Source: Tubulanus polymorphus | Taxonomy: Eukaryota > Animalia > Nemertea | Length of the DNA stretch: 64,000 bases | NCBI RefSeq assembly: GCF_964204645.1 | Contig: NW_027437473.1 | Coordinates: forward strand, 4,001 to 68,000 | Reading direction: 5' to 3' | Part shown: in pieces, positions 1-64,000 of the stretch | How positions within the stretch are numbered: position 1 is the stretch's first letter | How the letters are laid out: every line of letters begins with the position of its first letter | Notes under the pieces: model-generated | The model's input: only the letters and a program-made list of their open reading frames with translations | Told to the model about the DNA's origin: nothing | The model's database searches: none | Made by a program: the position numbers and the translations under genes

Positions 1-41
1 AGTGCTGCTGTTGTTGCTGCTGCTGCGGTGTGTATCTCATC
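1..41 (-). CDS. Possible start of an exon of a neighbouring gene running off the window edge (MRYTPQQQQQQQH..., poly-Q)
   Basis: The minus strand reads ttactctcagttacag|gATGAGATACACACCG(CAG/CAA)n: an acceptor-like site followed by a CAG/CAA run. The frame is uncertain. Confidence 0.25.
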
Positions 42-479
42 CTGTAACTGAGAGTAAAACAGTAATTTTTAGTTCAAAAATAATTCAAAATATCAACAGA
101 GACTGTGAAGAATTCTGTGGAGAAATTCATTACCAGTTTTATACTTACCTTAAATGCGCCTGTTTAAATAGTAAATTCTATTGCATTCATTTCATTCTGA
201 AAAGAAAAAGAAACAATAATCAGTGACAATAGAGCAGAATGTAACATCTCAAATTATCAATCAATCAGACAGAAACAGTACAGGATTTCTGTAGATTAAA
301 CTGCTGTACTTATTTCATACTGATTGTACAGTTACAGATACATGTAACATTGTGTACAGATACAGAGTACAGATCACTGCATTACTTCATCCTGTGATTG
401 AACAGGGATTTAATGTTCTCTCATCTTCATTAGATTCCCATCCGTCTAACTAAAACATCAGAACATTTTAACTCATCTA

Positions 480-600
480 ACCTCCCGACCCTCCCAGACC
501 CCTTCCCTCCCGCCCTCCCAGACCCCTTCCCTCCCGCCCTCCCTCGCCCCTTCCCTCCCACGCCCTCCCATCATAGCCCTCCCTCAATGCCCTCCCATCA
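480..600. repeat. C-rich low-complexity / short tandem repeat
   Basis: Imperfect repeats of ccctcccagaccccttccctcccg. Confidence 0.7.
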
Positions 601-1199
601 TGCCTCCTCAACTCTCTTGTCTCCTCTTCACACACCACTCATCTGTACAATAACTACAAAACGATTTGCCATTTTTCACGATCATATCAATTTCATTTAT
701 AAATCAAAATCCTTAATCAATTGCATCATTGATGGGACTCACAGATACTGTCTCTACACATTTTTGAGGCATTCAGATGACCTCAAATGATCATATGCCT
801 GGGTTGGTCTTGAAAATCACATGGCTTCATTTTTACAGATGATTTCTTTATCAATTTCATCAAATTATTCCTATTATTTCTACTCCCTCTAATAAGTATT
901 CACAATATATCTCAGTTTCACGACAAGTTGCAGCAGTCGTCTGTAAACAGATTTCATTTCATCAAATGATGCGAGTTTGAGTTATAGAGGTTGCATCTAC
1001 AAAACATCAAGCCAAATCCGAGGAACCTAATGTTGTAAGGGAGGGGGAGGTATACGGAGGGTTCACCCGAACCGAGGAAATAAGCCCGAACCAAATCTCC
1101 ACAAAAATATTGTGGGAAGGGCAAACACAAACCAAGGACAAGAATGATGGCTGAGATCAAAACAATTAATCTAAGAGTACATTCGCTTCCGATCTCATT

Positions 1200-2810
1200 T
1201 CGCCGTTCACTTACATCGCCTGCCCAGTCTCTAACAGGACAGCTTTCGAACCTTTCAACTCTTTCGCCATAACGTGTACTGAGTTCCATATTTCAAATCT
1301 TTGTGATCGTCGGATCCGTGATCACCGAATGTTTCGACTTTCTCCACCGCGCAACCGGAAACCGCGTCCGATGTGTTTTTTCGCGATGTTATATCTCTAT
1401 GTAGCGCGACATGATGCTTTCTGTTGCATATTCTGCAGCCCATCGATCGGCAATTCGCACTTCCGTGACCGAGGAGCAAACACACGAAGCATAATTTCTT
1501 ATTTCTTACTACCTCGTGACGTTGTTCGATATTCAACGGACAGCTGCTCGCCACGTGGCCGTTTTCGGCGCAAAAGTAGCAACCCAAATTAGCACCTTTC
1601 GCGAACATTTCGGCGCTACAACTTGGTCTCGATTTAGCATGCTTCTGAGAATACGGTTTTCGATCTGTCGGTTGCGACTCACAACTTTCGCCCAAATTTT
1701 CTAGCTGTTCCGTTAAACTTGCCAGATATTTTTCCACGTCAAATTTATCGCCTTGACCGCACGTTCCGATCTCTTTTGGTACTTAACGTTCAATCAGCGG
1801 TACTATAAACGAAGCGCACTGATCAATTTGAATACCGAGGTGTTGTAACGATCGGATGTCACCTTTGATCTGGTTTATAAAATGACGCAGAGACGAATAA
1901 TTAAACGACGGTGTTTTTATATCGACCACATTGTTCACGTGAGCTCTTACGATTTTCCGAGGTTGCCCGTAACTTTCTTTCAGCGTGGCGATTACGTTCT
2001 CTAAATTGTCCGATGATGTAGTTGAATTTTGTGATATTCGGATAGTTCGATTTCAAAATATCCGTTTCGATTGTTTCCCAAAACGACGCCCATTCGGTGA
2101 AATTGCCATCGAATGTCGGCAAATTTAATCGCGGCAATTTAGCGGTCGGTAACTTCTGCTCATCGTGTTTTATAATCGGTGATCTTACGGGTTCCTGTTT
2201 CTGTCTAAATCTCTTAATCGTGAGCAGTTTCTTGCGTTGCTCAATGCGATTCTCGACGATCTCATGCAAATATGCGGCGAACTTATCTGGCTGATTCTCG
2301 CAAGCCTGCTCCAGCGCTTCGTTCGTCACATTACATTTTTCATACAGTTATTTCAATTCCTCGAGCGACGTGAATTCCGTCCTCTTCACTCACAGATTTC
2401 TTCTTGAGAACATTCTCCGTTCTCCGATATTCTCTATCGAAAGCCGTTTGAAGCGCGCCAACTTTCGCCTTCAAATTCGCTATTACTGTGTCTGTCTCTG
2501 CCATCCTGGTCACGGCACCATGAAGTTAATAGTGGTAACTTATAACCAGCGTTGTCGGTCGCAATAACTGTTGACCAGGGACGGCTAAAGGCTGAGACAA
2601 GACCGGGAGCCTGGGAGAGTAACAAGTCCGAACACGTTGGTTTCTTGATGTTAACTGATGATATTTATTTTGTACTACACTAACACAAACTAAAAATAGG
2701 TCACAGTCACAGTTCTCGGCCACCCAGGGGTCAGTTACTATGGCCAGCATCTGGCATGGATTAGCTATCTTACATGATGGCCCACCGAAATACCCTCAGA
2801 ATTAACTACA
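1200..2810 (-). mobile_element. Degenerate BEL/Pao LTR retrotransposon: putative 5' LTR, PBS and frameshifted gag; boundaries approximate
   Basis: ORF 1901-2329 contains LPRLNLPTFDGNFTEWASFW...TKFNYI (Pao gag, DUF1759-like). ORF 1255-1737 has the three Pao zinc knuckles CYFC..H..C, CFVC..GH..C and CRIC..HH..LH. The gag is broken into several frames. Confidence 0.85.
2503..2520 (-). promoter_or_regulatory. Primer-binding site complementary to the 3' end of tRNA-His
   Basis: The minus strand reads ...aacttCA|TGGTGCCGTGACCAGGAT: an LTR-like CA end directly followed by a PBS, upstream of gag. Confidence 0.75.
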
Positions 2811-4244
2811 GGTTTACGGCGATTCATCCAGTATTCACTACCCGTCTATTATCAAAAACAAATCATGATTTATTTCTAGTTTTATGAATTGCTTTTGCAA
2901 GAATTTGTTGATACCTGTGTAGTTGATAAAGGTTCACGGTATTATTGGTGTTACGTGTTTGTTGTTAGCCACATTAAAAAACAAGTAGCACTTGCAGACT
3001 TTTCACAAATAAGAAAATCAATATCCAGGATTTCCATAGACATTTCTCTCAAAGGCTTGATATTTAACTTTTCAAGTGGCCACATCCCACTCCAGATTGT
3101 CTTTGGAAAACAAAATTTTGAAAATGTTTAATCCAATGAACCCGAAATGATAACACAATTTTAAATGTAGTCAGATGGCGCTGTATAAAATACTATTATT
3201 TTAAAGTGAATAAAATCACGGGTTTTCTGTATTTTGAACTCCTCGTGATTTGAACTGGAAATCAGATGTGTTTTTAATTGTCAGGGATTTGAAACTGTGT
3301 TCCATGTTTGAACTGTTTATCTTGTAAATTAAATAAACTCATCTCCTTCAAATTAAATACATAAAAACATCCAATAATAAATTTTCTTTGACAAAAATGT
3401 GGAACTCTGGATTTTGTGTTTCACACTCAACGCTACAGAATAAATTCGATATCTTCCGATACAGATTCAATGACCTTCAGTAGAAAATGAGAAACATCTC
3501 GTGAAATGTGTCAAAATGCCCACGTGACGCGCGGGTCCCATCGAAACCGGTTTCATCTAGTTTACATTACGCATATTTCATACCAATTAGCCAATCATCG
3601 ACGAGTATGACTAATTATGCGTCCAATCATTAATGAGGATGTTTTGGAAGCTGGACCTGGTTTTAGCGGCAAACTCAATTATTCAATTTTCAAATTAAAT
3701 CATTTTGCTATTAGAGATGTGTGATTTATACCGATATATACTTCATGCAGTTCAGAATGGATTGATTTCTTCACTAGAGTCACCGCGCAGTTTATAGAGC
3801 GAAGATGGATTATGACCAGTGACCCCAATAGTTAGATAATATGAAATATGAAGCTTCATTGTGTTCGACAATTCTTGTCGTTCGCGCAGATTATTACATT
3901 TGGGTGTCTTGTATATGTTCGCACCTGGAGGTTATCGGGATGGTGTATGGTTTACCAGTCTGGACAGTGAGGTGCTTAAACTGTCTCCCGTAAACAATTA
4001 GACACCTCTTGCGAACATATTAGGATTTATTCTGAATGTTATCTCGCTGAAACGAAAGATAAACCGTTCTCAAAAACTGAGCCGTTACTGGAAATTCAAT
4101 GGAATTTGAATTGTCTTCTTGTTCAGGATTTATTTGGAATGAAATCGCGCTGAAACTAGTTCCGGATGGATATAAACTGTGCTCAATAAACTGAACTGTC
4201 ATAAAAAACACAAGGATTCAAATTGACTCGAGGATTATCATTGG

Positions 4245-5378
4245 ATTCATACATTACACACACAGGATTGGATAAACTGTAAGTTAGAAAAAACATTAAC
4301 AGCTGAAATTATGTTTTATAGGTTTAGTTAGTTATTAGGAACTTACTCGGTGAGTTAGTAAGTTATAGAAATGCATGAATATTAGTACAATTTCCAACGA
4401 AATGTGTAAGTTTAAGTAAAGGAATTTGGGTGCTATTTGCATCAGGGTCCTGTGGGTCTCTGGGTCTCTGGTCTTGCAGATAGAGAAAGCAGTTTGTTTA
4501 TTTCGATGCCTAATATATTTATTTTCACTAACGGTTTCACTAATGTCTCTGTCGGTCAAATAGATAAATAACAGGTTAGCCTGGCTGTATTGCGCAATGT
4601 TGAATTCAGTTGTACATGTATCATCATCAGGGTCACCGAAACCGGTTCTGTCCAGTTCAGGTCATCATTAGCTATGCGCGCCAATCAGAATTACTTATTG
4701 CGCCCCGCATCAATTATGCGGCCAATCGCCGGCCGCGATGACCAGCCGCGCACGAGCCGAGTGCAAAGCGAGCAAGGAACCCGCTTCATTAGAATCCGTC
4801 ACAATCGCGGTTTAATTTACATCATAAAACACGAAATTAAACGATAAAAAAACAATTCAGAAACGATAAAACTGATACGGATAAGATGAACGCGATTGTT
4901 AGGTGAGTTTGTCGAGATTTCCGCATCGCAAATTTCAACATATTTACGTGAATTCACGGAATTCGGAATCGATTCAATCGGAGTTCAAATTAAATCCGGA
5001 TTATTGCGATATTACAACAAACTGCGCTCATAACAAACTGTGAACTATTATCAAAAACACGAGGATAAAAACTGACTATAATTCTGAGGATCCCTGGATT
5101 CATACATTACACACACAGGATTGGATAAACTGTGAGTTAGAAAAATATTAACAGCTGAAATTATGTTTTATAGGTTTAGTTAGTTATTAGGAACTTACTC
5201 GGTGAGTTAGTAAGTTTTTAGAAAGGCATGAAAATTAGTACAATTTCCAACGAAATGTGTAAGTTTAAGTAAAGGAATTTGGGTGCTATTTGTATCAGGG
5301 TCCTGTGGGGTCTCTGGGTCTCTGGTCTTGCAGATAGAGAAAGCAGTTTGTTTATTTCGATGCCTAATATATTTATTT
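4245..5378. repeat. Local ~270-bp direct duplication (about 4245-4525 and 5095-5378), also present in copy III
   Basis: attcatacattacacaca...gggtctctggtcttgcagatagagaaagcagtttgtttatttcgatgcctaatatatttattt occurs twice. Confidence 0.8.
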
Positions 5379-7021
5379 CAGGATCCTGTATTTTACGCTT
5401 CTATTTCCAGGGTTTCTCTCTATTTTCAGGTGTTTTCCTTTTATTTCAGAATTTCCGTTTTTTCTAATCTTTTGTTTTATAAGAAAACGACTTTCATGTA
5501 AAAACGTTTAGTTGAAATAAAAATGACAATTTCAGGGTCATTGCTGAGACAAGACCCCAGAAGACTAGGCCACAGAGTACGTGTCTTCACCCCCAGCACA
5601 CAACAGAGTGGCCCGATTCAGGTGCGGCCTGTATGTTCTATTTCAGTGTGAAGAACAAGACCCCCTAGTCACAGAAGATTGAATCTGAAGTTGAATGATG
5701 ATGACAGAGTGACTGAAGAATTCCGGTGCGACCTGTATAACATGTCTCTATTTCAGTATCCCCCTCCCTAACCCCTAAACCCGAGCCCGAATAGGTAGGC
5801 CGAATATAGGTTAGGTTAGAATAGTTAGTTGATAAATCTGTGAATTAGAACATAATTTCAGCTGTTTATATAAAATACAGTTGTTATTTCAAGTGGAACT
5901 TTTTAACAATAAAAGTTGCATTTATTTACAATTGAACTGGATTGAAAATGTTTGACAGTTTGTGAGTTAAGTGTGATTTGATTAAGATGAAGCGTTGAAC
6001 TGTTGAACTCTACTTCTTATAAAATACAAATGACATTTACAACTGGTTTCAGGTTCAGACAGCACCCCACCCCACCCGGTCGGGTCCTATTCCTGAGGTA
6101 CCTGGGTTTCTGGTTTATTTGGTTGAATTAATTTACTGATTTTGGTCGCGCTGTTTTTGATGTCGATATTTCTCGCGTATATTTTTAGGAGACGCGGTTT
6201 TTTTAATTGATGATTCAAATCATTGAACGATTATTATATTTAAATCATTCACACCTTGTTATTTTGAGGTCTCCTCTCAAATTAATCTCGTAATAGCAGC
6301 GGTTGTTTTTGTACCATTGAACATCAGTGTTTTATTGCAAACATAGAAATCCATTACATAAAACAGAATTAGATTCAACAATTTATTACAATTATTCTAT
6401 ATGTAGATTATAAATGTTGGATGTGGCTACGAACTTTTTAAGTCATCATTTTGAAGTCATTTCGTGTTGTTTTATTTTCCTCACGCCGATTCTAGGTAGG
6501 TCTCTGTGTATTGTAATTTCGCGAGGTCAGTTCCTCCAATTTCACAACCTTCTCGTTGTCGATAAAATTAAATTTCAAAGTTTTAAAATTCACTGTTTGA
6601 ATTCGTTATAGTTGTGACAATAAACTCAACCAAACGACCATTTCAAATTACGTAGCTGAATTAGAAATAGGCCTGAAACAAACTAAGGCTCCGATGTAAA
6701 TGTAACGACTTATCAAAATGAAATTTAATTTCACTTCTTTCAGGTTTTGGTGTCTGTGAAGAGTTCACATGCTACTCATTGCTTCCTCTAAGATGGCGGA
6801 TGTTTATAGGTTATAGGATGGATATTCTCCTCCTCCACTAGGAGGCGCTGTAGGTAAGTCGCGGCACAACAATGTTGACAAAATAGAACAAATTCAGCTG
6901 GTAAATTTTGATAGCGTTGATAGAAGAGAAAGTTTTTAATTTATTTCTGGCGGTGGCAATTTAGATCAGGTCTGATTAGAAACTGTTGTAATCAGAGAAT
7001 AATAGCGGGTAGTCAGTGAAG

Positions 7022-8142
7022 AGTCACCACATCTGACTGGTCGCCAGTCACCACAACCTGACTGGTCACTGGTCACCACACCTGACTGGTCGCCAGTCAC
7101 CGAACCTGACTGGTCACTGGTCACCACACCTGACTGGTCACTGGTCACCGCACCTGACTGGTCACCAGTCACCGAACCTGACCGGTCACTGGTCACCACA
7201 CCTGACTGGTCACCAGTCACCGAACCTGACTGGTCACCAGTCACCGAACCTGACTGGTCACTGGTCACCACACCTGACTGGTCACCAGTCACCGAACCTG
7301 ACTGGTCACCAGTCACCGAACCTGACTGGTCACTGGTCACCGCACCTGACTGGTCGCCGGTCGCCACACCTGACTGGTCACCAGTCACCACACCTGACTG
7401 GTCACTGGTCACCACACCTGACTGGTCACCGGTCACCGAACCTGACTGGTCACCAGTCACCGAACCTGACTGGTCACCAGTCACCGAACCTGACTGGTCA
7501 CCAGTCACCGAACCTGACTGGTCATTAGTCACCACACCTGACTGGTCGCCGGTCGCCACACCTGACTGGTCGCCAGTCACCACACCTGCTGACTGGTCGT
7601 CGGTCACCACACCTGACTGGTCACCAGTCACCACACCTGACTGGTCGCCGGTCGCCACACCTGACTGGTCACTGGTCACCGCACCTGACTGGTCGCCTGT
7701 CACCGAACCTGACTGGTCACTGGTCACCACACCTGACTGGTCGCCGGTCGCCACACCTGACTGGTCGCCAGTCGCCACACCTGACTGGTCACCAGTCACC
7801 GAACCTGACTGGTCACCAGTCACCGAACCTGACTGGTCACCAGTCACCACACCTGACTGGTCTTCGGTCGCCACACCTGACTGGTCGCCAGTCACCACAC
7901 CTGCTGACTGGTCGTCGGTCACCACACCTGACTGGTCACCAGTCACCACACCTGACTGGTCGCCGGTCGCCACACCTGACTGGTCACTGGTCACCGCATT
8001 TGACTGGTCGCCTGTCACCGAACCTGACTGGTCAATGGTCACCACACCTGACTGGTCGCCGGTCGCCACACCTGACTGGTCGCCAGTCGCCACACCTGAC
8101 TGGTCACCAGTCACCGCACCTGACTGGTCACCGGTCACCACA
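7022..8142. repeat. 24-bp minisatellite with 12-bp subunits, about 1.1 kb
   Basis: Unit gtcaccacacctgactggtcacca and variants. The paralogous array at 49418-49670 is only ~250 bp. Confidence 0.95.
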
Positions 8143-8185
8143 CTAACCAGACAAACTTACAAACTCGGTCAGTCACTACTGATCT

Positions 8186-8246
8186 ATGGTCCAGTGGTCA
8201 ACATGCTCGGCTGGTATCCTGAGGATCGGAGGTTCGAGTCCTGCTA
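8186..8246 (+). mobile_element. tRNA-derived SINE head or tRNA pseudogene fragment
   Basis: A-box-like TGGTCCAGTGG (TGGCCCAGTGG in copy III near 49715) and B-box GGTTCGAGTCC at tRNA-like spacing. No complete cloverleaf is evident. Confidence 0.55.
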
Positions 8247-9000
8247 GGGTTAGGATCGAACTAGGATTAGGGTTACCAGAGCTAGGGTTAGGGAGATTTC
8301 AGGGTTATTTCTGTTCTTCCCAGCATGTCGTTTTGGTGAAGAAGGCGTAATTTATTACCGGGGGCGATCGGGTCTGATTAGAAATTGTTGAAATCAGAAA
8401 GATCATAACTTTTTGATATTTCACAAGCAAGATAAACTTGTTCGACTTTTATAAAACAGAAGTAGACCGTATGACGTAAACATCAAGCGATTGAAATATT
8501 CACTTAACTTTTATTTAGCAAAAAATCCTCGAGATGATTTTGTTTGCTAGATTTAAGTTGTTCAATTAAACAACGTAGTATTCAAAAATGATGGTAGTTT
8601 TGTTTTTATAATTTTCAATATAAATGGTGGGACTTACTTTTTAGAATATTTGACAACGCAATCGATGCTTCAAAAAATACCGATAGAAAAGGAGGAATTA
8701 GATATATTTATTACATAATTACATATAATTTTCTGACCGATTAGAGGGATTGAGATCGGCCCAAGTGGAATTCTAATATGAGGAGCAAACTAAGGGCAAT
8801 AGCAGCGGTAAATATCAGTAAAAATGGATGTCTAATAATAGTTTATCGCAGTTACCCGAATATTTTAAAATCTGTGTTTAATTCTATCGTTGCGAGGAAA
8901 AATGAAATTGGTTTTTTCAAAATGAAAATTGTGAATTGAAATGCTTCGAAAGTTGGTTTACGGTTTTTAGGAGAATGCTATCATTACTCACAGTGATCAT

Positions 9001-9150
9001 CTTAGTCGCGACCCGGATGACAGTTGTGTCGTCTCTTAGTCGCGACCCGGATGACAGTTGTGTCGTCTCTTAGTCGCGACCCGGATGACAGTTATGTCGT
9101 CTCTTAGTCGCGACCCGGATGACAGTTGAGTCGTCTCATAGCCGCGACCC
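9001..9150. repeat. 34-bp tandem repeat, ~4.5 copies
   Basis: Unit cttagtcgcgacccggatgacagttgtgtcgtct. Confidence 0.9.
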
Positions 9151-9314
9151 GTCTCTTAGACCGGGCCCAGTCCATAGAAATGAAAACTTGTGTTAGATTA
9201 GACCGGGCCCAGTCTATAGAAATGGAAACTTGTGGTCCAATCTCCTCGCAATGAAAAATGCCCAGCTCCAAATAAACACCACACAACAATCTGTATAAAC
9301 TAGATGAGGCGTCT

Positions 9315-9545
9315 TTATTTACAGCAGAATATATTGGGCTTGAGGGGACTGCCCAAGCCCCAAGCGATCATTATTTTCAGCAGAATATATTGGGCTTGAG
9401 GGGACTGCCCAAGCCCCAAGCGTACATTATTTGCAGCAGAATATATTGGGCTTCAGGGGACTGCCCAAGCCCCAAGCGATCATTATTTTCAGCAGAATAT
9501 ATTGGGCTTGAGGGGACTGCCCAAGCCCCAAGAGTACATTATTTT
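9315..9545. repeat. 56-bp tandem repeat, 4 copies, with an internal hairpin (gggcttg/caagccc)
   Basis: Unit ttattttcagcagaatatattgggcttgaggggactgcccaagccccaagcg.. There are about 3 copies at 27364-27550 and one partial copy near 50907. Confidence 0.9.
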
Positions 9546-10508
9546 CACAAAACAAACAACACTCTTCACCATCAAACACCCTTTTCCTCTTAACTGACTC
9601 CATTCAGCTGCATTGCTTCATCCATGGCAAAGATTTGAGACATGATTTTAAAACAACACCCATTAGGCTAAACAAAAAGATGCCTTGTTTCTCCGCAGCG
9701 GCCGGGTCATTTTTTTTAAATATGAAATTTATAAACAGTTCATTTCTATAGCGGCCGGGTCTGTTATGGTAAAATTGATCACGATTTAAAAAAAAGTAAT
9801 GTATAGGGTAGATAGGCGGCCGGCCGGGTCAACATTTAAGCTCAGCAGAGCCGAGAAACAAGGTATCAATTTTTTTAGCCTTATTGTCGTTTCCAAGGAT
9901 ATTTTGAGCAAACCTAAATTTGAATCATTAGCTGCAAATGAAGTCATGATCATTTCATCAAAATACAATGGATTTATACGGGATATGATGATTCCAGAAC
10001 TATTAGTGGTCGGACTACTAGATTTTCATTTTATTTGTAGCTTTTTTCTCTGCCCAAAAACGGGTAGAGCGACCCGGAAAACATAGGAATCGATACCAGT
10101 ATCACTTTTCTGTTACAACTCAAGATCGGACTGTAACCAAAATAATTTCATAGGCATTTTCCGCCTTGGTTACCATGGAGACAGTCAACAATGTTGGAGT
10201 ACAACCTTTAACAGTATGTGCTTCCATGGTAACGGAGTTTGTTTGATGTTGATGTCTCACAGCAACAGGAAAGTCGGTTATCCATTTATCCATTAATTGA
10301 AAGGATGGAGACATCCAAATCTATGGTGTCATAGCAACGACGTTTCAACAATGATGGTCATTATGATTCGTCATATGAAACACGGGCAATAAATGAATTA
10401 TGTTATTATTTAGTTAACTAAAACTGATTAATATAATTCCCGTGTCTTTGCATTAACAGAAATTTTCAGCCCTGTAAACAGCGCCCAGATTAGGTTGCTA
10501 GGCAGCAG

Positions 10509-10782
<274 letters not shown>

Positions 10783-11221
10783 TTGCTGACGTGCAAAAGG
10801 TTAACAACCTTTTAAGGTAAATTTGCAATATATTTGACGATTTTCCTTCCTAACGAATACCTCGCATTTAGCGCCCCCTATAGGTCGAAAGTGAAAAATC
10901 ACATAGTGGCAGACAGGTGTTTCAGGGGGTGGGGGAGTCTCACCTTTCATTTAAGCCCAGGTGCCAAGCTCTACCCAAAAATGCCCAAAGATTGGTCTTG
11001 GATAGCTAGGTTGAGACCTTCTCTGTCCCGTACAGTGAATAAACATTGGTTAACAATAAAATAGACACGAAATACACAATTATATAAACAATTGACTACA
11101 GCGAGCAAGATAAAAATAGTGAAACGATTAAAATCAGTAAGAAGAGAACAAAAATTGAAAAGATACATGAAGTAATAATTAGTCCATATCTCACACTTGA
11201 CGATATCTTGTGTGGTCGAAT

Positions 11222-14200
11222 GACGGTAAAATTATGGCCATCATTAACAACATGAAGCACCATCTTAGTGGCTATGCAGATTTTGATGAGATATTGAATC
11301 GTCTAGTTTGATTAATCCTGTCAAATCATAATTCCTTGATAACAATTATTATTTAGCATCTTAAAATTATTTAGGAGGAGCTAATCCTTTCATATGCTCA
11401 TGGCTTTAGTTACTCGGTATGGTTTATTGCTAATAGTATGTGCTGTGATCACATATTTTCTACATCGTCAATTTTTCTTTGCTTTCATTGATTTTTTTGT
11501 GTATACATATGCGTACTATGTTCATAATGAGCGAAATTTATTATGTAACGGTGAGTGCCGTCGAAGTATTACTATCACGCTTCAATTCCACTAGCAGATG
11601 GCCAGTCATGCACATCCTGAGTTTATCGTAGGTTCAAGTAGTAAATATTATAAGGATTTAACGCAATTATCAAAGTTTGGATTATCAAACTTCTCCTTGT
11701 TTCATCTAAATATAAGGAGTTTTAATAAGAATTTTGAGAATTTGCAATTATATTTACACTCCCTCTGTTTCAATTTTGGGATCTTAGCTTTTACTGAAAC
11801 GTGGACTAAACTTCAACATGACAACAAGTCAATGTATAATTTGCCTGATTATGAGTCGATTTTCATAAGTAGACAGGATACGCGTGGTGGTGGAATAGCG
11901 ATGTTTGTCCACAACACCATTAAATTTAGGATACTGGATGATTTTACATGTGTAAATGACACATTCGAAAGTTTATTTATAGAAATCCAATTACCACATA
12001 ATATGTCAAAACATATTGTTGGCACTATCTATCGACCGCCTGATGCAAGTGTCAATAACTTTAATACTGATTTTCTACCACTCTTAGAAAACTTAACTAG
12101 AACAGGGCGTAAGTGCTTCATTTTGGGCGATTTCAATATAAATCTTTTCAACGCCGACTCTCATAAACCGACTGGAGATTTTATTTTTAATATGCTTTCA
12201 ACTGGTTTTACGAATTTAATAGATAAGTCAACACGAGTAACCGACAGATCTTCTACTCTTATTGACAATATATATTCAAACTGTTATTCTAGTTTCGATG
12301 CAATTTCAGGGATTCTGATCTATGATATATCTGACCACTTTCCAATTTTTGCAATTATGCCGGAAATCAAAGTCAACCATACATCAACTAGGACAGTTAG
12401 TTATCGAAAAATGTCAGATCATGATATCGCTCGATTTAAACGAAAGCTAATTGCACATGATTGGACTCATGTGTTTAATATCCATGATGCTAATGTTGCC
12501 TATAACTCTTTTTATGATGTATTCTATAAATACTACACGGAATGTTTCCCTATAATCAATAGAAAGTTTTCGATATATAGGGACAAGAAACACGGATGGT
12601 TTTCTAACGGTTTATTGATTTCTTTGAAAAAGAAGGATTCTCTTTATAGAAGATACCTGTCTAGTAAACTTCAAACTGATAGAGATATCTACAATAGATA
12701 TAGAAACGTTTTTAATACTTGTATCAAAAAGGCTAAAACGCTTCACTATAACTCTATGTTAAACAATGCGAGAGATCCCAAGGAAACCTGGAAAATAATT
12801 AATGACCTAATTAATAGAAAATCATCAAATTCTAAATATCCTGATGTTTTTGAACAGAATGGTGTTATGTACAAAAATAATGTTAGTATAGCCAATGAAT
12901 TTAATAAGTGTTTTGCACAAGCGGGTCCAAATCTAGCCAATGATATTTTACCTACTAACAAAACATTTTTTTCTTTTCTGGGTCCGCCACAACAAAATAA
13001 TATCTTTTTCTCTCCCACAGATTCTTTGGAAATTGAAAATATTGTTTCAAAATTTAAAAATAGTAATAACACTGGTCATGATGGTATCAATCAAAAGATC
13101 CTTAAGAGAGTAATTGACGCTATATCTCGGCCGTTAGCTCATATTTTAAATCTAAGTTTGATTAATGGACAAGTACCTGAATCCTTCAAAATATCTAAGA
13201 TATTACCTTTGTTCAAATCTGGAGATGTTTCACATTTTTCAAACTACAGACCAATATCAATACTCCCATGTATTTCTAAGATCTTAGAAAAAGTAGTTTA
13301 CAAAAGAGTTATAAGTTTTTTGGACAAGTATAAAATACTATCTCCATGTCAATTTGGATTTAGAAAAGACCATTCCACCAACATGGCTATTACTGTTATC
13401 ATAGATAAAATTATCAATAATTTAGACAATGGCAAATCAACTATAGGAATATTTTTAGACCTTTCGCGTGCATTTGATACAGTGAATCATGAAATTCTAT
13501 TGTCTAAACTTTGCCATTATGGCATCAGAGGTACGCCATTACTCTGGTTTAGAAACTATCTTTCAAACCGTTTTCAGACTGTTCTTTTTAAAGAGACTAC
13601 TAGCACTAGCTATCCTGTATTCTGTGGAGTGCCTCAAGGATCTATTTTGGGGCCGATCCTTTTCTTATTATATATAAATGACCTTGCAAACGCATCAAGC
13701 ATTTTTAATCTTATCATGTTTGCTGATGATGCTAATGTATTCACTTCTCATATCAATATTAATGAGTTAACTATAATAGTAAATACAGAACTACACAAAC
13801 TGAATATCTGGTTTCGGGCAAATAGGCTTTCATTGAATTTGAAAAAGACTCATTTCATGTTTTTCAGTCGTGCTAAACATAAACACTCAATTTCTATCAA
13901 AATCAACAATATGTCTATATCACAAGTCTCGACAACAAAATTTCTAGGCGTTCAAGTTGACGACCAGCTTACTTGGAAGTCACACATTAATAGCATCTGT
14001 ACTAAACTATCACGGTTCATTGGTATAATGGGTAGACTTTATGGAATTTTGTCAAAAACAACTTTACTGCAGTTGTATTATTCTTTCATTTATTGCCATC
14101 TCACCTATTGTAATATTGTATGGGGTAATACTTATCCTTCAAACTTAAGAAAGCTGGAACTTCTCCAGAAGAAAGCGGTCCGCATTATCTTTAAAACCGA

Positions 14201-15030
14201 TTTTAGAGCCCATACCTCACCATTATTTAAGTCTGCAAAAATTCTTAAATTGGCAGATATAAACAATTTTCAAATTGGACAATTCATGTATCTATATGTC
14301 AATAACAAGTTACCTGAGATGTTCAATAATTTTTTTAAGACGAATGACGTTGGATACAACACTAGAAACAGCAACAACATCCGCCCTGACTCATTCAAAT
14401 CAAATCTAAAAGGTTTCTCAATAAAAGTCAACGGTCCAAATATTTGGAATATTATGAATGATTCAATTAAAAACTCCCCTTCTAATGAAAGTTTCAAAAA
14501 TCGAACAAAAAACCATTTACTTTCTCATTATTAATCGTTACAGTTTATTCATGAAAATAATAATAATGATAATTATGTATAAGGTGCAATGACCTTCTCA
14601 AATGGTACTTACTTACGCTCATATGATGTATGTATAACCTTGGAATAAACTCCAAGGTATAACTTTATGTATTTATATGTATACATTTTTGTGTGTGTGT
14701 GTGTGTCTATTTGTAAATGTGTGTGAATATATGTGTGTGGTTTTCTTATATGTGGTGGGTGTTTTGGTGTGTGCGTGTGTGCTGCTTGCTTGCGAGTGTG
14801 TGTGCGTGTGTGTGTGTTTGTGTGTATCGTGCGTATTTCATCTCTATTTGTTCCTTTTGGGGTGCCTGATATTACAAGCTCTGCTTTCCTCTGGTTGCCC
14901 TGCTGTTATTTTACATCAGTTTATATATATTTTGTATGAACCAAATTAATCATCTATTGTAATTTTGTCTGGTATCTATTTATTGATGTAAATTATTCAG
15001 GAAATAAATAAATAATAAATAAATAATAAT
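11222..15030 (+). mobile_element. 5'-truncated non-LTR retrotransposon (CR1/L2-group LINE) with an (AAAT/AAT)n tail
   Basis: Intact ORF2, a GT-rich 3' UTR and an aaataaataaataat tail. The empty site in copy II (about 27755-27772, gatcgaat|catcggg) defines the boundaries. Confidence 0.9.
11598..14534 (+). CDS. LINE ORF2: APE-type endonuclease + reverse transcriptase (978 aa)
   Basis: Endonuclease motifs HLNIRS, TETW, GGG, IYRPP, GDFN, TLIDNI, SDHFP. RT motifs NYRPISIL, QFGFR, FLDLSRAFDTV, GVPQGSILGP, FADD. C-terminal YCNIVWG. Confidence 0.95.
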   Translation: MASHAHPEFIVGSSSKYYKDLTQLSKFGLSNFSLFHLNIRSFNKNFENLQLYLHSLCFNFGILAFTETWTKLQHDNKSMYNLPDYESIFISRQDTRGGGIAMFVHNTIKFRILDDFTCVNDTFESLFIEIQLPHNMSKHIVGTIYRPPDASVNNFNTDFLPLLENLTRTGRKCFILGDFNINLFNADSHKPTGDFIFNMLSTGFTNLIDKSTRVTDRSSTLIDNIYSNCYSSFDAISGILIYDISDHFPIFAIMPEIKVNHTSTRTVSYRKMSDHDIARFKRKLIAHDWTHVFNIHDANVAYNSFYDVFYKYYTECFPIINRKFSIYRDKKHGWFSNGLLISLKKKDSLYRRYLSSKLQTDRDIYNRYRNVFNTCIKKAKTLHYNSMLNNARDPKETWKIINDLINRKSSNSKYPDVFEQNGVMYKNNVSIANEFNKCFAQAGPNLANDILPTNKTFFSFLGPPQQNNIFFSPTDSLEIENIVSKFKNSNNTGHDGINQKILKRVIDAISRPLAHILNLSLINGQVPESFKISKILPLFKSGDVSHFSNYRPISILPCISKILEKVVYKRVISFLDKYKILSPCQFGFRKDHSTNMAITVIIDKIINNLDNGKSTIGIFLDLSRAFDTVNHEILLSKLCHYGIRGTPLLWFRNYLSNRFQTVLFKETTSTSYPVFCGVPQGSILGPILFLLYINDLANASSIFNLIMFADDANVFTSHININELTIIVNTELHKLNIWFRANRLSLNLKKTHFMFFSRAKHKHSISIKINNMSISQVSTTKFLGVQVDDQLTWKSHINSICTKLSRFIGIMGRLYGILSKTTLLQLYYSFIYCHLTYCNIVWGNTYPSNLRKLELLQKKAVRIIFKTDFRAHTSPLFKSAKILKLADINNFQIGQFMYLYVNNKLPEMFNNFFKTNDVGYNTRNSNNIRPDSFKSNLKGFSIKVNGPNIWNIMNDSIKNSPSNESFKNRTKNHLLSHY

Positions 15031-15100
15031 CATCGGGTTTTTTTTAACTTGATTGAATAAATTCTCGATTTATTTAATATATCTCTATTTTTACTCTCAG

Positions 15101-17796
15101 TCATTTATTGAGTTTTTTAAGTTCTGATATGATGTAATCTCTCGTATAGCGGTCGGTGCTCCTGCAGCGGATACACAGGTCAGAAAGATGCGGAAGATTA
15201 TTGATTAATTCGACGAATAAATCGATATCGTGCTGTGTATTAATCAGCGCGAGTGAACCGTGAAACTCTAAATAACGAATTGATGAGGCGTGTTTTAGTT
15301 GTTTAAAGATGCGATTGTTCTGTTCCGGTCTAACGAGACAGCTATCAATACGGACTTCTCGCAGCTGATTTACCGCATCTGACGATAGATACCGAACAAG
15401 TGCGTCAACATGAGCTTCTGACCACAACACTATTTCTAATACAGTCAGCCGCGGCAGGTGATCTAGAACGCGGTGTATTTGTAAATTAAATCCGTAAATG
15501 CCAAGACGTTTTAGTTTCGGCATTGAACCGACACTATCACTCATTGCTGCACATTCATCTGTCGTTAGTCCGCGCAGTCCGCGCAGTCCGAGCTGAATTG
15601 TTTCGATGTCTGACGATTTTAACGTGTTGTTTAAATCATTCAATTCCTCCGAACCGATCAAATCATTATCGAATATTACTCCACCAAGACATAAGGTTTT
15701 CAAACTCAGAATGATGTTTATCAGCCCTCTGGTTGTATTTCTATCGAGCTGATATTGACACCACGATCCGAGAGATAGATGTTTTATGGATGGATACGAT
15801 TTGTGAATATTGACTAAAATATAACCTAAACGTTCCGCACTAACACCAGTATTAATAAACAGACTCTCCACTGTATTGTGTGTGTTAGTATCAACACTGA
15901 TCAACCGCGCGTCATATTCAGTGTTAATCGAGTGACCTGTCTTAATCCATTCATTATTGAGTTTCTTGTAACATTCACCAGTGTCGTGGATTCCATCTCG
16001 CCGCACAAACCAGTTTAAACTGTAGCTTTTCTTACACATAGTCAAGTACTGATCGGGTTTTGATAACTCGTATGTGTATAATATCATACCGTGAAGACTA
16101 GTGTTACTCGCTATGGCTGTTTCTAATACGCGGTATTCGTCGGGTTTCAGTTCGTGAATACCCTGTATGTAAACTAGCTCGATCTGACATTGTTTGTGTT
16201 CAAGTATTTTTGCGAGCATGTTTATCCGCGATCTGCCATATACAGATACGAACAACATTTTCTGCATGTAGGGAACTATTTCACTAATGGCGTCGTCCGG
16301 CCAGTCGGCTTCATTCAGGCAGATTAACAACTGATCAGATAAAACAGTTCTTTCGGATCGGAGTTCGATGTAGCGTTCGTATTCGGGGATGAGCACCATC
16401 TCCCTAGTAACCGTAACCAAGGACTGGTACTCATCCGCTATTGTGACTGCTTTTAAATGTTCATCTATTAAAGTCTTGAAAAGTTCACCGAGGCCGCGGT
16501 TAAACTTGTAACGATACAGCAGCCCTGACATGAATCTCGGGTATAATTCACCATATTTCACAAGTTCGTCCGGTAGTTGTTCAAACGCGCATTTATTCCA
16601 GGGTATTTCACCACTGTTGTTGAATTGTACGACCGAGTGTACCGCCGCCAGAAATTCCTGCACAGATTTGTGTATGAACCGCAGCTGGACGGAGCGGTCT
16701 GATTTCCGTCGCGGCGACATCTCTTTGCACGTCAAAGCCGTCCTCTTCGATTCGTCGAGTTCAAGACGACTTTCGCTGAAGCTGTTTTGATGCTCGATGA
16801 GCGTCTCATACGCGACTTGACAAATTTGTTTAAGCGCTTTAGAATTTTCGATATTGCGGAAAAAACATTCCTTCGACAACTCGAGGCCCTCGCGTTTACT
16901 GATCAGAAAACATGTCAAATCGATGTAGATATCGGTGAGTTTTGATGGTATCATAATTTCTTCCTTGTCCATATACAGAAAACAAAACATAAGTAGTATC
17001 AGCGGGTTGTAGTAGATACTGTTAAATAAAGGTGGCGCTGCGTCTTTAAGCCTGTAGAATAGCTGATATGGATCGCGCTCGGGGAATTTTCTCTTCATAA
17101 TATCGATGACTTCTTCCTGTTTGAAGCCGGATATCGATACAACAGTGAATTTGGGATCAGTGACGATCATGCTGCCCCCGGACTCACGTGTTGTTATGAC
17201 GATATGCGCTTTCGGTAATTCATTGGTCACGTGTACGATGTCTATTTTCGCTTTATCGCTTTTTAACTCGTCGAAGCCGTCTAGAAAAAATATCGATTTT
17301 TCTGCATTTTCCCGTAAGAATCTCTCAAAACCAATCAGCAGATTCTCTTCGATTACTCGATTCAAAAGATTTTTGTAAATGTACTTATAAATACACGCGT
17401 TATCAGCGGGCAGTTCATTTAACGGTATATAGAATAACATTGCTTTGCTACAAAACTTTGCTACAAACTCCATTGTTGATGTTGTCCAGGTTAACACTTG
17501 ATTAACTACCTGAGTAGTTTTACCCATACCGGGTTCTCCTACGAGGCACACGGGTTTCACATCACTCTCTTTATAAGTGAAAAGTTTCTCGAAATGATCG
17601 GGTAAAATCAATGACTGCTCCTCACTTCCTTCATTTTTCTTCGGGTTTCGTTTTTGGGCTCGAATTTTCGCGTTTTCTTGGGTGAAGAAGTCGTTTAAAT
17701 TGGTGACTTCATCGCTCCACGAAACCTCTTTGTAATTTTCATCATCGATCATTCGTTGATACGTTTCTTTCAGGTTCTTCTGAACTTGATCAACAT
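15101..17796 (-). CDS. NLR paralog 1, terminal exon: NACHT NTPase + helical domains + LRR-like solenoid
   Basis: Walker A GEPGMGKTT, Walker B IFFLDGFDEL, sensor-1 IVITTR, NPLIL, winged-helix FIHKSVQEFLAA, then LxxLxL-type repeats. The phase-1 acceptor ttttatttttacag|AT lies 44 nt upstream of the ORF-track ATG. Confidence 0.92.
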
Positions 17797-20700
17797 CTGT
17801 AAAAATAAAACCAGTTTGAGATTTTTTTAGAATTTCTATGGCGGCTGATTTTGCCTGAAAATCATAGAATCATAGAAAATGTCATGAGCTTAAATTGTAC
17901 AATTGACCGCAGTTACAAAATATGCCTAGGTACCAAGGAACTAATGAGTTATTCTGCTATTCAACGCCCCCTAGTGACCTTAAACAAAAACCAACGAACC
18001 TGAAACTCACCACAATCATACATCATGTCATGAGCTAAAACTTTGCAATTGATTGCGGTGACAAAATATGCGCCAGAAAGAATCTTTCTGTGGGGTCGGG
18101 TTAGCAACAAGTTCGATCAGAGACATTCAAGGTCCCATCTACACGAGTGGAAAAATCCTTTATTTTCAATCTACACGAGGAAAACATTTCCAAAAGTCAC
18201 CTTTAAAAAAGTCGGCTTTTTCACCTGTTTTAAAAATTATACTTAATCTAAAGATAAACGGCTTCGTTGTTTTTGGTGAACTTCACGTGTTACTAAAACG
18301 AGGGCGATATCATCACAGCTCCGCAGTAAATACTGCAAACTACGCCGCGCATCAACATGCAATTTTCAGCACAGGACAAGATGTTTATTAATCTTTCTCA
18401 TCTTTCTCAGAATTTCAGTTTGAGTCAATCGGATGACAACAATTCATTTCATTTAGTTCTTAACTTTTGAAATGAGGATTGGAAAACTGTATTAGTCACG
18501 TGATACACGATGAACCGGTTTTCTGAACACAAATCTTCGCTGCTTACGCGCATAAGAAGTGCCGGTTTTATGTCCTTGCGCATGTAAACCAAATATACTT
18601 TGTTAATTTAGATTTCATCAAGAAAATGTTTCTAGGCCTCGGATATACAATACAATAAGTAGCGGCACACTTCAATGAGTATGAATTACTTTTTTAGAAA
18701 GGCCGATCAGCCATATCGGCGTGCAAAAGTAAAGGGATATCCCGATATGACATCAGGCGGGAAAATAATTATTATTTTACAGAATTCCTTCGATTTCTTC
18801 TTTCAGAAATAAATTCATTCCTTCTTTCAATAAACCCAGGAAAGTGCAACAAATTTCCCTGAACTAATTACAAAGCTACGTATCTTGTGTCAAATAACAG
18901 AAAAAATGGGAAAATGAAGTCGAATCACTAAAACATCGCGGTCGGCGTTGCTACGCGACCCGACCACAAAAATGAAATCAGTTTGAGATATTTTAAGCCG
19001 GGTGTAAGTCGGTTGCGTCGCGATAAGTCTTTTTACAGTTGCCAGGCGCCATTTTTGGGTACCCACCGGGTCCGCATTGTTGAATTCTTGTCCCAATTTT
19101 TTCCCCAGTTTAATTTTCTTATTTCGTTCATATCTTTGGATTTGATTAAGATAGAAATAAGGTAAAAATATCGATGAACTCAGCTGATAATTAACTTTTC
19201 TATGATATCACTCATTCATAAATTTAAAGCAACAATGCGCGCTGGTGAAGTTATAAACATTCATATCCTCTTCCCGATAATTCAACTTGAATTTTTGCTC
19301 ATCTCATTCAAAAGTTCATAATTCTTACAAATCTTAATCTACATTTTCATTATTCAATTTTGAAGGCAGGGTCTGGACTACCGATCCCCAACCCCGAAGT
19401 CTGTCCTTGTTTTACTAGAACTGCCTATATATCTTTATTTGCCATTTTTTTCAAATGACTAAGTGCCCTTATTTCCATAGTTACTGAAAACTTTGATTTC
19501 AATAAAGCAGGGGCCGGTAAAATTGTGAAATTTCCTGATATAAAGAAACGATCGTACTTGCGATTGTCACGTGGTAACTAAAATTGGAACCAAACCACGC
19601 AAAGATAAAAAGTTTCGAATTCTGGCCTATTAGGGAAAATTGGGTTTCAACACAGCTATTTAGTAATAGTCATTGACTTAGAGCTAAAATAACTGGTCTT
19701 TATGGTCAAAGCAGCTTGAAAACAAATGAAAGAGATTAAATTCTCGATAAGAAATTCTACGAATCCTTCAAAAAAAATTATTTCAAAACGCATCTCACAA
19801 CTATTGTGGGTTCGAATCCCAGTATTACTGGATCAAATCGCGCATCTCCCAGTCACTAGAGCGCGTAGCCGTAGGTCTATTGCGACGATCGCGTCGCAGT
19901 AAGTAGAACATGTGCGACTTGCTGCGACTGGCGTCGTTAAAATTTCTATGCTCGCTGATTTGGTCTCCAAATTTCCGGTCGATTGAGAAAAATTAGCTAA
20001 AAGAAAATATTATTTCCAGCTTGTTCGAAAACAGCTTTTATTTGAGCGCTCACTGAAAAAAACTTATAGGTCCTGATATCAACGAGTTGATCTAAGCAAA
20101 TCAACTTTTAAATCAATTCATTGATCGCGTTTACAAAATATGCAGAGTTACCAATATAAATGGAAAATTGTATTCAACTCAATATTTAATTCTCCTGGTG
20201 GGTTGAACAAAAGACCGAAATTCCATGTCCTATGACAATGCTGATAACGACCAAATATCAAGACTAAGTTAAAATCACTAACCCACTATGTGAAAATGAC
20301 ATTTTCCCCAAAAACACCTCTTTTCATCTGTGTGCAAGAAATTACGTTAAAATTGAATGATGAAAAAAGCCTGTCTGATGTGTCAGGAAATCCCCTTTCC
20401 AAAAAATACCAATCACAAATTTCAATAGAAAATACCAAACAATTAGGAAGCTACAGGTCTCGGAATTTAGACCAAAAATAGGTACAAAAAGGTCTCAGGA
20501 CGGCCATCTTGAGTCCGATCGACCCAATTTTAACTTTTTCTTATGCTGATGTGCGCTGTGGAGATATATACTTATAAAAGATAAAGGATATTGATTAAAG
20601 TCATTCCAATTCCAATATTTGATGAATTTTCATTATAAGTAATTTGTTTATTATTAAGATTGAAATTACGTTATTTTCGTTTTTCAATTCTCAAGTTAAT

Positions 20701-21385
20701 AAAATCATTGTAACCTTTAGAAAGTATTAAATCATCATTTCTTTCTTTAAAAGGAGTTTCAAGAATATTCATTATTTTTTCATCTTAATTACCTTTATAA
20801 TCTAAAACTGTATTGAATATTTGAGGATTTCTGGAGCCATTATGGAAAGTATCTATTAGTTCAGTAATTAAATATGTTTCATTTAATAATATTTGATTAA
20901 TTACAGTAATATTATCAATTTTATTTTGTCTTCCATAAACTAAATATGTTGCTGAGATATAATTTTCAATGTTTAACAATCAAGGAATTCATGCCTGAAA
21001 TGTGGCTATAAAAACTGATCGTATGTTTACTAGATTTTGAGTAGGTGTCAGTCACAAGTTCTTCCAATAGCAATAAATATGTATGAACTGGCTGCCTGTC
21101 AGCCATCTTGATTGTGAACAGGGACAATCCGAAATAACTGGATTCCATCTACGGACGAACGGGAAAAAAGTGAAATCAACAGCCAACTGGGACTAAAGTC
21201 CCAACTGGGCTTACACAATCGTACGCCACCTGGTGGATAGAATGTCTTGATATAATTTTCTATCATTTTAGTTAAAGATTTAGAACGATCTTTAGAGACA
21301 TGGTCAAAGACTTCGGACCCGTCTTATGATTTAGGATCACATTTGGACTCAAGCACGAGTTCTGATGGTAGAAATCTATAATTAC

Positions 21386-21520
21386 CGAGATTCTCAGCAG
21401 GTCTGTCGATAGTTTGTGTATCTCCCTGGTAAACATTCATCGTATTATTGTCACCGATTTGAACCATTTTCGATTGATTTACATTTATTCCTGGATTACT
21501 CTGTGCCATAGTACCACAAA
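21386..21520 (-). CDS. NLR1 cassette exon A1 (135 nt, phase 1-1), canonical RHIM: (V)CGTMAQSNPGINVNQSKMVQIGDNNTMNVYQGDTQTIDRPAENL
   Basis: Borders tgtttgtcag| and ctcg|gtaatt. The core VQIGDNN resembles RIPK3 VQVGDNN, and the exon is in frame with the NACHT exon. Confidence 0.8.
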
Positions 21521-22021
21521 CTGACAAACAGGATTTAGAATTCAGTCATTTTATCTCAATAAGTGCAGCACATTTTTCCTGACCTAATTGTTTTGTCCAG
21601 TATTTACACAATCAGCCTCTACTCATATTCAGACTGAAGTTTTCTTTATTTCCGCTAAAAGTCGTTTTTCCGATAAACTGTTTATATGTTTTTATATTTA
21701 CCCTGGACTGATAAACAAACTGTGTCACCAGATCTGACTGTTTTTATTCCTACTCGAGACTGATAAACAAACTGTGTCACCAGATGTGATAAGAGACCAT
21801 AATTCAAAATACCGATTATATAACCAGACCCTGACAGTATTAGTCAAAGATTTAAAACAATCGAGTTGGTGGGTCCATTTTGGTCCTCAGAATTTTGCCA
21901 AAGACAATGTATTACTTTCGCCTCAAAACTTTATACCGGTTTTATATGCGAGATCACATTTAGACTCAAGTCACATCATTCTGTACTGAACTGAACTCTG
22001 ATGGTTAAAATCTATAATTAC

Positions 22022-22165
22022 CGAGATTCTCAGCAGGTCTGGTGCTGGCTTGTGTAACTGCGGGGATAATTTGAGTCACTGTCGTCGTATTATTGTCACC
22101 CCTTACACTTAAGTTAGAATTGTCTGCATTTATTCCTGGATTACTCTCCGCCATAGTACCGTTTA
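22022..22165 (-). CDS. NLR1 cassette exon A2 (144 nt, phase 1-1), divergent RHIM-like: MAESNPGINADNSNLSVRGDNNTTTVTQIIPAVTQASTRPAENL; ATG at 22154
   Basis: Borders tttttcag| and ctcg|gtaatt, homologous to A1, with an actATGg Kozak-like context. A2+A1+NACHT exon gives 987 aa. Confidence 0.7.
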
Positions 22166-22782
22166 CTGAAAAACAGAATTTAGAATTCAGTCATTTTATC
22201 TCAACAAGTGCAGCACATTTTTCTGACCTAATTGTTTTGTCAAGTTTTTACACAATTAGCCTTTATCAGGGTTCTATGGTGGCTGATAAGGGCCAAATGC
22301 ATTAATTAATAACACGACCTCGATTACAGAAAAACGCAAATCGAAACCTACCTGCTACCGCGCAAAAACGAACTTTTCGTAAAAACGAAAAACCGCGCAA
22401 AAACGAAATATTATAGAGCAAAAACGAATATTTTCGTTTTCAATTTGTCAATCGGTTTGTCTTATTGTTACAAGACACATCTATGCTATATATAGACTCA
22501 CTCAGGTGATTACTAACAAACACAGCCATATATAGTACTCTAACCTTTATTCGCACACACAAAATGTCAAAAATACAAAAAAATAACTTTTTGTTTTTTT
22601 TTTCATAAAAATCAAGACAAATACTGGCTATGATTTTTTTTAAACATACGAATAAATAGCGACTTGAAACTAAATGAATACACCCGCTACGAACATGTGA
22701 CATCTGAATATGAATAGGGTCTATTCACATTCAGACGTCACGAGTTGAAAGTGACAAAATCGAGGAAATGAACAGCAACAAT

Positions 22783-24410
22783 TAGCTATCAGACAGTTCA
22801 CTAGCTGTCAGACAGTTCACTAGCTGTCAGACAGTTCACTAGCTATCAGACAGTTCACTAGCTGTCAGACAGTTCACTAGCTGTCAGACAGTTCACTAGC
22901 TGTCACACAGTTCCCTAGCTGTCAGACAGTTCACTAGCTGTCAGACAGTTCACTAGCTGTCACACAGTTCACTAGCTGTCACACAGTTCACTAGCTATCA
23001 GACAGTTCACTAGCTATCAGACAGTTCACTAGCTGTCAGACAGTTCACTAGCTGTCAGACAGTTCACTAGCTGTCAGACAGTTCACTAGCTATCAGACAG
23101 TTCACTAGCTATCAGACAGTTCACTAGCTGTCAGACAGTTCACTAGCTGTCAGACAGTTCACTAGCTATCAGACAGTTCACTAGCTGTCAGACAGTTCAC
23201 TAGCTGTCAGACAGTTCACTAGCTGTCACACAGTTCCCTAGCTGTCAGACAGTTCACTAGCTGTCAGACAGTTCACTAGCTGTCAGACAGTTCACTAGCT
23301 GTCACACAGTTCACTAGCTATCAGACAGTTCACTAGCTATCAGACAGTTCACTAGCTGTCAGACAGTTCACTAGCTGTCAGACAGTTCACTAGCTGTCAG
23401 ACAGTTCACTAGCTATCAGACAGTTCACTAGCTATCAGACAGTTCACTAGCTGTCAGACAGTTCACTAGCTGTCAGACAGTTCACTAGCTATCAGACAGT
23501 TCACTAGCTATCAGACAGTTCACTAGCTGTCAGACAGTTCACTAGCTGTCAGACAGTTCACTAGCTGTCAGACAGTTCACTAGCTATCAGACAGTTCACT
23601 AGCTATCAGACAGTTCACTAGCTGTCAGACAGTTCACTAGCTGTCAGACAGTTCACTAGCTGTCAGACAGTTCACTAGCTATCAGACAGTTCACTAGCTA
23701 TCACACAGTTTACTAGCTGTCACACAGTTTACTAGCTGTCACACAGTTCACTAGCTGTCAGACAGTTCACTAGCTGTCACACAGTTCACTAGCTATCAGA
23801 CAGTTCACTAGCTGTCAGACAGTTCACTAGCTATCAGACAGTTCACTAGCTATCAGACAGTTCACTAGCTGTCACACAGTTCACTAGCTGTCACACAGTT
23901 CACTAGCTGTCACACAGTTCACTAGCTGTCACACAGTTCCCTAGCTGTCAGACAGTTCACTAGCTGTCAGACAGTTCACTAGCTATCAGACAGTTCACTA
24001 GCTATCAGACAGTTCACTAGCTGTCAGACAGTTCACTAGCTGTCAGACAGTTCACTAGCTGTCACACAGTTCACTAGCTATCAGACAGTTCACTAGCTGT
24101 CACACAGTTCACTAGCTGTCACACAGTTCACTAGCTGTCACACAGTTCACTAGCTGTCACACAGTTCACTAGCTGTCACACAGTTCACTAGCTGTCACAC
24201 AGTTCACTAGCTGTCACACAGTTCACTAGCTATCAGACAGTTCACTAGCTGTCACACAGTTCACTAGCTATCAGACAGTTCACTAGCTGTCACACAGTTC
24301 ACTAGCTATCACACAGTTCACTAGCTGTCACACAGTTCACTAGCTATCACACAGTTCACTAGCTATCACACAGTTCACTAGCTGTCACACAGTTCACTAG
24401 CTATCACACA
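22783..24410. repeat. 19-bp minisatellite, about 85 copies
   Basis: Unit agct(g/a)tca(g/c)acagttcact. Confidence 0.97.
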
Positions 24411-24790
24411 TTGTGAGAGTGTATCTTTATGAAAACACCCCCTCCCCTCCTACCTAAATCACAATCGCGTTCTGTTCACAAAAATGACAAGAATATTTAA
24501 ACAACATACCTCTCAATATGACAAAACTGTAAGATGAATATATACTGTTTCAAAACCGTACACGTCCACAGGACTCACTACTGCTCAATAATAAACCATA
24601 CTAAACAAAAAAACTCCTCTCGATGGCAAAATCATCAACTGGTTGATGATGGCCATAAATTGGTTGAAGTAGAATAAGTCTGAACTGCGCACTTATACCG
24701 ATCGATATAAAACCGCACCCCTGTCACGTGATCTATTTTTGGATATGATCGTCACGTGTCCTGTAAAACCGGTCCTGTAAAATTTACAGT

Positions 24791-26990
<2,200 letters not shown>

Positions 26991-27809
26991 TGAAAACTGT
27001 GACTGACTCCGGACGCGCGGCCTTCCGTTCCGTGTGCAAAACCATACTGAAGCAAATCACCCAAAATATCTGAATGAAAACAGAACATTTACTGTTTGTC
27101 AATGAATCGTGAAAAGGAATTTCATTTAATTTTTTGAAATGACATAAGCCGCAATTACGGGGAGACGATTTGAGACAATTTAGAAATGGAAACTTGTGTA
27201 AGATTAAACCGGGCCGTCCATTTTAGAAACGGAAACTTGGGTAAGATTAGACCGGGCCCAGTCTATAGAAATGGAAACTTGTGGTCCAATCTCCTCACAA
27301 TGAAAAATGCCCAGCTCCAAATAAACACCACACAACAACCTGTATAAACTAGATGAGGCGTCTTTATTTTCAGTAGAATATATTGGGCTTGAGGGGACTG
27401 CCCAAGCCCCAAGCGTACATTATTTTCAGTAGAATATATTGGGCTTGAGGGGACTGCCCAAGCCCTAAGCGTACATTATTTTCAGTAGAATATATTGGGC
27501 TTGAGGGGACTGCCCAAGCCCTAAGCGTACATTATTCTTAGCAGAATATAGGTCGAGACCTTCTCAGTCCCGTACAGTGAATAAACATTGGTTAACAATA
27601 AAATAGACACGAAATACACAATTATATAAACAATTGACTACAGCGAGCAAGATAAAAATAGTGAAACGATTAAAATCAGTAAGAAGAGAACAAAAATTGA
27701 AAAGATACATGAAGTAATAATTAGTCCATATCTCACACTTGACGATATCTTGTGTGAGATCGAATCATCGGGTTTTTCAAATTGATTGAATAAATTCTTG
27801 ATTTATTTA

Positions 27810-30523
27810 CTATATCTGTATTTCTACTCTCAGTCTTTTATTGAGTTTTTTAAGTTCTGATTTGATGTAATCTCTCGTCGTATAGCGGTCGGTGCTCCAG
27901 CAGAGGATATACAGGTCAGAAAGATGCGGAAGATTATTGATTAATTCGACGATTAATTTGACGAATAAATCGATATCGTGCTGTGTATTAATCGGCGCGA
28001 TTGGTGAACGGTGAAACTCTAAATAACGAATTGATGAGACGTGTTTTAGTTGTTTAAAGATACGATTGTTCTGTACCGGTCTATCGGGATAGCTATAAAT
28101 ACGGACTTGTCGCAGCTGATTTACCGCATCTGACGATAGATACCGAACAAGTGCGTCAACATCAGCTTCTGACCGCAACACTATTCCTAATACAGTCAGC
28201 CGCGGCAGGTGATCTAGAACGCGGTGTTTTTGTAAATTAAATCCGTTAATGACAAGACGTTTTAGTTTCGGCATTGAACCGACACTATCACTCATTGCTG
28301 CACATTCATCTGTCGTTAGTCCGAGCCGTCCGAGCTGAATTGTTTCGATGTGTGAAGATTTTATCGTGTTGTTTAAATCATTCCATTCCTCCGAACCGAT
28401 CAAATTCTTATCGAATATTAATCCACTAAGACATAAGGTTTTCAAACTCGGAATGATGTTTATCAGCCCTCTGATTGTATTTCTATCGAGCTGATATTCC
28501 CACAGAGATCTGAGAGATAGATGTTTTATGGATGGATACGATTTGTGAATATTGACTAAAATATAACCTAAACGTTCCGCACTAACACGAGGATCAATAA
28601 ACAGACTCTCCACTGTATTGTGTGTGTTAGTATCAACACTGATCAACCGCGCGTCATCTTCAGTGTTAATCACGTGACTTGTAATAATCCATTCATTATT
28701 GAGTTTCTTGTAACATTCACCAGGGTCTAATCCACCTCGCTCCACAAACCAGTTTATACTGTTGCTCTTCTGACACATAGTCAAGAACTGATCGCGTATT
28801 GATGACCTGTATGTAACTAATATCATACCGTGAAGACTAGTGTTACTCGTTATGGCTGTTTCTAATACGCGGCATTCGTCGGGTTCCAGTTCCTTATAAC
28901 TGTGAATAATGTAAACTAGCTCGATCTGACATTGTTTGTGTTCGAGTATTTTTGCGAGCATGTTTATCCACGATCTGCTATATACAGATACGAACAACAT
29001 TTTCTGCATGTAGGGAACTATTTCACTAATGGCGTCGTCCGGCCAGTCGGCTTCATCCATGCAGATTGACAACTGTTCAGATAAAACAGTTCTTTCGGAT
29101 CGGAGTTCGAAGTAGCGTTCGTAATCGGGAATGAGCGCCATCTCCCTAGTAACCATATCCAAGGAATCGTACGTCATACTATCCGCTATTGTGACTGCTT
29201 TTAAATGTTCATCTATTAAAGTCTTGAAAAGTTCACCGAGGCCGCGGTTATACTTGTAACGATACAGCAGCCCTGACATGAATCTCGGGTATAATTCACC
29301 ATATTTCACAAGTTCGTCCTGTAGTTGTTCAAACGCGCATTTATTCCAGGGTATTTCACCGCTGTTGTTGAATTGCACGACCGAGTGTACCGCCGCCAGA
29401 AATTCGTGCACAGATTTGTGTATGAACCGTAGCTGGACGGAGCGGTCTGATCTCCGTCGCGGCGACACCTCTTTACACGTCAAAGCCGTCCTTTTCGATT
29501 CGTCGAGTTCAAGACGACTTTCGGTGAAGCTGTTTTGATGCTTGATGAGCGTCTCATACGCGACTTGACAAATTTCTTTAAGCGCTTCGGAATTTCCGAT
29601 ATTGCGGAAAAAACATTCCTTCGACAACTCGAGGCCCTCGCGTTTACTGATCAGAAAACATGTCAAATCGATGTAGATATCGGTGAGTTTTGATGGTATC
29701 ATAATTTCTTCCTTGTCCATATACAGAAAACAAAACATATGTAGTATCAGCGGGTTGTAGTAGATACTTTCAAATAAAGGTGACGCTGCGGCTTTAAGCT
29801 TGTCGAATAGCTGTTCTGGATTGGGGAATTTTCTCTTCATAATATCGATGACTTCTTTCTGTTTGAAGCCGGATATCGATACAACAGTGAATTTGGGATC
29901 AGTGACGATCATGCTGCCCCCGGACTCACGTGTTGTTACGACGATATGCGCTTTCGGTAATTTATTGGTCACGTGTACGATGTATTCCTTCGCTTTATCG
30001 CTTTTTAACTCGTCGAAGCCGTCTAGAAAAAATATCGATTTTTCTGCATTTTCCCGTAAGAATCTCTTAAAACCAATCGGCAAATGCTCTTCGATTTCTC
30101 GACTCAAAAGATCTTCGTAAATGTACTTATAAATACACGCGTTATCAGCGGGCAGTTCATTTAACGGTATATAGAATAACATAGGAAATCTTTTCAGAAA
30201 CGGTGATCGCTCCCATGACAACACTTGATTAACTACCTGAGTTGTTTTACCCATACCGGGTTCACCTACGAGGCACACGCGTTTCATAGCACGCTCGTCA
30301 TAAGTGAAAAGCTTCTCGAAATGATCGGGTAAAATCACTGGCTGCTCCTCACTTCCTTCATTTTTCTTCGGGTTTCGTTTTCGGGGTCGAATTTTCGCGT
30401 GTTCTCGGGTGAAGAAGTCGTTGAAATTGACGAATTCATCGCTCCACGAAACCTCTTTGTAATTTTCATCATCGATCATTCGTTTATACGTTTCTTTCAG
30501 GCTCTTCCGAACTTGATCAACAT
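27810..30523 (-). CDS. NLR paralog 2, terminal exon: NACHT + LRR-like
   Basis: Same NACHT motifs (GEPGMGKTT, FFLDGFDEL, FIHKSVHEFLAA). Phase-1 acceptor tttttacag|ATGTTGATCAAGTT. Confidence 0.92.
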
Positions 30524-33500
30524 CTGTAAAAATAAAATCAGTTTGAGATTTTTTAGAATTTCTATGGCGGCTGATATTACCTGAAAATCATAGAATCATA
30601 GAAAATGTCATGAGCTTAAATTTTACAATTAACCGCAGTTACAAAATATGCCTAGGTACCAAGGAACTAATGAGTTATTCTGCTATTCAACGCCCCCTAG
30701 TGACCTTAAACAAAAACCAACGAACCTGAAACTCACCACAATCATACATCATGTCATGAGCTAAAACTTTGCAATTGATTGCGGTGACAAAATATGCACC
30801 AGAAAGAATCTTTCTGTGGGGTCGGGTTAGCAACAAGTTCGATCAGAGACATTCAAGGTCCCATCTACACGAGTGGAAAAATCCTTTATTTTCAATCTAC
30901 ACGAGGAAAACATTTCCAAAATCACCTTTAAAAAAGTCGGCTTTTTCACCTTTTTGAAAATAATACTTAATCTAAAGATAATTTAGCTGATTTTGGTGAG
31001 CTTCACGTGTTACTAAAACGAGGGCGCTATCATCACAGCTCCGCAGTAAATACTGCAAACTACGCCGCGCATCAACTTGCAATTTTCAGCACAGGACAAG
31101 ATGTTTATTAATCTTTCTCATCTTTCTGTGAATTTCAGTTTGAGTCAATCGGATGACAACAATTCATTTCATTTAGTTCTTAACTTTTGAAATGAGGATT
31201 GGAAAACTGTATTAGTCACGTGATACACGATGAACCGGTTTTCTGAACACAAATCTTCGCTGCTTACGCGCATAAGAAGTGCCGGTTTTAAGTCTTAGCG
31301 CAGGTAAACCAAATATACTTTGTTAATTTAGATTTCACCAAGCAAATGTTTCTAGGCCTGGGATATACAATACAATAAGTAGCGGCACACTTCAATGAGT
31401 ATGAATTACTTTTTAGAAAGGCCGATCAGCCATATCGGTGCGCAAAAGTAAAGGGATATCCCGATATGACATCAGGCGGGAAAATAATTATTATTTTACA
31501 GAATTCCTTCGATTTCTTCTTTCAGAAATAAATTCATTCCTTCTTTCAATAAACCCAGGAAAGTGCAACAAATTTCCCTGAACTAATTACAAAGCTACGT
31601 ATCTTGTGTCAAATAACAGAAAAAATGGGAAAATGAAGTCGAACCACTAAAACATCGTGGTCGGCGTTGCTACGCGACCCGACCACAAAAATGAAATCAG
31701 TTTGAGATATTTTATGCCGGGTGTAAGTCGGTTGCGACGCGATAAGTCTTTTTACAGTTGCCAGGCGCTATTTTTGGGTACCCACCGGGTCCGCATTGTT
31801 GAATTCTTGTCCCAATTTTTTCCCCAGTTTAATTTTTCTTATTTCGTTCATATCTCTGGATTGGATTAAGATAGAAATGAGGTAAAAATATCGATGAACT
31901 CAGCTGATAATTAACTTTTCTATGATATCACTCATTTATAAATTTAAAGCAACAATGCGCGCTGGTGAAGTTATAAACATTCATATCCTCTTCCCGATAA
32001 TTCAACTTGAATTTTAGCTCATCTCATTCAAAAGTTCGTAATTCTTACAAATCTTAATCTACATTTTCATTATTCAATTTTGAAGGCAGGGTCTGGACTA
32101 CCGATCCCCAACCCTGAAGTCTGTCCCTGTTTTACTAGAACTGCCTATATATCTTTATTTGCCATTTTTTTCAAATGACTAAGTGCCCTTATTTCCATAG
32201 TTACTGAAAACTTTGATTTCAATAAAGCAGGGACCGGTAAAATTGTGAAATTTCCTGATATAAAGATAGGATCGTACTTGCGATTGTCACGTGGTAACTA
32301 AAATCGGAACCAAACCACGCAAAGATAAAAAGTTTCGAATTTCTGGCCTATTAGGGAAAATTGGGTTTCAACACAGCTATTTAGTAATAGTCATTGACTT
32401 AGAGCTAAAATAACTGGTCTTTATGGTCAAAGCAGCTTGAAAACAAATGAAAGAGATTAAATTCTCGATAAGAAATTCTACGAATCCTTCAAAAAAAATT
32501 ATTTCAAAACGCATCTCACAACTATTGTGGGTTCGAATCCCAGTATTACTGGATCTAATCGCGCATCTCCCAGTCACTAGAGCGCGTAGCCGTAGGTCTA
32601 TTGCGACGATCGCGTCGCAGTAAGTAGAACATGTGCGACTTGCTGCGACTGGCGTCGTTAAAATTTCTATGGTCGCTGATTTGGTCTCCAAATTTCCCGT
32701 CGATTGAGAAAAATTAGCTAAAAGAAAATATTTGTTACAGCTTGTTCGAAAACAGCTTTTATTTGAGCGCTCACTGAAAAAAACTTATAGGTCCTGATAT
32801 CAACGAGTTGATCTAAGCAAATCAACTTTTAAATCAATTCATTGATCGCGTTTACAAAATATGCAGAGTTACCAATATAAATGGAAAATTGTATTCAATT
32901 CAATATTTAATTCTCCTGGTGGGTTGAACAAAAGACCGAAATTCCATGTCCTATGACATTGCTGATAACGACCAAATATCAAGACTAAGTTAAAATCACT
33001 CACCCACTAAGTGAAAATGACATTTTCCCCAAAAACACCTCTTTTCATCTGTGTGCAAGAAATTACGTTAAAATTGAATGATGAAAAAAACCTGTCTGAT
33101 GTGTCAGGAAATCCCCTTTCCAAAAAATACCAATCACAAATTCCAACAGAAAATACCAAACAATTAGGAAGCTACAGGTCTCGGAATTTAGACCAAAAAT
33201 AGGTACAAAAAGGTCTCAGGACGGCCATATTGAGTCCGATCGACCCAATTTTAACTTTTTCTTATGCTGATGTGTGCTGTGGAGATATATACTTATAAAA
33301 GATAAAGGATATTGATTAAAGTCATTCCAATTCCAATATTTGATGAATTTTCATTATAAGTAATCTGTTTATTATTAAGATTGAAATTATGTTATTTTCG
33401 TTTTTCAATTCTCAAGTTAATCAAATCATTGTAACCTTTAGAAAGTATTAAATCATCATTTCTTTCTTTAAAAGGAGTTTCAAGAATATTCATTATTTTT

Positions 33501-34683
33501 TCATCTAAATTACCTTTATAATCTAAAACTGTATTGAATATTTTAGGATTTCTGGAGCCATTATGGAAAGTATCTATTAGTTCAGTAATTAAATATGTTT
33601 CATTTAATAATATTTGATTAATTACAGTAATATTATCAATTTTATTTCGTCTTCCATAAACTAAATTTGTTGCTGAGATATAATTTTCAATGTTTAACAA
33701 TCGAGGAATTCATGCCTGAAATGTGGCTATAAAAACTGATCGTATGTTTACTAGATTTTGAGTAGGTGTCAGTCACAAGTTCTTCCAATAGCAATAAATA
33801 TGTATGAACTGGCTGCCTGTCAGCCATCTTGATTGTGAACAGGGACAATCCGAAATAACTGGATTCCATCTATGGACGAACGGGCAAAAAGTGAAATCAA
33901 CAGCCAACTGGGACTAAAGTCCCAACTGGGCTTAAACAATCGTACGCCACCTGGTGGATAGAATGTCTTGATATAATTTTCTATTATTTTAGTTAAAGAT
34001 TTAGAACGATCTTTAGAGACATGGTCAAAGACTTCGGACCCGTCTTATGATTTAGGATCACATTTGGACTCAAGCACGAGTTCTGATGGTAGAAATCTAT
34101 AATTACCAATTGATATTGTGCAACTCGATACTAACGACTATAGCCGCGATCACGGGGAGACGATTTGACCCGGGCTGCAAAATTGGTACGGATCAGGTCC
34201 GAGTCAAATTGGCCTTAGAGATTGCATTCACACGCAAACCTCTCACTTGATACTAAACAAAACGAAGTGAGTCACTACCGGAACCAGTTGACCCGCACCT
34301 GGTCCGACGTTTTTGGTCAAATTGGGCCCAGGTCCATTTTGAATTATAGGGTTAGGATTGAAACGTGATAGTATCTGATCACGGTAACTTTCACTCTTAT
34401 TTTACTGTTAACAGTATTTATACTGTTAATCTGTTTTTATTCCTACTCGAGACTGATAAACAAACTGTGTCACCAGATGTGATAAGAGACCATAATTCAA
34501 AATACCGATTATAGAACCTGACCCTGACTGTTTTAGTCAAAGATTTAAAACAATCGGGTTGGTGGACAATATATTACTTTCGCCTCAAAACTTTACACCG
34601 GATTTATATACGAGATCACATTTAGACTCAAGTCACATCATTCTGTACTGAACTGAACTCCGATGGTTAAAATCTATAATTAC

Positions 34684-34779
34684 CGAGATTCTCAGCAGGT
34701 CTATCGACGGTTTGCTCCTCGTCATCGCGAACATTTTCTGCATTTATTCCTGGATTACTCTGTGCCAAAGCACCACAAA
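34684..34779 (-). CDS. NLR2 cassette exon B1 (96 nt, RHIM-null spacer): (V)CGALAQSNPGINAENVRDDEEQTVDRPAENL
   Basis: AG/GT borders, phase 1-1, no stop codon. Confidence 0.65.
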
Positions 34780-35815
34780 CTGAAAAACAGGATTTAGAAT
34801 TCAGTCATTTTATCTCAACAAGTGCAGCACATTTTTCCTGACCTAATTGTTTTGTCCAGTATTTACACAATCAGCCTCTACTCATATTCAGACTGAAGTT
34901 TTCTTTGTTTCCGCTACTGATAAAGGATAATGGAATGTAGGAAAAAAATGGCCGAGGAAAATTTATGAGAACTACTGACAATGTTAATAAAACATTAAGC
35001 CTTCAAATTAATGACATCATATATTTTTCATGGGGCTTAAAACAATTAAAATCGGTATTAATGAGATCAGAAATTTGATTAACTTACATTTCATTTCATT
35101 ACAGGATTGCTACATTGGAGAGTCATTGAATCCTATGTCTGAACTCAACTAACCCATGATGAGTTCACTCCTACATGTAGCAATCCTCCACCTAATATCA
35201 ATTATATCTGATATTGTGCAACTCGATACTAACGACTATAGCCGCGATCGCGGGGAGACGTTTTGACCCGGGCTGCAAAATTGGTACGGATCAGGTCCGA
35301 GTCAAATTGGCCTTAGAGATTGCATTCACACGCAAACCTCTCACTTAATACTAAACAAAGCGAAGTGAGTCACTACCGGAACCAGTTGACCCGCACCTGG
35401 TCCGACGTTTTTGGTCGGGCCAAATTGGGCCCAGGCCCATTTTGAATTATAGGGTTAGGATTGAAACGTGATAGTATCTGATCACGGTAACTTTCACTCT
35501 TATTTTACTGTTAACAGTATTTATACTGTTAATCTGTTTTTATTCCTACTCGAGACTGATAAACAAACTGTGTCACCAGATGTGATAAGAGACCATAATT
35601 CAAAATACCGATTATATAACCAGACCCTGACAGTATTAGTCAAAGATTTAAAACAATCGGGTTGGTGGGTCCATTTTGGTACTCAGAATCTTTAAAGACA
35701 ATATATTACTTTCGCCTCAAAACTTTACACCGGATTTATATGCGAGATCACATTTAGACTCAAGTCACATCATTCTGTACTGAACTGAACTCTGATGGTT
35801 AAAATCTATAATTAC

Positions 35816-35953
35816 CGAGATTCTCAGCAGGTCTGTCGCTGGCTTGAGTAACTGCGTGGATAATTTGATTCACTGTATTATTGTCACCGATTATACTTAA
35901 ATTAGAATTGTCTGCATTTATTCCTGGATTACTCGCCGCCATAGTAACGTTTA
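35816..35953 (-). CDS. NLR2 cassette exon B2 (138 nt, divergent RHIM-like): (V)NVTMAASNPGINADNSNLSIIGDNNTVNQIIHAVTQASDRPAENL
   Basis: AG/GT borders, phase 1-1, homologous to A2. Confidence 0.7.
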
Positions 35954-36287
35954 CTGAAAAACAGAATTTAGAATTCAGTCATTATATCTCAACAAGTGCA
36001 GCACAGTTTTCCTGAAAGAAATATGCTGGTTGGCCAAATTGTAAATTAGTACATATCACATGCAGAAGACCAGATAACAATGATAAAAGCTTACTATAAT
36101 ACAAGTGTAGCAACCCAATCTCAATAATTACAATAATGAAATGTATGAATTTGTGAGCAGTATTCGCCTGTTAATAATAAGACATAAACTACATGAAACA
36201 CATTCTAGCCACAAATATTACCAGTCTCGCTAGCCATATACTCATTCTGTACTGAACTGAACTTTGATGGTTAAAATCTATAATTAC

Positions 36288-36383
36288 CGAGATTCTCAGC
36301 AGGTCTATCGACGGTTTGCTCCTCGTCATCGCGAACATTTTCTGCATTTATTCCTGGATTACTCTGTGCCATAGTACCCAGTA
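36288..36383 (-). CDS. NLR2 cassette exon B3 (96 nt spacer): (V)LGTMAQSNPGINAENVRDDEEQTVDRPAENL
   Basis: AG/GT borders, phase 1-1. Confidence 0.65.
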
Positions 36384-37227
36384 CTGAAAAACAGGATTTA
36401 GAATTCAGTCATTTCATCTCAACAAGTGCAGCACATTTTTCCTGACCTAATTGTTGTGTCCAGTATTTACACAATCAGCCTCTACTCATATTCAGACTGA
36501 AATTTTCTTTGTTTCCGCTACTGATAAAGGATAATAGACTAAACTTCAACATCTCCATCACAAGTTCGCATTTGGAACGTTAGATAATTTGACCTCCTTA
36601 GAGATTTCCGGCGACGTTACAAAACACAGTTGAAATTGTTTATTAGGTTTTTATCGTGTGAAAAACGCATTCAGATAACGCGCCAGGGACGGTCATCGAC
36701 TGAGATATCAAATCACAAGCCACAACAGGTCGCCATCCGCAAATCACTGACTTTATTTTCTAAAAATGCCTGAAGAATACTGTCTTAATTTGCTGGATTA
36801 GTTTTAAAGAGGCGCACACTCGACAATCTGACATCGAAATGTAACCAGCATTGGTTTCTTTCAAGGATTTTACGTAGAAAAAAAACTGTGTCAACGAGAA
36901 GACTTGTATCTTCTAAATCACTGAATACTGTTTTAACCTGCCGGAGGAAGGGGCGCATACTCGACAGTCTTACATTGGAATGAATGTAATTAGGATCAGT
37001 TTTTTCTTTCATGGATTTTAATGTAAAAAATAAATGATTCTAAAAGTTGATTTCATTGACATTCATTACGCAGGAAGGGAAGCTGCTTTGTTAAAGTCAG
37101 GCATAAACGTGTGACTCAGTCACACGTCTCAAAACTTTACACCAGTTTTATATACGAGATCACATTTAGACTCAAGTCACATCATTCTGTACTGAACTGA
37201 ACTCCGATGATTAAAATCTATAATTAC

Positions 37228-37323
37228 CGAGATTCTCAGCAGGTCTATCGACGGTTTGCTCCTCGTCATCGCGAACATTTTCTGCATTCATTCCTGGATT
37301 ACTCTGTACCAAAGCACCACAAA
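37228..37323 (-). CDS. NLR2 cassette exon B4 (96 nt spacer): (V)CGALVQSNPGMNAENVRDDEEQTVDRPAENL
   Basis: AG/GT borders, phase 1-1. Confidence 0.65.
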
Positions 37324-38325
37324 CTGAAAAACAGGATTTAGAATTCAGTCATTTTATCTCAACAAGTGCAGCACATTTTTCCTGACCTAATTGTTTTGTC
37401 CAGTATTTACACAATCAGCCTCTACTCATATTCAGACTGAAGTTTTCTTTGTTTCCGCTACTGATAAAGGATAATGGAATGTAGGAAAAAAATGGCCGAG
37501 GAAAATTTATGAGAACTACTGACAATGTTAATAAAACATTAAGCCTTCAAATTAATGACATCATATATTTTTCATGGGGCTTAAAACAATTAAAATCGGT
37601 ATTAATGAGATCAGAAATTTGATTAACTTACATTTCATTTCATTACAGGATTGCTACATTGGAGAGTCATTGAATCCTATGTCTGAACTCAACTAACCCA
37701 TGATGAGTTCACTCCTACATGTAGCAATCCTCCACCTAATATCAATTATATCTGATATTGTGCAACTCGATACTAACGACTATAGCCGCGATCACGGGGA
37801 GACGATTTGACCCGGGCGGCAAAATTGGTACGGATCAGGTCCGAGTCAAATTGGCCTTAGAGATTGCATTCACACGCAAACCTCTCACTTGATACTAAAC
37901 AAAGCGAAGTGAGTCACTACCGGAACCAGTTGACCCGCACCTGGTCCGACGTTTTTGGTCAAATTGGGCCCAGGTCCATTTTGAATTATAGGGTTAGGAT
38001 TGAAACGTGATAGTATCTGATCACGGTAACTTTCACTCTTATTTTACTGTTAACAGTATTTATACTGTTAATCTGTTTTTATTCCTACTCGAGACTGATA
38101 AACAAACTGTGTCACCAGATGTGATAAGAGACCATAATTCAAAATACCGATTATAGAACCTGACCCTGACTGTTTTAGTCAAAGATTTAAAACAATCGGG
38201 TTGGTGGACAATATATTACTTTCGCCTCAAAACTTTACACCGGATTTATATACGAGATCACATTTAGACTCAAGTCACATCATTCTGTACTGAACTGAAC
38301 TCCGATGGTTAAAATCTATAATTAC

Positions 38326-38421
38326 CGAGATTCTCAGCAGGTCTATCGACGGTTTGCTCCTCGTCATCGCGAACATTTTCTGCATTTATTCCTGGATTAC
38401 TCTGTGCCATAGTACCCAGTA
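38326..38421 (-). CDS. NLR2 cassette exon B5 (96 nt spacer, same type as B3)
   Basis: AG/GT borders, phase 1-1, located 2038 bp from B3. Confidence 0.65.
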
Positions 38422-39286
38422 CTGAAAAACAGGATTTAGAATTCAGTCATTTTATCTCAACAAGTGCAGCACATTTTTCCTGACCTAATTGTTGTGTCCA
38501 GTATTTACACAATCAGCCTCTACTCATATTCAGACTGAAATTTTCTGTTTCCGCTACTGATAAAGGATAATAGACTAAACTTCAACATCTCCATCACAAG
38601 TTCGCATTTGGAACGTTAGATAATTTGACCTCCTTAGAGATTTCCGGCGACGTTACAAAACACAGTTGAAATTGTTTATTAGGTTTTTATCGTGTGAAAA
38701 ACGCATTCAGATAACGCGCCGGGGTCGGTCATCGACTGAGATATCAAATCACAAGCCACAACAGGTCGCCATCCGCAAATCACTGACTTTATTTTCTAAA
38801 AATGCCTGAAGAATACTGTCTTAATTTGCTGGATTAGTTTTAAAGAGGCGCACACTCGACAATCTGACATCGAAATGTAACCAGCATCGGTTTCTTTCAA
38901 GGATTTTACGTAGAAAAAAAACTGTGTCAGCAAAAGACAGACTTATGTTAGATGTTGCAACGAGAAGACTTGTATCTTCTAAATCACTGAATACTGTTTT
39001 AACCTGCCGGAGGAAGGGGCGCATACTCGACAGTCTTACATTGGAATGAATGTAATTAGGATCAGTTTTTTCTTTCATGGATTTTAATGTAAAAAATAAA
39101 TGATTCTAAAAGTTGATTTCATTGACATTCATTGCGCAGGAAGGGAAGCTGCTTTGTTAAAGTCAGGCATAAACGTGTGACTCAGTCACACATCTCAAAA
39201 CTTTTCTCTGGTTTTATATACGAGATCACATTTTGACTCGAGTCACATCATTCTGTACTGAACTGAACTCTGATCTCAATAATTAC

Positions 39287-39382
39287 CGAGATTCTCAGCA
39301 GGTCTATCGACGGTTTGCTCCTGGTCATCGCGAACATTTTCTGCATTTATTCCTGGATTACTCTCCGCCATAGTAACGTTTA
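39287..39382 (-). CDS. NLR2 cassette exon B6 (96 nt, likely first coding exon, ATG at 39371): MAESNPGINAENVRDDQEQTVDRPAENL
   Basis: AG/GT borders and actATGg context. The model including all exons gives 1106 aa. Confidence 0.65.
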
Positions 39383-40492
39383 CTGAAAAACAACATTTAG
39401 AATTCTTCAGTCATTTCATCTCAATTTAAGTGCAGCACATTTTTCCTGACCTAATTGTTTGTAATACATCTATAAACAAGTTGACTATCCATTGTCAACT
39501 GCTGTTGCTGGCGCGGTAACTATCTCTAAATATTGGAATCGTCGGTCGATTTAGAAATATCAAATTAGAAACAATGGACCCTGTACGGCGTGGAATCAGA
39601 AATTGTCTTTACTGTTAAATAATCTCTGCATGACTAACAAAGATACATTCTTTTTGCGACAGCCGACCGAACTAACCGACAATGCGCCTAGAAATTATGA
39701 CTCGAAGAATGATAAATTTATGTCGTTTTGTGTCGGAGACCTGGTATAAAATACATCAAGCTCCTAACCTTGTATTGTGTAGTTACTCCATAATTCTGTA
39801 GTGACGTAATAAGAGGGATGGGAATCGTTTAAAATAATAATTGCGAGTGAATGAACTACATGTATTATATATTACACGATAAAGATATCTATCACTGATG
39901 TCAGAAAATCTCGTTAAAATTATCATTAACTCTGAAACGCTGAGATCTAAGTTTACCACCAACGATTATGTAAACTCATACATTATCAATTTCGCCCTTG
40001 TGATGCAAAAGTTTAAGAGTTCTACTTTTTTGCACTTTTTTGTTGTTTAGATATAAAAGGATGTAAGGTTTTAACCTGATAAACTCTAGATATAAAACTA
40101 GTCTCATTCTGTGTTATGAACCGACGCCCCCCTCCCCCCCTAATCAGAATCGCGTTCTGTTCAAACACAATTCCGCATTCACTAAATTGACTAGAATATT
40201 TCTACAGTAAATTAAAGATATTTAGGCCAAAAAAAAAATTATGTTTCTGGTCAGGCCCTTCTGCACAAAATGATGTGTTTAAAAAAAATCCTACTTTGAC
40301 TATCGAGTGTGATGGATTAGTCGACAGGAACAAGTCCAAACGCACGTACAGTAGCCGGCCCTTGCAAAATTGATATCTTTTGGTTTTTATTCACTATCAG
40401 ACGAGCTCAGACCACTATTCCAAAATCTTCTATATCCTATAATAAAAACAAGAAATTCGAGAGTTTAGTTCATATATAAGCGCGTAAATTCA

Positions 40493-40710
40493 GGGGAAAT
40501 CCTGCTTATGGCTCATAGGCCAGCATCTTAGCTACGCATTGAAGTGGTTTTCGCCCCACATATCCAACCTAACTTTTGAAATAATCAAACCTTTAGAAAG
40601 GAGGGGTATCCCAGTACAGGTATGCCAGTACATCCGAGCCAAATATCTAAGGGAATCCCCCACCGTGTTTGGTACCCTTACTCCAAGCAAAAAAAGTCCA
40701 GGGAATCCCT
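40493..40710. promoter_or_regulatory. Cluster of NF-kB-like sites 5' of the NLR2 coding exons
   Basis: GGGGTATCCC (40603) and GGGAATCCCC (40651) fit GGGRNWYYCC; near-matches at 40493 and 40701. Confidence 0.4.
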
Positions 40711-40748
40711 TATTTCATCATCGATCTGTCTCTTTCTCAGGATCAATG

Positions 40749-41483
40749 CAGGGGCGTAGCCACAAATATTACCGGACATATGTCGCACCAATGATTGAAA
40801 AACCCATTATGCTAAAACGTCATAATAAACGTTATTCTGTATTTACATTGGGGGGGGGGGGTATCAAGTTCTTTTGAAGATGTCAGTGGTGCTAATACAG
40901 AGGCGTTGGTAATGAGATTTTCGGTGTAGGCCACATCCAACCCAGTGACTCCAGCGAGTTTTGTTTATAAGTGTTTACGGTATCACATCTGGACCATGAA
41001 CCTGATCTCACAGTATCAAAGTTGCCGAATTCAGATCCAGCCTACCACTTGTATCGAGGGGTACTCAGGTTTGCCCTTCTAGTTTTCTAGTTCGTGATTT
41101 TGACAGGCTCTTGTACTAACATGAATGTTTTATTGCGGGCAAGTATTCTGGAAGTAGTATAGAAACTTCAAGGGAGATAGACTTTAAGCCCCAAATATGC
41201 TTAAAGATTGCATCTTAGAACCTTGAAAAATCAAAATTTTCTGGGGAGTGCCCCCAGGTCCCCCGTTTTGTGCTATAACCTTGAGATAACCTTGGCTTAG
41301 AGGCATTGATTATATTATCTACAGAAAAATTATTCAAATATGAGCTCTCAGCCATCAGAACGCATCTCAGACGTTTTAATGTTCAAAATTTTCTTGGGGG
41401 AGGGCCCCAAACCCCCCTACAAGACATCGCGATGTGCGCTCCCGATTGTCGCGCCATTTTGAATTTAGGTGGCTACGCCCCTG
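40749..41483. mobile_element. MITE-like non-autonomous DNA transposon
   Basis: Terminal inverted repeats CAGGGGCGTAGCCAC / GTGGCTACGCCCCTG, no ORF, no clear TSD. Confidence 0.7.
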
Positions 41484-41639
41484 CCTGCAATGGAATTCAT
41501 TATAAGATAACCGAAATTCGTTTTCTATCCCATTCGCAGAAATTATTGCAATATTTATCGGGGACCTCTTCTTCACTCTAGGTACTATTTTTAGGCCAAT
41601 TGTGGTCTGATACCGGACAATAGCAATGAATATTTGGAC

Positions 41640-41860
41640 TCATATGAACCTGTTTCGTTTGACTGCTTCTGCGTGAACACTTCTACGGTTTTACTTCCGC
41701 GTTTGAGCGCATCGCTCACTAGATGGCGCTAGCGCACGGTGCGCGAATTTCGGAGCCGATTTTCTTTCCGAAAAAACAAATTCCGACGGGGGTTCTAGAT
41801 CGACCGCGCGCGCTGACCAGAAACAGCTGAATGCAATTTTTGTTTGCCCTTATATAAATA
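41640..41860 (-). promoter_or_regulatory. Candidate promoter / non-coding first exon region of NLR2 (paralogous to ~63630-63850)
   Basis: Local CpG-rich patch, ETS-like GCGGAAGT on the minus strand (41693-41700) and a CTCF-like CACTAGATGGCGCT. The start site cannot be determined. Confidence 0.3.
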
Positions 41861-41994
41861 GTATTTACCTCTTCATCTCAAAGACGACTAATTACTACCC
41901 GATTTGAACTTGGACTCATGTGAAGAGCATAAAATAGAGTCTTGAACTAGGGATAAACAGTAATGGGCTAATCCAGTTAAAAAATGGCAACGGA

Positions 41995-42068
41995 ACTATT
42001 GCCACCAGAAAAAATGCCACCAGAAAAAATGCCACCATAAAAAATGACACCGTTAAAAATGCCACCAA
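41995..42068. repeat. Short tandem repeat (aaaaatgccacc...), ~4 copies
   Basis: Directly visible in the sequence. Confidence 0.7.
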
Positions 42069-42239
42069 CGACTTTTAACCACATTTTTTCAACAGTTTAA
42101 AATGAACAAATGATGATAATAAAATTCCACAGTTTATGTTCAGACATTTCCTGTCCAGACGTTCAAAATCACTACTTTACTACTGATCATGAATTTTATT
42201 TTAACTAGGAATAGACTAATAATATTATGTTATTAATAA

Positions 42240-42329
42240 TTAGAGTTAGGTTTAGGAGTTAGGGTTAGGAGTTAGGTTTATGAGTTAGGTTTAGGAGTTA
42301 GGTTTAGGAGTTAGGGTTAGGAGTTAGGT
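42240..42329 (+). repeat. Degenerate telomere-like repeat (TTAGGG/TTAGGA/TTAGGT)
   Basis: ttaggagttagggttaggagttaggttt... Confidence 0.75.
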
Positions 42330-42339
42330 CGAAATTTAA

Positions 42340-43345
42340 TTACGGAGAACTGAGTGAGAAGAGTAATTATAAATGATGATAATTAATAACTAAGTGAGTG
42401 AGTAGATAATTAATTAATTAAGGAACAACAAACTAAAACAAATCAAAGAGAAATAAATCAAAATGAAACTATATCAAAGTAAAATAAACAGATGGTATCT
42501 AAGAGCAACGAATAACAAGAAATGGAAGTCCGGTTACAATGAATAACAAACGAAATTAGGTTCTGTATCGGGACATGAATCCTAGATCGCGATTGAGGCC
42601 AAGATTAACAGGATCACCGCGTTGAATAAGTTTTTGTTCCATGATTTCGCGCGATTGTTTATTAGAAGTGTTCATTTTATGTAACGCGGTCACTTTAAGG
42701 TTACTGATGGTGTTGTTCGGAAGATTGAAATGTTCGCCGATAGGTTTATCCATTTTCTTGTGTCTGATATCAAATTTGTGACCATTTAAGCGTTGACGTA
42801 ATGTTTGTCCAGTTTCTCCGATGTAGATGGTTCCAGGGCTAAACAACGTTGGTGGAGTCGCATGTGCAGGGTTCAGTGACTTTGAGTTGTTGGTTGTTGG
42901 TTGCGGTGACGGTCGGTGATGAGTTGATGAGAGGGCAGAGTTGACATCTAGATTTATTGCAGGGGCTCGTGTATTTGTTATCTGAGTCTTCTACGGTGGA
43001 TAGTTTGCTGCTGATGAGGAGTTTTCTAAGGTTAGCTGGTTTGCGGTACGCGATGACTGGTCTCAGTGGTAGTATGTCGCGTAGATTATTCGACTATGGG
43101 TTGGAGATCTGATATGATTCGTTGGATTCTGCGCAGGCGCGGACTGTAGGTGACTGCGATGGGGATTCGCTCAGTTTCTCTAGACGTTGCGGATTGGAGT
43201 GTTGTTTCTCTGGGTATGTGAGTAGCGCGAGTGATTTGTTGGTCGATGATTTCAGGGTTGTACTGGAGTTGGTGGAACGCATTTTTCAGTTGTTGAATGT
43301 GTTGGTCGCGGTCTTGAGTGTTGGAGCAGAACATTTTCTTCTCAC
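42340..43345 (-). mobile_element. Penelope-like retroelement remnant (RT C-terminus, Zn-linker, GIY-YIG endonuclease)
   Basis: 43086-43358 has CSNTQDRDQHIQQLKNAF..YNPEII..IPIAVTYSP, followed by RPVIAYRKPANLRKLL and PCNKSRCQLC. 42556-42846 has IYIGETGQTLRQRLNGH..IGEHF..REIMEQKLI..GLNRD. The frame is disrupted. Confidence 0.85.
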
Positions 43346-46300
43346 AGCATCGGCCCAAAAAATGCCTTTTTTCGTTTTACTTTTCATGCCTTTTAAATTG
43401 GATATGGTGCCGCCCCGTTAACTGTCACGGGGACCTAGGGTTGACCAGTAACAGTGCCCTTTTTCATGAGATCATCCGGAATTTGGGCCCTTTGAAACAA
43501 ATTGTCATCGTATAATAGGCCCATACAAAGTGTGCTTTTATTTGTCCTTTTTACTTTATGTTCCCTTTTCATTGGATATGGTGCCCTTTTTATCTGTGTT
43601 CACCAATCGTCTCGGGGTTGATTTTGTTTTCACAGAAATCTAATGCTTTGATTTTAAAAGGGTATTTTGGAAATTCGTATCCTTCCTTCCGGAAGGCATG
43701 GAAGGTAAGCTGGATGCGACCCTGATCCGCACGAATCATGAATTCAACTCAGATGCGGATTGGTCGACGACCTTTTCTTGGTTACATCGTTCTCATGTCT
43801 GTGATAAACGGGTCTGGAATCTACTGTACTGTGTCACTGGTCTGCTTGTCTTGTTCACGTTAGGAGCGTTCCTGATAGCGATAAGTCGCAGATTCCGCAG
43901 TTTACCTCACGCTATCTATCCGATCGCTTTGTGTCTCAGTGATTCCTTGCACTTTATCAAATTAACACTGATGCCTGTTTAACAGTTCGTTCTCTTTCGC
44001 GATAAAGGCGTTCCTATATTCATCACGAATTCACTGATCAGTTGTCAAATATATGATCTGTGATGTCACTTGCAGGCTGTAATAGTTAATCGAGACTCGG
44101 AGCCACGGCACGAAATTTGCGGCGCTCAGATTGTTCGAATGCGTCGATTTTATTTCGGGGCCGTAGTTTTAGGTGTACAATCAAAGAGAGTTGACAAATT
44201 TGCAAACAACACAAACACCTGAATACGGACCACGTTACGCCCCCTAGTGGACGATAAAGTATATAGCGAACAGAGAAAAGAGGTCAGAAGATTATGTTGT
44301 ATCCACTTTTTATACGATTAGAATTCAATTCCTTTAGGAATTAGCGAAATATCGGAAAAAAAACATCTTAGTTAGGACAACAAACTCCCAAGAAGGCAGT
44401 GCAACATCTGGTGTCGCAACAACCACCAAACCAATATGTGCCGGTTTTCCCATGACATTGACACGGAGTTCCTCTCTTTTCAATCTGAATTTCTGTAAAT
44501 AGATTGATCTATATTGATTTAACTTGTAAGCAAAATATAAACTCGTGTTTTAAAAAACCTAACGAAATAACTTCAGTTGCCGCGACAGAAGCTCCAACGA
44601 CCATAAACAAGGCCAAGGCGATGAACAGAGTTTTAGTAAACAATCTGAAAGTGAATTTGAAATGTTGAAAATAGCCACTGAGATATAACACTGTAACAGT
44701 TACTAGAATGGTCGATTTAATCCTTTCGTTATTCGCACTTAATTCGCAAATTTTTACCGTCAAAAAAGTGAAAATATTGTAAACAGATAAAATGGGTACT
44801 TGTTCCTTATTGGAACGGAATGTTTAATATAAGAAACGAGTAACTTACTTAACTGCGGTTTTGTTTTGGTGACAAATCACGGATTTATACGAGAAATTCA
44901 CAAGCTGGAATAGAAACAAATAAATCCGAGATATTTGGACTGATTTCCAGCAGTCATCAAAAATATTCAATACATCTCTAATTGATCATAAAACCTAGCA
45001 AAATTTAACAGAATCAAATACACAATCCTACAAATAGAAATAAGTTTTGATATTTCAAAAATATTTTATCATTTCTCTCTAGAAACAGCAACAAAATATC
45101 AGATCAATGTTGACTCGATGATTCAACAGCATCAAAATTGAACTTACCTTCGAATACAAACGATTCCAAGTCGATGATATGTTGATGAAACTGATTGGTT
45201 TATATTGACTGTGTCCGCACCACCCGCCTCTCATCTCAAACTGGGTGAAATTATCAAAGCAGAAATTTACAATCGATCCTTTTTTGTCGAATCAGAAATT
45301 GAAAAAGTGAATAAAATCACGGGTTTTCTGATATTTTGAACTCCTCGTGATTTGAACTGGAAATCAGAAGTGTTTTTAATTTTTCAGGGATTTGAAACTG
45401 TGTTCGATGTTTGAACTGTTTATCTTGTAAATTAAATAAACTCATCTCCTTCCAATTAAATACATAAAAACATCCAATAATAAATTTTCTTTGACAAAAA
45501 ATGTGGAACTCTGGATTTTGTGTTTCACACTCAACGCTACAGAATAAATTCGATATCTTCCGATACAGATTCAATGACCTTCAGTAGAAAATGAGAAACA
45601 TCTCGTGAAATGTGTCAAAATGTCCACGTGACGCGTGGGTCCCATCGAAACCGGTTTCATCTAGTTTACATTACGCATATTTCGTACCAATTTGCCAATC
45701 ATCGACGAGTATGACTAATTATGCGTCCTATCATTAATGAGGATGTTTTGGAAGGTGGACCCGGTTTTAGCGGCAAACTCAATTATTCAATTTTCAAATT
45801 AAATCATTTTGCTATTAGAGATGTGTGATTTATACCGATATATACTTCATGCAGTTCAGAATGGATTGATATCTTCACTAGAGTCACCGCGCAGTTTATA
45901 GAGCGAAGATGGATTATGACCAGTGACCCCAATAGTTAGATAATAATATGAAATATGAAGCTTCATTGTGTTCGACAATTCTTGTCGTTCGCGCAGATTA
46001 TTACATCTGGGTGTCTTGTATATGTTCGCACCTGGAGGTTATCGCGATGGTGTATGGTTTACCAGTCTGGACAGTGAGGTGCTCAAACTGTCTCCCGTAA
46101 ACAATTAGACACCTCTTGTGAACATATTACGATTTATTCTGAATGTTATCTCGCTGAAACGAAAGATAAACCGTTCTCAAAAACTGAGCCGTTACTGGAA
46201 ATTCAATGGAATTTGAATGTTTTCTTGTTCAGGATTTATTTGGAATGAAATCGCGCTCAAACTAGTTCCGGATTGATATAAACTGTGCTCAATAAACTGA

Positions 46301-49300
46301 ACTTTTATCAAAAAACACAAGGATTCAAATTGACTCAAGGATAATCATTCATACATTACACACACAAGATTGGATAAACTGTAAGTTAGAAAAAACATTA
46401 ACAGCTGAAATTATGTTTTATAGGTTTAGTTAGTTATTAGGAACTTACTCGGTGAGTTAGTAAGTTAAAGAAATGCATGAAAATTAGTACAATTTCCAAC
46501 GAAATGTGTAAGTTTAAGTAAAGGAATTTGGGTGCTATTTGCAACAGGGTCCTGTGGAGTCTCTGGGTCTCTGGTCTTGCAGATAGAGAAAGCTGTTTGT
46601 TCATTTCGATGCCTAATATCTTTATTTTCACTAACGGTTTCACTAATGTCTCTGTCGGTCAAATAGATAAATAACAGGTTAGCCTGGCTGTATTGCGCAA
46701 TGTTGAATTCAGTTGTACATGTATCATCATCAGGGTGACCGAAACCGGTTCTGTCCAGTTCAGGTCATCATTAGCTATGCGCGCCACTTGACCAATCAGA
46801 ATTACTTATTGCGCCCCGCATCAATTATGTGGCCAATCGCCGGCCGCGATGACCAGCCGCGCACGAGCCGAGTGCAAGGCGAGCAAGGAACCCGCTTCAT
46901 TAGAATCCGTCACAATCGCGGTTTAATTTACATCATAGAACACGAAATTAAACGATAAAAAAACAATTCAGAAACGATAAAACTGATACGGATAAGATGA
47001 ACGCGATTGTTAGGTGAGTTTGTCGAGATTTCCGCATCGCAAATTTCTAGATATTTACGTGAAAAAGTAAGTTGATTTTCACACGTGTGAAACCCAGCAA
47101 TGTAAACGGCATATAAACTTCTACTCGTTACTTATAGACTATTCAGATACAAGGGTAGATGCAGGATTAATTTGCAGGGGGGGGGGCAACATACGTGGGG
47201 TACCTTTTCGATTACAAGGGGCACTCCCCCCCCCCCCGTAAAGCGAGTGCAGTGAGGCGCGAAGCTGTGAGGGGTTTTTGCCCGGGAAATGAATTTATCG
47301 GTATTTCGACTATGGTTGTTTGAATTTCTTCTTTGTTTTATTTTTCAGGCTTCACGGAACTTGGAATCGATTCAATCGAAGTTCAATTTAAATCAGGATT
47401 ATTGCGATATTACAACAAACTGCGCTCATAACAAACTGTGAACTATTATAAAAAACACGAGGATAAAAACTGACTATAATTCTGAGGATCCCTGGATTCA
47501 TACATTACACACATGATTGGATAAACTGTGAGTTAGAAAAACATTAACAGCTGAAATTATGTTTTATAGGTTAAGTTAGTTATTAGGAACTTACTCTGTG
47601 AGTTAGTAAGTTTTTAGAAAGGCATGAAAATTAGTACAATTTCCAACGAAATGTGTTAGTTAAAGTAAAGAAATTTGGGTGCTATTTGTATCAGGGTCCA
47701 GTGGAGTCTCTGGGTCTCTGGTCTTGCAGATAGAGAAAGCAGTTTGTTTATTTCGATGCCTAATATATTTATTTCAGGATCCTGTATTTTACGCTTCTAT
47801 TTCCAGGGTTTCTCTCTATTTTCAGGTGTTTTCCTTTTATTTCAGAATTTCCGTTTTTTCTAATCTTTTGTTTTATAAGAAAACGACTTTCATGTAAAAA
47901 CGTTTAGTTGAAATAAAAATGACAATTTCAGGGTCATCGCTGAGACAAGACCCCAGAAGACTAGGCCACAGAGTACGTGTCTTCACCCCCAGCACACAAC
48001 AGAGTGGCCCGATTCAGGTGCGGCCTGTATGTTCTATTTCAGTGTGAAGAACAAGACCCCCTAGTCACAGAAGATTGAATCTGAAGTTGAATGATGATGA
48101 CAGAGTGACTGAAGAATTCCGGTGTGACCTGTATAACATGTCTCTATTTCAGTATCCCCCTCCCTAACCCCTAAACCCGAGCCCGAATAGGTAGGCCGAA
48201 TATATAGGTTAGGTTAGAATAGTTAGTTGATAGATCTTTGAATTAGAACATAATTTCAGCTGTTTATATAAAATACAGTTGTTATTTCAAGTGGAACTTT
48301 TTAACAATAAAAGTTGCATTTATTTACAATTGAACTGGATTGAAAATGTTTGACAGTTTGTGAGTTAAGTGTGATTTGATTAAGATGAAGAGTTGAACTG
48401 TTGAACTCTACTTCTTATAAAATACAAATGACATTTGCAACTGGTTTCAGGTTCAGACAGCACCCCCCACCCGGTCGGGTCCTATTCCTGAGGTACCTCG
48501 GTTTCTGGTTTATTTGGTTGAATTAATTTACTGATTTTGGTCGCGCTGTTTTTGATGTCGATATTTCTCGCGTATATTTTTAGGAGACGCGGTTTTTTTA
48601 ATTGATGATTCAAATCATTGAACGATTATTATATTTAAATCATTCACACCTTGTTATTTTGAGGTCTCCTATCAAATTAATCTCGTAATAGAAGCGGTTG
48701 TTTTTGTACCAGTGAACATCAGTGTTCTATTGCAAACATAGAAATCCATTACATAAAACAGAATTAGATTCATCAATTTATTACAATTATTCTATATGTA
48801 GATTATAAATGTTGGATGTGGCTACGAACTTTTTAAGTCATCAGTTTGAAGTCATTTCGTGTTGTTTTATTTTCCTCACGCCGATTCTAGGTAGGTCTCT
48901 GTGTATTGTAATTTTGCGAGGTCTGTTCCTCCAATTTCACAACCTTCTCGTTGTCGATAAAATTAAATTTCAAAGTTTTAAAATTCACTGTTGAATTCGT
49001 TATAGTTGTGACGATAAACTCAACCAAACGACCATTTCAAATTACGTAACTGAATTAGAAATAGGCCTGAAACAAACTAAGGCTTCGATGTAAATGTAAC
49101 GACTTATCAAAATGATATTTAATTTCACTTCTTTCAGGTTTTGGTGTCTGTGAAGAGTTCACATGCTACTCATTGCTTCCTCGTAAGATGGCGGATGTTT
49201 ATAGGTTATAGGATGGATATTCTCCTCCTCCACTAGGAGGCGCTGTAGGTAAGACGCGGTACAACAATGTTGACAAAATAGAACAAATTCAGCTGATAAT

Positions 49301-49417
49301 TCTTGATAGCGTCGATAGAAGAGAAAGTTTTTAATTTATTTCTGGCGGTGGCAATTTAGATCAGGTCTGATTAGAAACTGTTGTAATCAGAGAATAATAG
49401 CTGGTAGTCAGCGAAGA

Positions 49418-49670
49418 GTCACCACATCTGACTGGTCACCAGTCACCGAACCTGACTGGTCACTGGTCACCACACCTGACTGGTCACTGGTCACCACAAC
49501 CTGATTGGTCACTGGTCACCACACCTGACTGGTCGCCGGTCGCCACACCTGACTGGTCGCCAGTCACCACACCTGCTGACTGGTCACTGGTCACCGCACC
49601 TGACTGGTCATCAGTCACCACACCTGACTGGTCACCAGTCACCGCACTTGACTGATCGCCGGTCACCACA
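49418..49670. repeat. Short version of the 24-bp minisatellite
   Basis: Same unit as 7022-8142. Confidence 0.9.
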
Positions 49671-50537
49671 CTAACCAGACCAACTTACAAACTCGGTCAG
49701 TCACTACTGATCTATGGCCCAGTGGTCAACATGCTCGGCTGGTATACTGAGGATCGCAGGTTCGAGTCCTGCTAGGGTTAGGATCGAACTAGGATTAGGG
49801 TTACCAGAGCTAGGGTTAGGGAGATTTCAGAGTTATTTCTGTTCTTCCCAGCATGTCGTTTTGGTGAAGAAGGCGTAATTCATTACCGGGGGCGATCGGG
49901 TCTGATTAGAAATTGTTGAAATCAGAAAGATCATAACTTTTTGATATTTCACAAGCAAGATAAACTTGTTCGACTTTTATAAAACAGAAGTAGACCGTAT
50001 GACGTAAACATCAAGCGATTGAAATATTCACTTAACTTTTATTTAGCAAAAAATCCTCGAGATGATTTTGTTTGCTAGATTTAAGTTGTTCAATTAAACA
50101 ACTTAGTATTCAAAAATGATGGTAGTTTTGTTTTTATAATTTTCAATATAAATGGTGGGACTTACTTTTTAGAATATTTGATAACGCAATCGATGCTTCA
50201 AAAAATACCGATAGAAAAGGAGGAATTAGATATATTTATTACATAATTACGTATAATTTTCTGACCGATTAGAGGGATTGAGATCGGCCCAAGTGGAATT
50301 CTAATATGAGGAGCTAACTAAGGGCGATAGCAGCGGTAAATATCAGTAAAAATGGATGTCTAATAAAAGTTTATCGCAGTTACCCGAATATTTTAAAATC
50401 TGTGTTTAATTCTATCGTTGCGAGGAAAAATGAAATTGGTTTTTTCAAAATGAAAATTGTGAATGATTTGAAATGCGTCGTTAAAAGTTGGTTAAAACGG
50501 TTTTTGGGAGAAGGCTATCAATACTCACAGTGATCAG

Positions 50538-50746
50538 CTTAGTCGCGACCCGGATCACAGTTGTGTCGTCTCTTAGTCGCGACCCGGATCACAGTTGTGT
50601 CGTCTCTTAGTCGCGACCCGGATCACAGTTGTGTCGTCTCTTAGTCGCGACCCGGATCACAGTTGTGTCGTCTCTAAGTCGCGACCCGGATCACAGTTGT
50701 GTCATCTCTTAGTCGCGACCCGGATCACAGTTGTGTCGTCTCTTAG
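50538..50746. repeat. 34-bp tandem repeat, ~6 copies
   Basis: Unit cttagtcgcgacccggatcacagttgtgtcgtct. Confidence 0.9.
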
Positions 50747-52152
50747 ACCGGGCCCAGTCCATATAGAAATGGAAACTTGTGTAAGATGAGACCGGGCCCA
50801 GTCCATATAGAAATGGAAACTTGTGGTCCAATCTCCTCACAATGAAAAATGCCCAGCTCCAAATAAACACCACACAACAATCTGTATAAACTAGATGACA
50901 CAGTCTTTATTTTCAGCAGAATATATTGGGCTTGAGGGCACCATCTTTTCCAAGTAACAACTTTTCCGTACCCTTCTTTTCACAAAACAAACAACACTCT
51001 CCACCATCAAACACCCTTTTCCTCTTAACTGACTCCATTCAGCTGCATTCATCCATGGCAAAGATTTGAGACATGATTTCAAAACAACACCCATTTAATT
51101 GTCGTTTCCAAGGATATTTTGAGCAAACCTAAATTTGAATCATTAGCTGCAAATGAAGTCATGCTCATTTCATCAAAATACAATGGATTTATACGGGATA
51201 TGATGATTCCAGAACTATTTATTAGTGGTCGGACTACTAGATTTTCATTTTATTTAAGTTGTAGCTTTTTTCTCTGCCCAAAAACGGGTAGGGCGACCCG
51301 GAAAACATAGGAATCGATACCAGTATCACTTTTCTGCGACAACTCAAGATCGGACTGTAACCAAAATAATTTCATAGGCATTTTCCGCCTTGGTTACCAT
51401 GGAGACAGTCAACAATGTTGGAGTACAACCTTTAACAATATGTGCTTCCATGGTAACGGAGTTTGTTTGATGTTGATGTCCCACAGCAACAGGAAAGTCG
51501 GTTATCCATTTATCCATTAATTGAATCTAAATCTATGGTGTCATAGCAACGACGTTTCAACAATGATGGTCATTATGATTCGTCATATGAAACACGGGTA
51601 ATAAATGAATTATGTTATTATTTAGTTAACTAAAACTGATTAATATAATTCCCGTGTCTTTGCATTAACAGAAATTTTCAGCCCTGTGAACAGCGCCCAG
51701 ATTAGGTTGCTAGGCAGCAGCCAACAATATATGATTTTAAACGTTGGATTCCTGGGTTTGACAAAACATGTATAAGCGTATATATATATATGAAACCATA
51801 CTCTGCTGACGCGCAAAAGGTTAACAACCTTTTAAGGTTAATTTGCAATATATTTGACGATTTTCCTTCCTAACGAATACCTCGTATTTAGCGCCCCCTA
51901 TAGGCCGAAAGTGAAAAATCACATAGTGGCAGACAGGTGTTTCAGGGGGTGGGGGGAGTCTCACCTTTCATTTAAGCCCGGGTGCCAAGCTCTACCCAAA
52001 AATGCCCAAAGATTGGTCTTGGATAGCTGACTATATAGGTTGAGACCTTCTCTGTCCCGTACAGTGAATAAACATTGGTTAACAATAAAATAGACACGAA
52101 ATACACAATTATATAAACAATTGACTACAGCGAGCAAGATAAAAATGGTGAA

Positions 52153-52593
52153 TATCAGATTATCTGCATTTGTTGAGATTTATTGCCATGGTGACCGCAA
52201 AATGTTTGATTTTCTCATTCGGAAAATATGACTGTGGATCATGGAATTCGGGCTCGAATACTTGTGCTGTCCAAATCAATGTTTGCAGTTGCGCCCTTCA
52301 GACGTGTGGTTTTAATGATCCTACAGTAGGAGGTAAAATCTTTGGATCAATTTTACCTCCCATCTCAACTACGGTATATTAGTCATGTTCGATGTTATAT
52401 TCAAAATGTACCAAATAATGTGGAGAAGATGTTTCAAGAAAAAGATGGTTTAAAACCTGTGAGGCAACTCAAATATATGCAACAACTATATTTGCCGAAA
52501 AAAAACACACACAAAATGAGAAAATCAAAGATTTGCGATTGCCATGGCAATAAATCTCAACAAATTCAGATTTTTTTCCGAGATAATCTGATA
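52153..52593. mobile_element. MITE-like element with long imperfect terminal inverted repeats
   Basis: tatcagattatct..atttgttgagatttattgccatgg..tttgattttctcatt pairs with aatgagaaaatcaaa..ccatggcaataaatctcaacaaat..agataatctgata. It begins exactly where homology to copies I and II breaks. Confidence 0.7.
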
Positions 52594-53006
52594 CCGCGTG
52601 TAAAGTTTACTTCAATTTCCGACAATAAGATTTCACACATATATAATGTGAATTCCAAAATCTAGGCCCCAATGACCATATGGTCACTTTTTGGAAATTT
52701 GGATACAAAACGGTTGCTATGGCAACGACGGTAACAATGAAAATTGGGCAGCGGTCATTTTCGTGTTCAGGGAAGTCCACTGAACTACCCGACATGCGGG
52801 CTGCCAAGCTGTAACATGCCATACATAACAACCCACAATTCAGAAGATAAGCTCTAGGATAAACTGCGGTTTAATATCAGTTCAGTTTCTGTTGTGTTTC
52901 TAGAGAAGTGACGTTTTACAAAATGCGCGTTAGTCGATTGAATCTTATAAATCGATGAATCTACTTAATTTGCGTCACTGAGCTCCGATATCGATGATAT
53001 ATCAGA

Positions 53007-55876
53007 TTAATCAGATTCATCTGATGAATCAGATGAATCAGATGAATCTGATAATACAGATGCTGGGTAGTAAACCCCTATTATTACTCTCAGTCTTTTA
53101 TTGAGTTTTTTAAGTTCTGATATGATGTAATCTCTCGTCGTATCGGGGTCGGTGCTCCAGCAGCGGATATACAGGTCAGAAAGATGCGGAAGATTATTGA
53201 TTAATTCGACGATTAATTTGCCGAATAAATCGATATCGTGCTGTGTATTAATCAGCGCGAGTAAACCGTGAAACTTTAAACAACGAATTGATGAGACGTG
53301 TTTTAGTTGTTTAAAGATGCGATTGTTCTGTTCCGGTCTATCGAGACGGCTATCAATACGGACTTGTATCAGCTGATTTACCGCATCTGTTGATAGATAC
53401 CGAACAAGTGCGTCAACATCAGCTTCTGAACACAACACTATTTCTAATACAGTCAGCCGCGGCAGGTGATCTAGAACGCGGTGTTTTGGTAAATTAGATC
53501 CGTTAATGACAAGACGTTTTAGTTTCTGCATTGAACCGACACTATCACTCATTGCTGCACATTGATCTGTCGTTAGTTCGCGCAGTTCGCTCAGTTCGAG
53601 CAGTTCGCGCAGTTCGCGCAGTCCGCGCAGTCCGCGCAGTCCGCGCACTCCGAGCTGAATTGTTTCGATGTCTGACGATTTTATCGTGTTGTTTAAATCA
53701 TTCAATTCCTCCGAACCGATCAAATCTTTATCGAATATTACTCCAAAAAGACATAAGGTTTTCAAACTCGGAATGATGTTTATCAGCCCTCTGATTGTAT
53801 TTCTATCGAGCTGATATTCCCACAGCGATCTGAGATATAGATGTTTTATGGATGGATACGATTCGTGAATATTGACTAAAATATAACCTAAACGTTCCGC
53901 ACATATACGAGGATCAATAATCAGACTCTCCACTGTATTGTGTGTGTTAGTATCAACACTGATCAACCGCGCGTCATATTCAGTGTTAATCTCGTGACTT
54001 GTAATAATCCATTCATTATTGAGTTTCTTGTAACATTCACAAATGTCGTCGAGGTATCTACCTCGCCGCACAAACCAGTTTATACTGTTGCTCTTCTTAC
54101 ACATAGTCAAACACTGATCGGGTTTTGATGACCCGTATGTATCTAATATCATACCGTGAAGACTAGTGTTACTCGCTATGGCTGTTTCTAATACGCGGTA
54201 TTCGTCGGGTTTCAGTATCATATAACCCTTTATGTAAACTAGCTCGATCTGACATTGTTTGTGTTCGAGTATTTTTGCGAGCATGTTTATCCACGATCTG
54301 CTATAATATGCAGATACGAACAACATTTTCTGCATGTAGTGAACTATTTCACAAATGGCGTCGTCCGGCCAGTCGGCTTCATTCATGCAGATTAACAACT
54401 GATCAGATAAAACAGTTCTTTCGGATCGGAGTTCGATGTAGCGTTCGTAATCGGGGATGAGCGCCATATCTGCCGATTCCCTAGTAACCGTAACCAAGGA
54501 CTCTAACCTATCCACTATTGTGACTGCTTTTAAATGTTCATCTATTAAAGTCTTGAAAAGTTCACCGAGGCCGCGGTTATACTTGTAACGATACAGCAGC
54601 CCTGCCATGAATCTCGGGTATAATTCACCATATTTCACAAGTTCGTCCGGTAGTTGTTCAAACGCGCATTTATTCCAGGGTGTTTTCCAGGGTATTTCAT
54701 TACTGTTGTTGAATTGTACGACCGAGTGTACCGCCGCCAGAAATTCGTGCACAGATTTGTGTATGAACCGCAGCTGGACGGAGCGGTCTGATTTCCGTCG
54801 CGGCGACACCTCTTTGCATGTCAAAGCCGTCCTTTTCGATTCGTCGAGTTCAAGACGACTTTCGGTGAAGCTGTTTTGATGCTCGATGAGCGTCTCATAC
54901 GCGACTTGACAAATTTCTTTAAGCGCTTCGGAATTTCCGATATTGCGGAAAAAACATTCCTTCGACAACTCGAGGCCCTCGCGTTTACTGATTAGAAAAC
55001 ATGTCAAATCGATGTAGATATCGGTGAGTTTTGATGGTATCGTAATTTCTTCCTCGTCCATATACAGATAACGAAACATAAGTAGTATCAGCGGGTTGTA
55101 GTAGATACTGTTAAATAAAGGTGACGCTGCGTATCTAAGCTTGTCGAATAGCTGATATGGATCGCGCTTGGGGAATTTTCTCTCCAGAATTTCGATGACT
55201 TCTTTCTGTTTGAAGCCGGATATCGATACAACAGTGAATTTGGGATCAGTGACGATCATGCTGCCCCCGGACTCACGTGTTGTTATGACGATATGCGCTT
55301 TCGGTAATTCATTGGTCACGTGTACGATGTCTTTCTTCGCTTTATCACTTTTCAACTCGTCGAAGCCGTCTAGAAAAAATATCGATTTTTCTGCATTTTC
55401 CCGTAAGAATCTCTCAAAACCAATCAGCAGATTCTCTTCGATTACTCGATATAAAAGATTTTTGTAAATGTACTTATAAATACACGCGTTATCAGCGGGC
55501 AGTTCATTTAACGGTATATAGAATAACATAGGAAACTTTGCTACAAACTCCGTTGTTGATGTTGTCCAGGTTAACACTTGATTAACTACCTGAGTAGTTT
55601 TACCCATACCGGGTTCACCTACAAGGCACACGGGTTTCACATCACTCTCTTTATAAGTGAAAAGTTTCTCGAAATGATCGGGTAAAATCAATGACTGCTC
55701 CTCACTTCCTTCATTTTTCTTCGGGTTTCGTTTTTGGGCTCGAATTTTCGCGTTTTCTTGGGTGAAGAAGTCGTTTAAATTGGTGACTTCATCGCTCCAC
55801 GAAACCTCTTTGTAATTTTCATCATCGATCATTCGTTGATACGTTTCTTTCAGGTTCTTCTGAACTTGATCAACAT
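53007..55876 (-). CDS. NLR paralog 3, terminal exon: NACHT + LRR-like with an acidic Ser/Asp tail
   Basis: Same NACHT motifs, with the phase-1 acceptor at 55877/55876. The ORF-track N-terminal extension to 55940 is intronic read-through. Confidence 0.92.
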
Positions 55877-58800
55877 CTGTAAAAATAAAACCAGTTTGAG
55901 ATTTTTTTAGAATTTCTATGGCGGCTGATTTTGCCTCCAAATCATAGAATCATAGAAAATGTCATGAGCTTAAATTGAACAATTGACCGCAGTTACAAAA
56001 TATGCCTAGGTACCAAGGAACTAATGAGTTCTTCTGCTATTCAACGCCCCCTAGTGACCTTAAACAAAAACCAACGATCCTGAAACTCACCACAATCATA
56101 CATCATGTCATGAGCTAAAACTTTGCAATTGATTGCGGTGGCAAAATATGCACCAGAAAGAATCTTTCTGTGGGGTCGGGTTAGCAACAAGTTCGATCAG
56201 AGACATTCAAGGTCCCATCTACACGAGTGGAAAAATCCTTTATTTTCAATCTGCACGAGGAAAACATTTCCAAAAGTCACCTTTAAAAAAGTCGGCTTTT
56301 TCACCTTTTTTAAAAATTATACTTAATCTAAAGATAAACGGCTTCGTTGATTTTGGTGAACTTCACGTGTTACTAAAACGAGGGCGATATCATCACAGCT
56401 CCGCAGTAAATACTGCAAACTACGCCGCGCATCAATATGGAATTTTCAGCACAGGACAAAATGTTTATTAATCTTTCTCATCTTTCTCAGAATTTCAGTT
56501 TGAGTCAATCGGATGACAACAATTCATTTCATTTAGTTCTTAACTTTTGAAATGAGGATCGGAAAAATGTATTAGTCACGTGATACACGATGAACCGGTT
56601 TTCTGAACACAAATCTTCGCTGCTTACGCGCATAAGAAGTGCCGGTTTTATGTCCTTGCGCAGGGAAACCAAATATACTTTGTTAATTTAGATTTCATCA
56701 AGAAATTGTTTCTAGGCCTGGGATATACAATACACTAAGTAGCAGCACACCTCAATGAGTATGAATTACTTTTTTTAGAAAGGCCGATCAGCCATATCGG
56801 TGCGCAAAAGTAAAGGGATATCCCGATATGACATCAGGCGGGAAAATTATTATTATTTTACAGAATTCTTTCAGAAATAAATTCATTTGTTCTTTCAACA
56901 AACCCAGGGAAGTGCAACAAATTTCCCTGAACTAATTACAAAGCTACGTATCTTGTGTCAAATAACAGAAAAAATGGGAAAATGAAGTCGAACCACTAAA
57001 ACATCGTGGTCGGCGTTGCTACGCGACCCGACCACAAAAATGAAATCAGTTTGAGATATTTTAAGCCGGGTGTAAGTCGGTTGCGACGCGATAAGTCTTT
57101 TTGCAGTTGCCAGGCGCCATTTTTGGGTACCCACCGGGTCCGCATTGTTGAATTCTTGTCCCAATTTTTCCCCATTTTAATTTTTCTTATTTCGTTCATA
57201 TCTCTGGATTGGATTAAGATAGAAACAAAGTAAAAATATCGATGAACTCAGCTGATAATTAACTTTTCTATGATATCACTCATTCATAAATTTAAAGCAA
57301 TAATGCGCGCTGGTGAAGTTATAAACATTCATATCCTCTTCCCGATAATTCAACTTGAATTTTTGCTCATCTCATTCAAAAGTTCGTAATTCTTACAAAT
57401 CTTAATCTACATTTTCATTGTTCAATTTTGAAGGCAGGGTCTGGACTACCGATTCCCAACCCCGAAGTCTGTCCTTGTTTTACTAGAACTGCCTATATAT
57501 CTTTATTTGCCATTTTTTTCAAATGGCTAAGTACCCTTATTTCCATAGTTATTGATTTCAATAAAGCAGGGGCCGGTAAAATTGTGAAATTTCCTGATAT
57601 AAAGAAACGATCGTACTTGCGATTGTCACGTGGTAACTAAAATTGGCACCAAACCACGCAAAGATAAAAAAAGTTTCGAATTTCTGGCCTATTAGGGAAA
57701 ATTGGGTTTCAACACAGCTATTTAGTAATAGTCCTTGACTTAGAGCTAAAATAACTGGTCTTTATGGTCAAAGCAGCTTGAAAACAAATGAAAGAGATTA
57801 AATTCTCGATAAGAAATTCTACGAATCCTTCAAAAAAAATTATTTCAAAACGCATCTCACAACTATTGTGGGTTCGAATCCCAGTATTACTGGATCAAAT
57901 CGCGCATCTCCCAGTCACGAGAGGGCGTAGCCGCAGGCTTATTGCGACGATCGCGTCGCAGTAAGTAGAACATGTGCGACTTGCTGCGACTGGCGTCGTT
58001 AAAATTTCTATGGTCGCTGATTTGGTCTCAAAATTTCCGGTCGATTGAGAAAAATTAGCTAAAAGAAAATATTTGTTACAGCTTGTTCGAAAACAGCTTT
58101 TATTTGAGCGCTCACTGAAAAAAACTTATAGGTCCTGATATCAACGAGTTGATCTAAGCAAATCAACTTTTAAATCAATTCATTGATCGCGTTTACAAAA
58201 TATGCAGAGTTACCAATATAAATGGAAAATTGTATTCAATTCAATATTTAATTCTCCTGGTGGGTTGAACAAAAGACCGAAATTCCATGTCCTATGACAT
58301 TGCTGATAACGACCAAATATCAAGACTAAGTTAAAATCACTCACCCACTAAGTGAAAATGACATTTTCCCCAAAAACACCTCTTTTCATATGTGTGCAAG
58401 AAATTACGTTAAAATTGAATGATGAAAAAAACCTGTCTGATGTGTCAGGAAATCCCTTTTTCAAAAAATACCAATCACAAATTCCAACAGAAAATACCAA
58501 ACAATTAGGAAGCTACAGGTCTCGGAATTTAGACCAAAAATAGGTACAAAAAGGTCTCAGGACGGCCATATTGAGTCCGATCGACCAAATTTTAACTTTT
58601 TCTTATGCTGATGTGCGCTGTGGAGATATATACTTATAAAAGATAAAGGATATTGATTAAAGTCATTCCAATTCCAATATTTGATGAATTTTCATTATAA
58701 GTAATCTGTTTATTATTAAGATTGAAATTATGTTATTTTCGTTTTTCAATTCTCAAGTTAATCAAATCATTGTAACCTTTAGAAAGTATTAAATCATCAT

Positions 58801-59447
58801 TTCTTTCTTTAAAAGGAGTTTCAAGAATATTCATTATTTTTTCATCTAAATTACCTTTATAATCTAAAACTGTATTGAATATTTTAGGATTTCTGGAGCC
58901 ATTATGGAAAGTATCTATTAGTTCAGTAATTAAATATGTTTCATTTAATAATATTTGATTAATTACAGTAATTTTATCAATTTTATTTCGTCTTCCATAA
59001 ACTAAATTTGTTGCTGAGATATAATTTTTAATGTTTAACAATCGAGGAATTCATGCCTGAAATGTGGCTATAAAAACTGATCGTATGTTTACTAGATTTT
59101 GAGTAGGTGTCAGTCACAAGTTCTTCCAATAGCAATAAATATGTATGAACTGGCTGCCTGTCAGCCATCTTGATCGTGAACAGGGACAATCCGAAATAAC
59201 TGGATTCCATCTATGGACGAACGGGCAAAAAGTGAAATCAACAGCCAACTGGGACTAAAGTCCCAACTGGGCTTAAACAATCGTACGCCACCTGGTGGAT
59301 AGAATGTCTTGATATAATTTTCTATTATTTTAGTTAAAGATTTAGAACGATCTTTAGAGACATGGTCAAAGACTTCGGACCAGTCTTATGATTTAGGATC
59401 ACATTTGGACTCAAGCACGAGTTCTGATGGTAGAAATCTATAATTAC

Positions 59448-59582
59448 CGAGATTCTCAGCAGGTCTGTCGATAGTTTGTGTATCTCCAAGGTAAACATTC
59501 ATCGTATTATTGCCACCCATTTGAACCATTGATTCATTTACATTCACTTTATTTACATTACTCTGTACCAAAGCACCACAAA
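59448..59582 (-). CDS. NLR3 cassette exon C1 (135 nt, RHIM): (V)CGALVQSNVNKVNVNESMVQMGGNNTMNVYLGDTQTIDRPAENL
   Basis: AG/GT borders, phase 1-1, VQMG core. Confidence 0.8.
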
Positions 59583-60601
59583 CTGAAAAACAGAATTTAG
59601 AATTCAGTCATTTTATCTCAACAAGTGCAGCACATTTTTCCTGACCTAATTGTTTTGTCCAGTATTTACACAATCAGCCTCTACTCATATTCAGACTGAA
59701 GTTTTCTTTGTTTCCGCTACTGATAAAGGATAATGGAATGTAGGAAAAAAATGGCCAAGGAAAATTTATGAGAACTACTGACAATGTTAATAAAACATTA
59801 AGCCTTCAAATTAATGACATCTTATATTTTTCATGGGGCTTAAAACAATTAAAATCGGTATAAATGAGATCAGAAATTTGATTAACTTACATTTCATTTC
59901 ATTACAGGATTGCTACATTGGAGAGTGATTGAATCCTATGTCTGAACTCAACTAACCCATGATGAGTTCACTCCTACATGTAGCAATCCTCCACCTAATA
60001 TCAATTATATCTGATATTGTGCAACTCGATACTAACGACTATAGCCGCGATCACGGGGAGACGATTTGACCCGGGCGGCAAAATTCGTACGGATCAGGTC
60101 CGAGTCAAATTGGCCTTAGAGATTGCATTCACACGCAAACCTCTCACTTGATACTAAACAAAGCGAAGTGACTCACTACCGGAACCAGTTGACCCGCACC
60201 TGGTCCGACGTTTTTGGTCGGGCCATTTTAAATTATAGGGTTAGGGTTGAAACGTGATAGTATCTGATCACGGTAACTTTCACTCTTATTTTACTGTTAA
60301 CAGTATTTATACTGTTAATCTATTTTTATTCCTACTCGAGACTGATAAACAAACTGTGTCACCAGATCTGATAAGAGACCATAATTAAAAATACCGATTA
60401 TAGAACCTGACCCTGACTGTTTTAGTCAAAGATTTAAACCAATCGGGTTGGTGGGTCCATTTTGGTACTCAGAATCTTTAAAGACAATATATTACTTTCG
60501 CCTCAAAACTTTACACCGGATTTATATACGAGATCACATTTAGACTCAAGTCACATCATTCTGTACTGAACTGAACTCCGATGGTTAAAATCTATAATTA
60601 C

Positions 60602-60697
60602 CGAGATTCTCAGCAGGTCTATCGACGGTTTGCTCCTCGTCATCGCGAACATTTTCTGCATTTATTCCTGGATTACTCTGTGCCATAGTACCCAGTA
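60602..60697 (-). CDS. NLR3 cassette exon C2 (96 nt spacer)
   Basis: AG/GT borders, phase 1-1, same type as B3/B5. Confidence 0.65.
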
Positions 60698-61572
60698 CTG
60701 AAAAAACAGGATTTAGAATTCAGTCATTTCATCTCAACAAGTGCAGCACATTTTTCCTGACCTAATTGTTTTGTCCAGTATTTACACAATCAGCCTCTAC
60801 TCATATTCAGACTGAAATTTTCTTTGTTTCCGCTACTGATAAAGGATAATAGACTAAACTTCAACATCTCCATCACAAGTTCGCATTTGGAACGTTAGAT
60901 AATTTGACCTCCTTAGAGATTTCCAGCGACGTTACAAAACACAGTTGAAATTGTTTATTAGGTTTTTATCGTGTGAAAAACGCATTCAGATAACGCGCCG
61001 GGGTCGGTCATCGACTGAGATATCAAATCACAAGCCACAACAGGTCGCCATCCGCAAATCACTGACTTTATTTTCTAAAAATGCCTGAAGAATACTGTCT
61101 TAATTTGCTGGATTAGTTTTAAAGAGGCGCACACTCGACAATCTGACATCGAAATGTAACCAGCATCGGTTTCTTTCAAGGATTTTACGTAGAAAAAAAA
61201 CTGTGTCAGCAAAAGACAGACTTATGTTAGATGTTGCAACGAGAAGACTTGTATCTTCTAAATCACTGAATACTGTTTTAACCTGCCGGAGGAAGGGGCG
61301 CATACTCGACAGTCTTACATTGGAATGAATGTAATTAGGATCAGTTTTTTCTTTCATGGATTTTAATGTAAAAAATAAATGATTCTAAAAGTTGATTTCA
61401 TTGACATTCATTACGCAGGAAGGGAAGCTGCTTTGTTAAAGTCAGGCATAAACGTGTGACTCAGTCACACGTCTCAAAACTTTACACCGGTTTTATATAC
61501 GAGATCACATTTTGACTCGAGTCACATCATTCTGTACTGAACTGAACTCCGATGGTTAAAATCTATAATTAC

Positions 61573-61668
61573 CGAGATTCTCAGCAGGTCTATCGACGGT
61601 TTGCTCCTCGTCATCGCGAACATTTTCTGCATTTATTCCTGGATTACTCTCCGCCATAGTAACGTTTA
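61573..61668 (-). CDS. NLR3 cassette exon C3 (96 nt, likely first coding exon, ATG at 61657)
   Basis: AG/GT borders and actATGg context. C3+C2+C1+NACHT exon gives 1061 aa. Confidence 0.65.
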
Positions 61669-62480
61669 CTGAAAAACAACATTTAGAATTCTTCAGTCAT
61701 TTCATCTCAATTTAAGTGCAGCACATTTTTCCTGACCTAATTGTTTGTAATACATCTATAAACAAGTTGACTATCCATTGTCAACTGCTGTTGCTGGCGC
61801 GGTAACTATCTCTAAATATTGGAATCGTCGGTCGATTTAGAAATATCAAATTAGAAACAATGGACCCTGTACGGCGTGGAATCAGAAATTGTCTTTACTG
61901 TTAAATAATCTCTGTATGACTAACAAAGATACATTCTTTTTGCGACAGCCGACCGAACTAACCACCAACGATTATGTAAACTCATACATTATCAATTTCG
62001 CCCTTGTGATGCAAAAGTTTAAGAGTTCTACTTTTTGCACTTTTTTGTTGTTTAGATATAAAAGGATGTAAGGTTTTAACCTGATAAACTCTAGATATAA
62101 AACTAGTCTCATTCTGTGTTATGAACCGACGCCCCCCTCCCCCCTAATCAGAATCGCGTTCTGTTCAAACACAATTCCGCATTCACTAAATTGACTAGAA
62201 TATTTCTACAGTAAATTAAAGATATTTAGGCCAAAAAAAACATTCTGTTTCTGGTCAGGCCCTTCTGCACAAAAAATCCTACTTTGACTATCGAGTGTGA
62301 TGGATTAGTCGACAGGAACAAGTCCAAACGCACGTACAGTAGCCGGCCCTTGCAAAATTGATATCTTTTGGTTTTTATTCACTATCAGAAGAGCTCAGAC
62401 CACTATTCAAAAATCTTCTATATCCTATAATAAAAACAAGAAATTCGAGAGTTTAGTTCATATATAAGCGCGTAAATTCA

Positions 62481-62693
62481 GGGGAAATCCTGCTTATGGC
62501 TCATAGGCCAGCATCTTAGCTACGCATTGAAGTGGTTTTCGCCCCACATACCCAACCTAACTTTTGAAATAATCAAACCTTTAGAAAGGAGGGGTATCCC
62601 AGTACAGGGATGCCATCCGAGCCAAATATCTAAGGGAATCCCCCACCGTGTTTGGTACCCTTACTCCAAGCAAAAAAAATCCAGGGAATCCCT
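62481..62693. promoter_or_regulatory. NF-kB-like site cluster 5' of NLR3
   Basis: GGGGTATCCC (62591) and GGGAATCCCC (62634); near-matches at 62481 and 62684. Confidence 0.4.
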
Positions 62694-62731
62694 TATTTCA
62701 TCATCGATCTGTCTCTTTCTCAGGATCAATG

Positions 62732-63473
62732 CAGGGGCGTAGCCACAAATATTACCGGACATATGTCGCTGCACCAATAATTGAAAAACCCATTATGCTA
62801 AAACGTCATAATAAACGTTATTCTGTATTTACATGGGGGGGGGGGGGTATCAAGTTCTTTTGAAGATGACAGTGGTGCGTGCTAATACAGAGGCGTTGGT
62901 AATGAGATTTTCGGTGTAGGCCACATCCAACCCAGTACTCCAGCGAGTTTTGTTTATAAGTGTTTACGGTATCACATCTGGACCATGAACCTGATCTCAC
63001 AGTATCAAAGTTGCCGAATTCAGATCCAGCCTACCACTTGTATCGAGGGGTACTCAGGTTTGCCCTTCTAGTTTTCTAGTTCGTGATTTTGACAGGCTCT
63101 TGTACTAACATGAATGTTTTATTGCGGGCAAGTATTCTGGAAGTAGTATAGAAACTTCAAGGGGGATAGACTTTAAGCCCCAAATATGCTTAAAGATTGC
63201 ATCTTAGAACCTTGAAAAATCAAAATTTTCTGGGGGAGTGCCCCCAGGTTCCCCGTTTTGTGCTATAACCTTGAGATAACCTTGGCTTAGAGGCATTGAT
63301 TATATTATCTACAGAAAAATTATTCAAATATGAGCTCTCAGCCATCAGAACGCATCTCAGACGTTTTAATGTTCAAAATTTTCTTGGGGGAGGGCCCCAA
63401 ACCCCCTACAAGACATCGCGATGTGCGCTCCCGATTGTCGCACCATTTTGAATTTTAGGTGGCTACGCCCCTG
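62732..63473. mobile_element. MITE-like element (paralog of 40749-41483)
   Basis: Same CAGGGGCGTAGCCAC terminal inverted repeats. Confidence 0.7.
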
Positions 63474-64000
63474 CCTGCAATGGAATTCATTATAAGATAA
63501 CCGAAATTCGTTTTCTATCCCATTCGCAGAAATTATTGCAATATTTATCGGGGACCTCTTCTTCACTCTAGGTACTATTTTTAGGCCAATTGTGGTCTGA
63601 TGCCGGACAATAGCAATGAATATTTGGACTCATATGAACCTGTTTCGTTTGACTCTGCTTCTGCGTGAACACTTCTATGGTTTTACTTCCGCGTTTGAGC
63701 ACATCGATCACTAGATGGCGCTAGCGCACGGTGCGCGAATTTCGGAGCCGATTTTCTTTCCGAAAAAACAAATTCCGACGGGGGTTCTAGATCGACCGCG
63801 CGCGCTGACCAGAAACAGCTGAATGCATTTTGTGTTTGCCCTCATATAAATAGTATTTACCTCTTCATCTCAAAGACGACTAATTACTACCCGATTTGAA
63901 CTTGGACTCATGTGAAGAGCATAAAATAGAGTCTTGAACTAGGGATAAACAGTAATGGGCTAATGCAGTTAAAAAATGGCAACGGAACTATTGCCACCAG

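Follow-up and report, generated by a model that had tools for sequence, protein, structure and literature searches.

The NLR genes of this locus raise the question of what is placed ahead of an animal NACHT domain, and by which genetic route this can be varied. The window, i.e. the whole stretch of 64,000 nucleotides analysed here, stems from the nemertean Tubulanus polymorphus and carries three NLR genes (NLR1 to NLR3), all on the minus strand. Eleven homologous minus-strand segments of 96-144 nt, subsequently designated cassettes, are located upstream of the three single-exon NACHT-LRR ORFs. Are they exons of these genes, do they encode RHIMs, and would their number and kind matter for signalling? 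The gene architecture, in which NLR N-termini are composed of strings of interchangeable in-frame mini-exons, is real and unusual. A first-pass annotation of this DNA had interpreted the array as tuning amyloid-signalling motifs through exon duplication, loss and possibly alternative splicing, and this interpretation is partly supported as a whole.

NLR genes and anatomy of their cassettes

The segments had been regarded as parts of NLR genes, which is confirmed by both halves of the large exons. The Pfam NACHT model PF05729 scored 48.4, 59.8 and 56.5 bits for the three exons (cut-off 26.7). The Pfam LRR_14 match remained below threshold (21 bits); an AF2 model of the last 357 amino acids adopts an alternating strand/helix horseshoe of the RI type (pLDDT 81.8, pTM 0.81), for which Foldseek returned NLRC4 (4kxf, E 7e-8), NLRP3 and ribonuclease inhibitor LRRs with probability 1.0. 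The presumed sensor and oligomerisation part of each gene thus resides in one large exon: 15101..17796 in NLR1 (minus strand, as all features below; 897 codons plus stop, Walker A motif GEPGMGKT, identical to RefSeq XP_074662016/5), 27810..30523 in NLR2 (903 codons plus stop, RefSeq P0006/P0021) and 53007..55876 in NLR3 (955 codons plus stop; the C-terminal tail is rich in Ser and Asp). As predicted, all three possess a phase-1 acceptor and start at 17796, 30523 and 55876 behind ttttatttttacag/AT, the slash denoting the exon boundary.

The 16-mer GAGAATCTCGGTAATT occurs exactly 11 times in the window, always on the minus strand, while 0.62 occurrences would be expected even if three mismatches were allowed. 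An acceptor is present 96-144 nt upstream of each 16-mer site, reading ...TTTTCAG/ in ten of the eleven cassettes and ...TTTGTCAG/ (TGTCAG) in the cassette starting at 21520. All eleven share the exact donor GAGAATCTCG/GTAATT, are phase 1-1 and open throughout, and have lengths of 144, 135, 96 (seven times), 138 and 135 nt, each divisible by 3. These motif and frame counts bear out the anatomy proposed earlier. With identical flanking intron phases, lengths divisible by 3 and splice sites on both sides, the cassettes are symmetric, and therefore the frame is kept however many of them are joined or left out. An in-frame ATG, which had escaped the first-pass annotation, is present in 8 of the 11 cassettes; in NLR2 and NLR3, it is missing from the cassette closest to the NACHT exon.

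The layout differs between the genes in the manner originally described. NLR1 carries a variant cassette (22022..22165, 144 nt, phase 1-1) with the core ..LSVRGDNNTTTV.., which lacks the Q-x-G tetrad and whose in-frame ATG is the start codon of RefSeq isoform X1, followed by a cassette (21386..21520, 135 nt, phase 1-1) encoding the canonical RHIM ..KMVQIGDNNTMNVYQG.. with the tetrad VQIG. NLR2 begins with four null cassettes of 96 nt each: type A (39287..39382, NVTMAE.., with ATG), type B (38326..38421, LGTMAQ.., with ATG), type C (37228..37323, CGALVQ..), which has no leading ATG and provides an internal Met (PGMN) as start of RefSeq isoform X3, and again type B (36288..36383). A variant cassette of 138 nt follows (35816..35953, ..LSIIGDNNTVNQ.., tetrad Q replaced), and finally a 96-nt null cassette of type C without ATG (34684..34779), whose join to the NACHT exon is present in RefSeq. 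The RHIM exon has been lost altogether from NLR2, leaving behind an orphan donor flank (34095..34125): homology between NLR2 and NLR1 (95%) extends through the NACHT exon and the intron and ends exactly at 34107, the counterpart of position 21386, with which the RHIM cassette of NLR1 ends. NLR3 comprises two 96-nt null cassettes, one of type A with the start codon of RefSeq isoform X2 (61573..61668) and one of type B (60602..60697), and a divergent RHIM-derived cassette of 135 nt (59448..59582, ..SMVQMGGNNTMNVYLG.., tetrad VQMG) without ATG, which is 86% identical in DNA to the RHIM cassette of NLR1.

The predicted junctions recur in RefSeq. The Gnomon models XP_074662010-16 and those of the paralogs on C8 connect the cassettes to one another and to the NACHT exon at exactly these positions, string together two to seven cassettes and treat null cassettes as coding; in every model, the protein starts at a cassette ATG or an internal Met. 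Exon-skipping isoforms are listed as well, and isoforms X1-X4 of LOC141909593 represent all four combinations of two cassettes. The intact canonical RHIM is found in neither RefSeq isoform of NLR1: X1 omits the RHIM cassette, and X2 retains only its 3' part, starting past the VQIG core. This skipped cassette has a slightly weaker acceptor tract (TGTCAG, see above), and in the C8 genes the RHIM' cassette, alternatively included according to RefSeq, has a purine-rich acceptor region. One RefSeq model fuses NLR3 cassettes into NLR2 cassettes, and the RefSeq isoforms may in part reflect cross-mapping between near-identical cassettes. Public runs X1 to X3 covered introns and exons alike and contained no splice joints, indicating that these are DNA runs; run X4 yielded nothing.

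Relationship of the cassettes to the RHIM family

The first-pass annotation had designated two cassettes as RHIMs, 21386-21520 and 59448-59582. We tested all cassettes with the Pfam model PF12721, which is only 22 positions long and has a gathering cut-off of 20 bits. The former call stands: cassette 21386-21520 reached 22.0 bits (E 1.1e-4; 21.9 bits in a six-frame genome scan) and is, as judged by Pfam, a bona fide member of the RHIM family. The latter does not, as the NLR3 cassette gave no reportable Pfam RHIM score; the two variant and seven null cassettes likewise failed to reach the cut-off. Two paralogous cassettes on C6 passed it with 22.4 bits. The core tetrad of RHIMs has been defined as (V/I)-Q-(V/I/L/C)-G (PMC9444067). 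Among the eleven cassettes, solely VQIG in 21386-21520 conforms to this definition; VQMG is found in 59448-59582, SVRG and SIIG are found in the variants, and the nulls are devoid of a tetrad. The canonical tetrad is thus missing from at least nine of the eleven window cassettes, which counts against the explanation that we prefer below.

Six-frame scanning of the 268-Mb genome with PF12721 revealed 5 passing loci, 3 of which correspond to cassettes immediately preceding a NACHT exon; the same scan of 14 control genomes produced no match. Two non-NLR RHIM proteins are encoded in the genome, and their RHIMs align with the cassette core as VQ[IL]G-x-x-NTM-x-V. One of them (L001, on C3) is TIR-adaptor-like and carries an internal RHIM behind the TIR-like region. 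The other (L002, at C8:4.55 Mb) has its RHIM at the extreme C-terminus, where the ORF ends with ..CVQLGNGNTMEVSIA and the stop codon; scored as a fragment, it reaches 23.4 bits. Both are possible partners of the NLR cassettes. Their loci are far from any cassette-bearing NLR gene, and accordingly no adjacency of NLR and effector genes was observed. When two NLR1 cassettes were modelled in complex with two RHIM segments from the C3 protein, the prediction scored 0.03, which is evidence neither way.

Could the RHIM resemblance be superficial, the N-terminus being a disordered N/Q-rich linker or another interaction motif that does not template amyloids? The short Pfam model, scores barely above its cut-off (22 versus 20), a genome-wide E-value of 0.06, the failure of most cassettes to reach the cut-off and the uninformative complex prediction would all be in agreement with this idea. 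However, it has to account for the rarity of RHIM matches and their concentration on NLR cassettes, for a match that reaches past the tetrad to G-x-N-N-T-M-x-V, a stretch common to the two other RHIM proteins, and for a position identical to that of the RHIM in amphioxus NACHT proteins (PMC4262963). We consider it improbable.

Coding constraint and competing readings of the array

Roughly 27 NACHT loci exist in the genome, about 20 of which belong to the nemertean cassette-bearing family. Within this analysis the family was found in Tubulanus polymorphus only, and comparison of the NACHT part with other species detected nothing beyond generic NACHT similarity. At least 27 cassette copies lie upstream of, and on the same strand as, a NACHT exon of this family, mostly at distances of 0.3-6 kb; two null copies on C6 are about 20 kb upstream. 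For the two intact genes on C6 whose RHIM cassettes are canonical, no RefSeq protein was found within the searched length range. To assess coding constraint, exons were compared with their 130-nt flanks in 25 copies from the whole genome. Of the distinct indels, 6 of 6 in exons are multiples of 3 as compared to 6 of 33 in the flanks (hypergeometric P about 3e-4), showing that the cassettes are constrained as coding sequence. The 25 copies have six exon lengths (96, 132, 135, 138, 144 and 156), all divisible by 3.

Our preferred explanation, which we hold with slightly more belief than doubt, is that the window contains three young tandem paralogs of one NACHT-LRR family, in which an array of RHIM-derived symmetric exons varies the N-terminal motifs ahead of NACHT, and that RHIM assembly recruits partners. 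All mini-exons would descend by duplication from one ancestral first coding exon encoding a RHIM. The copies now represent three states: those that kept the RHIM core (VQIG or the drifted VQMG), those with a Q-less variant core, and those with the core deleted, which encode an acidic spacer 31 residues long (net charge -6). The number and kind of motifs in front of NACHT would change as cassettes are duplicated in tandem or deleted and, probably, as exons are skipped. Ligand-driven oligomerisation of NACHT would cluster the N-terminal RHIMs, and these could nucleate a RHIM-type cross-beta assembly to which other RHIM proteins of the genome are recruited, a scheme that follows fungal NWD2/HET-S and PNT1/HELLP and had been proposed earlier for the RHIM-NACHT proteins of amphioxus. 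Amyloid signalling by the NLR cassettes is what we infer here. A bolder version, to which we assign a small chance, regards exon choice as a programmable switch of amyloid competence: one sensor could be equipped with a canonical RHIM, a Q-less variant or acidic nulls, the variant seeding a different partner across a cross-seeding barrier and thereby opening two channels, and the nulls being non-signalling or dominant-negative in mixed oligomers. If so, splicing and copy-number variation would set the threshold and output of an animal NLR.

Alternatively, the arrays might be neutral debris of a young, unstable cluster, by-products of unequal crossing-over that are tolerated owing to their symmetric phase, do no tuning and accompany loss of RHIM function in the window. 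The three paralogs are about 95% identical including their introns, i.e. only about 5% diverged, and since among these young copies conservation is no higher in exons than in the flanking introns, persistence of the null cassettes could be neutral. The RHIM exon is gone from NLR2, the NLR3 tetrad has drifted below the Pfam cut-off, the RHIM core is missing from the RefSeq isoforms of NLR1, and pseudogene as well as orphan copies occur, six of the latter having no NACHT exon nearby (three each on C1 and C8). Yet 25 of 25 copies retain an intact frame and intact splice sites, even those only about 80% identical, exon indels always preserve the frame, RefSeq coding sequences comprise null cassettes, and the VQIG core has independently been kept and multiplied in the more distant C9 subfamily. 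On balance we regard neutrality as unlikely, albeit as the rival with the best prospects. Least likely of all appears a scenario in which the cassettes are mutually exclusive alternative first coding exons, each preceded by a 5' UTR exon of its own or by a common one. The ATGs of eight cassettes do share the same context, the RefSeq protein starts conform to it, and about 130 nt of conserved sequence upstream of the acceptor travel with each cassette. But a phase-1 acceptor, irrelevant behind a UTR, is kept in each cassette, the cassettes nearest to NACHT in NLR2 and NLR3 lack an ATG and so depend on a coding exon further upstream, and the RefSeq models chain two to seven cassettes.

Known systems and implications for the family

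RHIMs, in which the core is flanked by N and hydrophobic residues, occur in RIPK1, RIPK3, ZBP1 and TRIF and in Drosophila PGRP-LC, PGRP-LE and IMD; ZBP1 possesses several non-identical RHIMs in series. To our knowledge no NLR is among them, and in no case is the RHIM part of an array of cassette exons. The nemertean C3 protein appears to resemble TRIF in combining a TIR-adaptor-like part with a RHIM. NLRs with a short amyloid motif at their very N-terminus are known from fungi (NWD2/HET-S; PNT1/HELLP with its RHIM-like PP motif) and from bacteria (BASS motifs). Amyloid templating from NLR to effector has been demonstrated by experiment in fungi, while for bacteria it is inferred. The nemertean genes likewise combine a putative amyloid motif with a NACHT/NB-ARC repeat protein, and a similar motif is present on other proteins of the genome, at the extreme C-terminus in case of L002. 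However, in fungi and bacteria NLR and effector are adjacent and the motif is single-copy within one exon, whereas the putative nemertean partners map to other chromosomes and the motif resides in a duplicated, skippable exon.

Replacement of a death-fold domain by a RHIM on an animal NACHT protein is already published for Branchiostoma floridae, whose RHIM-NACHT-repeat proteins, e.g. BF82280 (Kajava et al. 2014, Sci Rep, PMC4262963), carry an N-terminal RHIM at the usual place of the CARD or death fold and C-terminal repeats, and were read by analogy with fungal NWD2. In some invertebrate proteins, according to the same report, two to three RHIMs are arrayed in tandem. Tubulanus polymorphus shares the order of N-terminal RHIM, NACHT and C-terminal repeats, but belongs to another phylum, Nemertea being protostomes, and the amphioxus report (PMC4262963) addresses neither splicing and the structure of exons nor symmetric cassettes with their variant and null copies. 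Zebrafish NLR-B30.2 (NLR-C) genes have several N-terminal repeats of ~30 aa in two main types, which are duplicated extensively and shuffled among members of the family (Howe et al. 2016, Open Biol, PMC4852459). Here the likeness, a large lineage-specific NLR family with arrays of N-terminal repeat exons, is architectural only: neither a motif nor a function has been assigned to the fish repeats, and Pfam scans of the nemertean genes detected neither FISNA nor SPRY/B30.2 domains.

The first-pass annotation had placed diversification in the signalling output rather than in the ligand sensor, which is wrong as an exclusive claim: dN/dS of the LRR region is 1.8-3.1 between the three paralogs, so the sensor end diversifies too, in the usual way. 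At the other end, the symmetric exons offer a clear example of exon duplication varying the signalling part of an immune receptor. Amyloid templating by animal NLRs has so far consisted of the 2014 in-silico amphioxus note, and the nemertean family, whose N-termini are built from RHIM-derived modules only, extends this architecture to protostomes in a testable form. Its canonical, drifted, Q-less and deleted motifs in otherwise identical flanks constitute a natural mutational series for RHIM nucleation and cross-seeding.

Exon status of the N-terminal cassettes

The 16-mer spanning the proposed donor, GAGAATCTCG/GTAATT (slash, splice junction), occurs 11 times in the window, each time without a mismatch and on the minus strand, where 0.62 occurrences would be expected by chance even with 3 mismatches allowed. 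Upstream of each site on this strand lies a pyrimidine tract followed by a CAG acceptor, and the mini-exons delimited in this way (henceforth cassettes) measure 96 nt in seven cases, 135 nt in two, and 138 and 144 nt in one each from acceptor to donor. All 11 are open in phase 1-1, with one base of a split codon at each end. The large NACHT-LRR exons of the three paralogs, also on the minus strand, extend from 17796 to the stop at 15101 (NLR1), from 30523 to 27810 (NLR2) and from 55876 to 53007 (NLR3); each lies behind ttttatttttacag/AT and reads in phase 1 without interruption to its stop, which bears out the phase-1 acceptor postulated for these exons. The donor scan and the reading of acceptors and frames likewise showed that the first-pass annotation had the coordinates, lengths, phases and per-gene layouts of the cassettes right. 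Absent from that description is an in-frame ATG roughly four codons after the cassette start, which is present in 8 of the 11 cassettes; it is missing from the three at 37323, 34779 and 59582, among them the gene-proximal ones of NLR2 and NLR3. In NLR2, which has lost its RHIM exon, homology to NLR1 climbs the intron and ends exactly at the exon-intron boundary.

Three lines of evidence indicate that the cassettes are exons. The RefSeq (Gnomon) proteins, the only joined sequences used in searches otherwise made exon by exon, connect the cassettes at exactly the predicted junctions. For instance, XP_074662011 consists of a null cassette of type A, a null cassette of type B, the VQMG cassette and the NLR3 NACHT exon, the split codons of the RefSeq proteins encoding Val between cassettes and Asp ahead of the NACHT exon. 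Furthermore, the cassette copies on genome sequences C6, C8, C9, C32 and C1 have all kept acceptor and donor, an uninterrupted frame and a size in multiples of 3, while ranging down to ~75-80% DNA identity and comprising six distinct lengths. Finally, alignment of 25 cassette copies with 130-nt flanks revealed that 6/6 distinct indels within the exon are multiples of 3 versus 6/33 in the flanks (P ~3e-4 for this split, hypergeometric). This difference shows that the cassettes are under coding constraint, a conclusion independent of any annotation.

A 19-bp minisatellite (86 copies, 95% matches) occupies 22783-24410, upstream of cassette 1 of NLR1 at a distance of ~600 nt, and an intact 978-aa LINE ORF with endonuclease and reverse transcriptase is found on the plus strand at 11598-14534, just downstream of NLR1. 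The phage gp5 repeat identity that Pfam assigned to a 391-aa ORF (6966-8141) was rejected, as the ORF is a 24-bp minisatellite read in frame: the minisatellite (7022-8143) encodes VTGDQSG octapeptides and gives rise to the spurious Pfam assignment (phage T4 gp5 repeat). A shorter copy of it lies between NLR2 and NLR3 (49418-49671).

RHIM content of the cassettes and candidate partner proteins

Two cassettes had been called RHIM. Cassette 21386-21520 of NLR1 deserves the name, as it scores 22.0 bits against the RHIM family (Pfam PF12721, cut-off 20) and contains the tetrad VQIG followed by DNNTMNV. Cassette 59448-59582 is clearly homologous to it (86% DNA identity), but its tetrad VQMG does not conform to the consensus (V/I)-Q-(V/I/L/C)-G as published (PMC9444067) and the Pfam scan returned no PF12721 match, so that it is better termed RHIM-like. 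The variant cassettes have lost Q from the tetrad (SIIG, SVRG), and the null cassettes have lost the entire core, leaving an acidic 31-residue peptide with a net charge of -6. The canonical motif is thus the exception in the window, and the modules are best described as RHIM-derived and variously conserved. A weak, sub-threshold Pfam match to EAD10 (Effector-associated domain 10; 15.2 bits, E 0.022) also covers the RHIM cassette (21387-21518, minus strand).

Six-frame scanning of the entire genome (268 Mb) with PF12721 detected only five loci over the cut-off, and the same scan of 14 control genomes detected none. Among the five are three cassettes that immediately precede NACHT exons (21386-21520 and two on C6); the remaining two are non-NLR genes on C3 and at 4.55 Mb of C8. 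In an alignment, the cassette core matches both non-NLR RHIMs as VQ[I/L]G-x-x-NTM-x-V. Neither gene is close to an NLR; their products are possible partners of the NLRs, whose RHIM cassettes may signal through amyloid assembly. Apart from the RHIM, no Pfam domain was found in these proteins, and a PDB sequence search aimed at their identity returned nothing useful.

The C3 locus (L001 5420-6685 minus; G000:C3:26755419-26756684) encodes a 422-residue ORF, whose first 200 residues resemble vertebrate TIR adaptors in an Atlas feature search (0.92, 182 shared features; TICAM2/TIRAP clusters nearest). This likeness is a lead rather than proof; a homology search with the ORF returned nothing. The RHIM, which is internal and scores 25.9 bits as a fragment, is followed by an acidic tail of KNDETERKTVD-type repeats, giving a TRIF-like layout of TIR and RHIM in a nemertean. 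The protein encoded at C8:4.55 Mb (L002 5374-6060 minus; G000:C8:4552373-4553059) carries a VQLG core (..VQLGNGNTMEVSIA) five residues before its stop (23.4 bits as a fragment). Fungal amyloid-controlled effectors likewise bear the amyloid motif at their C-terminal end. No recognisable domain was detected in the rest of this protein, and Atlas provided no usable match. Complex prediction with two NLR1 RHIM cassettes and two C3 RHIM segments scored 0.03 and gave no answer either way.

Cassette splicing and the NLR family in the genome

Three public runs covered introns and exons of 16800-22780 evenly and without splice joints, and were therefore regarded as DNA; from a run guessed to be RNA, nothing aligned to this interval. 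The RefSeq isoforms include all four combinations of the variant and RHIM-like cassettes for LOC141909593 on C8, and a swap of the third cassette for LOC141909594. For NLR1 (LOC141914658), one isoform joins the variant cassette directly to the NACHT exon and a second begins with a Met located behind the VQIG core; the canonical RHIM is thus intact in neither annotated NLR1 protein. All these isoforms are subject to the limit that cassette ends are identical, which allows junction reads to be credited to the wrong copy. The alternatively included C8 cassette has a purine-rich acceptor region, and in the NLR1 RHIM cassette, which is skipped, a T of the pyrimidine tract is changed to G; both features are consistent with weak exon definition. 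RefSeq further treats NLR2 and NLR3 as a single gene, LOC141914657 (27810-61668), whose isoform X1 runs from the three NLR3 cassettes into four of NLR2 and leaves out the NACHT exon of NLR3 as well as cassettes 1 and 2 of NLR2. This junction between genes may reflect read-through transcription or a mapping artefact. Taken together, chaining of the cassettes is well supported, their regulated alternative splicing is plausible but unproven, and such splicing might tune signalling.

About 20 of the ~27 NACHT loci in the T. polymorphus genome belong to the family of the window genes. Identity to this family falls from 63-67% to 26% for the best relative outside Tubulanus, a level of generic NACHT similarity, and RHIM-like N-terminal motifs were absent from the 150 top NACHT matches in other organisms. 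The alternative that the cassettes belong to a dispersed repeat unlinked to NLRs holds for a minority of copies only. At least 27 copies lie upstream of a NACHT exon of the family on the same strand, mostly at a distance of 0.3-6 kb (~20 kb for two null copies on C6). Six copies are orphans: on C1, three form part of a 2,079-bp tandem repeat, and the other three are dispersed over C8. No NACHT, Death domain or large ORF was found in the 5-10 kb examined downstream of them. The C1 orphans (L003, G000:C1:19744860-19749155) are identical and have intact splice sites and frame. Splice sites and frame are also intact in the C8 orphans (L004-L006, G000:C8 near 3595862, 2387450 and 3808426), which possess two motif units per exon, one of them NVQIGDN, and are adjoined by LINE-like ORFs.

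On C9, a subfamily at greater distance (~60% identity) encodes its N-terminus in one exon, within which a 63-nt unit forms tandem arrays of up to seven or more copies (seven or more in L015, G000:C9:3604800-3608800, ~490-1335; protein P0013). Each unit encodes a 21-residue peptide with IVQIGDK, and a longer RHIM-like unit (AQIGATNTINY) precedes the NACHT exon. Since exons were duplicated in the cassette genes and repetition took place within an exon on C9, the RHIM motif has been multiplied twice independently. The period of the HET-s repeat is 21 residues as well. Single-sequence AF2 modelling of the seven 21-aa repeats of P0013 placed two short strands in each (pLDDT 70.5, pTM 0.70); no significant Foldseek/PDB match to this model was obtained, the weak matches being solenoid proteins (beta-solenoids).

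Other paralogs join different N-termini to the same phase-1 NACHT-LRR exon. The C6 RefSeq proteins P0007, P0012 and P0023 comprise a signal peptide, an Ig-like ectodomain, one strong TM helix and a Cys-rich juxtamembrane stretch ahead of this exon; they could be type-I membrane NLRs, which would be unusual, or the models may be annotation fusions. In P0009, the exon is preceded by a 290-residue helical region. Recurrence of this region in the candidate RHIM partner proteins would correspond to the fungal 'all-in-one versus split' pattern, but the comparison showed no similarity. The phase-1 acceptor is a common docking site for modules at the N-terminus. Two identical intact NACHT-LRR exons of 943 codons on C6, L010 (607-3435) and L011 (629-3457), near 18.09 and 17.60 Mb, respectively, may be the best candidates for an NLR in which a canonical RHIM is really present: 2.3 kb upstream of either exon lies a canonical RHIM cassette (22.4 bits). 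In the length range searched, RefSeq contained no corresponding protein.

NLR identity, precedents and sensor diversification

The three large exons each contain a NACHT domain scoring 48-60 bits, well over the Pfam threshold, with a Walker A motif. Their C-terminal third is weakly detected by Pfam, and when aligned with paralogs and then folded, it formed a regular strand/helix horseshoe (pLDDT 81.8, pTM 0.81), which Foldseek matched with probability 1.0 to the LRRs of NLRC4, NLRP3, other NLRPs and ribonuclease inhibitor. Domain scores and model together identify the three window genes as bona fide NACHT-LRR genes. With the NACHT-LRR exon as query, a PDB sequence search yielded no match. The RefSeq models covering these genes, which are located on an unplaced scaffold of 68 kb, are labelled 'uncharacterized protein' only.

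The observation of the first-pass annotation is confirmed and its interpretation supported in part. Exon architecture, NLR identity and, for one window cassette, the RHIM assignment stand, whereas tuning by splicing and amyloid signalling are inferred steps. The claim to novelty must be lowered in view of precedents in amphioxus and zebrafish. Branchiostoma possesses a large and heterogeneous set of RHIM proteins, in which the RHIM occupies the usual place of CARD-like domains, and BF82280 displays the N-terminal motif/NACHT/repeat architecture of fungal NWD2; subsets of these RHIM families occur in other invertebrates, and in some proteins two or three RHIMs follow one another (Kajava et al. 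2014, PMC4262963). The central idea was therefore already published, albeit in silico only and for a deuterostome. In zebrafish, NLR N-termini contain several repeats of ~30 residues and of two types, which are widely duplicated and shuffled (Howe et al. 2016, PMC4852459); the architecture is alike, whereas the fish peptide is probably unrelated to the nemertean one and has no assigned motif or function. Literature searches turned up no work on nemertean NLRs or RHIMs, and a search for lophotrochozoan RHIMs was uninformative. The novelty lies in the phylum and in the combination of features: mini-exons that are RHIM-derived and phase-symmetric, exist in canonical, drifted, Q-less and deleted states and are annotated as alternatively included, within an NLR family comprising the majority of the NACHT loci of a nemertean.

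The gene units of NLR1, NLR2 and NLR3 are ~95% identical across >6 kb, introns included; they are very young duplicates. Between these paralogs, dN/dS is 0.15-0.6 in the NACHT domain and 1.8-3.1 in the LRR region (minus strand; 15101-16100 in NLR1, 27810-28840 in NLR2, 53007-54190 in NLR3), where 59-64 nonsynonymous differences face 6-10 synonymous ones; the nonsynonymous excess has one-sided P values of 0.002, 0.005 and 0.05 in the three comparisons. This contrast between LRR and NACHT shows that the sensor end diversifies as in other NLR clusters, and the proposal that signalling output is diversified 'rather than the ligand sensor' is not tenable as an exclusive claim. Variation of the cassettes comes on top of sensor variation, at the opposite end of the protein, and not in its place.

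Follow-up and report, generated by a model that had tools for sequence, protein, structure and literature searches.

A RHIM-like cassette exon upstream of a NACHT-LRR exon in the nemertean Tubulanus polymorphus

Signalling by NLR receptors through amyloid motifs has been described in fungi, in the NWD2/HET-S pair and in the PNT1/HELLP pair with its RHIM-like PP motif (PMC4344463, PMC7885112). In animals, Kajava et al. (2014) described the amphioxus RHIM-NACHT-repeat protein BF82280, reported invertebrate tandem RHIMs as well, and drew the connection with NWD2/HET-s (PMC4262963). Their report bears out the remark in an initial annotation of the DNA studied here that RHIM-like motifs are known in invertebrates. 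Amphioxus bbtTICAM, a relative of TRIF/TICAM1, is among the proteins cited within PMC9444067. The core tetrad of published RHIMs reads (V/I)-Q-(V/I/L/C)-G, in a motif of ~18-22 residues (PMC9444067). The RHIM-NACHT layout is thus already known from amphioxus, and what differs at the nemertean locus described below is a shuffled, alternatively spliced array of cassette exons. A limited literature search returned neither a report of RHIM-NACHT proteins from nemerteans or any other spiralian group nor one that describes the cassette-exon arrangement.

We analysed a window of 64,000 nt, which makes up most of a 68-kb unplaced contig of the nemertean Tubulanus polymorphus, taking its exons one by one rather than as a joined, spliced protein. 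The window contains three paralogous NACHT-LRR exons, all on the minus strand (genes A, B and C; Table 1), each with a phase-1 acceptor in front of the residues ..DVDQV... Their NACHT scores lie between 48 and 56 bits, and the LRR part is weakly matched (in gene A, LRR_14 at 21.3 bits, under its cut-off of 40, and a weak LRR_2). An intact 978-residue non-LTR retrotransposon ORF with endonuclease and reverse transcriptase (11598-14534, plus strand) lies just 3' of the gene A NACHT exon, and retroelement Gag-like ORFs with DUF1759 and a CCHC zinc knuckle are found at 1255-2329 (minus strand). A 391-codon open frame at 6966-8141 (minus strand) encodes a 7-residue tandem repeat (..TGDQSGV..), which Pfam matches to the phage gp5 C-terminal repeat, probably on account of its repetitive composition. 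Two repeats lie between genes A and B, one a long microsatellite of the (TA)n type (24756-25031) and the other a tandem repeat of 51 nt (26658-26993).

Table 1. Positions of the exons and motifs discussed in the text. Plain numbers are window positions; positions elsewhere in the assembly carry the prefix G000. A slash marks an exon border.
Feature	Position	Strand	Remarks
Type-c cassette exon with RHIM-like motif, gene A	21386..21520	(-)	LOC141914658; splice sites, frame and Pfam RHIM as in text
Core tetrad codons V-Q-I-G	21453..21464	(-)	in gene A type-c cassette; tetrad as defined in PMC9444067
Type-b cassette, gene A	22022..22165	(-)	..SNLSVRGDNNT.., without Q-I-G tetrad; start codon of isoform X1 (P0016)
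NACHT-LRR exon, gene A	15101..17796	(-)	acceptor ...ttttacag/AT, phase 1; stop 15101-15103; Pfam NACHT (PF05729) 48.4 bits, cut-off 26.7; Walker A GEPGMGKT in ORF; weak LRR_14
NACHT-LRR exon, gene B	27810..30523	(-)	annotated within LOC141914657
Six cassettes 5' of gene B	34684..39382	(-)	five type a, one type b
Type-a cassettes, gene B	34684-34779, 36288-36383, 37228-37323, 38326-38421, 39287-39382	(-)	
Type-b cassette, gene B	35816-35953	(-)	
NACHT-LRR exon, gene C	53007..55876	(-)	LOC141914657
Type-c cassette, gene C	59448..59582	(-)	non-canonical VQMG, without start Met; within annotated CDS P0001 and P0019
Two type-a cassettes 5' of gene C	60602-60697, 61573-61668 (60602..61668)	(-)	
TICAM-like protein, contig C3	G000:C3:26755416-26756684 (L031 1084-2352)	(-)	single exon: TICAM-type TIR, coiled coil, RHIM, acidic ..KNDETERKTVD.. 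repeat tail
RHIM-like motif, contig C8	G000:C8:4552373-4552456	(-)	exon end of large protein
RHIM-like motif, contig C7	G000:C7:3977726-3977800	(-)	exon with predicted hydrophobic transmembrane helix directly before motif

The exon of interest, which we refer to as the RHIM exon, is separated from the gene A NACHT-LRR exon by an intron of 3,589 nt and translates on the minus strand as ..NPGINVNQSKMVQIGDNNTMNVYQGD... It is 135 nt long, free of stop codons and in phase 1 at both ends, with AG/GT splice sites (acceptor ...ctgtttgtcag/, donor CTCG/gtaattat). The initial annotation had placed a RHIM-pattern peptide here, in the exon next to the NACHT exon, and both statements hold: its coordinates coincide exactly with one minus-strand exon, and that exon lies immediately 5' of the NACHT exon. 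The two are joined in the model XP_074662016.1, from the 3' end of the RHIM exon (...DRPAENL) to the start of the NACHT exon (DVDQ...). This intron also contains, at 19833-19970 on the minus strand, an additional, incomplete copy of the stretch normally found just 5' of the NACHT acceptor (..AKSAAIEIL..).

The VQIG of the cassette satisfies the published tetrad definition and its flanks are RHIM-like. Comparison with Pfam RHIM (PF12721), the check that had been suggested for this peptide, gave 21.0 bits (E 2.3e-4), and scanning the entire 268-Mb assembly in six frames gave 21.9 bits for the same cassette (genome-wide E 0.064), in each case 1-2 bits above the gathering cut-off of 20. The description of the motif as canonical therefore stands for the tetrad, while the profile score is marginal. 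Only five sites in the genome passed the cut-off, namely the gene A cassette, its two near-identical copies on C6 and, within unrelated proteins, two more, and none passed in 14 control genomes. On the strength of this E value, the five passing sites and the empty controls, the match is more than chance, although marginal against the curated threshold. Additionally, profile A1, derived from the motifs of the worm and run against 177,635 distinct PDB sequences, placed three RIPK3, two RIPK1 and one TRIF entry as its best six (best E 0.002), a result that is partly circular in that 3 of the 7 rows of the profile came from the RHIM model. The cassette alone, searched with phmmer, found nothing relevant in PDB. 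The resemblance to RIPK3 noted in the initial annotation, which had quoted the RIPK3 string correctly, is thus recovered by the profile. Taking the Pfam score, the genome scan and the PDB search together with the tetrad, we assign the motif to the RHIM class at the level of sequence.

A different view of these matches would be that they arise by chance or convergence in a disordered linker rich in N, Q and G, the cassettes being flexible spacers with no amyloid role. The marginal Pfam score would fit this, as would the lack of any motif in most cassettes (type a) and the variability of the tetrad among paralogues, where VQMG, SIIG, SVRG and RKSG are found. However, three of the five passing sites in the genome are exons of this one type, at the genome-wide E value given above; RHIM proteins alone stood at the top of the reciprocal PDB search; the cassette resembles the RHIMs in the TICAM-like protein and others described below over ~25 residues; and VQIG recurs in divergent paralogues. 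We consider a chance origin quite improbable.

The window carries 11 cassette exons of three types, the RHIM exon among them, and all share a common acceptor, donor and frame. All begin with ..(T)MA(Q/E)SNPGIN.. and end with ..DRPAENL. Type a, to which the majority belong, is a short acidic unit without the motif; type b has ..SNLS(I/V)(I/R)GDNNT.. ahead of a second hydrophobic stretch; and type c is the RHIM-like unit, with VQIG in gene A and VQMG in gene C. The canonical tetrad is present in 1 of the 11, the gene A type-c cassette, and the C6 twin of the gene C VQMG cassette scores 13.4 bits on Pfam RHIM. The initial annotation had treated the RHIM exon as a single exon beside NACHT, which is right as to its placement but misses its membership of a symmetric array with non-RHIM variants. 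Since every unit is of phase 1-1, any combination of cassettes keeps the frame, and each joint forms a Val codon. In the NCBI models the cassettes are indeed combined in differing ways (P0001, P0006, P0019, P0005, P0002 and P0003), the gene B cassettes at 34684-37323, for example, being joined in frame in P0006 and P0019. The cassettes had also been considered purely as alternative first exons, which is ruled out by the strong acceptors of all of them and by the annotated coding sequences that string them in frame.

One NCBI model couples gene C cassettes to the gene B NACHT exon. This is isoform X1 of LOC141914657 (P0019; 27810-61668, minus strand), which takes in three gene C cassettes, four gene B cassettes and the gene B NACHT exon and skips the gene C NACHT exon. 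Two NLRs in tandem are in this way annotated as a single locus that has alternative NACHT exons, which could result from read-through, from an artefact of the model or from a leader array that the two genes really share.

How gene A itself uses the RHIM exon bears directly on the RHIM-NACHT-LRR architecture that had been proposed for it. That architecture is sound in so far as the motif lies on the N-terminal side of the NACHT-LRR exon, but the annotated isoforms of LOC141914658 do not carry it: X1 (P0016) passes straight from the type-b cassette to the NACHT exon and skips the RHIM exon, X2 (P0004) starts with MNVYQGD.., at the Met of ...NNTMNV... downstream of VQIG, and continues into the NACHT exon, and VQIG is contained in no annotated CDS of the gene. 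The YQGD residues identify the RHIM exon as the source of the X2 start, so that the donor of the RHIM exon is used in the X2 model. Because there is no AG between the ATG of ..KMVQ.. and that of ..TMNV.., the 5' end of X2 would most likely lie within the RHIM exon. Three small DNA-like contig sets and one doubtful RNA run were compared with this part of the locus (17300-22300, 5,001 nt); the RNA run contained nothing of the region, and the reads assembled into fragmented genomic contigs and cross-matches to paralogues. Elsewhere, type-c cassettes of the VQMG form do sit inside annotated CDS, both in gene C and in a paralogue on contig C8.

These observations raise the possibility that the RHIM is real by descent and that the gene A cassette is little used or decaying, the normal products being type-b only or starting past the tetrad, with no RHIM signalling. 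The two isoform models agree with this, and so does the polypyrimidine tract of the exon, which has a G where all other cassettes in the window have a T. Further in its favour, the exon carries no sign of purifying selection, and the other genes of this unplaced contig are near-identical to a C8 locus that has no VQIG copy. Against decay, the frame is open, the splice sites are intact and the phase is symmetric, the ATG of the exon has A at -3 and G at +4, the X2 model employs the donor of the exon, and both C6 copies keep VQIG and the same layout as gene A. On balance we regard a little-used or decaying cassette as unlikely.

The genome holds ~18 intact NLR paralogues and several broken ones. 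All three VQIG cassettes lie 2.5-3.6 kb 5' of an intact NACHT exon, and when the four VQMG cassettes are included the distance to an NLR-family NACHT exon is 2.5-4 kb throughout. More distant paralogues on contig C9 (~57-66% identical) have annotated N-termini composed of 21-residue units, each with ..EIVQIGDK.., and the recurrence of the motif in these divergent copies indicates that a V-Q-I-G N-terminus is old in this NLR family. The period of these units is the same as that of the HET-s repeats, and Pfam RHIM gave no score on them. One C9 exon (G000:C9:3605409-3606120; L018 937-1689, plus strand; also L017; annotated as P0013) consists of approximately eleven such units in tandem, each ..NPGINAENAEIVQIGDK.., and lies ~330 nt 5' of a NACHT exon. 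A word search with the type-c region of P0005 matched P0005 and P0001 and nothing else. Two further arrangements were seen among the relatives. In the paralogous NLR models P0007 and P0010 (C6), ..DVDQV..-NACHT-LRR is preceded by a signal peptide, by weak matches to Ig-like domains and by a transmembrane segment, so that these may represent NLRs anchored in the membrane or, alternatively, gene models that have been fused. On contig C1, where no NACHT exon of the family was found, type-b-like cassettes occur three in tandem at a spacing of 2,079 nt (G000:C1:19744861-19749150, minus strand).

Comparison of the type-c copies of genes A and C gave 15 differences at 132 exon sites and 6 at 386 sites of the 3' intron flank (Fisher p = 8e-6), and pN/pS between type-c copies ranges from 0.8 to 3.8. 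The changes are concentrated upstream of the tetrad, and ..NNTMNVY.GDTQTIDRPAENL is near-invariant. This pattern fits diversifying selection or mosaic recombination, and does not support purifying selection on the cassette as a whole. An exon that evolves faster than its flanking intron might also be expected of bait: the cassette would then be an integrated decoy resembling host RHIMs rather than an output module, and pathogen inhibitors that bind RHIMs, or pathogen proteases that cleave them, would trigger the NLR by acting on it. Pathogens do target RHIMs (PMC9444067). However, the N-terminal position is that of the output modules of fungal and amphioxus NLRs, and mosaic recombination among cassettes could also give the faster divergence; we judge a decoy to be very improbable indeed.

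If the cassette is instead an output module, it would need RHIM-bearing partners, and the search for these, also proposed at the outset, was productive in part: it yielded the three candidates on contigs C3, C8 and C7, while the best-scoring candidates of the scan included neither a RIPK-like kinase nor a HeLo-like protein that carries a RHIM. A single ORF of 422 residues on C3 holds the top RHIM site of the genome (26.2 bits). A profile of the N-terminus of this ORF hits the TIR domains of TICAM2 (6e-15) and TICAM1 (3e-7), and an alignment-based model (pLDDT 86), used in place of a single-sequence AF2 model of the N-terminus (pLDDT 34), found TIR domains only in a fold search. After the TIR comes a long helix and then ..PGTVINIYHAKGVQLGNSNTMTV... 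We conclude from the profiles and the predicted fold that this is a putative TICAM/TRIF-like adaptor of the form TIR-coiled-coil-RHIM. RHIMs are also present in 6 of 73 relatives of the protein from other organisms. A word search with the ORF found no relatives, nor an annotated protein for the ORF itself, which may therefore be unannotated. The C8 candidate ends an exon of a large protein with ..CQCVQLGNGNTMEV.. and no Pfam family was found in its exons; in the C7 candidate the motif reads ..KPGIIHVNKCKNVQIGNNNFATVY... The cassette and the C3, C8 and C7 proteins have the pattern P-G-(x)-I-x-V...V-Q-[IL]-G-x-x-N...V in common over ~25 aligned residues, and a genome search with a worm-specific profile gave no further RHIM classes. 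A complex prediction with two cassettes and two TICAM-like RHIM segments returned a score of 0.03, which weighs neither way on binding.

Our favoured reading, which we hold to be probable with some reservation, is that in a nemertean NACHT-LRR receptor the exon serves as an N-terminal RHIM-type cross-beta (amyloid) output cassette. In receptors that include it, oligomerisation of NACHT driven by ligand would gather several RHIMs, and these would nucleate the RHIM fold and template the matching RHIM in a protein acting downstream. The C3 TICAM/TRIF-like adaptor, whose motif is very similar to that of the cassette, would be the best candidate recipient. Such a mode would be comparable to that of fungal NWD2 with HET-S and to the proposal made for the amphioxus RHIM-NACHT protein, and inclusion of the cassette would decide whether a given transcript bears the RHIM signalling motif. 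Extending this, alternative inclusion could select an amyloid 'address' motif (RHIM-type c, the related type b or the acidic spacer a) and so wire one sensor to different RHIM adaptors, and the fast evolution of the exon would on this view reflect diversifying specificities of templating, or an arms race against RHIM mimics made by pathogens; we offer this larger scheme as speculation and rather doubt it.

Should the cassette prove to be translated and amyloid-forming, NLR-RHIM signalling would extend from fungi (with the RHIM-like PP motif) and amphioxus to spiralians, which would support the idea that STAND receptors and prion-like signal transfer have been linked since early times and in many lineages. 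A new element would be that splicing decides whether and how the receptor connects to RHIM adaptors. The system is tractable, offering 44-residue peptides, a natural series of tetrads (VQIG, VQMG, SIIG, SVRG) and a matching TICAM-like candidate partner.

Of the described systems, amphioxus BF82280, which we compared by description and not by sequence, resembles the worm gene in being a STAND/NACHT receptor with a RHIM at the usual death-fold position. Unlike BF82280, the worm gene belongs to a spiralian phylum, Nemertea, and its motif occupies a separate symmetric cassette exon amid non-RHIM variants, with isoforms that differ in their cassettes. The motif shares the core tetrad, G-x-x-N and alternating hydrophobic and polar flanks with the RHIMs of RIPK3, RIPK1, TRIF and ZBP1, and ..NIYNCSGVQVGDNNYL.. 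of RIPK3 aligns with the cassette; in contrast to these vertebrate proteins, the host is an NLR rather than a kinase or adaptor and the motif is N-terminal, the likeness being one of sequence. The C3 candidate partner follows TRIF/TICAM1, including amphioxus bbtTICAM, in having a TICAM-type TIR and then a RHIM. Finally, as in fungal NWD2/HET-S and PNT1/HELLP, a short N-terminal motif of an NLR matches a motif on separate proteins (those on C3, C8 and C7). Unlike in the fungal pairs, however, the candidate partners of the worm receptor are encoded on other contigs rather than by adjacent genes, the best of them is a TIR adaptor rather than a HeLo/HELL pore former, the others are without a Pfam domain, and the motif is exon-modular.
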